Positions 1 through 64,000 of a stretch of 64,000 nucleotides of DNA are shown one piece after another. Origin of the DNA: Somniosus microcephalus (taxonomy: Eukaryota); NCBI GenBank assembly GCA_052327205.1, contig CM126207.1, positions 165,726,001-165,790,000 on the forward strand, in the 5' to 3' direction. Below the pieces are notes generated by a model, which saw nothing but the letters and a program-made list of their open reading frames with translations, had not been told where the DNA came from and made no database searches. The stretch's first letter is position 1; each line of letters starts with the position of its first letter. The position numbers were made by a program, and so were the translations under genes.

Positions 1-36
1 TTTACTGCACTTTTACTGCAGTTGCTAGGTACCAAA

Positions 37-55
37 TAGCCACTAGGTGGCAGCA
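37..55 (+). promoter_or_regulatory. CTCF-like binding motif
   Basis: TAGCCACTAGGTGGCAGCA matches the vertebrate CTCF core CCACNAGGTGGCAG; motif only, no binding evidence. Confidence 0.45.
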
Positions 56-130
56 CACAATGGGAATCGACCCAACTTACTCAAACCCCTGAATTAACTG
101 GAAAACAAACATAAATGCTACCGAGAGACA

Positions 131-2044
131 GCACACCCCTCCTGTAGTGAAGGGGCACCGTCAAGGACCCGTTAACTTTAATCAGACACTCTGCGGCACC
201 GTACAGAAGTTGGATCCAGGCGAAAAAATGCATCCCAAAACCGAATGCACGCAGAGTCCCGAAGAGCTACTCATCATCCACCCTGTCGAATGGCTTCTCC
301 TGATCTGGGGAAAGGAAGGCGACCGACAGACCAGCCCTCTGGGAATGGTGGACCAGGTCCAGGACCAGATGGATGTTATCATGGATAGTCCGGCCCGGGA
401 CCATGTAGGACTGGTCGGGGTGGATCATGTGGGCCAGCACGGCGCCAAGGCGAGCAGACATGGCCCTGGCAAAAATGTTATAGTCCATGCTGAGGAGGGA
501 GACTGGGCGCCAGTTCTTAAGGAGGCGGAGATCGCCCCTCTTAGGCAGCAGGACAATAAGCGACCTGTGCCAAGAGAGGGGCATCTCCCCGGTCACCAAT
601 CTTTCCCCCAGGACCCACGCTTAGTCGCCCCGAAGACATCCCAGAATGGCCTGTGGAACTCCACGGTCAGTCCGTCCAGCCCCGGGGAGTTTCCCCTGGA
701 GAGCTGGCGGAGGGCGCCGATCAGCTCCGCCAGACTCAGAGGAGCGTCCAATTTTTCAGCGCTGTCCAGGGCGATCTTCGGCAGGTCCTCCCACAAAACT
801 CAGCTCGCATCCTCGCTGGACGGATCCGGAGGGAACAGAGCCCCATAATAGGCGTGGGTCTACCCAGTGATTCCCTCCATTTCCGAGACCAGAGATCCGT
901 CATCGGCCAGCAGCCCCAAGAGCTGCTTACGGACCCCCCATCTTTTTTCCAGCGAGTAGAAGAAGGGGGAGCCACAGTCCAGGTCCGGAGGATCTGGATC
1001 CGCGAACTCACGCCCGCGCCTCGGAACCCGACGAGCTACAGGTCCTTCAGCGCACCCTTCTTCTCTTCGTACACCCTCCGCAGGGCCGGGTCCTCGACGA
1101 CTTCACCGAGACGGGAATCCAGGTCGAGCACCTCCTTCTCTAACCGCCCGACCTTGGCCTGCCACCTCTTGGTCGACCCCTTCGCGTACTCCTGACAGAA
1201 GAGACGAACGTGAGCGTTGCCCACGTCCCACCATAGCCTGAAGGAGGGGAAGCCCCCCTGCTTCCTTCTCCAGTCGGCACAGAACCGACGAAATGAATCC
1301 CAGAACCACGCGTCCTCCAGCAGCAGGTTGTTAAAGTGCCAGTACGTGGAACACACCCGCACTCACAGCGGAACGAGCTCTGCCCACACCAGCTGGTGGT
1401 CCATGCACAGCACACAGGAGATGCACGCCCGGGAAATGTAAAGGTGGTCGATTCTGGACCCTCCTCCCCCAAACCTCACGCTAGTGAAGGCGCTGGAGTC
1501 AGGATGAAGATTTTGCCAGACGTCCACCAAGTCAAAGGAACCGACCAGGTCCCTGAACTTCTCCATCGCCGCTGGGCATCGCGGGGGACCCGGACGGTCC
1601 CTCACCTCGATGGTGCAGTTACAATCCCCCCCGAGGATGACGCACTTGCCCACGTCGATGGAGCCCAGAAGAGTGGACACTTCTTCAAAGATGCGCACTT
1701 GCTGCGCACCAGCCTGAGGGGCATACACGTTCACTAGGTGGAGTGGCACGCCCCCCAGTGACCTGCAGCAAACGGCCCGGCACGCGCTCCTTGACCCCCA
1801 AGATCTCTGGCTGAAAATGCGGTGCCAGCAAGTTAGCCACCCCACTGGAAACGCTGGAGAGGTGACTCATGCTGACCCCTCCTTGCCACTCCAGGAGTCA
1901 CGTGGCCTCATCTCCCGGAACGGTGTGGGTTTCTTGCAGGAAGCACACCGCATACTTCCCATCCCGAAGGACTGAAAGGTTATTAAATCTGTGGCGAGCC
2001 TCCCTGCTGCCGTTTATGTTGAGGCTGGCTATGGTTATCTTAAT
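131..2044 (-). pseudogene. Tx1 ORF2 pseudogene of copy A (APE endonuclease + N-terminal part of RT)
   Basis: ORF fragments 1685-1870, 1363-1845, 1036-1362, 593-796, 267-599 match the intact ORF2 in several frames; start codon mutated. Confidence 0.88.
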
Positions 2045-2075
2045 GTCAGAAGCATAGTGCAACCTCTACCTACAC

Positions 2076-4181
2076 GTAACGGGAGGAGGGTGCGCAGCTG
2101 CTAGTCAACCGCCACTCCCTCAGCAGCCCAGTGAGGAACGACCTGAGCCAACGCAGCTCGAGTGGGCTCACATCCGCATCACGCCCATGATCTTGACGGT
2201 GGCGCGGACCGACCCGATGAGCCAGGTCTTGTTTTGATGACCATGGCACACGCCAACAAAATCCGGGAGTTCCCTGATGGGAATGAGGGGAGACTCAGTG
2301 AGGTGCATGAGGTCATCCATCGCCTCGTCAGCGATGGAATCCAACTCATCCTCCGCGCCCATCACTGAGTCCCCTTCCTACTCCGGGGGGTCACCACCAG
2401 CGGCCGACCAGTCCGTCACGCAGTGCGCAGCGAACGGCTCGGCTGCATCGGCCGGCCCCGCCTCTGCCCGGATCCCACCCCAGGATTGGTGGCAGAGGAT
2501 TCCTCCCTGGGCTCCTCCAGGGGCGCCAGGCCAGATGACAGCAGCGGTTCGGAGTCCCCCTCTGCCCCAGACACCAAAACACCGGGAGAAATCGGGGCGA
2601 AAACAAATTGAAATTCCTCTAGGACGTCCGGCGCCAGAGACATAGTCAGGGGGCCTTCCTCCTCCTCGCCACCAGTCTCCGGCCCAGCGGATGGGGTGTC
2701 CTGGACTAAAATTTTGACCAGGTGACGCCGCACATGGGAAATATCCGGGTCGCATTGGGCGAGCACAGTTTCTTCGAGATCGCCCGAACCAGACCCCAGG
2801 CCGCCCGACCCGGCGAGGGGTAGCGGTATGGATAAAATATCTATTTCCAACGCGGGTTGTTCCGCGAACCCCCCCCATGGGCAGGGTCTTGTCACCGTCC
2901 CCTGGAGGCATGTGCTGGACAGACACATCTGCCTCAGCCTCCAGAGGGACAGGCGACCCCTGCCGATTGCTGGTGATGTTGACACTGGGGGGGGGGAACA
3001 GTACCCAGGGCGGGCGATGATTGCCCCTGCCCGGAGGGACCTTCCTCCTCCCGGTCCTCCTCCTCTTCCAGGGGGTCCTGCCTTCTTTTTAGCGCGGAGG
3101 GAGCAGGAGAGACCTCCATGTCTGCAGAGGCCTCCTCCTCTGCTCCCTCCAGCGGAGCAGGTTTGTCGGGTTCCTTGGGCCCAAGCCCGGCCGCAGGTAA
3201 TGGCGTTTCTGCTACGGCGGTTGTGGCCACAGGCTCAGGCACGAGGCCCCTCCCGCACTCGTCTGCCCTGACCAGCTCCGCGAGGAGCGCGGGTGTCAGG
3301 GGCTCTAAGTTTAATGGCCGGCCCACCACGGGGGAACCCGCACTGTGGTCTTTTGCTTTTCGCCGTGCCTTCCTTCCACCCGGATGCGCACGCTCCCCCC
3401 CGCCAGAGGCCTTGGTGGCATCGGCCTCTGAAGTCCACCGCGCATTGGTTGTATCGGACGTGTGGCCAGACCTGGGGGGAGGAGCAGTGGCGGCGCCAGC
3501 CTCGGCCGTACTAGATGACCTGGCAGCCTTGGAGGCAGGGCAGATATTCCTTATGTGCCCCACCTCCTTGCAGGCATGGCACCGCACACTGTCCGCCGGC
3601 CAAAAGGCACGATAGGTGGTCCCCTCGTGGAGGACGACAAAAGCCCCATTGGTGTCCTCCTCCCACGCCAGCTGAATAAAGAGCTGGCGCCGGAAAGAGA
3701 AGAGTTGCCGAAGGCTGGCTTCCCGGCAGCTGAGTGGGATAGGCGTGATCCCCGACCTCACCTCCCCAAGATGGCGTAAGTGGGGGAGGAGGAGCTCACC
3801 AGGAACAAAGGGCGGGACATTGGAAATCACCACCCTCTGTGTGGTGGCCTCGAGGGGGTCCACCAGCAGGAAGGTCCCGCCCATGGTGAGCCCCTTGGTG
3901 ACGGCCAGGGACACCGCCCGCTCCGACCCCAGGAAGAACACAGCCTTCCCGTACATTTTTGAGGCGGCAAGGATGGCTGCAGAGCCGACAACCACAGCCA
4001 TGGCCTTTACACACGCCTCAATGGTCATTGTTGGGTGGGTGTAGCTCTTCACACCAAGCTTTTTTGTTATTAGTGAGAAAGCTGATGGGGCAGCACAGGC
4101 AGCGGGAGCAGCCGCGGCTTTGGCTGCAACAACCGCATATGACCTAGCTGGCCCCGTCACCGGTGCTGAAGTAGATGCCAT
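2076..4181 (-). pseudogene. Tx1 ORF1 (nucleic-acid-binding, CCHC knuckle) of copy A, frameshifted
   Basis: 415-aa ORF 2934-4181 with SKMYGKAVFFL, VVISNVPPFV and CHACKEVGHIRNIC; continues in ORFs 2416-2985 and 2168-2365. Confidence 0.85.
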
Positions 4182-5198
4182 TATGGGGTGGTTTTTAAAA
4201 AACAGCTACACTCACACCAAGTCACAGGCCTTAAGATGTTGAAGATTGCCTCCGGTTTTTTAAATTCCACCCTTGAGCAGAGGGAGCTGTTAAATTGAAG
4301 GGACACCTCTCCCCTTATTGATTGTAATTGGGAGAGGGGCCTTCTCCCCTCTGCTCAAGTGGCAATAAATTAATAAGTAGAATAGATGTGCCTCTTGAGA
4401 GAAAGGCAGAGAGAGACAATGAGAGAGAGAAAGGGGGGTGGGAAGGAGGGAGGCCGCAAAGGCAGGGTCGCCACTCAGGATGGTGGGTGCGTGGGTGCTG
4501 GCAGGGGTGCACTCTCTGATAGAAAATAATGTCTCCAGTGGTATTCCTCTGGCAGGGGGAGAAGATGTCTTCGCCTGGGAAAGCTGGAGATGCCCCGGCT
4601 CAGTCCTGCAGCAGGTCTTAACGATGTTTAATGGAATAAAAGACTTCACCTAGGCAGCTCCAGCTATCACAGGCCAGGCAATAGAAGGGGCTGTTTGATA
4701 GTGGTGTGTGTGTGGCCTAGTGTTGTACAAGAGCCACACACACACACAGACACCCCTTGGTGTTCCGGTCTTCTTTCCTCCCCCCACCTACAGTACAAAG
4801 TCTTTTTGGAGAATGCACCAAATAACACCCACCTGCTGATGTTCAGTGAAGATGTTATCCTTCCCTCCTTCCAAGCAGTTGATGGTGGGTGTTGGTTGTT
4901 GCTTCTCTTCCCCTCTCTCCCTCCCCTGGAATGGAGGCCAATTTGGGGAGGCAGTGATGGAAAGGCCTCTCCTCTATTAGGTGTTGGCCTCCTTTTTCCT
5001 CTCCTCTCCTCTGTCCTCTCTCTCCAGGCACCTCAGTAGTCGCTGTTGTGGTAGTGGTGGTCTGTGGTTTCTCCTTCTTCTCCTCCTCTCCCTGGTCAAG
5101 GAGACCACCACTTTCCACTCTCCTTCAGCTCCAACCAGCAGCACAGATAGCAAGGCAGTGAATCAATAAAGCTGGGTAGGTCCAGTCCCTGTCTTGTC

Positions 5199-8100
5199 GT
5201 CTTTTAATTGGACCAAGTCAATTTAACAAATAAACTGTAATTAGGACTGTATAATTTTAAATAAACCTTAGCAAATCAAAATAAAATTTGGTTATCCAAA
5301 TCATTTATGCACTCCAGTCCCCGTGGCACCCACCGGTCATGGAAGTACTCGAGCGTGCCGGTGGACACCACGTGCTCCATCTCTAGGGCCACCCGGGCGC
5401 GAACATGGCCACGGAAGAGAGGGAGGCAATCTGGCTGGAGGACCCCCTCGACCGCCCGCTGCCTGGACCAATTCATGGCTTTTTTAGCCAGGCCCAGGAG
5501 CAGACCCACGAGGAGGTGCTCCAACCTGCCCGCACCCCCCCATCCCGGGTGACCATAGACCAAGAGCGTGGGACTGAAGTGCAACAAAAATCGAGGAGCA
5601 GCCCCTTCAAATAATGGAAGAGTTGCTGCAACCGCTCACATTCTGTATATATATGAAAAACAGACTCCTCCAGGCCGCAGAACAAACAGGCGGACTGGGA
5701 GTCCGTGAACCTAATAAAAATATATTGCACGGGACTGCCCCGTGCAACACCCTCCAGGCCAAGACCCAAAAGAACAGGGGAGGACTCCCGCATAGAGAGC
5801 CCTCCATTGGGTACCTCCACATCTGCCGGAAGGCAAGATGGCACGCCAAGGCGTGTCCGGAAGGCAGGCAAAGATGGCAAAGTGGAGAGTGTGCAGCAGC
5901 AGCCCGTACAGGGAACCCCTTCATGCGGAATGAAAAGGCACGGAGGGTATTTCCTCGAGACGGCTCAAGTTGTGAGGCAACGGTTCCCGATGGGAGGTTC
6001 GGGGCTGGACACCGATAAGGAATTCCGTCCGAACGGGGGAAAGCTCGGACGGGGTCCCCTCTGCCCGGATCCCACCCCAGGATCGGCGGCAGAAGATTCC
6101 TCCCTGGACTCCTCCGGGGGCGCCGGGCCAGAAGAAGGCAGCGGTTCGGAGTCCCCCTCTGCCCCAGATGCCAGAACGCACGGAGAAATCGGGGAGATAC
6201 AAATTGAAATTAATCCAGGATGTCCGACGCCCGAGGCACAGTCAGGGGCCCTTCCTCCACCTCACCACCAGTCTGCGACCCAGCGGATGGGGTGTCCTGG
6301 ACTAAAATATCAACCAGGTCGAGCAGCCCCTGGGAAATGTCCGGGTCGCATTCGGCGAGCTCAGTTTCTTCCAGCACGCCTGACACAGACCCCAGGCCGC
6401 CCGAACCGGCGAGTAGTAATGGTACTGATAAAATATCTATTTCCGCCGCGGGATGTTCCACGACCCCCCCCATGGGCAGGGCCTCGTCCCCATCCCCGGG
6501 AGGCACGTGCTGGAAAGACACATCTGCCTCAGCCTCCCGAGGGACAGGTGAGCCCTGCCGAATGCTGGTGATGGTGACAGCAGGGGGGGGAGGCGCAGTA
6601 CTCGCGGCGGGCAACGACTCCCCCTGCTCGGAGGGACATTCCTCCTCCCGGTCCTCCTCCTTTTCCAGGCGGTCGCACCTTCTTTTTAGCGTGGAGGGAG
6701 CGAGGGACACCGCCATGTCTGCAGGGGCCTCCTCCTCTGCTCCCTCTGGCGGAGCAGGTTTGTCGGGTTCCTCGGGCCCGAGCACGGCCGCAGGTATTTG
6801 TGTTTCCGCTACGGCGGTTGCGGCCACAGGCTCGGACACAAGGCCACTCATGCCCTCGTCTGCCCCGACCAACTGCGTGAGGAGCTCGGGTGTCAGGGGC
6901 TCTAAGTTTAGGGGCCGGCCCTCTGCGGGGGGACCTGCTCTGAGGTGTTTCATCTTACACCGCACCTTCCTTCCGCCCGGATGGGCTCCTTCCACCCCGC
7001 CGGAGGACCTGGTGGCATCGGCCTCCGACGGTGACCGCGCATCAGTGGCTCCCGATGCGTGGACAGATCCAGGGGGGGAAGTGGTGGCGGCGCCAGCCTC
7101 GGCCACGCCAGACGATCTGGCAGCCTTGGAGGTGGGGCAGTTTTTTCTGATGCGCCCCACCTCCTTGCAGGAGTGGCACCGAACACTGTCCGATGTCCAG
7201 AAGATGCGATAGGCAGTCCCCCCATGGAGGATGATGAAAGCCCCGTCGGTGTACTCCTCCCACGCCAGCTGAAAGAAAGCTGGCGCCGGAAGCAGAAAAC
7301 GTGGTGAAGGCTGGCCTCCAGGAAGCCGAGCGTGATGGGTGTAATCCCCGACCTCACCTCCCCAAGTTGGCATAAGTGGGGGAGGAGAAGCTCACCAGGA
7401 ACAAAGGGCGGGAGGAGCGAAATAACCACCCTCTGCGCTGTTGGCCTAGAGGTGGTCCACCGGCAGCAAGGTCCCACCCACGGTGTGCCCCTTGGTGATG
7501 GCCAGGGATACCACCCGCTCCGACCTCAGGAAGAACACAGCCTTCCCGTACATTTTTGAGGTGGCGAGGATGGCTGAAGGGCCGACAACCCCAGCCATGG
7601 CCTTTACACACGCCTCAATTGTCATTGTGGGGTGGGTGTAGCTCTTCACCCCAAGCTTTTTAGTTATTAAAGAGAAAGGTGACGGGGCCGCAGAAGCAGT
7701 AGGAGCAGCCGTGGCTGTGGCTGCCACCGCCACATATGGCCTAGCTGGCCCCGCCACCGGCGAAGAAGTAGACGCCATTATGAGGTGGTTTTTTAAAAAA
7801 AGAGCCACACTCACCCCAAGTCACAGGCCTTAAGATATTTAAGAATGGCCTCGGGTTATTTTTGAAGTCCTCTATTTGAGCAGACGGAGCTGTTAAATTG
7901 AAGGCACACCTCTCCCCTTATTGATTGGTATTGGGAGAGGGGCCTTCTCCCCTCTGCTCAAGCGGCAATTAATTAATAAGTAGAATAGAGGTGCTTCTTG
8001 AGAGAAAGGCAGAGAGAGAGACAAAGAGAGAGAGAGAGGCGGGGTGGGAAGGAGCGAGGCCGCAATGGCAGGGTCACCACTCAGGATGGTGGGTGGGTGG

Positions 8101-9180
8101 GTGCCGGCAGGGGTGCACTCTCCGGTGGGAAATAAAATCTCTAATGGTGTTCTTCTAGCAGGGGGAGAAGATGTCTTCACCTGGGAACGCTGGAGACGCA
8201 CAGGCTCAGTCCTGCACCAGGTCTTAACGATGTTTAATGGAATAAAAGACTTCACCTAGGCAGCTCCAGCTGTCCCAGGCCAGGCAATAGAAGAGGGTGT
8301 TTGATAGTGGTGTGTGAGGCCTAGTGTTCTACAAGAGGCAGCACGGTGGCATAGTGGTTAGCACTGTTGCCTCACAGCGCCAGGGACCCAGGTTCAAATC
8401 CTGCCTCGGGTGACTGTCTGTGTGGAGTTTGCACATTCTCCCCGTGTTCACGTTGGTTTCCTCCGGGTGCTCCGGTTTCCTCCCACAGTCCAAAGATGTG
8501 CGGGTTAGGTTGATTGAGCATGATAAAAAATTGGCCCTTAGTGTTAGGGGGGATTAAATACGTGGGGATAGGGCTTGGGTGGGATGGCTGTTGGTGTAGG
8601 GACCGGGTTCTAGGGTTTGGATGATCAGCCATGATCTCGTTGAATGGCAGAGCAGGCTCGAAGGGCCGAATGGCCTACTCCTGCTCCTATCTTCTATGTT
8701 TCTATGTTTCTAAGAGCCACACACACACACAGGCACCCCTTGGTGTTCCGGTCTTCGTTCCTCCCCCCACCTACAGTACAAAGTCTTTTTGGAGAGTGCA
8801 CCATATAACACCCTCCTGCAGATGTTCAGTGAAGATGTTATCCTTCCCTCCTTCCAAGCAGTTGAAGGTGGGAGTTGGTTGTTGCTTCTCTCCCCTCTCT
8901 CCCTCTCCTGGAATGTAGGCCAATTTGGGGAGGCAGTGATGGAACGGCCTCTCCTCTGGTAGCTGTTGGCCTCCTTTTTCCTCTCCTCTCCTGTGTCCTC
9001 TCTCTCCAGGCACCTCAGTAGTCGCTGTTGTGGTAGTGGTGGTCTGTGGATTCTCCTTTTTCTCCTCCTCCCCCTGGTCAAGGTGACCAAAACTTTCCAC
9101 TCTCCTTCAGCTCCAAACAGCAGCACAGAGAGCAATGCAGTGAATGAATAAAGCTGGGTCGGTCCAGTCCCTGTTTTGTC
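5199..9180 (-). mobile_element. Tx1 copy B, internally deleted (5'UTR + most of ORF1 joined to the last ~0.8 kb of ORF2 + 3'UTR)
   Basis: ORF1 ATG at 7778; junction ~6055-6060 switches from ORF1 (GIRAE) to ORF2 C-terminus (PSELSPVRTEF); ORF2 stop 5276-5278; 3' end TAAAAGAC abuts copy A 5' end. Confidence 0.9.
8338..8711 (+). mobile_element. tRNA-derived SINE (V-SINE/HE1-like) with CR1-type tail, inserted in the copy B 5'UTR
   Basis: A-box TGGCATAGTGG, B-box GGTTCAAATCC (8391-8401), GGAGTTTGCACATTCTCCCCGTG body, tail GGCCGAATGGCCTACTCCTGCTCCTAT-(TTCTATGT)n; AAGAG duplicated at 8333-8337 and 8712-8716; absent from the other 5'UTR copies. Confidence 0.9.
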
Positions 9181-9257
9181 CTCTTTTAATTGGATCAAGT
9201 AAATTAAACAAATAAACTATAATTAGGACTGTAAAACTTTAAAAAAACCTTAGTAAA

Positions 9258-12200
9258 TCAAATTAAAATTTAGTTATCCAAATCAATTATGCACTCCAGT
9301 CCCTGTGGCGCCCACCGCTCATGGAAATACTCGAGCGTGCCGGCGGACACCACGTGCTCCATCTACAGGGCTACCCGGGTGCGAACATGGCCCCGGAAGA
9401 GAGGGAGGCAATCTGGATTAACGACACCCTCAACCACCCGCTGCCTGGACCAATTGATGGCTTTTTTAGCCTGGCCCAGGAGCAGACCCACGAGGAGGTC
9501 CTCCAACCTGCCCGCTCCCCTCCGCCCCGGGTGACTGTAGATCAAGAGCGTGGGACTGAAGTTCAACCAAAATTCGAGGAGCAGCCCCTTCAAATAATGG
9601 AAGAGGGGCTGCAACCTCTCACATTCTGTATATATATGAAAAACGGACTCCTCCAGGCCGCAGAACAAACAGGCGGCCTAGGAGTCCGTGAACCTACTTA
9701 AAAATATATTGCACGGGACTGCCCTGTGCAACACCCTCCAGGCCAAGTCCCCAATAGAACAGGAGAGGACTCCCGCATAGAGAGCCCTCCATTGGGGACC
9801 TCCGCCACCGCCGGAAGGCAAGGCGGCATGCCAAGGTGTGTCTGGATGGCAGGCAAAGATGGCAAAGTGGAGAGTGTGCAGGAGCAGCCCATACAGGAAA
9901 CACCTCCATGCGGAATGAAAAGGCACAGAGGGTATTTCCTTGAGACTGCTCAAGTTGTGAGGCGCCGGTTCCTGAGGGGAGTTTCAGGGCTGGACTCCGA
10001 TAAGGAATTCCGTCCGAACGGGTGAAAGCTCGGACGGGATCGCCCCATGTGCTTGAGCCGCCTTGATACACCTTGTGGCGCCGGGGCACAGCGTCGCTTT
10101 CATCAACTCAATGGCATTGACCGCGAGCTGGACGTTGGCCCAAGACATGTGCCGCGCCAACTCCTGTGGCGCCATCCAGCCCGGTCCTCTGACATCAAGC
10201 AGGTCCCCGACTCTAGTCACCTTGCCAGGCACAGCCCTGCGCTCGGCCAGCCACATGAACCCGCGGATGTGGAGGTGCGGATTCCTGAACAGTGGCTCCT
10301 GAAGGACAGCCACCATTCCTTACGGGGGAGAGCTCCGCCTGGAAGCGACATAGTTCCAAACCCATAGCAGATCCTGGTAGAAGACAGGCAGCTCCCACAG
10401 GCTGGCACGTGTGCCGCCCACTTCCAAAAACAGGAGCTGCATGTCATAATTGAGGCCGTGCAGCTGGCAGAAAAAATAAGTCACCAGCGCACAGCATCTC
10501 AGAGGATTCTCGAAGTTCAGGTATCTCTGCAGCATCTGAAGACGGAAAGTTGCAGCATGGGTGCAGAGGCACACCAGCACCTGACTGCCTCCCTAAGCAG
10601 GAGACTCAGAACCGTGGCAGAGACCCAGTGCTTCCTTTTGTCCCAGAAGAAGTCGATGAGCTTCTTCAGTATCTTGGCGACAAACGCAGGGGGAGGGATC
10701 AAAGTGACCTACCGGTACCACAACATGGTGGCCACCAGTTGGTTTATGACCATCGTTCGACCCCTGTAGGACAACAGTCGGAGCAGTCCTGTCCAGCGTC
10801 CTAAGCGAGTGGTGAGTTTGGCCTCCAACTCTTGCCAGTTCGCCAGCCAGGCGTCCTCGGCAGGGCTAAGGTAGACTCCCAAGTAGAGGAGGTGCGTGGT
10901 GCTCCAGGCGAAGGGCCTGAACTCCTCCAGCAGGGAGTCCACACGCCACTGACCCACCAGGAGTCCGGAACATTTCTCCCAGTTGATCTTGGCGGAGGAT
11001 GCTTCTGAGTAAATCTGCTGGCATTCCCGCATCCTCCGCATCCTCCGCATGTCAGCGGGATCCGTGACCGTGAGGAGCACGTCATCGGCGTAAGCTGAGA
11101 GGACCACCTCCACGCCCGGCCCTTGCAGAGCCAGTCCCGTCAACCTCTTCCACAAGAGGCGCAGGAAAGGCTCTACAGAAATGGCGTATAACAGGGCAGA
11201 CATGGGGCATCTCTGATGCACCCCCTCCCGAAGCGAAGGGGCGCCATCAACGACCTGTTAACTTTAATCAGACACAGAAGTCGGATCCGGGTGACAAAAT
11301 GCATCCCGAACCCGAAGGCGCGCAGAGTCCCGACGAGATACTCATGATCTACCCTGTGGAAAGTCTTCTCCTGATCCAGGGAAAGGAAGGCGACCGATAG
11401 ACCAGCCCTGTTGGAATGGTGAACCAGGTGACGGCCCAGATAGATGTTGTCATGGATGGTCCGGCCTGTGACCATGTCGGGCTGGTTGGGGTGGAACATG
11501 TGGGCCAGCACGGCACCAAGGCGAGCAGACATGGCCCTGGCAAAAATTTTGTAGTCCGTGCTTAGGAGGAAGACCAGGCGCCATTTCTTAAGGAGGCGGA
11601 GATCGCCCTTCTTAGGCAGCAGGACAATAATCGCCCTGCGCCAAGAGAGGGGCATCTCCCTGGTCACCAAACTTTCCCCCATGACCCACGCGTAGTCACC
11701 CCCCAAGACGTCCCAAAATGCCCTGTGGAACTCCACAGTCAGCCCGTCAAGCCACGGGGACTTTCCCCTGGAGAGCTGGCGGAGGGCGCCGGTCAGCTCC
11801 TCCAGACTCAGAGGAGCGTCCAATTTTTTGGTACCGTCCAGGCCGACCTTCGGCACGTCCTCCCACAAAACTCTGCACGCATCCACGCTGGACAGATCCG
11901 GAGAGAACAGAGCCCTGTAATAGCACGGGCCTGTGCGCTGATTCCCTTTGGATCCGAGACCAGAGATCCGTCATCGGCCAGCAGCCCCAAGAGCTGCTTA
12001 CGGACCCCCATCTTTTTTCCAGCGAGTAGATGCAGGGGAAGCCGCGGTCCAGGTCCCGCAGGAAATGGATCCGCGACCTCACGTACGCACCTCGTGTCCC
12101 AATGAGCTGCAGGTCCTTCAGCGCGCCCTTCTTCTCTTCGTACACCTTCCGCAGGGCCGGGTCCTCGACGACTTGACTGAGGTCGGACTCCAGGTCGAGC

Positions 12201-12932
12201 ACCTCCTTCTCCAACCGCCCAACCAGGGCCTCCCGCCCCTTGGTTGACCACTTCGCGTACTCCTGACAGAAGAGATGGACATGAGCCTTGCCCACGTCCC
12301 ACCATATCCTCAAGGAGGGGAAGCCGCCCCGCTTCCTTCTCCAGTCGGCCCAGAACCGACGAAATGAATCCTGGAACCGCGCGACCTCCAGCAGCAGGTT
12401 GTTATAATGCCAGTACGCGGATCCACCCAGCGCGCGAAGCGGAAGGAGCTCCACCCACACCAGGTGGTGGTCCGTGCACGGCACCGGCCGCATGGAAGCC
12501 GCCAGAATGCAGGAGACGTATGCCCGGGATATATAAAGGCGGTCGATTCTGGACCATCCTCCTCCAGACCTCACGCTGGTGAAGGCGCTGGAGTCGGGGT
12601 GGAGATGTCGCCAGATGTCCACCAAGTCGAAGGACCCGACCAGGTCCCTCAACTTCTCCATCGCCGCCGGGCATCGCTGGGGGGCCGAACGGTCCCTCGC
12701 CTCGAGGGTGCAGTTAAAATCCCCCCCCGAGGATGACGCACTCGCCTGCGTCGATGGAGCCCAGAAGAGCGGACAGTTCATCAAAGAAGCGCACTTGCTG
12801 CACTCCGGCCTGAGGGGCGTACACGCCCATTAGATGGAGCGGCACAACCCCCAGGCAAACAGTGACCTGGAGCAAGCGGCCCGGCATGTGCTCCTTGACC
12901 CCCAATTTCTCCGGCTGAAAATGCGGGGCCAG
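9258..12932 (-). pseudogene. Tx1 ORF2 pseudogene of copy C (EN C-terminal part, RT with YADD, C-terminal zinc finger)
   Basis: Fragments 11747-12784, 11173-11886, 10709-11221 (LSAYADD), 9984-10316, 9363-9668; multiple frameshifts. Confidence 0.9.
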
Positions 12933-14173
12933 TGAGGAAGTGTTCTTTTATATTACAAAACGGCTTCACAAGGTACAGAATAGAAAACACAAAATGGCTT
13001 CCATAGATTAGTAATTGCTAGTTCTGCTGTTAAAGCAGAACTCTCCAATTAAGAAAATGACCTCAACTGGTAATTAGTACAAAGTCCTTCAAAGATACAT
13101 ACTGTAAAGCCTCCCTATCTCTTTCTCAAAGCTAGATGAAGAGAGTCCTTGAGTCATGTATAAACCAGGATGTGGAGTCAGAGAAGAACAGCACTTATAG
13201 ATTAGATAACCTTTCTGTAGGCATTCCTTTTTGTTCCAGTCCTTTTTATCCTTGATTAAAGTTTGACTAACACTATATTTTTCTTATTACTAATTATGAT
13301 CTCAGACTTCGATCATGTGAATCTGAAGGCCTGCTTTAACTATTAATGTGTTATCTTTTGCCTATGATCTTTGAAGTGGTCAGCATAGCCATTGTCTACA
13401 TGTCCGCTTCCCTTGTATACAAGAACTAATAAAGTCTTCCTTTGATGATACTTTGGGCTAAAAATTCGGTATCGCCGCGCCAGGTCTTTAGTGCCCGAAA
13501 TTTTGCGCTCGCCCGGATTCCCGTAGCACCCGCCTGAAATTCAGTTGTGCCGCCCCAAGACGGAGGCGGGCGCTATTGCAGGGTTTGACCACCTCGTTTG
13601 GGGCGATGAAAGTCAGTTTCAGGCGTCCAGCTGCCGCTGCGGCAACCGATGTGGTGCAGCCGGCTGGGGTACTGCAGGCCTCCTCCTTTTCTTAAGGAGG
13701 AGCTGCCTGCAGCCGTGAGATCGCCACTGGATTCCCCCGGCAAATGAGCCCGGCACCACGGAGAAGTGCCGGGCTCGCAGGAGTCAGACACCAATGCCGC
13801 AGGGGGGTGGTGCAGGAATCCGGGGAGGGAGGTGCGGCCAGGCGGCCACCGGGAAAGCGGCCGGCCGCCCCTCCACCTTTATGCGCCGGCCTCTCGGAGC
13901 TGCAAGGCACCGTTTTTCAAATGCTGTTTGCGGCCGCTACGGGCGAGGCGGCCGCAACTGAATTTGGCCATCGGCACGGAATAGCACACCAATGACGTCA
14001 TCGGTGCCGGCGCAGCGCTACCGGCTAACGCCGATGTTAGGGACCAACTGAATTTTGGGCGTTAAAAAACTTCCGGCGCAAACCACTCTATAGCCAATAA
14101 GTGGGCGCAAATGCGACTGAATTTCTAGGCCACAGTGTTTAAAGAGTCTTACTCGGAAGTCGAGAGTTTAACA
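12933..14173 (+). repeat. ERV 5' LTR (contains a MITE insertion)
   Basis: Starts TGAGG exactly where Tx1 homology stops; TATAAA 13159-13164; AATAAA 13428-13433; ends TTAACA 8 nt before the PBS. No 3' LTR to confirm the end. Confidence 0.75.
13454..14132. mobile_element. GC-rich non-autonomous DNA transposon (MITE-like) within the ERV LTR
   Basis: Terminal inverted repeats TGGGCTAAAAATTC / GAATTTCTAGGCCA; abrupt GC jump inside an AT-rich LTR; no coding capacity. Confidence 0.65.
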
Positions 14174-14181
14174 GTCTTACT

Positions 14182-14199
14182 TGGAGGTCCCACCGAGAT
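14182..14199 (+). promoter_or_regulatory. Primer-binding site complementary to tRNA-Gln
   Basis: TGGAGGTCCCACCGAGAT, 18-nt complement of the vertebrate tRNA-Gln 3' end; candidate splice donor CG/GTAAGT at ~14217. Confidence 0.9.
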
Positions 14200-15066
14200 C
14201 GCTTGCTGCCTTTCGGTAAGTCACGGACAAAGACATCGTGAATTTCTAATGACAGATCCTGAATGGCCACAGTGATGTTTTATCATATAATAAGTATTTC
14301 TCATTAGATACTGAATTGGTGTAGTCTGTTTCTTCTGAAGGAATACTGCGATAAAGTTAAGACTCGTGTTTTAGATTTGAGTGAATCCTGTAACTTTTGC
14401 TTCTTTTATTTTAACGTTAAAAGGAGGAGGATACTGACGGCTCAGGTCTCAAAACTATCGGGCAAAGGAGACACATCCCAGTTGTGAAAGAGAGCGCTAA
14501 AAGTTAAATCTGCAGTATCAAGGGTGGGTCCCTTGAGCCGGGGTTAAGGTCCCGCAGCAGAAAGTATCGTTTGAGGATTGTCACTGTGTTTTAAAGACCT
14601 GTATTACCTGGCTCAGGACTATTCTCCGTTGAGATACCTTCTACGAGGGTTCAAGCCCCTTGCATTAAAGCATAAGGATTTTATATGAACATAGAGGTTA
14701 AGAATTATTGCAACCATTGTTTTCCGTTTTGTTTGTTGATTGTTGACAACATTAAGACAGAAGGCTTTCACATAAAGTATAAGTTAAATGTTAAGGACTC
14801 AGCTTGTATTGGCGTACAACGCAAACTGAGAATTGACTATTTGTTTAGTTTAGAGTATAAGATCAATGTCTGAGCATTTTAATGTCTGTTTGCCTGTTTG
14901 GGCTGTTGCATTACTTGTCATTTCTTTGATTGTTGTTATCACTTTTTATTGTTCATCACTTATGGTCCTTTGGACAGTCAGTAATAGTCGTAAGGGGGTA
15001 AAGGGCGAAACTTGCGATCTAGAAGAAGAGTGCCTAGTATAAATTAAGAACTAAAACTTTACTAAG

Positions 15067-16144
15067 ATGGGAGCTTCACAGAGTAAGATCCCAGAAAAAG
15101 GGATCCCGTTTTTTTTACATCTTTAACAACTATGGTCGAATGTCCACAAATGATTGATCTAAATGGTCTAAATGGACCAAGAAAGACAAACATGTGTTCC
15201 GAGCTACGGACAATAGTCCACGAGTTACCGGGCCCCTCACAGGACTTAGAAAAAGAAATTAATGAGCTCAAAAGCATCGTTATTTGTCATCAGCCCACTA
15301 TTGTGGACGTCGACCAGCTACTCAGAGCTTGGTTAAAAGATTCCAAATACCACCTTTTAACAGATGGTCCAGGTAGTTTAACAACCATAGAATAAATCAG
15401 CACTGGAATCCTGAAACACTACCAAACGATGCATTCTGGACCATCTTATATACAACAATGCATGCTAAATTCCCAAAAAGAACTAATTGGACAAAAATAA
15501 TTGAAACCACTCAGAAAAAGGACGAAGACGTTGAGGATTATATAGAAAGAATAGAAGCAATTATGGGGCAACATTCTGGAATGACCAAAGAAAATTACCA
15601 GATCCCTTTAATTAATGCCCTTGTAAATGGTCTCAGAACAGAACTTAAAGATCCATTGACTTTTGTCTGCCTAGATTGAAGACATAAAACAACTCCTGAA
15701 TTAACACAAATTCTGATTCTGAAAAGCATTCAGGAGAGAAATAGAGACCAAAAGAGTAAGGTTTCCCTCTTAATGGAGCAGACAGCTCCCGCAGCTCTGA
15801 CTGCCCAGACTACCATTTATTATCAGGGCCACTGCAGAGGACGAGGCAGAGGGTATAACAGAGGCGGATTTAGAGGAAATTGTAGAGGAGGGACTGGCAG
15901 AGGCCAGTGGAATGGAAGAGGCGCAAACTCTCCGTGTTTTAACTGTGGTCAGATCGGACACTGGAAGTCCGACTGCCCGTTCCCCAAGCAGCAGAATCAA
16001 GGATGGAGAGGTGCCCCAAACAATGTAGATACCCAAGCCCAGGTTCACACTCGTCCGCAGACAGGTTTTACAACAGGGAATCCTTGGGGAGGTCAAAATA
16101 CGGAAGGACAATTCGGTTCCCCCGGGCAAAATTATTCAGCATGA
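15067..16144 (+). pseudogene. gag: ERV gag (decayed)
   Basis: MGASQSK myristoylation-type start at 15067; MHR QKKDEDVEDYIERIE; RGG-rich NC with CFNCGQIGHWKSDC; stop TGA 16142-16144; internal stops and frameshifts. Confidence 0.85.
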
Positions 16145-18799
16145 CGTGGAGAAGCAGCCCCGAACGTTACCCACATTCTTCAATTACCTTCAGTATCACT
16201 AAATTCTAGCGATGAGCCATATTTATCCATAGAAATGCAGGTCAATAGAGTTCCTTTTCTTGTTGACACAGGAGCCACAACTTCACTATTAACAAAGCAA
16301 TACGCTGGAGGAACACCGTGTACTGGAAAGAATGTCACTTGTGTAGGACTTTGACGTCTCACAGACTATGACGTGGTCACAACCATTAGAAATACAAGCA
16401 GGCAATTTCTCTGGCCAGCATGCCTTTCTTCTATCAGATCAAGCCCCTATGAACCTTTTAGAGAGAGATTTGCTGTGCAAAATGCAGGCATCAATAATTT
16501 GTTCAGAAAAGGACTGCAGGTGCACATCCCTACCGATAGATGTACTATGTGCCCTTTACAAAAATGCTCCCCTCCCATCGTCTACCAGTGGACAAACAAA
16601 AACCAAGAATTAAGCCGCACATTAATGATGATTGTAGGAGCACTGCAATGTGCCTCAAGAGCAGTCTCAGAGTACCAGAAGGATTTGAAATTAGACAGCT
16701 GGCACATGAATCTGCATTGCACTGCCTTTTATGATGACACGGGAAAGAACACGACTATAAAAGATAGTTTCAAACCCTTTTTTGGGCCATAACTTCCTGT
16801 TTTAGCTATTCAATTGGATCCCGTTGCATGCGGCCTGCCTGGATGCCTGCTAATTCTAGCTGTTGTGCCACAAGCTCAAGGTATAACGCTCAATCACCAG
16901 TCTGTTTTATTTGTACCACATTCTGTCGAGGTGCTACTGACAAAATGCGCCACTCAGCAGTTGACATCAGCCCGCAGCAGTAAATATGAGGTTGAGTTAT
17001 TATCCAACTCTAATCTCCTAATTCAAAGATGTTCGGCCTTGAATCCAGCCACGCTGCTACCCACAGAAGAAGACAGAACACCACATTGCTGCGAAACGAT
17101 CACCCAATTGGTGACTAAGCCCCGAGCAGATTTATCAGAAACTCCGATTTCCAACAGTGACTGAGCATACTATGTAGACGGGTCAGCCCTTAGGGATGAC
17201 AAGGGATCACCTAGGGCTGGGTATGCCATATCAGATGATCACTCGATTGTGGAGGCACTCTCACTACCTCAATCCTTTTCAGCAACAAGCAGAACTCTTC
17301 GCTCTTACAAGAGCTTGCATATTGGCTCCTGATCAAACCGTTAATATTTATACCGACTCCAGGTATGCTTTTGGAGTTGCTCACGATTACGGACAGAGCT
17401 GGAAATTAAGGGGATTTCTAACTTCCTCAGGTTCAACTGTTAAGAATGCTGAACAAATCAATAATCTTTTAAAGGCCCTCATGTGTCCCACTAAGATTTC
17501 GGTTATTAAATATCAGGCTCATACAGGTAGTCAGGATCAGATAGCACTGGGTAACGAACGAGCAGACAGAGCTGCTAAGTCAGCAGCTTTGTCTGATACA
17601 GGGCCACAAGTTTCAGCCTTTGTTCTGCATCAACAGAAATCAGACAATGATCCACCCTCTATTAATGATGTTTTAGCCTTTCAGTCACAGGCTAACTCGG
17701 AAGAAGTGTTAAGTTGGGCAAGGGATTCTTGCTTTAAAACGCCTGAAGGGGTATGGGTTCACCATGACGGCCGCATGGTGGCTCCTAAATCTTTACTCCC
17801 ATGGATTGCCCGATGCGTTCATGTGTTCACACATGCGGGCAAAGGGGGGATGACAGACCATATTAATCAAACATGGTATGCACCAGGTATTTCGGCAATT
17901 GCAAAACAAATCAGTGAAAGGTGCACCACATGCCAGGAAATGAATCCAGGTAAAACAGAAAAAGTACAGTCTGCCTCCCACCCGAATCCATCATGCCCTT
18001 TTGTATATTTACAAATGGATTTTATTGACTTACCTCCATATCTAGGATTTAAGTATGTATTGGTAATTATAGATATGTTTTCAAGATGGGTCGATGCCTT
18101 TGCATGTAAAAAGAACGATGCTGCAACAGTAGCAAAGTGCTTGTTAAAAGAAATAATCCAAGGTTTGGAATACCTATGCAGCTTTCAAGCGATAGGGGAT
18201 CGCACTTCACTGGAACAATTGTAAAAGAACTATGTAAAGCTTTGCAGATTAATCAGCATTTTCACTGCAGTCATCATCCGCAATCTTCAGGACTGGTAGA
18301 AAGAAATAATGGAGTGCTGAAGAATAAGCTTTCTAAACTTTGCAATGCAACTGGACTTAAATGGGTCGAACTATTACCCTTAGCATTGATGATAATGCGA
18401 GCAGCAACTAACAGGGCAAATGGACTGTCACCACATGAGGTTGTCATGGGACGACCCCTAAGACTGCCATTCTCAGCACCATTTACGGTGAAACAAATGG
18501 ACATTAATAAAATGGATGAGAGTATGCTAAACTATTGCATTTCATTAACTAGATGTATTTCTAGCTTCCACTAACAGGTAATGGAAGCTCAAACGGAACC
18601 AGCAGAAGGAAAGTGCCATAACTTGGATCCTGGAGATGACGTCGATGTAAAAGTTTTCAAAAGAAAGAACGGTCTGCAGGCATGCTTTGAAGGACCATAT
18701 CAAGTGCTCTTAACAATAAACACAGCCATAAAAGTCAAGGAAAGATCTTCCTGGATGCATGCATCCCACTGCAAGAAGGCACCGAGTAGAGACAATTGA
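16145..18799 (+). pseudogene. pol: ERV pro-pol (protease, extra-domain remnant, RT deleted, connection, RNase H, integrase)
   Basis: FLVDTGATTS (D codon 16265); LDPVACGLPGCL; YVDGS/QAEL/YTDSRY/GNERAD; IN HVFTH..CTTC, QMDFI, SSDRGSHF, SGLVER; FEGPYQVLL..WMHASHCK. Confidence 0.9.
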
Positions 18800-18818
18800 A
18801 TCTTGAAAGACTTAAACA

Positions 18819-19136
18819 ATGAAGAAGTTACTTATATTTTGTATACTAAACGGACTACTGAGTCTAATATGCCAGGGAGATGGGGAAAGATCCCGAAAGA
18901 AACGAGAATTACACATAAAAACTTTTTTGTACATGTCTTACAAATATGCTAAAGCTGGGGGCAAATCCAGTTGTCGGGTCTGTGCCCAAATAGCTATTCA
19001 CACCACGGGAGGGATTACGATTGAATAGGATAAAATTTTAAGGGCCAGATTGGGAACAACAGGCTAGGAAAAAGAAAGAGGACTCCAGGAGCACTTGAGC
19101 TCATGAAGACCCGTTGGCAATGGAGAAGTTGAGGGA
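18819..19136 (+). pseudogene. env: ERV env N-terminal fragment
   Basis: Signal peptide MKKLLIFCILNGLLSLIC directly after pol; SSCRVC resembles the class I env CWxC motif; truncated at the junction back to Tx1. Confidence 0.7.
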
Positions 19137-19331
19137 CCTTGCCACTCCAGGAGCCACGTGGCCTCGTCTCCCGGAATAGTGTGGTTTTCTTGCAGGAAGC
19201 ACACCACATACTTTCCGTCCCGAAGGACCGAAAGGTTATTAAATCTGCGGCGAGCCTCCCTGCTGCCATTGATGTTGAGGCTGGCTATGGTTGTCTTCAT
19301 ATCAGAAGCATAGTGCAACCTCTACCTACAC

Positions 19332-21475
19332 CTAACGGGGGGAGGGAGCGCAGCTGCTAGTCGACCGCCACTCCCTCAGCAGCCCAGTGAGGAACGACCT
19401 GAGTCTATGCAGCTCGAGAGGACTCATGTCCTGGTCCGCACCCATGATTTTGACGGTGGCACAGACCGATCCAATGAGCAGTGCCAGCTCTGACCACCTG
19501 TCGAGGGCCAGCCGGGTCTTGTTTTGACGACCCAGGCACGCGGCCATAAAATCCCGGAGCTCCCTGACGGGAATGAGGGGAGACCAGGCGAGGGGCACGA
19601 GGTCATCCATCACCTCGTCGGCGATGGACTTCAACTCGTCCTCCGCGCCCATCACCGAGTCCCCGTCCTCCTCTGGGGGGTCGCCACCAGCGGCCGACCC
19701 ATCCGTCGTGCAGTGCGCAGCGAACGGCTGGGCCGCATCAACTGGTCCCACCTCTGCCCAGATCCCACCCCCAGGATTGGTGGGAGAGGATTCCTCCCTG
19801 GGCTCCTCCGGGGGAGCCATGCCAGAAGACGGTGGCAGTTCGGAGTCCCCCTCCGCCCCAGATGCCAGAACGCCCAGAGAAATCGGGGAGAAAACAAATT
19901 GAAATTCCACCAGGATGTCCGGTGCCAGAGGCACAGTCAGGGGGCCTTCCTCCTCCTCATCACCAGTCTCCGACCCAGTGGATGGGGTGTCCTGGACTAA
20001 AATTTGAACCAGGTCGAGCAGCCCCTGGGAAATGTCCGCCTCGCATTGGGTGTGCTCAGTTTCTTCCAGCACGCCCAACCCAGACCCCAGGCCGCCCGAC
20101 CCGGCGAGGGTTAACGGTACTGATAAAATATCTATTTCCACTGCGGGTTGTTCCGCGACCCCCCCCATGGGCAGGGTCTCGTCCCCATCACCGGGAGGCA
20201 CGTGCTGGACAGACACATCTGCCTCAGCCTCCCAAGGGACAGGTGACACCTGCCGAACGCTGGTGATGGTGACAGCAGGGCGGGGGGGGGCGCATAACCC
20301 GCGGTGGGCGATGACTCCCCCTGCTCGGAGGGATCCTACCTCCTCCCGGTCCTCCTCCTCTTCCAGGGGGTCACACCTTCTTTCTAGCGCGGAGGGAGCG
20401 AGGGAGACCTCCATGTCTGCAGAGGCCTCCTCCTCTGCTCCATCTGGCGGAGCAGGTTTGTCGGGTACTTCGGGCACGAGCCCGGCCGCAGGAATTGGCA
20501 TTTCCGCTACGGCGGTTGTGGCCACGGGCTCAGGCACGAGGACCCTCCCGCCCTCGTCTGCCCCGACCAAATCCGCGAGGAGGGCGGGTGTCAGGGGCTC
20601 TAAGTTTAGGGGCCGGCCCTCCGCCGGGGGACCCGCCCTGAGGTGTTTCATCTTACGCCGTTCCCTCCTTCCGCCCAGACGGGCTCCCTCCCCCCCGTCG
20701 GAGGCCCTGGTGGCGTCGGCCTCCGACGTCGACCGAGCATCAGTGGCTCCCGACGCACGGACTGATCAGTGGGGGGAGCGGCGGCAGCGCCAGCCTCAGC
20801 CAAACCAGACGATCTGGCAGCATTGGAGGCGGGGCAGTATTTTCTGATGTGCCCCACCTCCTTGCAGGCGTGGCACCGCACACCGTCCGACATCCAGAAG
20901 ACATGATAGGCGGTCCCCTCGTGGAGGATGATGTAAGCCCCGTCGTTGTCCTCCTCCCGCGCCAGCTGGATAAAATGCTGGCGCCGGAAGGAGAAAACGT
21001 GGTGAAGGCTGGCCACATGGAAGCCGAGTGAGATGGGTGTAAACCCCGACCTCACCTCCCCAAGACGGCGTAAGTGGGGGAGGAGGAGCTCACCAGGTAC
21101 AAAGGGCAGGAGGTTGGAAATAACCACCCTCTGCGCGGCGGCCTCGAGGGTGTCCACCGGCAGGAAGGTCCCGCCCACGGTGAGCCCCTTGGTGACGGCC
21201 ACGGACACCGCCCGCTCCGACCTCAGGAAGAACACAGCCTTCCCGTACATTTTTGAGGTGGCGAGGATGGTTGAAGGGCCGACAACCCCAGCCATGGCCT
21301 TTACACACGCCTCAATTGTCATTGTGGAGTGGGTGTAGCTCTTCACCCCAAGCTTTTTAGTTGTTAAAGAGAAAGGTGACGGGGCCGCAGAAGCAACGGG
21401 AGCAGCCGTGGCTGTGGCTGCCACCGCCACATATGACCTAGCCGGCCCCGACACTGGCGAAGAAGTAGACGCCAT
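19332..21475 (-). pseudogene. Tx1 ORF1 of copy C, split by a 1-bp deletion near 20767
   Basis: ORFs 20648-21475 (CHACKEVGHIRKYC) and 19332-20651; copies A and B read through this point. Confidence 0.88.
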
Positions 21476-22505
21476 TATGGGGTGCTTTTTTCAAAAAAGA
21501 GCTGTGCTCACCCCAAGTCACAAGCCTTAAGATATTTAAGAATGACTTCTGGTTCTTTTTGAAGTCCTCTATTTGAGCAGAGGGAGCTGTTTAAAATGAA
21601 GGCAAACCTCGCCCTTTATTCATTGAAACTGGGAGATAGGCCTTCTCCCCTCTGCTCAACAGGCAATTAATTAATAGATGGAAAGGAGGTGCCTCTTGAG
21701 AGAGAGGTATAGAGAGACAAAGAGAGGGAGAGAGGGTGGTGGGAAGGAGGGAGCCCGCAAGGGCAGGTATGCCACTCAGGATGGAGGGCGGGTGGGTGTC
21801 GGAAGGGGTGCACCCTCCGATGGAAAAACAACGTCTCGGAATGGTGTTCTTCTGGCAGGGGGAGAAGATGTCTTCGCCTGGGAAAGCTGGAGAATGCCCA
21901 GGCTCAGTCCCACACCAGGTCTTAACGATGTTTGATGGAATAAAAGACTTCGCCTAGGCAGCTCCAGCTGTCCCAGGCCAGGCAATAGAAGGGGGTGTTT
22001 GATAGTGGTGTGTGTGGCCTAGTATTCTACAAGAGCCACACACACACACAGACACCCCTTGGTGTTCTGGCCAGTCTTCTTTCCTCCCCCCCACCTACAA
22101 TACAAAGTCTTTTGGAGAGTGCACCAAATAACACCCACCTGCTGATGTTCATTTGGAGATGTTATCCTTCCCTCCTTCCAAGCAGTTGATGGTGGGTGTT
22201 GGTTGTTGCTTCTCTCCCCTCTCTCCCTCTCCTGGAATGGAGGCCAATTTGGGGAGGCAGTGGTGGAAAGGCCTCTCCTCTGGTAGATGTTGGCCTCCTT
22301 TTTCCCTCTCCTCACCTCTGTCTTCTCTCTCCAGGCACCTCAGTAGTCGCTGTTGTGGTAGTGGTGGTCTGTGGTTTTTCCTTCTTCTCCTCCTCTCTCT
22401 GGTCAAGGAGACCACCACGTTCCACTCTCCTTCAGCTCCAACCAGCAGCACAGAGAGCAAGGCAGTGAATGAATAAAGCTGGGTCGGTCCAGTCCCTGTC
22501 TTGTC
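20339..22505. repeat. 2167-bp direct repeat, copy 1 (ORF1 N-terminal part + 5'UTR)
   Basis: Matches 27505-29671 at offset 7166 at both ends; roughly 15-20 substitutions counted by eye. Confidence 0.93.
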
Positions 22506-22567
22506 CTCTTTTTATAAACCCAAAAATAAACCCTTAAACAAATAAACCCTTTAAATGACCCGATTAA

Positions 22568-25500
22568 TCAAATTAAAATTTGGCCTCTTAAATCGATTAC
22601 GCACTCCAGTCCCCGCGGCGCCCACCGGTCACGAAAGAGCTCGAGCTCGCCGGCGGACACCGCGTGCTCCATCTCCAGGGCCACCCGGCCGCGAACATGG
22701 CCGCGGAAGAGAGGGAGGCAATCCGGCCGGACGACCCCCTCGGCCGCCCGCTGCCTGGACCAATTAATGGCTTTCTTGGCCAGGCCCAGGAGCAGGCCCA
22801 CGAGGAGGTCCTCCGACCTGCCCGCACCCCTCCGCACCGGGTGACCGTAGATCAAGAGCGTGGGACTGAAGTGCAACCAAAATTTGAGGAGCAGCCCCTT
22901 CAAATAGTGAAAGAGGGGCTGCAACCTCCCACACTCGACATACACATGGAACACGGACTCCTCCAGACCACAGAACAAACAGGCGGCCCGGGAGTCCGTG
23001 AACCTACTTAAAAACCTATTGCACGGGACTGCTCTGTGCAACACCCTCCAGGCCAAGTCCCCAATAGAACAAGGGAAGACTCCCGCATAGAGAGCCCCCC
23101 ATTGGGGACCTCCGCCTCCGCCGGAAGGTAAAACGGCACGCCACGGCGTGTCCGGACGGCAGGCGAAGATGGCAAAGTGGAAGGTGTGCAAGAGCATCCC
23201 GTACAGGAAACCCCTCCGCGCAGAATGGAAAGGCACGGAGGGCGTCTCCTCGAGACGGCTCAAGTTGTGAGGCACCAAACCCCTAGGGGAGCTTTGGGGC
23301 AGGGCGCCGATATGGAATTCCGTCCAAACGGGAGTAAGCCCGGGCGGGATCGCCCCACGCGCTTGAGCCGCCTCGATACACCTCGCGGCGCCAGGGCGCA
23401 ACCTCGCCTTCACCGCCTCGATGGCATCGACCGCGAGCCGGACGTTGCCCCACGACATACGCCGCGCCAACTCCTCCGGCGCCATCCAGCCCGCTCCTCC
23501 GCCATCGAGTAGGTCCCCGACTCTAGTCACCCTGCCAGGCACAGCCCTCCGCTCCGCCAGCCGCCCAAACTCACGGACGCGGAGGTGCGGATTCCTGAAC
23601 AGCGGCTCTCGAAGGACAGCCGCCATTCCTGACGGGGGAGAGCTCCGCCTGGAGGCGACGGAGTTCCAAACCCATAGCAGTTCCTGGTAAAAGACAGGCA
23701 GCTCCTGCAGGCTGGCACGCCTGCTGCCCACTTCCAGAAACAGGAGCTGCATGTCGTAATTGAGGCCGTGCAGCTGGCGGAAGAAATACGTCACCAGCGC
23801 ACGCCATCTGGGAGGATTCTCGACGTACAGGTATCTCTGCAGCGTCTGAAGACGGAAAGTCGCAGCCTGGGTGCGAAGGCACACCAGCGCCTGACCGCCC
23901 TCCCTAAGCGGGAGACTCAGAACCGCGGCAGCGACCCAGTGTATCCTATTGTTCCAGAAGAAGTCGACGAGCTTCTTCTGTATCTTGGCGACAAACGCAG
24001 GGGGGGGGATCAGAGTAACCAACCGGTACCACAACATGGCAGCCACCAGTTGGTTTATGACCAACGCCCGACCCCTGTAGGACAACACTCGGAGCAATCC
24101 TGTCCAGCGTCCTAAGCGAGCGGTGACTTTGGCCTCCAGCTCGTGCCAGTTCGCCGGCCAGGCGTCCTCGGCCGGGCTGAGGTAGACTCCCAAGTAGAGG
24201 AGGTGCGTCGTACTCCAGGCGAAGGGCCTGAACTCCTCCGGCAGAGAGTCCACCTGCCACTGACCCACCAGGAGTCCAGAACATTTCCCCCAGTTGATCC
24301 TGGCGGAGGATGCGTCCGAGTAAATCTGCTGGCATTCCCGCATCCTCCGCAAGTCAACGGGATCCGTGACCATGAGGAGCACGTCATCGGCGTAAGCCGA
24401 GAGGACCACCTCCACGCCCGGCCCTTGCAGAGCCAATCCCGCCAACCTCTTCCGCAAGAGGCGCAGGAAAGGCTCCACGCAAATGGCATATAACTGGCCG
24501 GACATGGGGCATCCCTGACGCACCCCCCTCCCGAAGCGAAGGGGCGCCGTCAAGGACCCGTTAACTTTAATCAGACACTCCGCGGCAGCGTACAGAAGTC
24601 GGATCCGGGCGACGAAATGCGTCCCGAACCCGAATGCGCGCAGAGTCCCGAAAAGATACTCGTGATCCACCCTTTCGAACGCCTTCTCCTGATCCAGGGA
24701 AAGGAAGGCGACCGACAGACCAGCCCTCTGGGAATGGTGGACCAGGTCCCGGACCAGATGGATGTTATCGTGAATGGTCCGGCCCGGGACCGTGTAGGAC
24801 TGGTCGGGATGGATCATGTGGGCCAGCACGGTGCCAAGGCGAACGGACATGGCCCTGGCAAAGATTTTGTAATCCGTGCTGAGGAGGGAGACCGGGCGCC
24901 AGTTCTTAAGGAGGCGGAGATCACCCCTCTTAGGCAGCAGGACGATCAGCGCCCTGCGCCACGAGAGGGGCATCTCCCCGGTCGCCAAACATTCCCCCAG
25001 GACCCGCACGTAGTCGCCCCCCAGGATGCCCCAGAATGCCCTGTGGAACTCCACGGTCAGCCCGTCCAACCCCGGGGACTTCCCCCTAGAGAGCTGGCGG
25101 AGGGCGCCGGACAGCTCCTCCAAACTCAGAGGAGCGTCCAATTTTTCGGCGCCCTCCAGGCCGACCTTCGGCAGGTCCTCCCACAAAACTCTGCGCGCTT
25201 CCTCGCTGGACGGATCCGGAGAGAACAGAGCCCCGTAATAGGCACGGGTCTCCGCGCGGATTCCCTCCGGATCCGAGACCGGAGATCCGTCGTCGGCCAG
25301 CAGCTCCAAAAGCTGCTTACGGACCCCCCGTCTTTTTTCCAGCGAGTAGAAGAAGGGGGAGCCGCGGTCCAGGACCCGCAGGAACTGGATCCGCGACCTC
25401 ACGTACGCGCCTCGGGACCCGACGAGCCGCAGGTCCTTCAGCGCGCCCTTCTTCTCTTCGTACGCCAGCCGCAGGGCCGGGTCCTCGGCGACTTGACCGA

Positions 25501-26467
25501 GACGGGACTCCAGGTCGAGCACCTCCTTCTCCAACTGCCCGACCCGGGCCTCCCGCCTCTTGGTCGACCCCTTCGCGTACTCCTGACAGAAGAGATGGAT
25601 GTGAGCCTTGCCCACATCCCACCATAGCCTCAAGGAGGGGAAGCCCCCCTGCTTCCTTCTCCAGCCGGCCCAGAACCGACCGAACGAATCCCGGAACCGC
25701 GCGTCCTCCAGCAGCAGGTTGTTAAAGTGCCAGTACGCGGACCCCCCCCCGGCGCGCGGCGGCACGAGCTCCGCCCACACCAGGTGGTGGTCCGTGCACG
25801 GCACCGGCCGCACGGAAGCCGCCGGAACGCAGGAGACGTACGCCCGGGAAATGTAGAGGCGGTCGATCCTGGACGCTCCTCCCCCAGACCTCACAAAAGT
25901 GAAGGCGCTGGAGTCGGGATGGATATTACGCCAGACGTCCACCAAGTCGAGGGACCCGACCAGGTCCCTCAGCTTCCCCATCGCCGCTGGGCATGGCTGG
26001 GTACCCGTGCGGTCCCTCGCCTCGAGGGTACAATTAAAATCCCCCCCGAGGATGACGCACTCGCCCGCGTCGATGGAGCCCAAAAGAGTGGACACTTCTT
26101 CAAAGAAGCGCGCTTGCTGCGCACCAGCCTGAGGGGCGTACACGTTCACTAGATGGAACGGCACGCCCCCCAGGCGAACAGTGACCTGGAGCAAGCGGCC
26201 CGGCACGAGCTCCTTGACCCCCAAGATCTCCGGCTGAAAATGCGGGGCCAACAAGATAGCCACCCCACTGGAAACACTGGAGAGGTGACTCATGTTGACC
26301 CCTCCTTGCCACTCCAGGAGCCACGTGGCCTCGTCTCCCGGAACGGTGTGGGTTTCTTGCAGGAAGCACACCGCATACTTCCCGTCCCGAAGGACCGAAA
26401 AGTTATTAAATCTGCGGCTAGCCTCCCTGCTGCCGTTGACGTTGAGGCTGGCTATGTTTATCTTCAT
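22568..26467 (-). CDS. Tx1-clade ORF2 polyprotein (APE endonuclease, reverse transcriptase, C-terminal CCHC zinc finger), 1299 aa, uninterrupted
   Basis: SLNVNG, FLQETH, GGDFNC, SRIDRLY, TDHH (EN); KSPGLDG, NWRPVSLL, DQEKAF, GVRQGCPMSG, AYADD, YLG (RT); CLFCGLEESVFHVYVEC. Confidence 0.96.
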   Translation of the reverse strand: MKINIASLNVNGSREASRRFNNFSVLRDGKYAVCFLQETHTVPGDEATWLLEWQGGVNMSHLSSVSSGVAILLAPHFQPEILGVKELVPGRLLQVTVRLGGVPFHLVNVYAPQAGAQQARFFEEVSTLLGSIDAGECVILGGDFNCTLEARDRTGTQPCPAAMGKLRDLVGSLDLVDVWRNIHPDSSAFTFVRSGGGASRIDRLYISRAYVSCVPAASVRPVPCTDHHLVWAELVPPRAGGGSAYWHFNNLLLEDARFRDSFGRFWAGWRRKQGGFPSLRLWWDVGKAHIHLFCQEYAKGSTKRREARVGQLEKEVLDLESRLGQVAEDPALRLAYEEKKGALKDLRLVGSRGAYVRSRIQFLRVLDRGSPFFYSLEKRRGVRKQLLELLADDGSPVSDPEGIRAETRAYYGALFSPDPSSEEARRVLWEDLPKVGLEGAEKLDAPLSLEELSGALRQLSRGKSPGLDGLTVEFHRAFWGILGGDYVRVLGECLATGEMPLSWRRALIVLLPKRGDLRLLKNWRPVSLLSTDYKIFARAMSVRLGTVLAHMIHPDQSYTVPGRTIHDNIHLVRDLVHHSQRAGLSVAFLSLDQEKAFERVDHEYLFGTLRAFGFGTHFVARIRLLYAAAECLIKVNGSLTAPLRFGRGVRQGCPMSGQLYAICVEPFLRLLRKRLAGLALQGPGVEVVLSAYADDVLLMVTDPVDLRRMRECQQIYSDASSARINWGKCSGLLVGQWQVDSLPEEFRPFAWSTTHLLYLGVYLSPAEDAWPANWHELEAKVTARLGRWTGLLRVLSYRGRALVINQLVAAMLWYRLVTLIPPPAFVAKIQKKLVDFFWNNRIHWVAAAVLSLPLREGGQALVCLRTQAATFRLQTLQRYLYVENPPRWRALVTYFFRQLHGLNYDMQLLFLEVGSRRASLQELPVFYQELLWVWNSVASRRSSPPSGMAAVLREPLFRNPHLRVREFGRLAERRAVPGRVTRVGDLLDGGGAGWMAPEELARRMSWGNVRLAVDAIEAVKARLRPGAARCIEAAQARGAIPPGLTPVWTEFHIGALPQSSPRGLVPHNLSRLEETPSVPFHSARRGFLYGMLLHTFHFAIFACRPDTPWRAVLPSGGGGGPQWGALYAGVFPCSIGDLAWRVLHRAVPCNRFLSRFTDSRAACLFCGLEESVFHVYVECGRLQPLFHYLKGLLLKFWLHFSPTLLIYGHPVRRGAGRSEDLLVGLLLGLAKKAINWSRQRAAEGVVRPDCLPLFRGHVRGRVALEMEHAVSAGELELFRDRWAPRGLECVIDLRGQILI

Positions 26468-26497
26468 TTCAGAAGCACAACCAACCCCTACTTAAAC

Positions 26498-28641
26498 CTA
26501 ACGGGGGAAGGGAGGGCGGCCGCTAGCCGACCGCCACTCCCTTAGCAGCCCGGTGAGGAATGCCCGGAACCGACACAGCTCGGACGGGCTCACGCCCGTG
26601 TCCGCACCCATGGTCTTGTAGGCGACGCGGGCCGACCCGATGAGCAGCGCCAGCCCCGACCATCTGTCGAGGGCCTGCTGGGTCCAGCGGCGACCCTGGC
26701 TCGTGGCCACAAATTCCCGGAGCTCCCTGATGGGAATAAGAACGAGGGGGGTCCCGGCGAGGGGCGCGAGGTCATCCATCGCCTCGTCGGCGACGGACTC
26801 TAAGTCCTCCTCCGCCCCCACCACCGAGTCCCCGTCCTCCTCCGGGGGGTCGCCACCGGCGGCCGAACCGTCCACCACGCAATGCACATCGGGCGGCCCG
26901 GCCGCGACAGCCGGCCCCGCCTCCGCCCGGATCCCACCCCCAGGATCGGTAGCGGAGGATTCCCCCCCGGGCTCCTCTAGGGGGGCCGGGCCAGCAGGCG
27001 GCGGCGGTTCGGAGATCCCCTCCGCCCCAGGCACCGGAACGGCCGGAGAGATCGGAGAATACAAAAACCGGACCTCCTCCAAGTCGCCCGGCGCCGGAGA
27101 CACAGACCGAGGGCCCTCCTCAGCGATGCCACTGGCCTCCGACCCAGCAGACGGGGGAAAATTCTGACACACCTCGACGAGGTCGAGCAGCACCTGGGAA
27201 AAATCCGGGTCGTTCTGGGCGAGCTCATCCTCAGACGACTCGCCCGACCCGGTCCCCTGGCCGCCCGACCCGTCGAGGGGCAATGCCACCAGCAATGGCT
27301 CAATAACCGCCGTGGGTTGTTCCGCGACCCCCCCCACGGGCAGGGTCTCGTCCCCATCCCCGGGAGGCACGAGCTGGGCAGACGCTTCTGCCTCAGCCTC
27401 CCCAGGGACAGGCGACCCCTGCCGTTCGCCCGTAATGGTGTTAGCGGTGGGGTGGGGCGCAGTGCCCGCGGCGGGCGACGACTCCCCCTGACCGGAGGGA
27501 CCTTCCTCCTCCCGGTCCTCCTCCTCTTCCAGGGGGTCACACCTTCTTTCTAGCGCGGAGGGAGCGAGGGAGACCTCCATGTCTGCAGAGGCCTCCTCCT
27601 CTGCTCCATCTGGCGGAGCAGGTTTGTCGGGTACTTCGGGCACGAGCCCGGCCGCAGGAATTGGCATTTCCGCTACGGCGGTTGTGGCCACGGGCTCAGG
27701 CACGAGGACCCTCCCGCCCTCGTCTGCCCCGACCAAATCCGCAAGGAGGGCGGGTGTCAGGGGCTCTAAGTTTAGGGGCCAGCCCTCCACCGGGGGACCC
27801 GCCCTGAGGTGTTTCATCTTACGCCGTTCCCTCCTTCCGCCCGGACGGGCTCCCTCCCCCCCGTCGGAGGCCCTGGTGGCGTCGGCCTCCGACGTCGACC
27901 GAGCATCAGTGGCTCCCGACGCACGGAGTGATCAGTGGGGGGAGCGGCGGCAGCGCCAGCCTCAGCCAAACCAGACGATCTGGCAGCATTGGAGGCGGGG
28001 CAGTATTTTCTGATGTGCCCCACCTCCTTGCAGGCGTGGCACCGCACACCGTCCGACATCCAGAAGACATGATAGGCGGTCCCCTCGTGGAGGATGATGA
28101 AAGCCCCATCGTTGTCCTCCTCCTGCGCCAGCTGGATAAAATGCTGGCGCCGGAAGGAGAAAACGTGGTGAAGGCTGGCCACATGGAAGCCGAGTGAGAT
28201 GGGTGTAAACCCCGACCTCACCTCCCCAAGATGGCATAAGTGGGGGAGGAGGAGCTCACCAGGTACAAAGGGCAGGAGGTTGGAAATAACCACCCTCTGC
28301 GCGGCGGCCTCGAGGGTGTCCACCGGCAGGAAGGTCCCGCCCACGGTGAGCCCCTTGGTGACGGCCACGGACACCGCCCGCTCCGACCTCAGGAAGAACA
28401 CAGCCTTCCCGTACATTTTTGAGGTGGCGAGGATGGTTGAAGGGCCGACAACCCCAGCCATGGCCTTTACACACGCCTCAATTGTCATTGTGGAGTGGGT
28501 GTAGCTCTTCACCCCAAGCTTTTTAGTTATTAAAGAGAAAGGTGACGGGGCCGCAGAAGCAACGGGAGCAGCCGTGGCTGTGGCTGCCACCGCCACATAT
28601 GACCTAGCCGGCCCCGCCACTGGCGAAGAAGTAGACGCCAT
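26498..28641 (-). pseudogene. Tx1 ORF1 of copy D, split by the same 1-bp deletion (near 27933) as copy C
   Basis: ORFs 27814-28641 (275 aa) and 26498-27817 (439 aa); GGA TCT of copy B reads GA TCA here. Confidence 0.88.
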
Positions 28642-29671
28642 TATGGGGTGCTTTTTTCAAAAAAGAGCTGCGCTCACCCCAAGTCACAAGCCTTAAGATA
28701 TTTAAGAATGACTTCTGGTTCTTTTTGAAGTCCTCTATTTGAGCAGAGGGAGCTGTTTAAAATGAAGGCAAACCTCGCCCTTTATTCATTGAAACTGGGA
28801 GATAGGCCTTCTCCCCTCTGCTCAACAGGCAATTAATTAATAGATGGAAAGGAGGTGCCTCTTGAGAGAGAGGTATAGAGAGACAAAGAGAGGGAGAGAG
28901 GGTGGTGGGAAGGAGGGAGCCCGCAAGGGCAGGTATGCCACTCAGGATGGAGGGCGGGTGGGTGTCGGAAGGGGTGCACCCTCCGATGGAAAAACAACGT
29001 CTCGGAATGGTGTTCTTCTGGCAGGGGGAGAAGATGTCTTCGCCTGGGAAAGCTGGAGAATGCCCAGGCTCAGTCCCACACCAGGTCTTAACGATGTTTG
29101 ATGGAATAAAAGACTTCGCCTAGGCAGCTCCAGCTGTCCCAGGCCAGGCAATAGAAGGGGGTGTTTGATAGTGGTGTGTGTGGCCTAGTATTCTACAAGA
29201 GCCACACACACACACAGACACCCCTTGGTGTTCTGGCCGGTCTTCTTTCCTCCCCCCCACCTACAATACAAAGTCTTTTGGAGAGTGCACCAAATAACAC
29301 CCACCTGCTGATGTTCATTTGGAGATGTTATCCTTCCCTCCTTCCAAGCAGTTGATGGTGGGTGTTGGTTGTTGCTTCTCTCCCCTCTCTCCCTCTCCTG
29401 GAATGGAGGCCAATTTGGGGAGGCAGTGGTGGAAAGGCCTCTCCTCTGGTAGATGTTGGTCTCCTTTTTCCCTCTCCTCACCTCTGTCTTCTCTCTCCAG
29501 GCACCTCAGTAGTCGCTGTTGTGGTAGTGGTGGTCTGTGGTTTTTCCTTCTTCTCCTCCTCTCTCTGGTCAAGGAGACCACCACTTTCCACTTTCCTTCA
29601 GCTCCAACCAGCAGCACAGAGAGCAAGGCAGTGAATGAATAAAGCTGGGTCGGTCCAGTCCCTGTCTTGTC
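27505..29671. repeat. 2167-bp direct repeat, copy 2
   Basis: Near-identical to 20339-22505; similarity drops sharply below 27505. Confidence 0.93.
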
Positions 29672-30089
29672 TCTGTGCCTCTGGCCTCACCTGTTTGTTA
29701 TTAAAGTATTTTTCTCCTGTGTCTCATTTGAATAATTATGTCACGTGACCAATCAGGTCTGTATTTAAGCTTCCTGTTTCCTGTCCTCTTGGCTCAGTCC
29801 TGGGTTCGCCTGCCTGCAAGTAACAGCTCTTGCTGTGTCTCTGGCATTCTCGAATCTCTCTGTGTTTTCGAGTCTCAACTGAATCTCCTTTCGAGTGTTA
29901 CCATGTCTCTGTGTTTTCGAGTCTCAAGTGAATCTCCTTTCGAGTGTTACCCTGTTTCTATGTTCTCGAGTCCCAAGGAAGCATCTTTCGAGTTCTACCC
30001 GGTCTCGTGTCCTTGGATAGGTTTCCTGCGCTTGGGTCCACTACCGTAACCCTTACAAAACGGCCCCGTGAATGGACGTCCCCGTGACA
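29672..30089 (+). repeat. LTR-like repeat (possibly Gypsy-type) flanking the array
   Basis: CACGTG-CCAAT (29742-29753), TATTTAA (29762-29768), ends CGTGACA; TGTCACG at 29739 is its inverted complement; no TSD seen. Confidence 0.45.
29857..30003. repeat. 49-bp tandem repeat, ~3 units
   Basis: TGTGTTTTCGAGTCTCAA..TTTCGAGTGTTACC recurs at 29861, 29910 and (degenerate) 29959. Confidence 0.8.
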
Positions 30090-30421
30090 CAGGGTTGATG
30101 ATGAGTGGTTGTTTCCCCTGGCTGGAATGTCCAGAACTAGGGGCATAGTCTCAGGATAAGGGGTAGACCTTTTAAGACTGAGATGAGGAGGAATTTCTTC
30201 ACTCACGTTTGTGAATCTTTGAAATTCTCTGCCCCGGACGGCTGTGATTGCTGAGTGTTTGAGTATATTCAAGGCTGAGATAGGTAGATTGTTGGACTTT
30301 AGGGGAATCAAGGGATATGGAGATCGGGCGGGAAAGTGGAGTTGAGGTCGATGATCAGCAATGATCTTATTGAATGGCGGAACCGTATGGCCTACCCCTG
30401 CTCTTATTTCTTATGTTCTTA
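30090..30421 (+). mobile_element. CR1/HER1 LINE 3' fragment
   Basis: GAGATGAGGAGGAATTTCTTC (EMRRNFF) and TTCTTATG tail. Confidence 0.8.
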
Positions 30422-31774
30422 AAAATAACAAATTCAGTCCATCGGCGTATTGCAATAGAGTGGCAGGGGTATGCTATTATACTGTCTTTTACATTTCTTT
30501 TACTTACTGTTCAATACTTGCTTAAGTTTTTTTTAGAATCCTACGTATTTTGCAGAACATCAATTTACACTTCTGAGTAGCCAATGGTGACTCCTTTAGC
30601 GGCTTTCCAAAGCCGATATTACATCCTTGATTTTTCCCTCCTTATGTGCTCATAGAATCATTTTATATTTCGATTTTATGTTGCCTAGAATCCTAATCTA
30701 TTTTTAGTTTCAGCTCGCCTAACCATTTTTGGTTTGCCTCTACAGTTCTAACTTTTGAAAAGAGTTGGAGAGAGCAAAAGAAAGATTTGGTTCCTCAAAG
30801 GGGGTAAAAGGCAAATCTAAAATAAAGATGCACAAACTAAATTTTAAAAAAATGGACAAATTTCACACTGCACACAATTAAGATTCGTTTTCCCGGCCCT
30901 TAACATTAGTTTAGCAGTCAAAACGATTTTAAAAGCGCAGTTATACCTCATCCTTTTGTGCCTAACTATTTGGGGATATTTAAAAGCGTACTTAATGCGG
31001 AAGAGCAGAAGTTTTCATCAGTTTCAATGATTGATCAGATTTCACTGACTGCTGGCTCTGTGGGTGTGGGAATGGGAAGCGCAAAGCGCAGCCAGCATTG
31101 CAGCTGTCATTGACAGACAACAACTTTGGGATTTCCACAAACGCTTGCGCATATGCTAAATCCCGAAGATGCGGTCAGTTTCAAAGCTGGTATACCGACT
31201 GAAAATTCAGGGCCAGTGAGTTCACATGAACTTCAACTTTTTACGCTCTATTGTTGCTATAAAAATGATTAAAACAGTTAAGCCTTGTTGAAGAACTTAT
31301 AACTGACTTTTTAACGGCATAATAAGTCATAATTATTGCCGAACAACCACACTGGCACAGAATAATCAACTGTATAAGTGTGGGGTGTCATTTGCTCCAT
31401 TCCATGATTAAAATTCGATATATTTTAAAAATATTAAAAATGTATGTTTGTTTTAAGTTTGTTTCTGATATTTCAACTTCTACCTTAATCCCATGTGTAT
31501 TTCCCAATTTTTTTTACACTTTCTGTAAAATGATTTAAAAGTCAGTGATAATCGATGTCTTTTGCTTCCTGGTTTGCTGTCTGTGATCATTCATCAATCT
31601 GACTATCTGCACAGTCTGCTTAATAATTTCATTGTTCCTGGACACCACAGATCCTCTATAGATTGTGCCCGATTGAAACTGACTCCACAATGCCCGCTGA
31701 ATCTTTGGAATCAGCTAATTTTGAGGTCACCAGCAAGTATTATCACTTCACCAGTGACAGCACAATCCTGGACA

Positions 31775-33396
31775 ATGTTACAGTAAAGGAGAAGGGCTTA
31801 GATCAACAGGATAGAATACAATTAGATAAAGAGGGGTCAAATAAACGATTGGCATCACTTAAGGAAGAAAAGTCACCCAGTCCGGAGGTGATGCATCCTA
31901 GGATTCTGAGAGAATTAACGGTGAAAAAAATGCGGCTCCAGCCATAATATTTCAATCCTTCTTGCATGTGACGGCAGAATTCTGGAAATGTGTAAATGTA
32001 TTACACCTGTCCAAAAAAGGGAGCGAGTTAAACCAGCTAACCATCAGCCAGTCAGCCTAACATGGGTAGTGGGGAAAATTATAGAGACAATAATCTGAGA
32101 CAAAATTAATTGTCACTTGGAAAAATATGGTTTAATAAACGAAAATCAACATGGATTTCTTAAAGATTAATCATGTCTGACTAAATTGATTGAGTTCTTT
32201 GATGAAATAACGGAGAAGATTAATGACGGTAATGCAGTTGAGGTAGTGTCTATGGACTTTCAGCAAAAATTTTATACATTACCACATAATCGACTTGTTG
32301 AAAAATTGAAGACCATTGGATTAAAGGTGCAGTGGCAGTGCGGATAAAAAATTGGCTAAGAGATGGAAAGCAGGGAGTAGTGGTGAACGGTTGCTTTTCA
32401 GACGGGAGGGAAGTGTACAGTGGTCACCCAAGGGTCGGTATTAGGACCATTGCTCTATTTGATACATATATTAATGACCTGAACTTTGTTATAGGGTCAT
32501 AATTTTAAAAATTTGCGGATTATTGAAAGCTTGTAAATGCAATAAAACATGAAGATCATAATACCAGACTTGAGGAGGATATAACATACTTTGGAAATAG
32601 GCAGGCACGAGGCAGATGACATTTAATGCAGAGATGTGAGAATTGATGCATTTTCGAGGGAAAACTGAGGAGGGGCAGTATAAACGCATTGGCACAATTT
32701 TAAATGTGGTGCAGGAACAGGGAGACTCAGGGTTTCACTTATAAATTTTTTGAAGGTGGCAGGACAAGTTGCTCAATCTGTGAAAAAATATTACAGGAAT
32801 GTATTTCTAAATAGAGGCATAGAATAGTAAACCAAAGACGTTATAGCAAAACTTTAGACATCACTGGTTAGACCTCATCTAAAGAATTGTGTACAATTCT
32901 CAGCTCTTTAGAAAGGATGTCAAGACATTGGAGAGGGTGCTGAGGAGATTTGCTGGAGTGATACCAGGAATGATGAAAATCAGTTATGTGGAGAGACTAG
33001 AGAAGCTGGGATTATTCTCCTTAGAGCAGAGAACGTTAAGGGGAGATGTACGAAAGATATTTAAAATTGAGGCGTTTTGATACAGTAGATAAGGAGAAAT
33101 TGTTTCCACTGTTAGAAGGATCAGAAGACGCAGACTCAAGATAATTTGTAAAAACGCCAGGGGGAGAAGGGGAGATTTCATTTTACTCAAAAAGTTGTCA
33201 TGATCTGGAAGACATTGCATGAAGGGGTGGTGGAAGCGGATTGAGTAATAACTTTCATAGGGAATTTGATACATTTTTGAAAAGGACAATATGTGCAGGG
33301 CAATAGATCAAGTGTATTGGAGCCGAACTATTTGGTAGCTCATTCGGGGAGCCGGTACAGGCACCATGGGCCAATTGGACTCCATCTGTGCTGTAT
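31775..33396 (+). mobile_element. Decayed CR1 LINE ORF2 (RT region to 3' end)
   Basis: KSPSPEVMHPRILREL, QHGF, QGSVLGP-like, LERVLRRFAGVIPG..LGLFSLEQR; many stops. Confidence 0.8.
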
Positions 33397-35026
33397 GAAA
33401 ATGCAAAACTCAGCAGCTAGCATTTACCGTTTGGAATAAAGAATTTCAACTGCAAAAAATGTGTGACAAAAGCTTGTGGTGCAACATATCCTACCCAACT
33501 AAGCGATGCTGAGAATAACACATATTCTAGTCGTGATCTGAGCTCAACACGCAAGACTTTCCATTAGGCTTTGCGAATGTCATCAGTTTACAGATATGGT
33601 ACACTAAATATGTATGAAAAATATTCTGTTTCAAACAAAAAATTTTGTTTGAATTTGATCAATGCCTTTTGAAGTTCTAAAAACTTCAAGAGTCTTTTGC
33701 TTTTCACCAGTAATAGAAGTCATTGCAATATGTACTTGGGAGGATATAATGCAAGGACCCTGAGTGAACTTTATAGAAACTGGGCTATTTCGACTTTAAA
33801 GAAGGCCCCTGAGAATGTATGTTACAGAAGTTCATCGTCAGTAATGATAAGCGACCGCAATATCCCTTGTTACCTACCGGGGCATTTGATATAAATCACT
33901 ACAGTAACATCTTCCACATCCTATTCTCTCCAAATCAATTGAGATTTAAAAATGACGTCCATGGTGAAACGTCATATGTTGGAATGTATCATTAACCGCG
34001 ATTTGTAAATAGAAATTCTCAATTGAAATTGTAACGAAGTGTGGTATTGACCTGGATAACGGTTGGAATGTCCGTGGGATTTCCGCCGATATTACCCTGC
34101 AATTACGCTGTGATATCGGTCAATAAACCGTGAAACTGATACACCATTTTCATGTTCCGAGTAGATACTAAAGGGATCATTTCAATTTCTGGCGCTAGGT
34201 TAAAACTTTTCTTAGCGACGTAGCACATAATGTTAGACACACGAGCTAAAGTGCCTGATCTGCGATGATTGTAAAGTGCAATTTTACTCCAACGGTTTGT
34301 TAAATGTCCAGGATACCCTACTTTTTACAACCAGTCTCACGTATTTTCCAGGCTGAGCGTGTCTCACAATGACACTGTTTATGTCCAGTATGCTCTCGAG
34401 ATAACTCAGAAGCTGTCTGAAGAGACCAGAGAAAATGACTAATGTCCATAGCCCAAAAATGTTCTCAGCTTTGTAAAAGTTTCGCGGAAATAAATTGTAA
34501 TATCTACAGAGTTTTTTCCAGCGGTTTTCCCATAATCGAACCGTGCTATCAAGTCAGGTAATTGGGAGACTATGCCCCCAATCCATGGGCTGTGCTCACT
34601 TCCAAAACGTGTTTGTTACATGATTCAACCCGACAGATAGGGTCTTTACGAATCAAGCAATGATTTGCAGGTTAACAATGCACCGAGTAAACCGATACTG
34701 CAGCACAATTAGCTCCACAGATATGCAATATTTGTCCTTCGTGGCAGGTGAAGGAAAGATGAATTATTGACTTTCTAGCTCATTTACACATTTATTAAGA
34801 TATACATACAACCTCCCGGTTCCTGTTAGCATTTCTGCTAAGAGCAACAACCGCAGAACTTATTCTAAAGGTCATGAATTTCTCCATTTCGCAATTAGAA
34901 GTAACGTGATATCTGCCGTCACAGATAAGTATGAGATTATATTGGATACACAGCCACCCATTCCAAATCTGCATCCATTGCACTGTCGTTCGCAACCTGT
35001 GATCGACCGTATTTACGTTGCCCGAT

Positions 35027-35081
35027 ATGTTTATGAGTCGGTCATTTTGGGGCATGTATTTCCTGTACATTTCTTACCCAG
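35027..35081 (+). pseudogene. Ig-superfamily receptor gene, leader exon
   Basis: ATG 35027 MFMSRSFWGMYFLYISYP then G/GTAAGC phase-1 donor, in phase with the V exon. Confidence 0.6.
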
Positions 35082-35431
35082 GTAAGCTTTTATTTTTGTT
35101 ATTAAATATTAACCTTTCCTGTAGAAGATATAACACAGGAAGTCGATCTTATGAGTTAATGTACACCGGAACAATGTTTTTGCTGGTTTAATTTAATATA
35201 ATTTTTTCATGTAATGTGTTCTTTGAAGGAAGGAAAATATCTGTTTGAGAAAGGTAACGTTATTATGATCATTCCAAGCGAAAACCCTTTCAGCAACTGG
35301 AGAATAGCCTTATAGGAGTTACATTCAATTGCTAATGTATCAATGAACTGGACGCACAATGTTAATTGGCGGTGCAGATCGTCTTCCCTTATTATGAATT
35401 ATTTAACACGATTGGCTTCTTTTGTTGATAG

Positions 35432-35742
35432 TTGCTGTTGACACTTTAGGTAAGTTGACTGCGGGCATTGTACAAATGGAGGCGCTCAGAGGTACAAATT
35501 CTACTTTGCAATGCCCTTTCCTCTTCGACTTCGACCATTCAAACGTAGACGTGCACTGGTGGAGAGAGGGTAAGGATACCATCCTGCAAGAAGATAGCAG
35601 AAAGCTGTTTGAAGTAATGAAAGGCGGCGCCAACCTTCACCAATGATTGTGAGGTTCCCGGACGCCGGAACATGTCGGTGTGTAGCCAAAGATCGGGATG
35701 AAACGGTTGGAAAATGAACTCGTCTAAAATTTGTTGCATATG
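35432..35742 (+). pseudogene. Ig V-set exon with pre-joined J-like segment; frameshift and stop
   Basis: Acceptor TTTTGTTGATAG; STLQCPF, VHWWREG; frameshift ~35641 to MIVRFPDAGTCRCVA; VGK*TRLKFV (GxGTxL with GGA>TGA); donor G/GTAAAT. Confidence 0.8.
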
Positions 35743-36568
35743 GTAAATGTCAGTTGAACTGGAATCGTGGTGTTTACTTGGTGTCCATATTAATACTGCG
35801 CTTAACAAGACATTCTAATAGGGAAATTCTCTGTTTATACAACAGTACAGCTTTCTACTTGTTTATAACGACACGGGCTCAAGAGTAAGGACACTTTCCC
35901 ACTTCCAGAGTCTTTGAAAAGTGTGACAACTGGCCTATATCAAGGTAAGTGAAATCAAGACTGGGTACTAAAATGTTTCGTTCTAATTTTAGCACTAAAT
36001 GTAAGGATGAAAATCTTGTGCTTATTTGAAATGTAATAAACGTTTAAAGACCCAGTGCTTTATTTTGAAAGAAAAGGATAGAAGATTTCCCATTCCGATT
36101 ATTTACGGGATCCAGATAAACTTCCTGAACCGCTGTTCAGTGGAACAGCCGAGACGTAGATGATAACACGGGAACCGTCGTGCAGACATCAACGCTAACA
36201 ACTTATATTTATATTGCATCTTTAACGTAATAAAACCCTTTCGGTCCAAAAGAAGAAAATGTTCGCCATGTAAAAACAGACCTCTGCCTGTATTATTGCA
36301 ACAATTCAAGCGCAACATGGTGCTTATAGATATTAATAATAATAAACCCAATGTTGGCAATCACTATTGTTAAATATAAAAGTGATAGGTGAATAACGAT
36401 GGGTAGGGAATTCGGAAAATAATGCCTCTAGCTGCAGTGCAGAAAACATTAAAATGGGCTCCAGTCAGGGCAAATAAACATTTTCGGTCCAACTACGTTG
36501 CCCTGACTAGGGTACCGGGTAAGGCAAACAAAGAGTTGATTGGTCCATTTTTGATTTTTTTTGTGTAG

Positions 36569-36874
36569 CTGTCCCCGCTCCCCTGAAGATTTTATGCACA
36601 CCATTCAAAGGGGCTTCATCTGTTTCGCTCAGACTCCAGTGCAGTACGGCTGCTTTTTATCCGAAGGACTTTAACCTCACCTGGCATAAAAATGGTACCA
36701 AAATTATGGCGGGATTTAGAACTGAACAGCAGACAAAGACAGAGGGTCTATATGAAAGTGTCAGCTCCTTAGAAGAGACTCAACCAATTGAGCGCGGCAC
36801 AGTTTATACCTGTAAAATATATCATGTTTCGCACTCGATTCCAGCAAATGTCAGCTACACTCTTGGCAACGAAG
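36569..36874 (+). pseudogene. Ig C1-set exon (open frame, phase 1-1)
   Basis: TTTTGTGTAG acceptor; LRLQCSTAAFYPKDFNLTWHKNG..GLYESVSSL..VYTCKIYHVS; GAAG/GTAATA donor; 306 nt. Confidence 0.88.
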
Positions 36875-37159
36875 GTAATATGATCGCGCATCTGCTACTT
36901 TTATGTTGTTTATTCCCAAGGGCATCAAGCTGCCATTGCAGACATCGGACAAATATAAGAAAGAGTGAGGTGTTCACTGCAACTGATTTCCATATGATTA
37001 TGCCATCTTCGAACACCACAATTAGCTCAGAAATGTGTGCAGCAATAATATAGCAGGGGTAATGTGACGAGAAGGATTCAACTAGCGAAACTTAATTTAA
37101 GGGAAGACTGCTAATGGAAGTTTAAACAGGCAAAATACCAACATGTATGGAGTGCTGAA

Positions 37160-37700
37160 AACAGAGGATGTACCTAACAGTGAAGAAGACTGCAGAAAAT
37201 TTCAAGACGATATGGACACCAAGGCAGATTTGGCAGAATCAACTCGGATGAAATTGCATGCAAAGTGGTATGATGTATTAACTTTTGGCAGCAGAAATGA
37301 AAGCGGGTATGCCCTAAATGTAAAATCATTCAAATCAATTAAATAAAACTCCGATTTAGGGTTCAGATTTTAGCAATGAGGACTTAGGGTAATGCTGAGC
37401 CGAAACACATCGACGGCTACACTGCATTCAGAATATTGTGTGTATATTTGGACAATTTACTTTCTGAAGAATGTCAAAAATATAGACACATACAAAATAT
37501 TTTTACTATGGTCGTATCAATGCTGTGGCATTTCAGTTAGAAAGGGAAACAAATAGAGAATGAGGGGCTATATATAACAAATTGAGATGATCGAGATTTT
37601 CAATGAGCTCGACCAGATACATTTAAAAAAAGCTATTTTCTGTTCAACGAATCGCTTACCCGATGGCATAAACTTAACATCATCACCAAAAGGAGAAAGG
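37160..37700 (+). mobile_element. Highly decayed CR1 LINE fragment
   Basis: NSEEDCRKFQDDMD..MKLHAKWYDVLTFG resembles the CR1 RT C-terminal region. Confidence 0.55.
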
Positions 37701-38757
37701 GAGTAGAAATTATTTATTTATAGCGACACCAAGTGTGATGTTCTCCACTGCTGTAAGGAGCAGGACGGTTCATAATTTTCAAGTGTCTCTTGATTCTCTC
37801 TCAATTCCAGCTAGTCTCAGCTAATCTGTTAACAAGAAATGCAATTTTACATCACACACCACAATGGGATCATTTTATATTCACAATAAACAATCTTCGA
37901 GTCCAGCTGAGGTATAAATATGATAGTTGCTTGCCACAACTACCTACTATATTCTCCTTTCTTAAACAAATCTTGATTTTAACCCTACTCAAATTAAAGA
38001 AGTGCCGCTACGGACCATCCACTGAAATTTCCGCGAAAGTACTCCTGCAGGACATAGAGGAATGACATGAAGTGCGACAAATGGCCTTCTTTATGACGTT
38101 AGGTCTGGTGGTCTGACAAACCCTATTTATACTGATCAAAAGTCATCTGAGTCACTTCCAAATTAGCTCTTGCAGCATATCAGATGCCTGAATAAATGTG
38201 CTTTAATTTGTACTATTGCACATTTAGCAGAAAGTTCATAAATGCGACTGATCTGAGAAATAGTAACTCCGAAAACAACAGCTGGAAGGTTCGTCATGGA
38301 AAAAATATGAAGACTTTTAAGCAGTTTACTCTTTTGGAACCAGGAAACGTTAGCAGGTTCTATTTCAATTTAATATTTATCGATTGTGTTCCATTAATTA
38401 GCTGTGATAATCTCTGTTCGATTTGTAAATGAGCTTTTAAAGATTTCTTGTGCTCATGGTGTCTAGCGACGTATTAATTATTCTCTTTTGATTTTATTTA
38501 TATTATCGCTAAAATAAATGAAGACAGACAATCTTTCCAAAGATTTGACGATTTCCTGACACATAACAATCAGAGGAAGTCTTGTCCCAATCTGCTTTAA
38601 TTTTAAAATAATTAAAGTTAAAGCAGTTCTGTCATACAAAACAGAAAGTTATATTCATAAAGCATTAAGTGGAAATTTTTTCATTAGTTGTTGGGAAGAA
38701 AAAATCTCATCCGATTAGTATGGCTTCTGGTAATCATTGATTACCTTATATAATTTC

Positions 38758-38875
38758 GATATTATCACGCTGTTATTCCATTCCACATGATTTATCGATC
38801 CACCGTGGGGATATTGGTAATTATTCTACTAATGATAATCACCCTCCACCACATTAAACCAGATAACTTCTACAG
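38758..38875 (+). pseudogene. Probable transmembrane exon of the Ig receptor gene
   Basis: HMIYRSTVGILVIILLMIITLHH hydrophobic stretch; strong donor CAG/GTAAG at 38875; acceptor AG appears damaged (TAATTTCGAT). Confidence 0.55.
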
Positions 38876-39149
38876 GTAAGATAATTGTATTCTTAAACAA
38901 CATTTGTCAATTGATAACATGGAAAGAGCACAAATGTTAATGAATTGGAGAGATTACTACTCAATAATAACATAATCATGAAAAGCCTGAAACTATGAGA
39001 ACCTCCAGGAAGTGAGATCAGGGCAGCAGTTTAATGCTGATTTAACAGAGCAGTTGAAATCGGCCTTCACTGTATTCTCAGTTCCTCAATGGGTCACGTC
39101 TTATATACAAAAAATGATACAGCAGAGAAAGCGGCAAATTCTGCCCATA

Positions 39150-39750
39150 GATCTGTTGCGGGCTCTTTAAAAATGCTATCCATTTACTCCCAGTCGTCTG
39201 CTCTTTTACCGCAGCCCTGTATTGGATCCCTTTTCAAGTATTTATCCAATTCCACCTTGAAAGTTACGATTGAATCTGCTTCCACTGCCCTTTTAGGCAA
39301 TGCATTCCACATCATAACAACTCGCTGCCTATAATTTCTCGTCATACCACACTGCTTCTTTTGCCAATTATGTAAAATCGTAATTACCTGGTTAACGACC
39401 CTCCTGCCAGTGGAAGAAGTTGCAACTCATGTACTAATTTTGAACACCTCTATTAAATCTCCCATTAGCACTCTCTGCTCTAAGAAGAATGAAGCTAGCT
39501 TCTTTAATCTCTCCACATAACTGAAGCCCCTCATCCCTGGTACCACATTCGCAAGCCTCGTCTGCCCCTTCTGCAAGGCCTTAGCATTCCGGCTAAAGTG
39601 TGGTGTCCAGAATTGTACATATTACTCCAGCTGAGACGCAACCAGTGATTTATAAAGTTTTAGTTTAACTTCCTTGCTTTTGTACTATATGCCTCTAGTT
39701 ATAAAGCCCATGATCCTGTATGATTTTTACCAGCTTCATCAACTGCTCCT
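39150..39750 (-). mobile_element. CR1 LINE 3' fragment
   Basis: Reverse complement gives CR1-type LEYxVQFW and LEKLxxFSLE segments. Confidence 0.65.
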
Positions 39751-40539
39751 GCCACACATCTTTCTCACAAATTCGCTGTGCACCATTCATAACATCCCAA
39801 TTTCTCTATTAAATTTCAGCCTTAACTTATTCTTGGTTTTCAATTATTCTGGACGGAACTCTTTCCAATGCCTAAATTCCATTTCAACTTACAATTCGCT
39901 TCAGGGCATATATTGGTCCAAACGTTCCACAGGGCTACGACCTTTCTTGCACTGTAGATTTGGGGGGTGCGAGTATCGGTGAATAGAATATAAACTTGCA
40001 GAAATTGCGAAAATGTTCATTTGTACCGTTTCCCTTGGAATTATCTTGGTGCCCCACCGATGTAAGGAATGGTGTTACTAGAATCTGATTAACAAACGCT
40101 CCCAAGCATGGGAGTTTGGCAAGGGCTCTCCTAAGTTTGCCGTTTCATTTGAGCAGGAGACTAGGTAAAGAGACCACGAAAAACGATGTACTTATGGTGG
40201 GACAGCGAGAGAGCTCGAGTGGAATATGAAGATCATAATTAAAAATCACATTTCATTGCGATTATACATAGCAATTTTGATTAACGGTTGAATTTAGTCT
40301 TTAACTCGATCTCCCAGGGAAAACCCCACCGGATGGCATGCACAGGGAGAAATGTCCAGAAATTCCTCTCGGGTGGTGGCGCAATATGTGCGGTATTGGA
40401 CCGATCCACTTTTAGACACAGCACCTTATATTCTGTTCCTTTGACTGCAATGGAATTGAATATCAGCTGCCGCGTGTAACAGGCAGCCGATCCGATACCC
40501 GCCATTTGGCGCTATCACCCGAGACGAATTTCTAGGCCT

Positions 40540-43350
40540 TTAGCTTAAGGTTTGGCCAACTTCAAGGAGATCAGACCGAGACTGCCTAAATTAAACAGGG
40601 CAATCTATTAATGTGTCAAAAGACAGAAGATCAGTGGGAGGTGTTCAAAAACGAATTTAGCGTGATATAGAACCAGTTTATACCATTATGGAGCGGTTTA
40701 TACGCCTAAAGAGTGACAAATCCCCCAGACCAGCTGTTTTTCACCCCAGGGTTTAAAAGGAAGTAGATGAGAGCATTGCAAAGGCCGGAAATATTATCGT
40801 ATACATTTGACGCGATTCAAGAACTGTTCCTTTAGATTGGAAAATTGAACATGTCACTCCGCTATTATAAGAACATAAGAACATAAGAAATAGGAGCAGG
40901 ATTAGGCCAATCTGCCCCTCGAGCCTGCTCTACCATTCAATAAGATCGTGGCTGATCTGATCCTAACCTCAAATTTTCTATCCCTCTCCACCCACCTGAA
41001 CCCATGTGATCTCCCGGGAGAGGCGAAAAACCAGATAAATAACCCAATGGCCAATTTGGGTGAAAAAATCTGGGAAATTCCTCTCTGACCCACCTAGGCG
41101 ATCGAAACTCGTCCAGGAGATCACTTTGTCCCTATATTTTCTACAGTACTTACCTTCTGTAAAGGCGATCTCCACCCCAGCCAGAAACAGGAATAAAACC
41201 ATCTCCTGAAATCTAACACAAAATTAGAACACAAGAAGTAGGAGCAGAACCAGGCTACACGGCCCCTGGGCCCACTCCACTACCCACAGGGCCATAACCA
41301 TTCCGAACCTAGACTCATGTCCAATTTCCTGCCCGCTCCCCATAACCCTTAATTCCCTTTACTTCTAGGAAACTATCTATTTCTGTTTTAAATGTATTTA
41401 ATGATGTAGCTTCCACAGCTTTCTGGGGCAGCAAATTCCACAAACCTATCACCCTCTGAGTGAAGAAGTTTCTCCTCATCTCAGTTTTGAAAGAGCAGCC
41501 CCTTATTCTAAGATGATGCCCCCTAGTTCTAGTTTCACCCATTATTGGGAACATCCTCACCGTATCCACCTGATCAAGCCACTTCGCAATCTTATATGTT
41601 TCAATAAGATCGCCTCTCATTCTTCTGAACTCCAATGAGTAGATTCCCAATCTACTCAACCTTTCCTCATATGACCACTCCCTCATCCCCGGGATTAACT
41701 GAGTGAACCTTCTTTGTACTGACTCGAGAGCAAGTATGTCTTTTCTTAAGTATGGACACCAAAACTGTATGCAGTATTCCAGGTGCGCTCTCACCAATAC
41801 CTTGTACAACTGCCGCAATACCTCCCTGTTTTTATATTCTATCCCCCTAGCAATAAAAGCCAACATTCCATTGGCCTTCTTGATCACTTGCTGCGCCTGC
41901 ATACGAACATTTTGAGTTTCGTGCACCAGGACCCCCAGATCCCTTTGTACTACAGTACTTTCCAGTTTCTTGCCATTAAGATAATAGAAAGTTGAGAGAG
42001 GGAACGCACGGTATTCTATACCAGTTAGGCTTACATCTCTTGTCGGAAAATTACTGGAGTCTCTAACTAAGGATAGAGTGACGATGTTCAGCTGATGACA
42101 TATTTGTAAAGGGCAATTGAAGCCTGACGAATCTGATTGAATTAGTTGAAGAAGTGACTGAAGTAGTAAACAATTAATGTCAATGGATGTTATTGATATG
42201 GACATTGAGAAGGCCTTCGATACAATCCTTCATAAGAGATTGCTAGCTAAATTGAAGCTCATGGAAAAGAGGACAAATTATTGACCTGGTTAGGAAATCG
42301 GTTGAGCGGCAGGAGAGAGAGAGCAGGATTCATCGGCAGATAATCTAATTGGCAGGATGTGATGAGTGGCATCCCACAGGAATCTGTGTTGGGTCCTCAA
42401 CTATTCACGACTTAGTTGACGGGATAGAGAGCCACATATCCAAGTTTTCCGATTACAAATAGATAATCGGGATTGTTATCAGTGTAGGTAGAAGCATAAC
42501 ATTACAACGGGATATTAATAGAATAAGTGCATGGGCAAAATTCTGGCAAATGTATTTCAAAATCGCTTAGTGTGAAGTCATACACTTTGGACCTTAAAAG
42601 GATAGAAGAGGGTAAATTCTAAATGGCGAAAAGCTCGAAGCAGTGGAGGCCAAATAGAATTAGGGGTCCATGTACATGGAGCATTAAAATGTCATGGAAT
42701 GGTACATAAAATCATAACGGCTAATGGAATGCTAATTTTTATATCTAGAGGACTAGAATACAAGGGGTTAGAATTCATGCTACAACCATACAAATCCCTG
42801 GTTAGACTACACCTGGAGAACTGTGTTCAGCTCTGGGAACCACATTTTAGGGATGACCAATTTGTCTTGGAGCGAGTGCAACGAAGATTTACCAGCATGA
42901 TACCTGGACTCCAAGGGTTAACTTACAAGGAGCGATTACTCAACATGGGTTTTATTCCGTGGAAATTAGAAGGTTAAGTGTTGATGTCATCGAAGATTTC
43001 AAGATATTATGCGGCACTGATAGGGCAGATAGAGAGAAAATATTTCCGCTGATTGAGATATCTAGGACTAGGGGATACAGCCAAAAATATAGAGCCAGGT
43101 TTTTCAAGAGTGAACTTAAGAAACACTTGTCAACGCAAAGGTTGGAAGATGTTTGTTATTCTGTTCTGCAAATGAGAGCTGATGCTGGTCCAATTGTTAG
43201 TTTTAAATCTGAAATTGATAGCTTGCTCATAACCAAAGGTATTAAGGCCCATGGGGCAAAGACACGTAAAGAATATTATGTCGCATGATCTCACCTGAGT
43301 GCCAGAACAGGCTCGAGGAGCTAAATGGCCTACTCTCTGTTTCCCCTGCG
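40540..43350 (+). mobile_element. Older CR1 LINE split by a younger antisense CR1
   Basis: GATTGGAAAATTGAACATGTCACTCC ends ~40868 and continues ~41985 with YIPVRLTSLVGKLLES; ORFs 42699-42977 and 42959-43288 give the CR1 C-terminus. Confidence 0.75.
40869..41984 (-). mobile_element. Younger CR1 LINE 3' fragment with extended double-tailed 3'UTR
   Basis: Open C-terminal ORF2 (YYLNGKKL..LEYCIQFW..MRRNFFTQRV) ending 41315; (TAAGAACA)n tail at 40869. Confidence 0.85.
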
Positions 43351-46300
43351 TTCTGCCATCTCCTGCCACTGGAGGTCAGGAGAACCTGCGTGAAATTATA
43401 GGACCTTTCTGTCATGAAATTTCAAATCAATTGTACACTGTTCTTAAAGTGAAAAAGTTTGTGGAAGAATAATCCACTGTCACTGATTTTGCCGTCAGTG
43501 GCAAAGGGATGATTCTCACCGTTCGTTCAGTTAACCGCTGCCCATAGAATTTACCTGGGTTTTTGAATGGCAACTTACGGTATTTAGAGATCATTTTCAG
43601 AGCAGTGCCCTCTAAAGGGTATATCGGTGGTATATGGGTCAAGCAACAGCGTGTCTCTTCAATCAGATTGAAGACTCCTAACTGAAGCACGCAGAATCAA
43701 AACAAGGAGGTATCAATTAGAATATTTAATTCAATCAACAATCACATACAGAAAGCGACATAAAGGGAGGGAAATAAATATGAGATTAAGAGAAAGAGAG
43801 AAAAGAGACGGAAAAAAGTTAAACAAATATTTTTTTATAAAAATCTCGAACAATAATTAATTCTGAAGGAATGAAACCCCACACTTATAAAATTAAATCC
43901 TCAGAGACAAAGAGTTTGTTTAGCAGTAATTAAGACTTATCATGCCGTTAAAGATTCTGTTATCCAGAGGCACAGCCCTAACTATTTCTGCTGTGTTACT
44001 TGGGTATGTCAGGCAAATTCTCGCCTTCATGCGTGTATATGTGAATTCTGTTGGCGAGGTAGAGGTGTAGCGAAGCCTATGGTTCCCTTCACCAATACAC
44101 CAAGATATCTCGAAATGAAGTGTGGAATAGAATCCCCGATATAGAGCGGATTTAAAAGATAATGAGTGCCACATTAATCAGACTAAACTAAATATTATAA
44201 ACGATTATAATAATAGACTTTTCAACAGGACGTAATTGGCAGAGTGAGGGAATCGCTGTTTGATTTGACTGTCTGAAATATACAACTAACAGAAGAGATC
44301 GATTATTTCCAGCCGATTGTATGCTGATGAAAGCCAGAGACCTAGAGTGTTCCAAGAATTCAGATGAAAAGGCAATACCAAAGTAGTTAAGAGAGTCACA
44401 GTTTACAACGCCACTGGTTAGGCTGGATCCTGGAAACGGCCGCGATACCATATGTCTTCAATGGGATATGGAATGCACACCAATGGTTGCAGAGAAACTG
44501 ATTTGTCCATAGTTAATAAAAAAGGACAGTCACGGACATTCTGCCAGCGTATGGAAGTTATGCACAATGTGATGCAAGAAGATTTAGATGGGTTTTCTTT
44601 TTATTCTCTATCAGCAAATGTTACTTTTCAGTAAACTGGCTGCTAATGTCACGCCTACACTGAAACGTATATAACAAAATCAGTACTTTAACTGAAAGAA
44701 AATTGATCCAATACATCATTACACTAAAATCAATATACAGCATACCTAAGGGGACTTTGTAACATAGTTACACGGTGAGTATTTTGCGAAGTGTAGTCAG
44801 AAAAGTGGATGACTACGAATAGATTTATGAAATTTCCAAGAAGTAAAAAAGGTAAATGTTAGAACTTCACAAGCCGAAGGGAACACCGCCTTGGAGACGT
44901 TCTCGTATCAATGTTACCCTATTACAGAGACGAGTGGCCTATGGTTTGGAAGCATTGCTATTTATGTGCAAGTAGGGATATAATGCATGTGTCGTTGTTG
45001 GTAAAGCTACAGAATCGTTGAATATTTGGCTAAGGCACACCTCCACGTAGATAAAATGGTATAATACCAGGTTTTTGAATGGCTGAATCTACAATAAATT
45101 TTCATTCAGCATAGTCAACAAGCAGTGCAGTGTTTAATTTCAAAATTGATGTCCCTGCGAGCAACATAGGTACAAATAGTGATGCATAGATTAAAACATT
45201 TAATAAGGGTGTGTCAAGGTATGTGGATTGATTGGGGAATGCCAATTTAAATATGCAGATTAGGTGTAAAAAGTTGAAAGGATGTAATGGGAACAACGTT
45301 ATTAATCAGCAAGTGTCTAGTCAGTAGTCCATCAAATGTTCTAAAATAGTAGGGTAATCATGAAATTTGTTTCCATTGGCATTATATGATTGATCTGACT
45401 GCCTGCGGATGCTACAGGGCAACTAGGTTCCATTTCCTCTCCTTTGAGCCCAGTGAACGCTTAACTCGTGCGCGCAAAATATATGATTAATTGTTAAGGC
45501 TCGTTGGGGGAAATTGTGACTTTTTGTGTTGTCGGAAAACGGACGGATTCATGGAAATAAAAATCGGGAGATATGTACAACGGACGGCTGAGTGGATAAC
45601 GCACATTTTACACTATCAACTCCCTCGGTGGCGAAACACATACTTGGACAGTTTGGGAGTAGGAAAGCTAGCCATCGCTAAAGTCTCATGAGGACATGTT
45701 TTCTAAGCGTGGCTTATGCTGGCTAGAGATTAGAACGTTGAGGGCTTATTTACTGGAACTGTTTAAAATGATCAAGTAATTCGCCAGTGCAGATAGAGAG
45801 CAGGTGCTATTTCCTCTTGTGGAGGAATCTAGAACCAGATAAGGTCTTAAAATCGTCAGACATGCCTGCAACGTTGTATCATGCGTTTTCGTTGTACTAT
45901 CGGTAAATGATTTGCCGTGTATTTCTAGTACTTCCTTTTTTAAGTGAAATTTGAAGCGTGATTTTTTTTCCTGTTTTATTATAGGACGGAAAGCCAGCTT
46001 AGCTAGAAAAAATATTGTGGCCTCACAACTGCCAGTACGTTGGACCATGTGTGAAAAGCCAATAGCTGCATACATCTAACCAGTTACTCAGCCAGCTATT
46101 CTGAGTGCACTGTATTGCAGTGTGTCGGTGCACAGAGGTTGGAGGGGGTGACAGCTAAAGAGCTGTATATTTCGAGGATTGACGGCCAGTTGTGAAGTGG
46201 CTTTGACGCGAAGAAACAGAACGAGATGCTATGGTAATGGAGAAGGCCTGAAATTGGACTTAAATAACTGCAGCTGAATTGTCTTTTGAAAACGATTTAC

Positions 46301-47090
46301 AAGTGCACTTTTTGCGAGGATTCTCCCGATCTCTTGCCTCGGAGATGAGGGAATCCACCGAGATACGGCATACTTCAGAAACTTAGCAAAAATGTTATCT
46401 TTAATATGAAATATCTTCCATATGTTTTCCTGCTAACTTATGATCAAATCAGAAGGTTTTTCCAATAAGTGAATGTCATAACATTTATTAAAATAAGATA
46501 GTGTAGGGACCCTTGTGTTTTTGTGACTATTGTAACTGTAATAAACTTGTCCAAATACCCGCAGCGAAATCGACCTGTGGAAAACCGTTGATAACTGTTC
46601 CTTTATATAAAACATTTCACTATTTTATATATTGGAATACCACTTCTGCTCCAATGTAATGTCATTCAATAAAACGAGCTGTGTTTTTTCCTGTTTTAAA
46701 TATCAACCACTGTTGGGGTCTATGTGAGAAACGCAAACAGGGTCGAACAAAACATCAAGTTTTACTGCTTTAAAAATGAAGACGCCTTGAAAATTTATCG
46801 GCAACAACTGGAATCCAATCGTGAACCCACAGAACACGAGTGCAATCACCAGGCGAATCGACGACGACAATTGGTAACAGCCGTTTTCGCAGTTTTTCTT
46901 TTTACCTTCCCCAGACGTTAGCGGAAAGTATGGTGATAGTCCAACGGGTGTGAAACCCTGGTTAATGACCGGTATGCCTTAATTTTTCTTGCAGGACCTC
47001 AATCTACCCAATTTTCCGTGGGTTTTCCTCCAATCTTCCGCCATAACATTGGTTGGCCGCACGTTGTACTCCTGGCTTGGTTTTCCTTTC

Positions 47091-48115
47091 ATAAGAACAT
47101 ATGAAATAGGAGCAGGGGTAGGTCATTTGGCCCCTGGAGCCTGCTATGCCATTTAATGAGTTCATAGCTGATCTGATCTTTGTCTCAGCTCCATTTCCCT
47201 GCCCCTCCCCATAAGCCTTCACTCACTTATTGTGCAAACATCTATCTACTTCAATATTAAATATATCCAATGACGCAGCTTCCACCGCTCTCTGGGGTAA
47301 AGAATTCCACACATCTACGACCCTCTGAAAGAAGAAATTCCTCCTCTAAATGGGCGACCCCTTATTCTGAAACTATGCCCCTATATCTAGATTGCCCCAT
47401 GAGGGGAAACATCTTCTCTGCATCTACCTGCTCAAGCTTTCTTCACTAGTCAACTCCATCATCTTTGGAATCAATTTCGTGAACCATCTCTGAACTGCCT
47501 CCAACGCAAGAATATCCCTCCTTAAATAAGGACACCAAAACTGTACGCAACACTCCAGGTGTGGTCTCACCAATAACGTGTACAGTTGTAGCAGCACTTC
47601 CCAGCGTTTATACTCCAAACCCCTTGCAATAAAGCCCAACATCCATTTGCCTTCCTGATTACTTGCTGTACCTGCATGCTAACATTTTGTCTTCCATGCA
47701 CAAGGGCCCCCAGGTCCGTCGGTACTGCAGCATTTTGTAATCGCTCTCCATTTAAATAATAATTTGCTATTTTATTTTTCCTACTGAAGTGGATAACCCC
47801 ACATTATGCTCCATCTGCCAAATGTTTGCCCACTCACTTAGCCAGCCTATATCCCTTCATAGGCTCATTGTGTCCTCTTCACAACTTGATTTCCCAACTC
47901 TCTTTGTATCATCAGTAATTTGGGTAACATTGCAGTCGGTCCCTTCATCCAAGTCATTCATATAGATTGTAAATAGCTCAGGCCCCAGCACTGATCCCTG
48001 TGGCACCCCATTAGTTATCTTTGCCAACCAGTAAATTACCCATTCATCCCGACTATGTTTTCTTTTATTTAGCCAAACCTCTATCCGTGCTAATATATTG
48101 CCCCAACCCCAAGCC
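47091..48115 (-). mobile_element. CR1 LINE 3' fragment
   Basis: GVPQGSVLGPELF..DDTK; LVRPHLECCVQFW; TAAGAACA tail. Confidence 0.85.
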
Positions 48116-48429
48116 ACCTGGTTTGATTTTCCTTTCCATTGAAGTCATTAATAAGAAAATGCTGCAGAATATACAATAGCCGGCCGATCTGCTATCGTAA
48201 TTTATACAGTCCAATATGGTAAAATTTCTCCAATGATGGAAAGATGGAAAGAAACCCCGGAGAAATATCTAAAATATTTGATTTCCGGTGGAGCTCAAGA
48301 GGTTTCTCTGATTTTACGCCAATGGTCGGGCACATAGTCGACAATACATAATTTATAACATCGCACCATTCATTAACGTTCAAACAATCTGAAAGGATAA
48401 CATTTACAGAGCGATTGAAATAAAACCTC

Positions 48430-51400
48430 ATGGGTATACTTCCAGTGAGGTGCTTGCAAATTGGGTGAAGCTGCTAGAGTATAAGAGTAAACAGGTCCGC
48501 AAAACACAGAGCGATCTGCACAAAGCGTGTTTAAAGGTAGTGTACTTAAACAGAGTGTTTTATTTGGGAATTTGGAAAGAGTGGGAATTCGGAGAAGAGG
48601 GGGAGGGAGTTGCTGTTTCTTCCCTACATTACTTGGAGCGCCTTGTGTTAAAGGTGGATATTTAATTTCAGTACCCATAACTTAATCTAGAACAAGTAAG
48701 TAGTCAGGAAGCTACACTGCATACTAAGTAACCTAATTACAAATGTAATTCAATTTAATTAAATAAAAACAACGTCGTATCGGCATGCCAGTGCAGCTGG
48801 TGTGCTGCAACTGCAGCACGTGAGAGTTGTGTAGAGCATTGAGATCCCGAATCCTGTGAGTGCCTGCATCTTGAGGAACTTCAACTCAGAGTTTGTCAGC
48901 TGGAGCCTGAGGTGCAGACTTTGCGGGGCATCAGGGGTGGGAGAGTTAACTGGACATTTTGATCCAGGAGGCAATCACAGCTCTTAGGGTAGGTTAAGGT
49001 ACAGTTATCGTTAGTGGTCTGGGACAGGAGGTTATGTCTGCAGCTCAGGCAGGTAAGGGGACCTCAGATGCAGTGCTGGAGGTGCCTTAGCCTTTTCCCT
49101 TCTCCAACAGGTATGAGGTTCTTGCTGCTTGTGTGGATGAGGGGAAAACATACAAGATGGATGAGCAAGCTGACCTTGGCACCATGGTGCAGGAGGCCAT
49201 TGAAGTGGGGGGAGTGAAAGGTAAGGTAGTTTTGGTAGGAGATGGAATAGTCAGGGGGATAGATACTGTTCTCTGCAGCCGTGAATGAGAGTTCCAATGA
49301 TTGTGTTCTCTGCCCGGTGCCAGGTTCAAAGACATCTCCTCGCAGCTGGAGGAGAACTTGGAGTGGAAGGGGGCGGAACCAGTTGTCGTGGTCCAAATAG
49401 GAACCAACCAAATAGGTAGAATTAGGAATGAAGTTCAGCCAATGGTGTTTGAGGCACTAGGATCCAAATTAGAAAGCAGAACCTCAAACGTAATAATCGC
49501 TGGATTGTTACCTGAACCACGTGCAAATTAGCACAGAGCCATACAGATTGGAGGTTTAAATGCTTGGCACAAAGTGTGGTCTGAAGGGGTTACAATTCAT
49601 GGGGCACTGGCACCAGTATTGGGGAAAGATGGAGCTGTTCCATTGGTGCAGGCTCCACTTAAACCGGGCTAGACTAGTGTCCTGGCAAAACGAATAACTC
49701 GCGCTGTCGACAGGGCTTAAAACTAATTAAGGGGGTTGGGCGGATTCTGGAAAGAGTACATTTAAAAGCAGGGAGAGAAATGTGTAGGCTCCAGAGCAGA
49801 GTCGAGTTTTGGGTAAAATTAAGCAGAGTGGGTCAGGAACGGACAGAGAGAATAATAAAGGTAATAAGGCACCAGTGACTAAGGTGATATTAGGGAAAAG
49901 TAGAACTAAGTCAGAGCTAAAGACAATGGCTCAGAAATTCGGGTCTACACGGGTGAGTACGCGCTGGGTACTCACCCGTAGGCCCAATGAAAGTGCCGGT
50001 TTTGTGCATGCACTGAGCATGCGTGGGAAACCGGAACTTCCGTTCTCTTAAAGGAAGGGGTTCCGATTTCAAAAGCGTGCACTGGAGAGGCAGCGCGTGC
50101 GCCTGGAACTTATGTTGTTTTTGCAGGTTTCTCCAGGAACGTGAGTCACCAGCAGTTACACATGTAAAAAGCAGGTGCCAGGTGAATTAATTAAAATTAA
50201 ACATTTTTCCACAGGTTTATTATTTGCAAAAACTTTAAAGAAATTAGGTTTATTTTTAGCCCCATTAGAAAATGTAATATATTTTTTCAAAAATTTAAAT
50301 TATTGTTTAATAAAGTTATTTTATGTAATTTATATTTATTTTAAAAATGTGGTGTTTTTCAAAATTTATTTGAAGTTTTAGTTATGTTTTGGGGTTTATA
50401 GTATTAATACTTTTGACAGCTCTTCCTGTCAAATTTATGAATGGGCATTCCCTGCTACCATTGGCTCTCCATGGCCCATGTGATCAGAGGGGTCGCTTCA
50501 AACAAACTGCGCCAATGGGATACGCAAGCAATGTGCGCCGGCAGTTGGAGGAGGACCAGGATCGGAATCCCACACGGGCCCACAGCACAACGGCCGGCAC
50601 GCTAGGTAAGTGCAGGTCGGAGGCTTGCACCCGCAGGAAGCCACCTACCCGAATTTCTGGGCCACAATATTTAAATGTGCATAGCATTTGTAAGAAAAAA
50701 GATGAATTAATGGCGTAGAGAGAAATTAATAGGTTTGATCTGATGGCAATTTTTGAGACGTGGTTGCAACGTGGCCAAGTTTGGGAACTAAATAATCCAG
50801 CATACTTAGCCTTTGGAAGAGATAGGTAAAATGGAAAAGGAAGAGTAGTAGCCCTTATAATTAGGGATGGGAAAAAGACAGCAGAGAGAAAGGAACTTCG
50901 CTCCGAAAATCAAGAAGTAGAATCAGTTTTGGTGGAACTAAGAAACAGCAATTGGCAGAGAACGTTGGTGCGAGTTGTTTATAGGCCCCCAAAAAGTAGT
51001 TGTAATGTAGGGCAGTGTACAAAGCAGGAATTTAGAGGCGCATGTAACAAGGTTAATACTGTAATCATGGAGGGCTTTACTCTACATATAGACTGGCCAA
51101 ACCAAATTTGAAGTAATAGTGTGGAGGACGAATTCATAGAATGAATGCAAGATAGTTTTCTAGATCTGAATGTTGAGGAACCAATTAGGGAACAGGCTAT
51201 TTTAGATCTAGTATTGTGCAGCGAGAAAGAGTTAATTAATAACTTTGTAGTGAGGGGGATTTTACGGACGAATTTCCATTATATAATAGAATTTTACTTT
51301 GAGTTTGAATGTGATTTCATTAAATCCGAAACTAGGGTCTTAAATCTAATCAAAGCATACTACGTAGGTATGAGGAGCGAGTTGGCTAAGGTAGATTGGG

Positions 51401-53517
51401 AAACTACATTAAAAGGTATGATGGCAGAGCAGCATTGGATGGCTTTTAAATAATCAATACATCATTTAGAACGTATATACATTCCTTTAAGCCGCAACAG
51501 CCCCACAGGATAAGTGGTCCAACCGTGGATAACAAGAGAAGTTAAAGATAGTATTAGATCAGAAGGAGGGGCTCATAATGTTGCCAAAAGGAGTAGAAAG
51601 CCTGATGATTTGGAGGATTTTAGAATTCAGCAAAGGACTTCCAAGAAACTGATAAAGAAAGGGAAAATTGAATATGACTAATCTAGTGAGAGATTGTAAA
51701 CGCTTCTATAGGTATGAAAAAAGGGAAAGATTAGCAGAAGTAAATATTCATCCCATATAGGCTGAGACAGGAGAAATTATAATGGGGAATAAGGGTATAG
51801 CAGAGAAATTAAACAAATACTTCATGTCAGTCTTCACAGAAGAAGATGCAAAAGACTTCCCAGAAATAGTGGAGAACTAAGGGTCTACCGAGAATGAGGA
51901 ACTGAAAGAAATTAGTAATAGTAAAAATTAGTACTGTGGGAATTAATGGGACTGAATGCCAATAAATGCCCTGGATCTGATGGCCTTCGTTCTAGGGTTT
52001 TGAAAGAGGTGGACCCAGATAAAGTCGTTGCATTGATTTTCATTTCCCAAAATCCATAGATTATAGAATGGTCCCCTTGGATTGGAAGGTAGCAAATGTA
52101 ACCAAACCATTTAAGAAAGGAGGGAGAGAGAAAATGGGGAACCACAGATCAGTTAGCCTGACATGAGTAGTAAGAAAAATGCTAGAATCTATCATTAAGG
52201 ACGTGGTAACAGGGCACCTCGAAAATAACCTGGATTGGGCAGAGTCATCACAAATTTAGGAAAGTGAAATCGTGTTTGACGAATCTGTTAGAGTTTTTGA
52301 GGTTATACCTAGTAGAATCGATAAGGGGAACGAGTGGACGTGATGTATTTCGATTTTCAGAAGGCATTCGATAAGTTGCCACAAAAGAGGTTATGAAACA
52401 AAATTAGGACTCATGGGATCATGGGTAATATGCACGCTTACATTGAGGATTTGTGAATGGACTGAAAACAGTGGGTAGGAATAAAGTGGTCATTTTTGGG
52501 TTGGCATGCTGGTAGGTTATGACAAGTATCAGTGCAGTTGCCCCAGCTATTATCTATCTATATCAATGATTTGGATGAGCGGATCAAATACAATATATCC
52601 AAGTTTGTTGATGATACAAAGCTGGGTGGGAATGTAAGTTGTGAGAAGGATGCAAAGAGACTTCAATGGAAATACACAAGCTAAGTGAGTGGCCAATAAC
52701 ACGGCAATTGGAAGATAATGTGGAGAAAAGGGTAGTTATCCACCTTGGTAGGAAAATAGAAAAGCAGAATATTTTTAAATGGTGAGAGGCTTGGAAATGT
52801 TGGTGTTCATAGGGAGCTGGGCGTCATTTTACACAAATTACTGAAAGTTAACATGTAGGTACAGCAAGCAATTAGGAAAGCTGATGGTGTGTTTGCCTTT
52901 ATTACATGCGGGATTGAGTATGAGTAAATACGTCTTACTGCAGTTATGTAGGGCCCTGGTGAGACCAAACCTGGAGTATTGGTTACAGTTTTAGTCTCCT
53001 TACCTAAAGAAGGATATACGTGCCATGAAGGGCTGCAACGAAGATTCTCCATAGAGGTTCCTGTGATCGGCGGATTGTCTATGGGGAGAGATTGAGTAGA
53101 CAACACCTATATCCACCAGAGTTTTGAAGAATGGGAGGTGATCTCATTGAAACATACAAAATTCCTATAGCGCTGGACAGGGTAGAGGCAGGGAGGATGT
53201 TTCCCTGGGCTGGGGAGTCTAGAACCAGTAGTCACAGTCCCAGAATAAGAGGTTAGCCATTTCGGACTGAGATGAGGAGAATTGTCTTCACTCAGAGGAT
53301 GGTGAATTTTTGGAATTCTCTATTCAGAGGGCTGTGTCGTTGAGTGTATTCAAGACAAAGACCGATAGATTTTTGGAAATTCCGGGCATCAAGCGATATG
53401 GGGATAGTGCAGGAAAGCGGAGTTGAGTTAAAAGATCAGCAATGATCTTATTGAATGGCAGAGCAGGCTCGAGGGGTCAATTGGCCTACTCGAGCTCCTA
53501 TTTCCTATGATCTTATG
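48430..53517 (+). mobile_element. Near full-length decayed CR1 LINE (ORF1 zinc finger + SGNH esterase-like; ORF2 EN-RT)
   Basis: LVCCNCS; VLVGDGIVRG..CSLPGARFKD..VVQIGTNQ; ORF2 YLNVHSI, VVYRPP, REQAILDLVL, RT and CR1 tail; left boundary approximate. Confidence 0.85.
49927..50664. mobile_element. MITE-like non-autonomous DNA transposon inserted at the CR1 ORF2 start
   Basis: 17-bp TIR TGGCTCAGAAATTCGGG / CCCGAATTTCTGGGCCA (1 mismatch); CAA on both flanks. Confidence 0.75.
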
Positions 53518-53534
53518 TCCTTTTTCTTTCTCTA

Positions 53535-54405
53535 AAGTGTCTACAAAGGGATATCGATAGACTGAATGAGTGGGCAGTAATGTGGCAGATGGAGTATAAT
53601 TTAGGGAAATGTGAGGTTATTTACTTTGGTAGGACGTATAGAAAAACAGAATATTTTTAATTGGTTTGTAACTTTCAAATGTTGGTGTTCCGAGAGATTT
53701 GGGGGTCCTCGTGCAAGAAACAAAGAAAGCTAAAATGCAGGTACAGCAAGCAATAAAGAAGGCAAATGGCATGTTGGCTTTATTGTAAGGTGGTTTGATT
53801 ATAAGAGTAATGAAGTCTTGTTACAATTGTACAGGGGCTTCATCATACCACACCTGGAGTACTGTGCACAGTTTTGGTCTCCTTATTTGTGGAAGGATAT
53901 ATTTGCCTTGGAGGCGGAGCAACGAATTTTCACGAGATTGATTCGTGTAATTAGAATGCGGTCCTATGAGGTGAGATTGTGCAGAATAGGCCTATACTCT
54001 ATGGATTTTAGAACAGGTGATCTCATTGAAACGTACAAGATTCTGAAATGTATTTTCAGGGTAGATGCTGAGAGGTTGTTTCCCCTTACTGGATTGTCTA
54101 GAACAAGGACCATACTCTCAGGAAAAATGTGTAGGCCAGTTAAGATCGAGATGAGTAGGAATTTCTTCACTCAGAGGGTTGTGAATCTTTGGAAATCTCT
54201 GCCCCAGAGGGCTGTGAATGTTGAGTCTTTCAATATTTTCAAGGCTGAGAAAGATATCTTTTTGGACTCTAGGGGAATTAAGCGATATGGCGATCGGGCG
54301 GGAAATGGAGTTGAGGTCGATGATCAGCCATGACCTTATTGAATGGTGGAGCAGGCTCTAGGGGCAGTCTGGCCTGTTCCTGCTCCTACTTCTTATGTTC
54401 TTATA
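53535..54405 (+). mobile_element. CR1 LINE 3' fragment
   Basis: ORF 53818-54333 PHLEYCAQFWSP..MSRNFFTQRVVNLW; tail. Confidence 0.85.
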
Positions 54406-54790
54406 TTCATGCATGATTTGCAAAGAATTCGTAAATTAAATTAAAAACAATTTAGGTATTTATTTTTAACGTCCACTTTGCAGAGAATGGGAGCATTCTC
54501 GAGGGAGTTACATTTACCACCATTTAGAAATTTATTCTGGGTTTCCAAGAATTGTCCGCCGAAGTTATTGCAAATCAAGGGGAGAAAGGCGGCAGAAATG
54601 AATTACCAGTTGCAAAGTTGCGTGAAACCTGCAGAATCTGTAGATTTTGGACTCGTGATTGGTCCAACTAAAGAAACAGGGCGATTAATTTTGTTAAATT
54701 CTGCAGCCGTCTCACTTTGTATACTTGCTGCAACAGTAAACGTTAAAGTGCCTGTATTCTTTCTTTAAATTTGTACTTTACAGAGGTGAG

Positions 54791-55570
54791 TTTAAGATTA
54801 GGATCACAGGCTCCCACACAGATTGCCCAACAGGGCTTTAGAACTTGTAAGGCTTTTATTAAAGAGTTACGGTTTTAAAGCACAATCAGATATTACAAAT
54901 GGTTTAAGCTGAGTATAATAGACATACAACCCATGACAGTAGGAGCGATCTACGACTCCCGAATCCGAATGCCACGACCGGACGGATGGGGAGGCAGTAC
55001 GGTGGTCTCGGATTGGCTGGATTCCTGCAGTCTGCTGCAGTGGTCTCTTCCGTTGGGTCATCTCTCAAGCTGTTGGAGGTGTGAGGCCATCAGCCACTTC
55101 AGAGGCTAAACTTGACCATGGTATTAGGCCGTAGCCACATTGAGGAAGCCTTCACCCTTAACTGCCTGGCTTCCTCTCTCAGTCGTCTGTATGTATAGTT
55201 ATTTCGGTGGGCTGGTAATTGCTTGGTTTCAATCATTTGATCCCCCATCCCATTGTCTAATTGTGAAGTGGGAAGGCATCCCTCGCCGTCCCTTTCTTCT
55301 TGACTGACAAGGCCTCCCTCTTAAATTTCTGAGGAATGTTTTGTTATGTTTCTTTAAGGACATATTATGGCTTCGTGGCTCCTTTTTATCTATCAGGTGC
55401 TATCCGCCCTGATTCCTTGCATTTTACGATTCCCTTATCATTTCTGTTTGTCTTTTGATGCTTGATATTCGACCTTGCTTGCATTTCTGTTATCTGTTCC
55501 CAGCTGCATGTTGTCAGTCTCTGTTCTAAGAATTAAAACCCATCTTTGAATCTAACAGCTTTTTCTTACT
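54791..55570 (-). repeat. LTR (3' LTR or solo LTR), direct repeat of 60478-61256
   Basis: ~780-bp collinear match to 60478-61256; degenerate TG..CA ends; AATAAA on the minus strand near 54857. Confidence 0.85.
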
Positions 55571-56535
55571 TTGAGAAGGAAATATCCATATTGACTTCTC
55601 ACAATCGGCTCTTCACTAATCTAGCTAGTTCTTATTGCTCTCTCAACTTGGGCGTTAGTTAGTAGGGAGTCTTGAAAATGAAGATTACCCTCATCCTTAC
55701 AGTCCATTCCTTTGAGGAAAAGGAGCAACCTCTGACCCCTTACTCAAATTCAATTCACTGTTACGGTTTTGCAATTCAGTGCCGCCTTGGGTATACTGTC
55801 TTTCCTGATCTTACCCCGCCTGGAGTCTCCTCTAAATTGCTTCGGATCTTCTCTTTCAGTGTGCTCAATTTTTTGTTAGTGATGGTTAGTCATGGGCATG
55901 AGCACCCAATTGGGTTATGTATCAAAGTTTTACTGCATAGTTTATAAATATATTAAATTAAATACACTATCATTACATTTTGGAGAACTACCAGAGCATG
56001 TGCAATAATACGAACCTAAGGGTGTGCTGATGTATTAAGCCGAATATCCCACCAGTGTGAGTTGTCCCTATGCTGTCAATTTCAATATCCATTCTCGAGT
56101 TGTCTTGCTCCAAAACATAAAAATGTTTAGGGAGGAGTTCAGTCGCATCACGAGCTCACTGAAACCATCAGACAACAGGGGAATGTCGTACACGAATTGT
56201 GCCACATAATGGTGCAGCTCTTACGTAAGTATCTCATTTACTGTCAATTTCACTTGAGCATATGGTTTGATATTTAGTAAAACGTGTTGGTTGATGGGAC
56301 AGATCGTGTTGGACCCGAAAGCATGCTAGGTGCAGTAGTAGTGACACAGGAGGCACCACCAAAAATCACCTCATACTGGATTCGTACTGGTTTTTCCCAC
56401 GCTCTGTTACCTACAAAACACAATTATTACAGTCATAGTTCAATACAGTCTCACAATCATTTCAAGCGATATTACAGTTTAACATCTGATCAACAAAGCA
56501 TGGAATTAAATTTTTTTGAGATCTCTCATACAAAC

Positions 56536-58050
56536 AAAGAAACATAGAAGATAGGAGCAGGAGTAAGCCATTCAGACCCTCAAGCCAGCTCCACCATTCA
56601 ATGCGATGATGGCTGATCATCCAAATTCAGTACCCTGTCCCTGCTTTCTCCCAATACCCCTTGATCCCTTTAGCCTTGAGAAATATATCCAACTCCTTCT
56701 TGAATATTTTTAATGCATTGGCTTCTGCTGCGTTCTGTGGTAGAGAATTCCACAGGTTCACCACTCTCTGGGTGAAGAAATTCCTCCTCATTTCTGTCTT
56801 AAATGGCAAGCCCCTTAGCCTTAGACTGTGAGCCCTGGTTCTGGATTTCCCCGCCATCAGGAACATCCTTCCTGCATCTAGTCTGTCTAATCCTGTTAGA
56901 ATTTTATAAGTTTCGATGAGATCCCCTCTCATTCTTCTAAACTCCAGCGAGTACAAACCCAATGGATCCAATCTCTGCTCATACGTCATTCCTGTCATCC
57001 CAGGTATCAGCCTGGTGAATCTTCACAGAATCACAGAAACCCCACAGTGCAGATAGAGGCCATTTCAGCCCATCGAGCCTGCACCGACACATATCCCACC
57101 CAATCCCCGTAACCCCTACACCAACACATATCCCACCCTATCCCCGTAACCCCACGTATTTAATCCCCCTAACACTAAGGGTCAATTTATCATAGTCAAT
57201 CAACCTAACTCGCACATCTTTGGACTGGAGTCCTTCCATGGCAAGAACACCCTTCCTCTGATAAGGCGAACAAAACTGCACACAATACTCAAGATGTAGT
57301 CTCACCAAGGCCCTGTACAACTGCAGCAAGACGTCCTTGTTCCTGTACACAAATCCTCTCGCTACGAAGGCCAACATACCATTTGCCTTCTTAAGCACCT
57401 GCTGCACCTGCATGCTTACCTTCAGCGACTGGTGCACAAGGACACCTGGGTCTCGTTGCACTTCCCCTTCTCCAAATCTATTGCCATTCAGATAATAATC
57501 TGCCTTCCTGTTTTTGCTACCAAAGTGGATTACCTCACCTTTATCCACGTTATATTGCATCTGCCATGCTTCTGCCCAATCACCCAACCTGTGCAAATCA
57601 TCCTGGAGTTTCTTGGCATCCTCCTCACAGCACACACGCCCACCCAGCTTTGTGTCGTCTGCAAATTTGGAGATATTTCATCTAGTTCCCTTGTCTAGAT
57701 CATTAATATATATTGTGAATAGCTGGGGTCCAAGGACCGATCCCTATGGTACCCCATTATTCACTGCCTGCCACTCAGAAAAAGAACCGTTTATTCCAAC
57801 TCTTTGCTTTCAGTCTGCCAACCAGTTCTCTATCCTCTTCAGTACCTTGCCCTCAATCCCATGTGCCTTAACTTTACATGCTAATCTCTTATGCGGGACC
57901 TTATCTAAAGCCTTCTGAATGTCCAAATACACCACATCCACTGGTTCTCCCTTATCTATTTCACCAGTTACATTCTCAAAATATTCCAGTAGATTAGTCA
58001 AGCACGATTTACCCTTTGTAAATCCATGTTGACTTTTTCCGATCCTGTCA
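56536..58050 (-). mobile_element. CR1 LINE 3' fragment (RT to tail)
   Basis: ORFs 57810-58001, 57138-57635, 56627-56998 (VYLDIQKALDKVPH, MRRNFFTQRVV). Confidence 0.9.
57023..57228 (-). mobile_element. 5'-truncated SINE related to 8338-8711, with an internal tandem duplication
   Basis: Reverse complement TCCAAAGATGTGCGAGTTAGGTTGATTG..GGATTAAATACGTGGGG matches 8490-8567; TTCTGTGA tail. Confidence 0.75.
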
Positions 58051-60458
58051 CTATATTCTCGTATCCATCTTGTGGATAATGCTTACTAAACATGATTTCT
58101 CCTTAGCCCTCAATTGCCCCATTCCAGATTCCATGTAACTCACCACTTCCACTTCAATTTCAATCCCTCTACAAGTACCACTGTATTTAACTCTATTCTG
58201 AATGCTTCATTAATTAGATAGTTTCTCAATGGATTATGTGTCAATGCTTTAAAGGTTGTCTCATTCTCCTGAACCACATTAACCATTTCATTTCTTGCTG
58301 TTGTCAAATAACTGAGCAGACTGAGACCCGTTCTTCAGTGCAGATTCACCATACATTTCTAGATGGTAATTATCTCATACATAACGAATCACATTTGCAC
58401 ACTCATACCGGCATCTCAATATTGTGCCACACATGCCATCTGATACAAGCCTTTCTCGTGGTTTCAGGTGTCTTATCAAAAGATTGTAGTCATCTGGAGA
58501 TCTTTGCTCATCTTCCACCACATGGTCCCAATGTCTTGGGTAGTGGCTGGTCTTTCAAATTCAGTTTTCTTAAAAGTTCATTAAAGGCAGGGACACAAAT
58601 GTCTCCAAGAGATAGCTATCAATTTACTATTCTTAACTACACTTTCCTGACCTTCACTAGAAAATTTTGAAAATTCCCATTCAGTAGTGTAATTCTCCTG
58701 TTTCAGTTTAAACCCACAAGCACTTTCCTTTAATTACCATTCTTCTCTCCTTCATGAATCCTGGAGAAGCCTTACTGTCCAGTACAATATTTAAAATAGA
58801 AAACATTGATCAAACGTTCTCACTTGATCCAAGTTATTACACTTTTTTTATTTATCATTATTTTAGAGGATCTTTTATTTTCTCAAAAGTAACCAAATAT
58901 ATAGTGCCTGAGTCCATTTTGTCATTTCAAAAATATCCCAAAATCCAAACAGCAGTACAGTGGAACTGACAGTTTTTGTCAATGTTCAATTACATTTCTA
59001 TCAATTTATCTTCCATTTCCAATTTCAGAAACAATTGATTCTCAGGCTAGGTGGCTTACACTGTGTTTTATCATTAGAGACAGAAATGCTGCAATCAGTT
59101 TTCAAGATAACTTCCATATAACAAAATAAGGAAGATAATCCATTATGTCTCTGCTTAGAGCCCAATGGATTAATTTGTCAAATCATAATTTTCCTTCTGT
59201 CACTGTGGGGAAATATTAACTTAAAGTTAAGAAACTTTAATTTAATAATGTCCAATATCTTTAAATTTCATACTAATGTTGTTGCTTGGTGAACATAAAC
59301 AGCTGTCATTGGAAAGGGTTATCTCCTTTGCAGGTTTTTAAGAAGTTGGAGCGAAACATTATCAGGCGCACGCAATTGCGTCACTTCACGTGAATTAAAA
59401 AAACTTTCCTGATCGAAAATACAGTTGTGTTTTCACACTTTAACTTAACATGAACAGAGCAGATAAAACAAAACAAAATAGCACATTTGTGCAGAAAACA
59501 GTAAATTACATTTTATATCTTATTGTCCTTTCTTCAGATGTCTTTACAAAATACTGTAAAAACATAATATAACTGGAGAAAAATTTGTTTTTCACATTTA
59601 AACAAATCAAATCAAACTGCTTTGGAAGATTTCACCATAGCAATCGCGAGTCCAAGGTTAAATCTTAGACTTAAACTTAATATTTTCTTAAACAAACTTT
59701 TTGTTGCTCTTCTCCGTTTTTACACACCAGCTTAACTTAATTTAGTTCAAAGTTTTTTGTTTCCCATTCTTGGGGCACAATCTTATTCGCACATTCTAGA
59801 ACTTTCAAAATCCAAGAGAAGACAAAAGTTTTTAAACGCTTTTAATACACAGAAGTGGGTGGAGCTAAGCCAGACATAACAGAATCTTTTATTTAAAGAC
59901 AGACTTTTCAGACAAAAGAAATATTGTAACTTCTTAAATATTCATAGTCAGGAAAACATTCACAATTTAATACACACTTTCACACAAACTGAAATTCCAG
60001 CATTTTTTAAGGTTCCTTTCACTCAGCAAATCTTGTGTTTTATTTTTCTCAGCACAGATGTTAATAACTTCCATGTTGGTAAAATATTACCATTAACTTT
60101 TGTTTCCCCTTTTTAAATCAGTGTCTCAGCAGCTTTTCCTGGCCTTCCAAATCCCTGTTTTTTTCCCTTCTTTGGTGAGTTTTCAGACTGTTTAGCCTGC
60201 AAATTAGATCTTATTCCTTCTCTATTTCCCCCCTCTCTCTCCTGCACTTTATGCTTTACTTCCTTCTGGCTACCTACCAACTGTTCCCAGTGATATGCCA
60301 ACGCCATTGTATTTCTGGTTTTACCTTTCAACAAGCTCTATACCGCTCCATTCTTTCAGAGAGAATAAAACAGTATACACAGTCTAAGCAACGATCACGT
60401 GCGTTCAACAGGGCCCTCCGGTTCTCCCGACCATAAACTTACAACTCCAAACTCTGTG

Positions 60459-60476
60459 ACCCCACTTCTGGCACCA
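60459..60476 (-). promoter_or_regulatory. tRNA-Leu-like primer-binding site
   Basis: Minus strand TGGTGCCAGAAGTGGGGT adjacent to the LTR end; close to the tRNA-Leu PBS TGGTGTCAGAAGTGGGAT. Confidence 0.75.
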
Positions 60477-60477
60477 C

Positions 60478-61256
60478 TGTAAGATTAGGGTCACAGGCTC
60501 ACACACCAATTGCCCAACAGGGCTTTAGAAGTTGGAAGGCTTTTATTAAAGAGCTACATTTTAAAGCATAATCAGATATTACATATGGTTTAAGCTGATA
60601 TTAATAGACATACAACACGCGACAGTAGGAGCGATCAACAACTCCCGAATTGGAAGTCCACGACCGGACGGATGGGGCGGCAGTATGGTGGTCTCGGATT
60701 GGGTGGATTCCTTCCGTCTGCTTCAGTGGTCACTTCTGTTGGATCATCTCTCAAGCTGTTGGAGGTGTGAGGCTGTCAGCCACCTCAGAGGCTAAACTTG
60801 ACCAATGTGTTAGGCCGTAGCCACCTCAGGGAAGCTTTTGCCCCTAACTGCCTGATTTCCTCTGTCGGTCGTCTATATGTATAGTTTTTTCAGTGGGCTA
60901 GTAATTGCGTGGTGTCAATCATTTGATCCCCCATCCTATTGTCCAATTGTGAAGTGGAAAGGCATCCCTCACCGTCCCTTTCTGCATGACTGACAATGTC
61001 TCCCTCTTATCTTTCTGAGAAATGTTTTCTGATGTTTCTTTAAGGACATTTTATGGCTTCGTGGTTCCTTATTATCTATCAGGTGCTATCCTCCCTGTTT
61101 CCTTGCATTTTACGATTCCCTTATCACTTCTGTTTGTCTTTTGATGCTTGGTATTCGGCCCTCCTTGCATTTGTTTTATATGTTCCCAGCTGCATGTTGT
61201 TAGTCTCTGTTCTAAGAATTAAAACCCATCTTTGAATCTAACAGCTATTTCTTACA
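60478..61256 (-). repeat. 5' LTR of a minus-strand LTR retroelement
   Basis: TGTAAG...CTTACA termini; adjacent PBS. Confidence 0.88.
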
Positions 61257-61762
61257 GAAGTGTATTCTCAGGCGAGAGTGAAAAATGCTCTGTTGATTCG
61301 TTTTTGTCTATTTTACACTGCCGATCAAGACAATTTTATGCTCCACATATTGCTCGGATTTGCGTTAGTTTGAACCAGTTACTCCAGACGGGCAGGAGCG
61401 CTCCGCCCCCTCACCGTCCCCACAGAAAGTCACTTCACTTGTATTTGAAAAGTTAAATTAATTGCACAATGTTTTCGAAGTAGATAAATTCAAAGAAGCA
61501 GGATCCATGCGCTATCCAGTATCTGGACACAGGACATTGCAAAACTTACAGTTGCACAATAGATCCAGGATGTGGTAAAATTGAATAGCGGATATATTGG
61601 GCAACATCACTGCTAATATGCTTAGGCTTCCATGGAGCTTGCGAGATCAAAGGAACTAATAGAAGTAGGTTTGCCAGTAGCTATTAATAAATGTATGCAG
61701 ATTGATAGAAAATAAGTTATGGCAGGAAAGATTGGTACTGAATCTGCCAAAAGATGTCTTAC

Positions 61763-61819
61763 CTTTGCAGCTGTCTTTTCATCTGCCATTGCTGTTGCAT
61801 CTTTTCTCATTCTCTGTCG
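61763..61819 (-). other. Candidate 57-nt exon (RQRMRKDATAMADEKTAAK)
   Basis: Minus-strand acceptor CTCTGTACCCTAG and donor AAG/GTAAGA; length divisible by 3; parent gene not identified. Confidence 0.35.
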
Positions 61820-62460
61820 CTAGGGTACAGAGCATACAGACACCCCCGTGCTGTCTCCCATAAGAAGATAGCAATTGCTTGACAAAAAAAGTTCAAAGTC
61901 CATCTTCTGCTTCTACCATCCTGGTAGTCACATGATAAAATGGTCGTGGAGTTAATGGCTATTCACAGCAACCAATCTATATCAAATAGCACACAATACA
62001 CCTAGACATGATGTGAGAAAAACACCCTGTTTTGGAAAGCTTTTCGAACCATTGAGACAAAATTAGCTTTTCCTCTCATTCATGTTAAAGTTACCACATA
62101 TCATGCCTAAAATGGTTGATATACTATATCGCAAATTGATATTTTCCTAAAGAAACCTAATATATGTTTGCATTAATCAACACTTTCTGATTCCAACGTC
62201 TCATTAGGGAAAAGGTTCCATAGATTTACAACCCACTTACTCAAATATTGCTTCGAGTGATTATTTAACTAGATAAATTTATCCCATCTCAGAACAAAAT
62301 GCGTGAGGAATGACAAGCAAGAGAAAGAACACCCGGATCAAGAAACCCACTCCAACAAGTTTGAAATACTGGCCATCTGTGGAAAGTATGATGACTCAGG
62401 TGGTGGATGGGGTGCCAAAAAAGGGGGCTGCTTAATTTAAATAATTAAACTCCATCTATA

Positions 62461-63325
62461 ACAAAAACAACGTGCATTTTTAAAGCATCTTTAACGTAGC
62501 AAAATTTCCCAAGGCACTTCTAATCAGCATTATCAAACAAAATTTGACACCGAGCCACAGAACGAGATATTAGGGCTGATGACCATTGGACTTGGTCAAA
62601 GAGGTAGGTTATAAGGAGCATCTTCAAGGAGGAAAGAGAGGTAGAGAGGTGCAGTGATTTAACAAGGGAATTCCAGAGTCTAGTGCCCAGGTAGCTGAAT
62701 GAATTGACTCCAATCGTGCACCGATTGAAACTGGGGATGCGCAAAAGGTCAGGAAGGCACACAGATAACTCGATGGTTTGTAGAGCTGGAGGAGGTTACA
62801 GGGATAGGGAGGGGCGAGCCCATGGAGGGATTTGAAAACAAGGATGAGAATTTTATATTCGAGGCGTTGCTTTAACGGCAGCCAGTGTAGATCAACGAGT
62901 ACAGTGCTGATGGATGAACTGGACTTGGTGCGAGTTAGAATAAGGGCGGCAGAATTTTGAATGAACTTAAGCTTATGGAGGGTGCAATGTGGGAGGCGGT
63001 CAGGAGTGCTTTGGAATTGTCAAGTCTGGAAGTAACAAAGGCATGGATTAGGGTTTCAGCAGCAGATGCGCTGAGGAAGGTGAGGGGTGCGCGATATTAT
63101 GGGGGTGGAAATAGGCGGTCTTAGCAATGGCTTGGATATGTGGTCGGAAGCTCATCTCGGGTTCACGTAGGACACCAGGGTTGCAAACAGTCTGGTTCAG
63201 CTGCAGAGAGTTGCAATGGAGGGGGGTGAAGTTGGAGTCAAGGGAATGGAGTTTGTGGAGGGAACTGAAGAAAATGCCTTCGATCTTCCCACTATTTAGT
63301 GAATAGATATTATTGCTCATCCTTT
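62461..63325 (-). mobile_element. L2-type LINE 3' fragment
   Basis: LNSGKIE..PEMSFRPHIQAIAKTAYFH and SFSYLGTRLWNSL..LITYLF; L2-type tail CTACGTTAAAG..ATGCACGTTGTT. Confidence 0.75.
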
Positions 63326-63329
63326 ACTG

Positions 63330-64000
63330 GTGAAAGAAAAGCGGGTTAGAATAGCAAAGTGATCACTAGTACAAATACACAAATCACTAAATATTGCCAC
63401 ACAAGGCCATAAATAAGCAAATCAGTCATTAGTGTTTATTTCTGGAGGGATAGAATTAAAAATATTGAATTTATGCTAAACTAGTATCTAAGGTTGCTTA
63501 GACCACACTTGGGGTACTGCGTACAGTTCTAGTCGCCATATTGTGAAAATGATATAGAGGCACTGGCGAGGGTCCAGAGAAGATTAACAAGGATGATACC
63601 AGAAATGCGAGGTTATACCTATCAGGAAAGGATGAACAGGCTGGGTCTCCTTTTGCATGAAAAAGGAGGGCTGAGTGTTAACCTAATAGAGGTCTTTAAA
63701 ATTATGAAATATTTTTATAGAGTAGATACAGAGAATGTGTGGGGAAGAGCTTCACTTATAGGTCATTAATATAAAATAGTCGTCAAGCAATCAAATAAGG
63801 AACTCTGAAGAAGCTTCTTTACCAAGGGAGTGGTGAAAATGTGGAACTCGCTACCACGGGGAGTAATTGTGGCCAATAGTACAGATGCATTTAAGGGGAG
63901 GCTAGATACGCATATGAGGGAGAAGGGAATAAACGGTTATGCTGGTAGACATAGATGAGGAAAGACGGGAGGAGGCTCGAGTGGAGCATAAATGCAGGCA
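63330..64000 (+). mobile_element. CR1 LINE 3' fragment, running off the window
   Basis: RPHLGYCVQF, LARVQRRLTRMIP, RSFFTKGVVKMWNSLP. Confidence 0.75.

Follow-up and report, generated by a model that had tools for sequence, protein, structure and literature searches.

A head-to-tail array of Tx1-clade retrotransposons in Somniosus microcephalus in which two units share their heads with the downstream neighbour

The window analysed here is a stretch of 64,000 nt from the genome of Somniosus microcephalus (GCA_052327205.1 CM126207.1:165726001-165790000). Self-BLAST and alignment to the upstream unit, D, show that it holds a real array of four LINEs of the Tx1L lineage, arranged head to tail on the minus strand. 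Unit D (22506-29671, minus strand; 7166 nt) has the youngest body of the four and combines a head derived from unit C with a body and a 3′ UTR of a different subfamily. Its head (27505-29671, minus) comprises the leader and the N-terminal half of ORF1, its ORF1 (26498-28641, minus) is split by a one-base frameshift near 27935, and its open ORF2 (22568-26467, minus) encodes an APE endonuclease, a reverse transcriptase (RT) and a C-terminal zinc knuckle. The ORF1 frameshift is common to D and C and absent from A and B, and because of it D is not an intact element. Unit C (9181-22505, minus) is full length and decayed; its head (20339-22505, minus) is near-identical to that of D, and its endonuclease region is interrupted, with the loss of 53 nt of Tx1 sequence, by a 6.2-kb fragment of a broken endogenous retrovirus (12933-19136, plus). 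This fragment, which retains a zinc knuckle, an RNase H closest to that of MLV and an integrase, is a passenger and has no part in the stacking mechanism discussed below. Unit B (5199-9180, minus) has an A-like head as far as about 7893-7873, followed by a C-like body and a C-type 3′ UTR; it has suffered a 3.57-kb internal deletion at about 6055, and its leader contains a dispersed-repeat insert of 376 nt (8341-8716, with no strand assigned), pieces of which match repeats at 40.9-57.2 kb of the window. Unit A (131-5198, minus) consists of the leader, ORF1 and the first half of ORF2 and is cut within the RT at 131, after which come 130 nt of unrelated sequence; its 3′ end and the downstream end of the array lie beyond the window. 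A preliminary description of this DNA had listed four retrotransposon copies; the units are not whole, A being cut, B internally deleted, C split and ORF1 of D frameshifted. Its remark that the sole open ORF2 belongs to the upstream-most copy was correct: in-frame stops in ORF2 number 0 in 1298 codons in D, 6 in 1269 in C, 7 in 634 in A and 1 in 254 in B.

The ORF2 of D has as its best match, taken from 8000 candidates scored, the ORF2 of Xenopus laevis Tx1L (50% identity over 1295 aligned residues, 99% coverage), and the highest identities among the named matches checked were to sequences from Heterodontus (73%) and Hemitrygon (68%), identities that by themselves would make a cartilaginous fish the probable host. 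Pfam recognized Exo_endo_phos (1.2e-13) and RVT_1 (3.1e-35), both above the cut-off, and zf-RVT (5.6e-4) below it; the motifs QETH, GGDFN, RID, DH and YADD align with Tx1L, and the single change at an invariant RT position is D598E. An RT tree was built from 24 rows (25 hand-picked among 240 matches listed, one of them dropped for coverage); in it D falls in a clade of eight rows with Tx1L and with turtle, sturgeon and ray sequences (support 100/99), and within it pairs with the Hemitrygon sequence (99/98). ORF1 has no Pfam match; it carries a CxxC..H..C motif and has five homologues at 57-64% identity. Judged by these sequence comparisons, the elements are Tx1-clade non-LTR retrotransposons of the Tx1L lineage. 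They resemble Tx1L of X. laevis in having two ORFs, in the order endonuclease, RT and zinc knuckle, and in belonging to one RT clade, and they differ from it in that the target, as far as seen, is not Tx1D-like and in that the array is head to tail with chimeric heads. The endonuclease of Tx1L is reported to be sequence-specific in vitro, and a hairpin loop has been implicated in target selection (PMC1950540). In the elements described here the loop has three residues fewer than that of Tx1L, as it also does in the Heterodontus protein, and lacks the RDGH tip; because of the shorter loop, the specificity of Tx1L is not simply transferable to them.

All four units begin at a common first nucleotide (4/4) and all have a complete head (4/4). 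The same 17-mer starts, on the minus strand, at 29671, 22505, 9180 and 5198, with 0, 0, 1 and 0 mismatches respectively, and is the opening of a leader of ~1030 nt that is present in each of the four. Elsewhere in the window, a search that allowed up to four mismatches gave just two matches, both with four, and the chance expectation for matches with at most one mismatch is about 3e-4 per 128 kb; a 30-mer from the unit start matched none of the bacterial and archaeal genomes searched, as was to be expected. At the D/C junction (22499-22512, minus), where a D-type 3′ end is fused to the unit start, at the C/B junction (9174-9187, minus) and at the B/A junction (5192-5205, minus), the 3′ end AAAAGA(G/C) is joined to the following unit start with no spacer (22505/22506, 9180/9181 and 5198/5199), and the flank that adjoins the start of unit D at 29671 ends in GAGGCACAGA. 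The fusion without spacer at all three junctions and the end of the array in the same motif had both been noted in the preliminary description and are confirmed here, as is the flanking sequence; its statement that the copies have different 3′ UTRs applies to D, which has a type of its own, and fails for B and C, which have the same one. Two 3′ UTR types thus meet the unit start at the same nucleotide at 3/3 junctions. Because 4/4 units start at one nucleotide to which two 3′ UTR types are fused, the array points to repeated site-specific insertion, and the use of one site by units of different subfamilies and very different ages supports what had been proposed earlier. Neither an empty site nor any further copy of this Tx1 family was found within the window, the one locus examined.

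The heads of D and C differ by 17 substitutions in 2167 nt, with no indel (99.2% identity), whereas beyond the head the two units differ at 676 of 4855 sites (14%), with the switch point lying between 27550 and 27491; the earlier characterization of the copies as diverged therefore holds for the bodies of D and C and not for their heads. Of 120 invariant residues in the N-terminal part of ORF1, 11 were changed in D, 12 in C and 14 each in A and B, nine of the changes being common to D and C; in ORF2 the corresponding counts were 10/378 in D, 45/366 in C, 25/190 in A and 12/73 in B. The contrast in decay between head and body has a Fisher p of 0.007 in D and of 0.62 in C (12/120 vs 45/366), where invariant residues are those defined from outgroup proteins, with different outgroup sets for ORF1 and ORF2 and with A, B and C as the control. 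In this part of ORF1 the private changes are mostly non-synonymous (18 N, 6 S) and biased from GC to AT, like those of decayed copies. Because the ORF1 head of D has decayed like the old copies while its ORF2 is little changed, D joins an old head of the C type to a young body that belongs to another subfamily.

Unit B is chimeric as well. Among 358 informative events, C is the odd one out up to unit position 914 (58 C-only vs 27 A-only events) and A is the odd one out after position 934 (183 A-only vs 90 C-only), which places a switch from A-like to C-like sequence at unit position 914-934 (permutation p = 0.0002). In both D and B the shared tract, ~2.17 kb and ~0.92 kb long respectively, begins at the unit start and comes from the downstream neighbour, a feature that the preliminary description had missed. 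A third borrowed head, covering the first ~400 nt of C, is suggested by the frequency of C-only changes, which is 2.0% in leader positions 1-400 and 7.2% in 401-914, a pattern that constraint on the leader could also give. None of the titles and abstracts found in a literature search dealt with a cartilaginous-fish Tx1 array whose heads come from a neighbour; an earlier description may exist.

With a wider outgroup set, the invariant residues changed in the first half of ORF2 amount to 1/149 in D, 17/149 in C (of which a few sit at frameshifts and may be alignment effects) and 21/149 in A, and the body of D is the youngest by far (p = 4e-7 vs C). The body of D has decayed only slightly, which is compatible, within a wide error, with the 0.39% per copy by which the heads have diverged. 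These comparisons support D as the latest addition, made at the upstream end. Among C, B and A there is no difference in decay (pooled Fisher p = 0.52 and 0.74). Because A, B and C are not orderable by age, growth at one end is supported by a single event, the arrival of D, and, the candidate positions numbering at least four, chance alone would put the youngest copy upstream one time in four. The position of the newest copy, which in an R1-type array is upstream, is as expected for D, and to that extent the growth at one end claimed in the preliminary description stands, but C, B and A are indistinguishable and show no gradient. The head of D, itself derived from C, abuts the upstream flank, an arrangement that fits C as the first unit before D arrived.

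The upstream flank (29672-30090, plus) is single copy in the window and contains E-box, CCAAT and TATA-like words and a 49-nt tandem repeat; we take it to resemble part of an LTR. It probably hosts the target site, and a target-site duplication (TSD) may consist of the opening bases of the leader that the units have in common. The target classes known for site-specific Tx1 families (Tx1L, Keno, Kibi, Koshi, Tx1-Mar) were considered and rejected. An RNA gene (snRNA, tRNA or rRNA) finds no support, since nothing in the window reached the Rfam gathering score, the matches in 28600-30200 all fell below threshold, and no tRNA turned up; nor was there a TC or TTC microsatellite array at the junctions. 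As for the unit start itself, no HDV-like ribozyme was found in 4/4 units on either strand with a relaxed custom descriptor that was run without a positive control, and the first 200 nt of the unit fold no better than shuffles (z = -0.73). The leader is also unlikely to be coding: a 118-codon frame from the start of unit D had 0 matches among 1.84 billion representatives and is broken in A.

The structure of the array, its chimerism and the ages of its parts follow from the sequence; for the specificity of the endonuclease, the priming site, the persistence of the site and the timing of head transfer, we infer the following, to which we would give a probability of roughly 0.55. A site-specific LINE of the Tx1L lineage would stack at the boundary between the flank and the head of the resident element, and newcomers would end up with the head of the resident. 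The endonuclease would nick the bottom strand at the same bond each time, the one that joins the resident's 5′ end to the upstream flank; reverse transcription would be primed at the nick, and each insertion would land in front of the resident. The site would survive in the sequence downstream of the nick, which would remain either as a short target duplication or as the element's own first bases. Units A, B and C would date from one old period, and D, from another subfamily, would have been added much later. With the DNA just downstream of the nick being homologous to the newcomer, the 5′ part of the newcomer would become a copy of the resident head: the cDNA would anneal to that head, the top strand would be cut there, and the head would be duplicated as a very long target duplication.

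Stacking at a regenerated target has already been published for R1, so this mechanism is not new in kind. Newly arriving R1 copies are reported to take as their target the TSD that lies at a resident's 5′ end (PMC2718515), and the Drosophila element is likewise an APE LINE that reinserts at a regenerated target and forms polar head-to-tail arrays (PMC2718515; 10.1101/158386). R1 resides in 28S rDNA, with a 14-bp TSD (33-nt in the X array) and young, near-identical copies (PMC2718515; 10.1101/158386), whereas the array described here contains no rRNA or other Rfam family, its copies have diverged from one another by about 10-15%, and what is duplicated are tracts of the element itself, 0.9-2.2 kb long. 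It would thus behave as R1 tandem arrays do, with one thing more, the kilobase heads inherited from a neighbour. Families of the Tx1 clade have been described as targeting other transposons, including LTR retrotransposons, and tandem crocodilian SINEU-3 copies that sandwich a TSD have been read as sequential insertions (PMC4494074). The crocodilian Tx1-Mar, SINEU-3, Tx1-8_Crp and Tx1-4_AMi thus likewise represent Tx1-clade machinery aimed at transposons, but these cluster with Keno, and the accessible part of that report describes no full-length LINE stacks or head transfer (PMC4494074). Zepp/ZeppL of green algae, an L1-group LINE, is reported to target existing copies and build arrays, mostly of the 3′ ends of 5′-truncated nested insertions (PMC8226300), in contrast to the complete heads of all four units here. 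The cDNA of L1 can pair with nearby homologous DNA, duplicating short tracts, and such templated insertions, as reported, are sporadic and typically under 250 bp, with no fixed site or array (10.1101/2024.08.27.596794); the duplications made by APE LINEs are usually given as 10-20 bp, with a 5′ junction step that the source describes as unresolved (PMC6895275). At 0.9-2.2 kb, the head tracts of the shark array are far longer than APE-LINE duplications (PMC6895275) or templated L1 insertions (10.1101/2024.08.27.596794).

The most serious alternative accepts the stacking and attributes the borrowed heads to ordinary recombination at a later time, which we consider possible although clearly less probable than the reading above. 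Unit D would then have inserted at full length, and crossover or conversion with an allele lacking D, in which the flank adjoins C, would have replaced its head, while B would be the unequal-crossover duplicate of a C-A dimer, leaving only two junctions made by retrotransposition. The dimer would account for the common 3′ UTR of B and C and for the equal numbers of private changes in their 3′ parts (32 in B and 33 in C, of 773 sites), and the non-CpG distance between the leaders of A and B (6.7%) is close to that between the bodies of B and C (6.3-8.2%), as one crossover predicts; yet B and C have no common stop codon in the regions that both keep, and their listed frameshifts differ, so that any crossover between them came early. 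Unequal exchange is also reported to expand R1 arrays, as it can R1 dimers (10.1101/158386), and the earlier assertion that the array is not tandem amplification was too strong, since B could have arisen from C and A by unequal crossover. A divergent patch, at which branch migration would come to a halt, follows closely on each of the two switch points, but the exchange would have had to occur between sequences about 10-14% apart, twice and with the same polarity. Allelic or unequal crossover predicts identical chimeras and breakpoints, and all told we regard head transfer during integration as slightly more likely than transfer afterwards.

Two other explanations seem to us very improbable. 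The head duplication in D and C might be an assembly artefact in which a haplotype switch set two alleles of one head in tandem, and a difference of 0.8% over 2167 nt is within the range for two alleles, but at the D/C junction a clean 3′ end is fused at the canonical nucleotide, D outside its head differs from C by 14% (676/4855 sites), and the chimera in B is far too old for such a switch. An origin with no sequence specificity at all, through one chance tandem insertion, a duplication at the DNA level and the replacement of one body by conversion from elsewhere, would suit a window that offers no second insertion of the family showing target preference, but it has little chance of being right given that the distinct 3′ UTR of D ends exactly at the junction, that conversion would have to replace 5 kb including a poorly alignable 3′ UTR, and that the lineage is reported to be known for target specificity (PMC4494074).

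Returning to stacking with head transfer during integration, a bolder form of it, which we put forward only tentatively and think rather unlikely, is that the lineage's own 5′ end serves as a self-renewing landing site, where the incoming and possibly 5′-truncated cDNA is completed by copying the resident head at the DNA level. If this were true, every unit would look full length, a unit would owe its promoter leader to its neighbour in the array rather than to the RNA donor, and each insertion would create a new chimera of head and body; the site would also have been usable across subfamilies over a span in which decay in the old copies reached about ten times that of the newest.

If the heads were instead swapped by later recombination, the locus would be an R1-like array in a new clade and a new host, and of modest interest. 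As a natural array in which the DNA on the downstream side of the nick is homologous to the incoming cDNA, it lends itself to testing whether homology drives 5′ joining, since the tracts are of kilobase length and the breakpoints can be dated. It also holds what may be a new target of a sequence-specific APE endonuclease, one whose hairpin loop is not that of Tx1L, and it may offer a route for the swapping of 5′ ends that is seen in LINE evolution.

Within the array of four head-to-tail Tx1L-lineage LINEs on the minus strand, unit C is interrupted in its endonuclease region by a broken endogenous retrovirus fragment on the plus strand (12933-19136), in which an LTR-like start, a gag zinc knuckle, an MLV-like RNase H and an integrase were recognized; no RT match was obtained among the ORFs scanned, and a second LTR was not found. 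Inside the retroviral 5' region, a GC-rich stretch (~13449-14135) with inverted but imperfect ends is possibly a non-autonomous DNA transposon.

C-specific changes, among them compensating +1 and +2 insertions, are clustered at ~20280-20340, directly at the C counterpart of the point where the C-derived head of unit D gives way to D's own body. In ORF1, units A and B share the loss of one base from a G run (~2481 and ~6078), in a region where B is otherwise C-like; this loss could reflect either recurrent slippage or another small exchange. The leader of unit D contains a 118-codon open frame (29318-29671, minus strand) that begins at the start position common to all four units and includes a hydrophobic stretch; it has no ATG near its start, and a search of 1.84 billion representatives returned no protein matches.

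At the left edge of the window, unit A is cut by unrelated sequence (1-130) that starts with TG on the minus strand and contains a CTCF-like word. This sequence may represent the terminus of a further inserted element, and the array may therefore extend left of the window.

Other repeats comprise a 777-nt direct repeat (54793-55569 and 60480-61255, 89% identity) and a dispersed family with several decayed copies (30089-30421, 40869-42408, 47090-48086 and 52232-58045; 66-88% identity), one of which adjoins the LTR-like flank upstream of unit D at 30090. At 36569-36874 on the plus strand lies an exon of the immunoglobulin C1-set type, bounded by AG/GT splice sites, its best PDB match being an entry named UrIg2 V-C1-C2-C3 (E 1.2e-10), which places an Ig-superfamily gene ~7 kb from the array.

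Follow-up and report, generated by a model that had tools for sequence, protein, structure and literature searches.

In a head-to-tail array of four Tx1-type LINEs (E1 to E4) of Somniosus microcephalus, the element E1 is a chimera, with the 5' end of its neighbour E2 on a young 3' part that contains an intact ORF2. The two parts meet at a homologous junction, in register. We give a probability of about one half to the reading that reverse transcription started at the usual insertion site and that the cDNA was then completed by copying the resident E2. The array lies on the minus strand, at positions 131-29671 of the window, which is the whole stretch of 64,000 nucleotides that was analysed (contig CM126207.1). 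Its features are collected in Table 1.

Table 1. Features of the array and its 5' flank, in window coordinates.
Feature	Position (strand)	Content and remarks
E1, chimeric element	22506..29671 (-)	A + B_new
A, 5' 2167 bp of chimeric E1	27505..29671 (-)	Target motif, 5' UTR, frameshifted N-half of ORF1; almost the same as the 5' part of E2
B_new, young-subfamily segment of E1	22506..27504 (-)	ORF1 C-half, intact ORF2, 3' UTR, A-rich end AAAAAGAG
Junction interval, 34 bp	27505..27538 (-)	Perfect match, rich in purines; counterpart at 20339-20372
A', 5' part of resident E2	20339..22505 (-)	Putative donor; E2-E3 distance 10.8% then 11.3% across the breakpoint, p=0.75
B_old part 1, E2 ORF1 C-half and ORF2 start	19137..20338 (-)	
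B_old part 2, remainder of decayed E2 ORF2 and 3' UTR	9181..12931 (-)	6 stops/1270 codons, several frameshifts
E3, older element with internal deletion	5199..9180 (-)	Without element positions 2752-6320; SINE inside at 8341-8711
E4, older element	131..5198 (-)	Ends in ORF2 at window 131; 7 stops/635 codons
Insertion-site motif GACAAGACAGGGACTGGACC at the E1/E2 junction	22486..22505 (-)	Further copies at 29652-29671, 9161-9180, 5179-5198
5' flank, unique 418-bp piece starting TGTCACGG	29672..30089 (-)	49-bp tandem repeat
ORF1 first frame, 275 aa	27814..28641 (-)	CX2CX4HX4C knuckle; early end
ORF1 second frame, 477 codons	26498..27931 (-)	Open frame; spans the chimeric junction
ORF2, Tx1 type	22568..26467 (-)	APE endonuclease, reverse transcriptase, zinc-binding region

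All four elements start at one 20-bp site. The motif GACAAGACAGGGACTGGACC has four matches, where 0.01 are expected by chance, and it stands at 3/3 inter-element junctions and at the outer flank, a target-site preference seen at this one locus. The 3' end of E1, AAAAAGAG, directly precedes the motif, as do the ends of E2 and E3. The 418-bp piece on the 5' side, which may be LTR-like, is probably the host repeat of the target, and no second copy of it was found within the window. Searches for Rfam families and for tRNA genes found none in the window; an RNA gene of the kinds that these methods detect is thereby excluded as the target. An earlier note on this DNA had read the order as duplicated 5' part, new segment, second copy of the 5' part and old element. 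That order is borne out, except that the old ORF2 is not continuous: a retrovirus-like insert of 6.2 kb interrupts it at 19137, and it continues from 12931.

As for the coding content, ORF2 is uninterrupted over 1299 aa in B_new, with PF03372 and PF00078 above the Pfam cut-off and PF13966 below it. Among matches that bear an element name, the Xenopus Tx1 149-kDa protein ranks first in pairwise comparison, at 50% identity over 99%. A separate ORF1 with a CCHC knuckle (read in translation) is frameshifted in both E1 and E2. Its first frame, for which 1508 relatives were found at E<=0.001 (the closest at 60% identity) and no match in Pfam, stops early because of a 1-bp deletion common to A and A'. 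The final 110 aa of the second frame match an ORF1 relative (34%, E 6e-10). Inspection of the deletion by eye showed no canonical slippery motif, and a programmed frameshift there was rejected. The chimera is full-length, as had been claimed, but with an ORF1 that is frameshifted and reaches only 275 aa in the first frame.

A and A', compared at an offset of 7166, differ at 17 of 2167 positions without indels (99.2% identical). Thirteen of these differences are transitions, and ten are CpG transitions spread over both copies, in agreement with the offset and the roughly 15-20 differences, several at CpG, that were described before. Outside the duplication, the same offset gives 25-27 matches per 100 beyond the 5' end and 25-76 per 100 past the 3' end. 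The shared ORF1 frameshift seen in the earlier note is the deletion of a single base near element position 1738 (about 27934 and 20768 in window coordinates), which is absent from E3 and E4; the ORF1 frame of E4 is open across this point (2934-4205). The reported divergence past the breakpoint is equally clear, at 25.3% between E1 and E2 over element positions 2168-2751 (148/584) and 19.3% in the last comparison window, 3' UTR included. Just past the breakpoint, B_new is 20-33% different from E2, E3 and E4.

Pairwise comparison locates the breakpoint in ORF1, as an interval rather than the point that was sought: element positions 2134-2167 (window 27538-27505), a perfect match of 34 bp. The last states common to A and A' that differ from both E3 and E4 are at element positions 2122 and 2133, and the first A/A' difference thereafter is at 2168. 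E1 equals E4 perfectly over positions 2134-2180, and indels of +1 and +2 found only in E2 lie at about 2168-2172 and 2226. The join is in register within ORF1, as previously noted, with the second frame open through it. The copied tract begins no later than position 108 and ends no earlier than 2133; it comes close to the nick. A' begins at the junction, the new segment being bounded by a direct duplication that starts at the nick. Perfect runs of at least 34 bp between B_new and B_old cover about 223 of 4933 bp and make up 6 of the 15 runs of at least 25 bp; they are so sparse that the position of the junction points to homology. The E1-E3 distance jumps at the breakpoint from 10.7% (133/1246) to 25.1% (146/582, p=1e-14), while the E2-E3 distance stays level (134/1246 then 66/582; Table 1), so E1 is the chimeric one. 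Between E3 and E4 the distance does not change (p=0.34).

An assembly or haplotype-switch artefact that joins two alleles is very improbable. The 0.8% divergence of A and A' is within the range of two alleles, and the evaluation was made from assembled sequence alone; however, A and A' run on into sequences 25% apart, leaving a stretch of just 34 identical bases in which the switch could have happened. The ten CpG transitions, on both copies, are a signature of decay in the genome and not of read error. Even less credit can be given to a circular element copy integrated by one crossover, or to a simple unequal sister-chromatid exchange in the array, both raised as alternatives in the earlier note. 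In-register chimeric junctions are expected from both, but the structures that they predict are not present. After circle integration one 5' half should be of the old type and the other of the young type, against two 99.2% identical halves here; after the unequal exchange a further, complete young element should stand on the flank side, where the sequence from 29672 onward is non-Tx1 flank.

In terms of the direction of transfer, subfamily signals and decay lend good support to A being native to the resident E2 and to the 3' part of E1 coming from a younger subfamily. Over 234 ORF1 codons, A has nine outgroup-polarised derived residues in common with E3 and none with E4. The shared derived residues of ORF2 tend to place B_new outside E2+E4 (11 vs 5 and 3) and outside E2+E3 (5 vs 2 and 2), and at element positions 2168-2751 E1 equals E4 at 17 sites vs 3 sites where it equals E2. 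Private derived residues number 7 in A vs 15 in E4 over the same 234 codons, and in ORF2 (first 650 codons for B_new) 6 in E1, 41 in E2 and 50 in E4. At the CpGs of E4, A' and B_old are decayed alike (16/60 vs 50/161, p=0.62) and A is more decayed than B_new (18/60 vs 22/165, p=0.006).

The CpGs of E3 give another picture. There A' looks younger than B_old (12/66 vs 27/78, p=0.04), with no difference between A and B_new (13/66 vs 8/74, p=0.16), an outcome that speaks against completion from the resident. The same can be said of the few CpG-type changes among A-specific states in the ORF1 part (6/45). Relative to E3 and E4, which are alike there, the 5' UTR of A has 8 indels at positions 200-914, though E2 and E3 seem one subfamily elsewhere; completion from E2 would need an extra, older mosaic event. 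The A-specific changes are nonsynonymous to synonymous as 15:10 over 364 codons, a ratio that does not separate decay from lineage change.

These observations bear on the reverse direction, or a subfamily trait, which we consider improbable. A would then belong to the young family, and either E1 overwrote the resident 5' end by conversion, or two copies of a frameshifted master inserted and a deletion fused the first to an old 3' part. The CpG decay of A is indeed intermediate at the CpGs of E3, and its 5' UTR is an outlier (43 of the 67 non-CpG sites up to position 910 that are private to E2 or E4 are E2-private), as for the UTR of a divergent subfamily. A also has one frameshift and no stop, with B_old heavily broken. 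On the contrary, the young master would itself have to be a recombinant at almost the same point, since A groups with E3 (9 vs 0) and B_new falls outside E2+E3 (17 vs 3 sites). The ORF1 C-frame is open through 25% divergence, implying a master with ORF1 read through, and A has 7 private derived residues in 234 codons vs 6 for B_new in the first 650 ORF2 codons. No close ORF1 relatives showing the young subfamily's own 5' half were found, the profile search giving only distant ones (best 60%).

As for the ages, the A/A' divergence per copy is 0.39% (95% CI 0.23-0.63), or 0.53% in the ORF1 part (CI 0.27-0.92). B_new has 3-14 changes at conserved codons, equal to 0.5-1.25% per nonsynonymous site, with E2 at about 5%. 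The strict set gives 0.52% (CI 0.11-1.53) for B_new and looser estimates give 1.13-1.25%, where the 1.25% of the loose set is an upper bound. The ages of the duplication and of B_new overlap, with wide intervals, and are compatible with duplication and insertion as one event. The looser values would permit a B_new 2-3 times older than the duplication, which counts against completion during integration. Dating A by conserved ORF1 codons (5.6%) was discarded as an age: 6 of its 11 changes recur unaltered in E3, probably as traits of the subfamily.

It is possible, if somewhat unlikely, that a full-length young element inserted normally before E2 and that its 5' 2.15 kb was later replaced by that of the resident. 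Before the insertion became fixed, recombination with the empty allele by a crossover or a long gene conversion, with alignment in the flank and an end in the 34-bp patch, would have this effect; a long conversion from the adjacent copy would give an equal result. Such a history predicts exactly the order flank-A-B_new-A'-B_old, the same direction, an in-register junction and a shared frameshift, and B_new is perhaps older than the A/A' split (1.13-1.25% vs 0.39-0.53% per copy). Recombination between repeats of 85-90% identity is known for L1 and Alu. However, two events are required, with recombination through roughly 10-15% diverged sequence, and mismatch repair disfavours recombination across diverged sequence. 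The strict age of B_new (0.52%) matches the per-copy divergence of A in ORF1 (0.53%), and nothing would drive a conversion from the adjacent copy almost as far as position 1. Sequence alone gives no separation between completion from E2 and a crossover with the empty allele.

The structure is real, and the mechanism is not proven from one locus. We infer that the chimera formed during integration rather than afterwards. In the preferred history, completion from the resident, a Tx1-type family would hit one site repeatedly, with each newcomer placed in front of the previous copy; the array is observed, and decay suggests the order of insertion, with E1 the youngest. The young subfamily would have nicked the usual site just before the decayed E2 and reverse-transcribed about 5.0 kb. 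The 3' end of the cDNA may then have annealed to E2 at the homologous patch of 34 bp, 2.15 kb into that element, and synthesis would have run along the resident until it reached the nick. Either the resident DNA (SDSA- or BIR-like, by a host polymerase or the reverse transcriptase itself) or a resident transcript could have served as template. The first 2167 bp of E2, frameshift included, would in this way be duplicated around a new 5-kb segment. The 3' end of B_new adjoins the same motif as two other junctions, in favour of this history, and the E2/E3 pair, which is without any such duplication, speaks against it. The earlier note had proposed target-primed reverse transcription with resolution by homology; its direction, the 3' end at the usual site and the homology-guided join at the 34-bp patch hold, and its single-event part is compatible only.

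Human L1 is reported to produce kilobase target duplications and neighbour-templated chimeras, and R1 and Tx1 to form tandem arrays; the locus described here is a variant of these, seen once. Templated insertions, chimeric L1s and large TSDs in human L1 are reportedly found in Gilbert 2002, Gilbert 2005 and Symer 2002.

Transposons or LTR retrotransposons are the preferred targets of Tx1 families, and SINEU-3, which Tx1 mobilises, occurs in tandem insertions with a TSD between them (PMC4494074). The array resembles members of the Tx1 clade (Xenopus Tx1L; crocodilian Tx1-Mar, Tx1-8_Crp and Tx1-4_AMi) in its two ORFs, its APE-RT ORF2 and its repeated insertion at one site, apparently into another repeat; the duplications reported there are short (16 bp, SINEU-3), and the sections cited describe neither a kilobase duplication nor a resident chimera (PMC4494074). 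In Drosophila 28S genes, R1 newcomers insert into the target duplication at the resident 5' end, giving head-to-tail arrays, and precise 5' junctions are explained by annealing of the cDNA to homologous target sequence (PMC2718515). Those arrays are likewise head-to-tail, but with a 14-bp TSD between copies and annealing to at most 27 nt of rRNA sequence, not 2 kb inside a resident, in the portion cited (PMC2718515).

For human L1, 22 cases are given where the cDNA leaves its RNA and pairs with nearby homologous DNA in an SDSA-like manner, duplicating genomic sequence (bioRxiv 10.1101/2024.08.27.596794), and tandem duplications of 1-10 kb at TPRT sites are viewed as large TSDs (bioRxiv 10.1101/2024.12.14.628481). 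As far as the cited parts go, these cases are somatic or from cell culture and concern a dispersed LINE, the templated ones using non-L1 templates of typically <250 bp (bioRxiv 10.1101/2024.08.27.596794, 10.1101/2024.12.14.628481). By contrast, the event here is heritable, its template is an adjacent older element and its product is a full-length inter-subfamily chimera. Finally, the 5' junction of R2Bm forms by strand invasion with homology to 27 nt of upstream target, and R9 has a TSD of 126 bp (PMC6895275). Homology-guided joining of cDNA and target and unusually long duplications are found there as well, although the endonuclease is of another class and the R9 duplication comes from distant staggered cleavage and is about 17 times shorter than here, in the passages cited (PMC6895275).

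Within the array, an older topology switch is found at element positions 910-935, where E3 is like its downstream neighbour E4 before and like E2 after (permutation p=0.0002). E3 and E4 differ by 5.7% (34/594) at positions 1-600 and by 10.8% (34/316) at 601-920. A second giant duplication between them is not claimed: the mosaic signal is real, but the divergence at 601-920 exceeds what decay alone suggests. The internal deletion of E3 was also considered as a truncated insertion completed from E4, and rejected, with the E3 ORF1 nearer to E2 (9-13%) than to E4 (15-19%).

A wider reading, which we hold as tentative and rather unlikely, is that in target-specific LINE arrays the resident neighbour is a routine template for finishing truncated cDNAs. 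If so, the switch at 910-935 would count as a second instance from this array. An insertion truncated at its 5' end would become, in such an array, a full-length chimera of two subfamilies, accompanied by a duplication of kilobase size whose length varies from case to case, and the exchange of 5' UTR and ORF1 modules between Tx1 lineages would take place there.

The finding touches two open questions, namely how LINE 5' junctions are completed and how 5' UTR and ORF1 modules are exchanged between subfamilies. In target-specific arrays a homologous template lies right next to the nick. Should completion from the resident be real and recurrent, neighbour-identical 5' parts with variable breakpoints would form a germline record, countable and datable, of resolution directed by homology. 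E1 itself is probably a dead end because of the broken ORF1 taken over from E2. Lastly, E1 shows that an element classed as young and full-length can be a mosaic of local origin, and this bears on the dating of subfamilies.

When the window is aligned to itself, 131-29671 is filled by long repeats in direct orientation, on the minus strand. Placing the repeat pieces on the most complete copy resolves them into four head-to-tail Tx1-type LINEs, E1 to E4, where E2 is the resident neighbour of E1. The E1 ORF2 encodes endonuclease and RT domains and stays open over 1299 aa. Its match to the Xenopus Tx1 149-kDa protein is 50% identical over 99% of the length. Named matches of highest identity are those in Heterodontus (73% over 27% of the query) and Hemitrygon (68% over 33%), so a shark or ray is the probable host. 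The four elements share one 20-nt motif at their start (4 matches against 0.01 expected), and AAAAGAG or AAAAGAC ends the three upstream elements directly before it. Thus, the recurrent insertion site, the “usual site” of the earlier note, is real within this array.

Elements of the array and other repeats in the window
Feature	Coordinates	Strand	Basis
E1	29671-22506	-	piece mapping
A, 5' 2167 bp of E1	27505-29671
B_new, rest of E1	22506-27504
E2	22505-9181, split by 6.2-kb insert at 19136-12932	-	piece mapping
A', 5' part of E2	20339-22505
E3, internally deleted, contains SINE	9180-5199	-	piece mapping
E4, ends within ORF2	5198-131	-	piece mapping
777-bp direct repeat, 89% identical, 5.7 kb apart	54793-55569; 60480-61255
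Repeat family, fragments 65-80% identical	30089-30421; 40869-41986; 47090-48086; 52232-54404; 56541-58045	both

The insert in E2 ORF2 is retrovirus-like: on the plus strand it matches RNase H and integrase (17178-18224), and it is otherwise broken; 53 bp of ORF2 are absent at its site. In E3, element position 2751 passes directly to 6321 (at 6058-6059), a 3.57-kb internal deletion that takes the ORF1 end and most of ORF2. The E3 5' UTR holds an insert at 8341-8711, composed of a SINE and a LINE 3' tail in opposite orientation, which we take to be HE1 and CR1. CTCTT stands at both its sides, and parts of it are found again elsewhere in the window. E4 ends abruptly against unrelated sequence starting TGT (1-130), possibly another insertion, and the window does not reach the far end of the array.

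On the E1 side, unique flank (29672-30089) begins TGTCACGG and contains a 49-bp repeat in 2.8 copies. It resembles an LTR end, and may be the repeat targeted by this Tx1-type family. It adjoins a fragment of a repeat with further copies in 41-57 kb. Alongside the 65-80% identical fragments, there is an open frame at 41315-42229 whose translation resembles the C-terminus of a LINE RT; it has no match in Pfam and may be of CR1 type. The 777-bp pair is possibly the two LTRs of one old element.

The near-identical duplication described in the earlier note is confirmed: A and A' have 17 mismatches over 2167 sites and no indels between them. Thirteen differences are transitions, including the CpG transitions it had noticed (10 of 17). 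The ORF1 frameshift claimed for both copies is also present, as one base near position 1738 (counted from 29671) that A and A' lack and E3 and E4 retain. Polarised by these two outgroups, 6 differences arose in A and 8 in A', with 3 ambiguous, so both copies have aged since the split. Per-copy divergence is 0.39% (95% CI 0.23-0.63), and 0.53% (0.27-0.92) in the ORF1 part.

The distance between E1 and E3 rises from 133/1246 before the breakpoint (positions 921-2167) to 146/582 after it (p=1e-14). The E2-E3 distance is steady (134/1246 to 66/582, p=0.75), as is that of E3 and E4 (p=0.34). With protein outgroups, over 234 ORF1 codons, the derived residues of A in common with E3 number 9, and no such residue is common to A and E4. 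B_new tends in ORF2 to group outside E2 and E4 (11 shared-derived states against 5 and 3) and outside E2 and E3 (5 against 2 and 2), some of which may be parallel CpG decay. Conserved codons changed in B_new number 3/244, 9/346 and 14/493 by set, or at most 0.52, 1.13 and 1.25% per nonsynonymous site; the same measure gives about 5% for E2 and 5-7% for E4. Private ORF2 changes are synonymous-enriched in E1 (26:25, p=0.003 against neutral) and neutral in E2 (55:29) and E4 (56:22), and E2 has 6 stops in 1270 codons. On these counts B_new is young. At E4 CpGs, A is decayed to the level of B_old, the part of E2 downstream of A', and beyond B_new (p=0.006). Most simply, A belonged originally to E2, which makes E1 the chimeric element; the direction claimed earlier is well supported by the sequence comparisons.

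The opposite direction, or a subfamily trait behind the A/A' likeness, is improbable. Some observations do lean that way. At E3 CpGs, A' looks less decayed than B_old (12/66 against 27/78, p=0.04) and A is indistinguishable from B_new (13/66 against 8/74, p=0.16). Of the 45 states specific to A in the ORF1 part, only 6 are of CpG type. Dating from ORF1 is confounded by subfamily traits. Furthermore, 8 indels at positions 200-914 separate the A 5' UTR from that common to E3 and E4, though further downstream E2 and E3 have the look of a single subfamily, which requires an additional, older mosaic event. We found such a switch in E3 at positions 910-935 (window ~7870-7900; permutation p=0.0002): E3 resembles its downstream neighbour E4 before it (8 shared indels) and E2 after it. 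It is possibly an earlier event of the same kind.

The last A=A' states unlike both older copies lie at positions 2122 and 2133, and the first A/A' difference at 2168, which places the junction within 34 bp over which E4, too, is a perfect match. In the 4933 bp compared between B_new and B_old, perfect runs of at least 34 bp account for only ~223 bp; of 15 runs of at least 25 bp, 6 are this long. Given this rarity, the place of the junction points to joining guided by homology, under any mechanism. E2 has a private substitution and a +1 indel right at the duplication's 3' edge (20334-20338), and a +2 indel ~55 bp beyond the edge (~20280) restores the frame. These changes could be a repair scar or a pairing-limiting mismatch.

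As PMC2881922 describes target-primed reverse transcription (TPRT), the duplication has its left edge at the first nick, and cDNA is extended from the DNA downstream. Here, the cDNA would have stopped near position 2150, paired with E2 at a homologous patch and been elongated along the resident as far as the nick, giving flank-A-B_new-A'-B_old in one step. The template could equally be the resident's DNA or its transcript. Completion on the resident during integration, to which we give a probability of about 0.5, fits the 3' end at the usual site, the copied tract (from position 108 or less to at least 2133) and the overlapping ages. Of the earlier proposal, the usual site and the homology-guided join are supported, and the one-step timing is only compatible. 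An ordinary full-length insertion followed by crossover with an empty allele would leave an identical structure, and on looser age estimates B_new may have 2-3 times the age of the duplication. We consider this somewhat unlikely; completion during integration is likelier, and the two are inseparable from this sequence. Two other alternatives raised earlier failed on structure: a circle would on integration yield 5' halves that differ from each other, and after unequal sister exchange the flank side should carry one more young element; the sequence shows neither. An assembly artefact is unlikely. E1, full-length as it is, has a frameshifted ORF1 and a changed conserved RT residue (D598E), and is thus unlikely to act as a master.

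New/endogenous L1 chimeras with duplications were reportedly obtained in cultured cells (Gilbert 2002, 2005; Symer 2002). R1 forms tandem arrays by insertion into a duplication at the resident's 5' end (PMC2718515), and crocodilian Tx1 families target other transposons or LTR elements, with SINEU-3 inserting in tandem (PMC4494074). Human L1 shows 22 templated insertions duplicating nearby non-L1 DNA, typically <250 bp, with an SDSA-like step (10.1101/2024.08.27.596794), and tandem duplications of 1-10 kb at TPRT sites, interpreted as large TSDs (10.1101/2024.12.14.628481). R2Bm 5' junction strand invasion and a 126-bp R9 duplication are discussed in PMC6895275. The portions available of PMC3414825, PMC1920257, PMC4859970, PMC5105311 and 10.1101/522623 held no closer precedent. 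In the titles, opening lines of abstracts and passages covered, from a literature with few subscription papers, no kilobase resident-templated duplication in a Tx1 array came up; supplementary tables might list such cases. Precedent exists for every ingredient, and the novelty is that a full-length chimera between subfamilies, and a heritable one, lies in a target-specific array. Routine completion and shuffling of elements via the resident in such arrays is a tentative and rather doubtful extension.

Follow-up and report, generated by a model that had tools for sequence, protein, structure and literature searches.

The immunoglobulin-type gene studied here lies in a 64,000-nucleotide stretch of the Somniosus microcephalus genome, the whole of which is called the window. 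It combines a VJ domain, a C1-set domain and a transmembrane (TM) segment with an arginine at its edge, and it raises the question of what kind of receptor it represents and whether it can still be made. We propose that it is a pseudogene within a large family of chondrichthyan VJ-C1-TM genes, which are non-rearranging and predicted to be paired on/off immune receptors, and that it represents a likely activating member; we regard this explanation as probable.

All exons lie on the forward strand. The leader exon (35027..35081) consists of an ATG, 18 codons and one further nucleotide before a GT donor in phase 1, and it is 78-81% identical in DNA to the leaders of the paralogs L022, L023 and L025. 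A single VJ exon at 35432..35742 is disrupted by the loss of one nucleotide near 35641 and by a TGA at 35715, the V of the intact paralog L022 being recognised as Pfam V-set with an E value of 1.5e-06. The C1-set exon at 36569..36874 is open, runs from phase 1 to phase 1 and matches Pfam C1-set at 6.5e-11, and the TM exon, of the 'YRST' type, occupies 38761..38875 with its Arg codon at 38796-38798. These four exons, namely leader, single-exon V, C1 and Arg-bearing TM, lie where a sequence-only reading of the window had placed them and were confirmed, as was the phase 1 of the first three introns, the donors of the leader, V and C1 exons all being in that phase. A GxG-type G strand is encoded inside the V exon itself in 33 of the 34 open V exons of the family. 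Furthermore, the search of 34500-39500 gave two weak RSS matches, each of which stands upstream of the leader; 50 shuffles led to an expectation of 2.9. These matches are not above chance, which agrees with the earlier remark that no RSS stands near the V, and a rearranging locus was rejected.

The damage to the gene can be followed by comparison with its paralogs. The V exon measures 311 nt versus 312 nt in all three close paralogs, with the 1-nt deletion near 35641 leading to a TGA at 35644; at 35715 the first Gly codon of the G strand is TGA in the window and GGA in L022. The frameshift and the stop in V, together with an open C1, stand as they had been described. A third lesion, overlooked at that time, affects the splice acceptor of the TM exon (38759..38760), which reads AT in the window and AG in the paralog L103. 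From 38718 to 38860 there is no alternative AG, and ahead of the exon the frame is closed by a stop. Canonical splicing of the TM exon is thus impossible, so that skipping of the V exon, which had been raised as a case to look for, cannot rescue a membrane form and is ruled out.

An assembly error is an unlikely source of the three lesions, because all of them are present in a duplicate of the locus (L021) and because a contig from run X3 over 35104-37286 has no indel at the V frameshift and agrees there with the assembly; an artefact of this kind was rejected. The duplication involves the segment 32666..49932, whose copy lies 67.8-67.9 kb downstream at 96.8-96.9% identity, and it covers at least 17 kb at about 97% identity. 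The window gene is a true pseudogene, the death of which likely preceded the local tandem duplication. Over 170 codons, the changes between window and duplicate are all nonsynonymous (10, with 0 synonymous), a ratio that does not discriminate since the open paralogs L023 and L025 also show 11 to 2. In two RNA runs of the same species (X4 and X5, sampled to 24% and 31%) the window exons had at most trace depth and showed no splice joints; the open paralog L030 was equally blank and these runs are therefore uninformative on expression. The genome yielded three 'YRST' TM exons, each belonging to a broken gene. Taken by itself, the window pseudogene means that one old Arg-type lineage appears extinct in this assembly, and it is otherwise ordinary debris.

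The family to which it belongs is large. The window C1 exon matches at least 77 places in the genome, a number based on 150 scored candidates out of 226, and the matches form three clusters, two on C6 (36 matches at 162.7-166.3 Mb and 18 at 188.0-189.7 Mb) and one on C17 (20 at 14.8-16.4 Mb). Single matches lie at 197 Mb of C6, on an unplaced contig and on C8, the last being an outlier outside the family tree. We surveyed 73 ten-kb stretches, those of the window gene and of L021-L092. An open V and an open C1 occur together in 31 of them; 22 contain no V, and in the remainder V or C1 is broken. Some identical pairs on C17 may be assembly duplicates. Two stretches, L050 and L051, are exceptional in having two C1 exons ahead of the TM exon. 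Detection of TM exons by one HMM missed exons that a splice-aware scan caught, so that 'none found' within 10 kb is not to be read as absence. The birth-and-death family of non-rearranging VJ-C1-TM genes that had been suspected is borne out.

A linkage of this family to the MHC is not: all 37 matches to MHC class I lie on C35 or on the unplaced C272, and the family lies on C6 and C17. On C6 we located CIAPIN1 (158.1 Mb), CBFB (195.0 Mb) and one COX4 (260 Mb), which we take to be human 16q genes. SEP domains on C13 and C7 and PI31_N on C13 were used as what are presumably markers of NSFL1C and PSMF1, SIRP neighbours at human 20p13, the paralog behind each match being ambiguous. Both C6 clusters are situated among the human-16q markers, apart from the MHC and from the SIRP-neighbour markers.

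The relatives in other chondrichthyans indicate how the complete gene would look. Database matches of the V of the nearest open paralog are Heptranchias and Heterodontus models. In the automatic Heptranchias models P0001 and P0004 the order leader-V-C1-TM is found with the same 'YRS' TM and tails of 8 residues; among the accessioned proteins, a C1 of the window clade is joined to the same TM type in Heptranchias XP_067853505.1 and XP_067853503.1 and in Scyliorhinus GCB66622.1, the chain ending 8 residues past the TM in the two Heptranchias proteins. As P0001 and P0004 carry this TM after the same ectodomain, the window TM exon belongs to the window C1, a link that the sequence-only reading had made depend on paralogs and that the models P0001, P0004 and P0023 bear out. 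In Heterodontus the same ectodomain clade occurs with a neutral TM and ITIM-like motifs (4 in XP_067906072.1; 4 and 2 in the automatic models P0002 and P0005).

A full-length profile retrieved 54 proteins, of which the 53 with a named species are all chondrichthyan (shark, ray and chimaera) and one has an unreadable name; this search worked on shared words and on lengths of 123-660 residues, and distant bony-vertebrate relatives could escape it. A search of 50% representatives with the V profile was dominated by multi-Ig giants; 17 short matches were examined and 19 named. The RefSeq automatic names of family members comprise SIRPA-like, NCR3LG1-like, tapasin-related-like, IgL-like, CD276 homolog and MHC II-like, and XP_067853505.1, XP_067906072.1 and XP_042196356.1 are family members under such inconsistent labels. 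A description of the family as one unit was not found in the literature searched, including the parts available of PMC10751288, PMC12227049, PMC11599192, PMC6795676 and bioRxiv 10.1101/2021.06.11.448072; VJ-C1 gene lists of further papers could bear on novelty.

Some of these names would suit ligands instead of receptors. If the proteins were ligands of B7, B7-H6 or tapasin-related type, with the Arg produced by drift, the names NCR3LG1-like, tapasin-related-like and CD276 homolog, the presence of PD-L1 among the weak matches of the family V and the sporadic Arg in ITIM forms would be understandable. We consider this very unlikely: most long-tailed members bear ITIM-like motifs, conservation of the 'YRST' TM extends over models from Heptranchias, Scyliorhinus, Chiloscyllium and Mustelus, and the J-like G strand is present in all but one of the open V exons. 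PD-L1 and CD276 are weak matches among many Ig folds, and the trees were built without B7 rows. The best matches were family members and not ordinary B7 or IgL genes, best matches to which the earlier reading had named as contrary to its proposal.

The reading of these genes as receptors of paired type is based on the distribution of Arg and ITIM features over shared ectodomains. In the C1 tree the window gene falls within a clade of 12 rows (98/99) that mixes Arg/short-tail with neutral/ITIM forms. A second clade of nine genes (100/99) unites the Arg-type L030, L032, L034, L043 and L049 with the neutral L026, L027, L028 and L033, with V identities of 83-94% across the two types. ITIM-type exons were located behind L026, L027 and L028, and none in the 10-20 kb examined behind L030, L032, L034 and L036. 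In a first set of 27 database models an ITIM is missing from 10 of 11 Arg forms versus 6 of 16 others (p 0.008); in a second set, in which 28 of 39 further models have a TM, the numbers are 7 of 10 versus 6 of 18 (p 0.11), and for both sets pooled 17 of 21 versus 12 of 34 (p 0.002), values that overstate the significance because the rows are related and the gene models automatic, the Arg window of the second set being in addition slightly different. Arg and an ITIM-like motif occur together in L023 and in four of the 21 Arg-type database models (P0159, P0201, P0212 and P0226), so that Arg is not a perfect activating marker. No Arg form was seen among the four Callorhinchus models with a TM in the second set.

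A DNA tree of TM exons (155 columns) places eight Arg exons of the types 'RST', 'RLV', 'RFV' and 'RFA' together (90/90, not starred), and the C1 exons of the same eight genes are spread over four clades. From this we infer that an old activating-type TM exon may have been reshuffled behind ectodomains common to inhibitory twins. Two adaptor exons, presumably of the zeta/gamma family, were found in the genome. A predicted complex between the P0001 TM and a doubled gamma-type adaptor exon scored 0.04, from which no answer is obtained. Of the original proposal of an activating receptor family, the Arg/short-tail members are retained, but the family is not activating-only, as neutral-TM forms with ITIMs occur in the same ectodomain clades.

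The V domain of the family has a form of its own. The core Trp and the second Cys are 41-44 residues apart in 21 family V domains, versus 52-62 in Ig-, TCR-, NCR3- and SIRP-type references, and the L031 V as modelled by AlphaFold2 (pLDDT 90.8) contains no strands between C and D. Foldseek gave VNAR domains as the top matches of this model, at about 22% identity, and SIRP at rank 42. VIA-align gave NCAM Ig1 (Z 14.3, rmsd 1.9, 93 aligned) and VNAR (Z 13.8, rmsd 2.2, 98 aligned), with the NCAM, VNAR, scFv and CD79b rows within about 1 Z and NKp30 at Z 13.1; SIRP is absent from the best 50 rows, an absence that excludes nothing. Structure searches with such a predicted model do not single out a parent family. 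A V tree of 61 rows unites the family in a single clade (99/96) and gives it turtle multi-V proteins as sister group (96/89); a split of 94/86 separates Ig, TCR and SIRP from the side that holds the family and NCR3. These turtle proteins (XP_037733860.1, XP_053904980.1 and XP_074865127.1) have short VJ domains, one with an Arg TM and two with a neutral TM and tyrosine-motif tails; they differ from the family in having several V and no C1, and they were chosen by the family's own profile. AU tests on a subset of 39 rows rejected none of the placements of the family as sister to SIRP (p 0.166), to IgL (p 0.07) or to L108 (p 0.19), a VJ-C1 gene on the MHC contig.

These data bear on whether the family is a chondrichthyan branch of SIRP, shortened and translocated. 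A VJ domain followed by C1 and by ITIM or charged-TM forms is SIRP logic, many RefSeq models of the family are auto-named SIRP-like, SIRP-alpha is the third PDB match of the full-length profile, the two C1 exons of L050 and L051 would fit, and the AU test leaves the common clade standing. However, the best V tree puts the two apart at the 94/86 split, the Trp-Cys spacing is 54 in a lungfish SIRP V, and markers of the SIRP-neighbour type are on C13 and C7, not on C6 or C17. Moreover, the lungfish SIRP-type V, which reaches PDB SIRP at 6e-15, retrieves no family V from this genome, where its matches are confined to two V exons of the MHC contig. We judge a SIRP branch unlikely. That the family is the shark counterpart of PRARP/VJC1, described in chicken and Xenopus, appears highly improbable, even though the VJ-C1 architecture is common to both and a grouping with L108 is among those left unrejected. 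Several tetrapod VJ-C1 genes, some of them linked to MHC paralogous regions, are known according to the available part of PMC10751288. Against this identity, L108 is a separate gene with an Ig-light-chain-like V (Trp-Cys spacing 53), which the best tree places apart from the family, and every full-length match with a readable species (53 of 54) is chondrichthyan.

We return to the paired-receptor explanation. In the intact 'YRST' genes, which are almost tail-less, the Arg at the TM edge would pair with an Asp of an ITAM adaptor of FcR-gamma or CD3-zeta type, and the neutral-TM twins would recruit SHP phosphatases via their ITIMs. The ITIM forms may brake leukocyte activation upon binding a self or foreign ligand; the Arg forms would activate through the ITAM adaptor and probably evolved against pathogen decoys of the inhibitory ligand. 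Duplication and exon exchange likely preserved the similarity of the twins; the old Arg-TM exon lineage appears behind several ectodomain clades. Such on/off logic is established for the paired receptors SIRP, LILR and NITR. A wider proposal, which we hold to be conceivable though doubtful, is that the family is a main germline-encoded system for on/off recognition in shark NK or myeloid cells. It would be built of VJ and C1 domains of antigen-receptor type, with a VNAR-like V devoid of CDR2, and would descend from a locus of early jawed vertebrates that lay outside the MHC paralogons, in the equivalent of human 16q; this locus would survive in turtles as multi-V paired receptors and have been lost in mammals.

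Few paired receptors of NK or myeloid cells have been defined in cartilaginous fish, and a family of dozens of genes that includes twins of inhibitory and activating type offers candidate checkpoints between self and non-self in the most ancient lineage that possesses adaptive immunity. Furthermore, the VJ-C1 module, usually viewed as an antigen-receptor-ancestor relic close to the MHC, can expand at another locus into an array of innate type, and the short V of the family suggests that loss of the CDR2 region took place outside IgNAR too.

Among known systems, NCR3/NKp30 has a non-rearranging VJ domain with a TM Arg, as the family has, and the family V lies on its side of the best tree (94/86). 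Unlike NCR3, the family has a C1 exon and lies off the MHC contig C35, where separate NCR3-like V exons occur (L109, top PDB match NKp30, E 4e-11); with a C1-set domain present and no MHC linkage, identity of the window gene with NCR3 was rejected. From a germline-joined Ig light chain the family is distinguished by the TM exon of its orthologs and by its short V, the IgL-type V exons of this genome (labelled by motif reading) having a Trp-Cys spacing of 53-61 versus 41-44. An IgL gene was rejected on these grounds, while p 0.07 leaves sisterhood unrejected. Like UrIg and UrIg2, the family is an elasmobranch combination of non-rearranging VJ and C1, and UrIg2 is the top PDB match of the window C1 by a score summed over three domains. 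According to the part of PMC12227049 available, UrIg is secreted with 3 C1 domains, nurse shark UrIg2 has 9 C1 and a TM, and both are linked to the MHC or to the Ig/TCR complex. The window gene differs in having one C1 instead of at least three, and the family is not located on C35, so that UrIg/UrIg2 was rejected.

The NITRs of ray-finned fish are clustered single-exon VJ receptors with ITIM and TM-Arg forms, and in this the family resembles them; the accessible portion of the same report (bioRxiv 10.1101/2021.06.11.448072) places a holostean NITR locus near runx1/DONSON and states that evidence for NITRs in cartilaginous fish is lacking. The second domain of the family is C1-set, not the I domain of NITR, and for this reason NITR was rejected. 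SIRP has a J-like V and C1-set domains in inhibitory ITIM and charged-TM forms (PMC2785349 and PMC12975943, as far as available), a pairing that the family shares at the level of sequence. Unlike SIRP, with one V and two C1, the window gene and its orthologs have one C1 (L050 and L051 being the exceptions), and the family has a short V, more than 70 copies and a place among human-16q instead of 20p13 markers. The charged TM of SIRP contains a DAP12-binding Lys, instead of which the family has the TM-edge Arg. A deep kinship of the family to SIRP is compatible with the AU test (p 0.166). On the sequence evidence the family fails the tested features of NCR3, IgL, UrIg and NITR, as well as the domain number and synteny of SIRP, and it would work like the paired receptors of SIRP and NITR.

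In the open V exons of L023 and L025, close paralogs of the window pseudogene (L023:2812-3120 and L025:2823-3131), the F-strand cysteine is missing from its usual place, and the same trait is found in the Heptranchias protein model P0004. The TM exon of L023, near position 5183, carries AGA (Arg) where its twin L025 has GGA (Gly); ITIM exons nonetheless lie downstream of this Arg-bearing exon. The L023 TM is a one-base switch state.

At L050 and L051 (contig C17, 14.81 and 15.29 Mb) a single TM exon is preceded by two C1 exons, 2.8 kb apart, an arrangement which possibly represents a V-C1-C1 form. The Heterodontus model P0003, an isoform X4, skips C1 to give V-TM-ITIM. A divergent subtype, comprising loci L042, L062 and L076 and the database models P0019 and P0021, shows a Trp-rich TM start followed by a Cys-rich juxtamembrane stretch, and ITIM is absent from the two database models.

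A third family cluster is localised at C17:14.8-16.4 Mb, with sequences near those of the genes at C6:188-189.7 Mb and including identical pairs in inverted orientation; it may reflect a recent translocation or an assembly duplication. Two C1-set exons separated by 5 kb at L093 (C8:143.44 Mb) fall outside the family tree.

Within the window, tandem GC-rich LINE copies occupy positions 1-13000 and 19300-29700, the latter containing an open endonuclease/RT frame of 1307 aa (22568-26491). Broken frames of LTR-element type (zinc knuckle, RNase H-like and integrase-like, assigned by reading of the frames) lie at 15087-18574.

The turtle models P0054, P0092 and P0137, located on contigs of 42-46 Mb, are multi-V proteins that bear either an Arg TM or tails with tyrosine motifs, and the tree places their V domains as sister to the family V. 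On the MHC contig C35, L109 and L119 (137.5 and 139.5 Mb) are single-exon VJ domains of NCR3/NKp30-like type. On the same contig L108 (135.81 Mb, 1339-2186) presents a VJ exon with a C1 exon shortly after, and its V is similar to Ig light-chain V; L108 is a candidate PRARP/VJC1-type gene, separate from the family of the window pseudogene.
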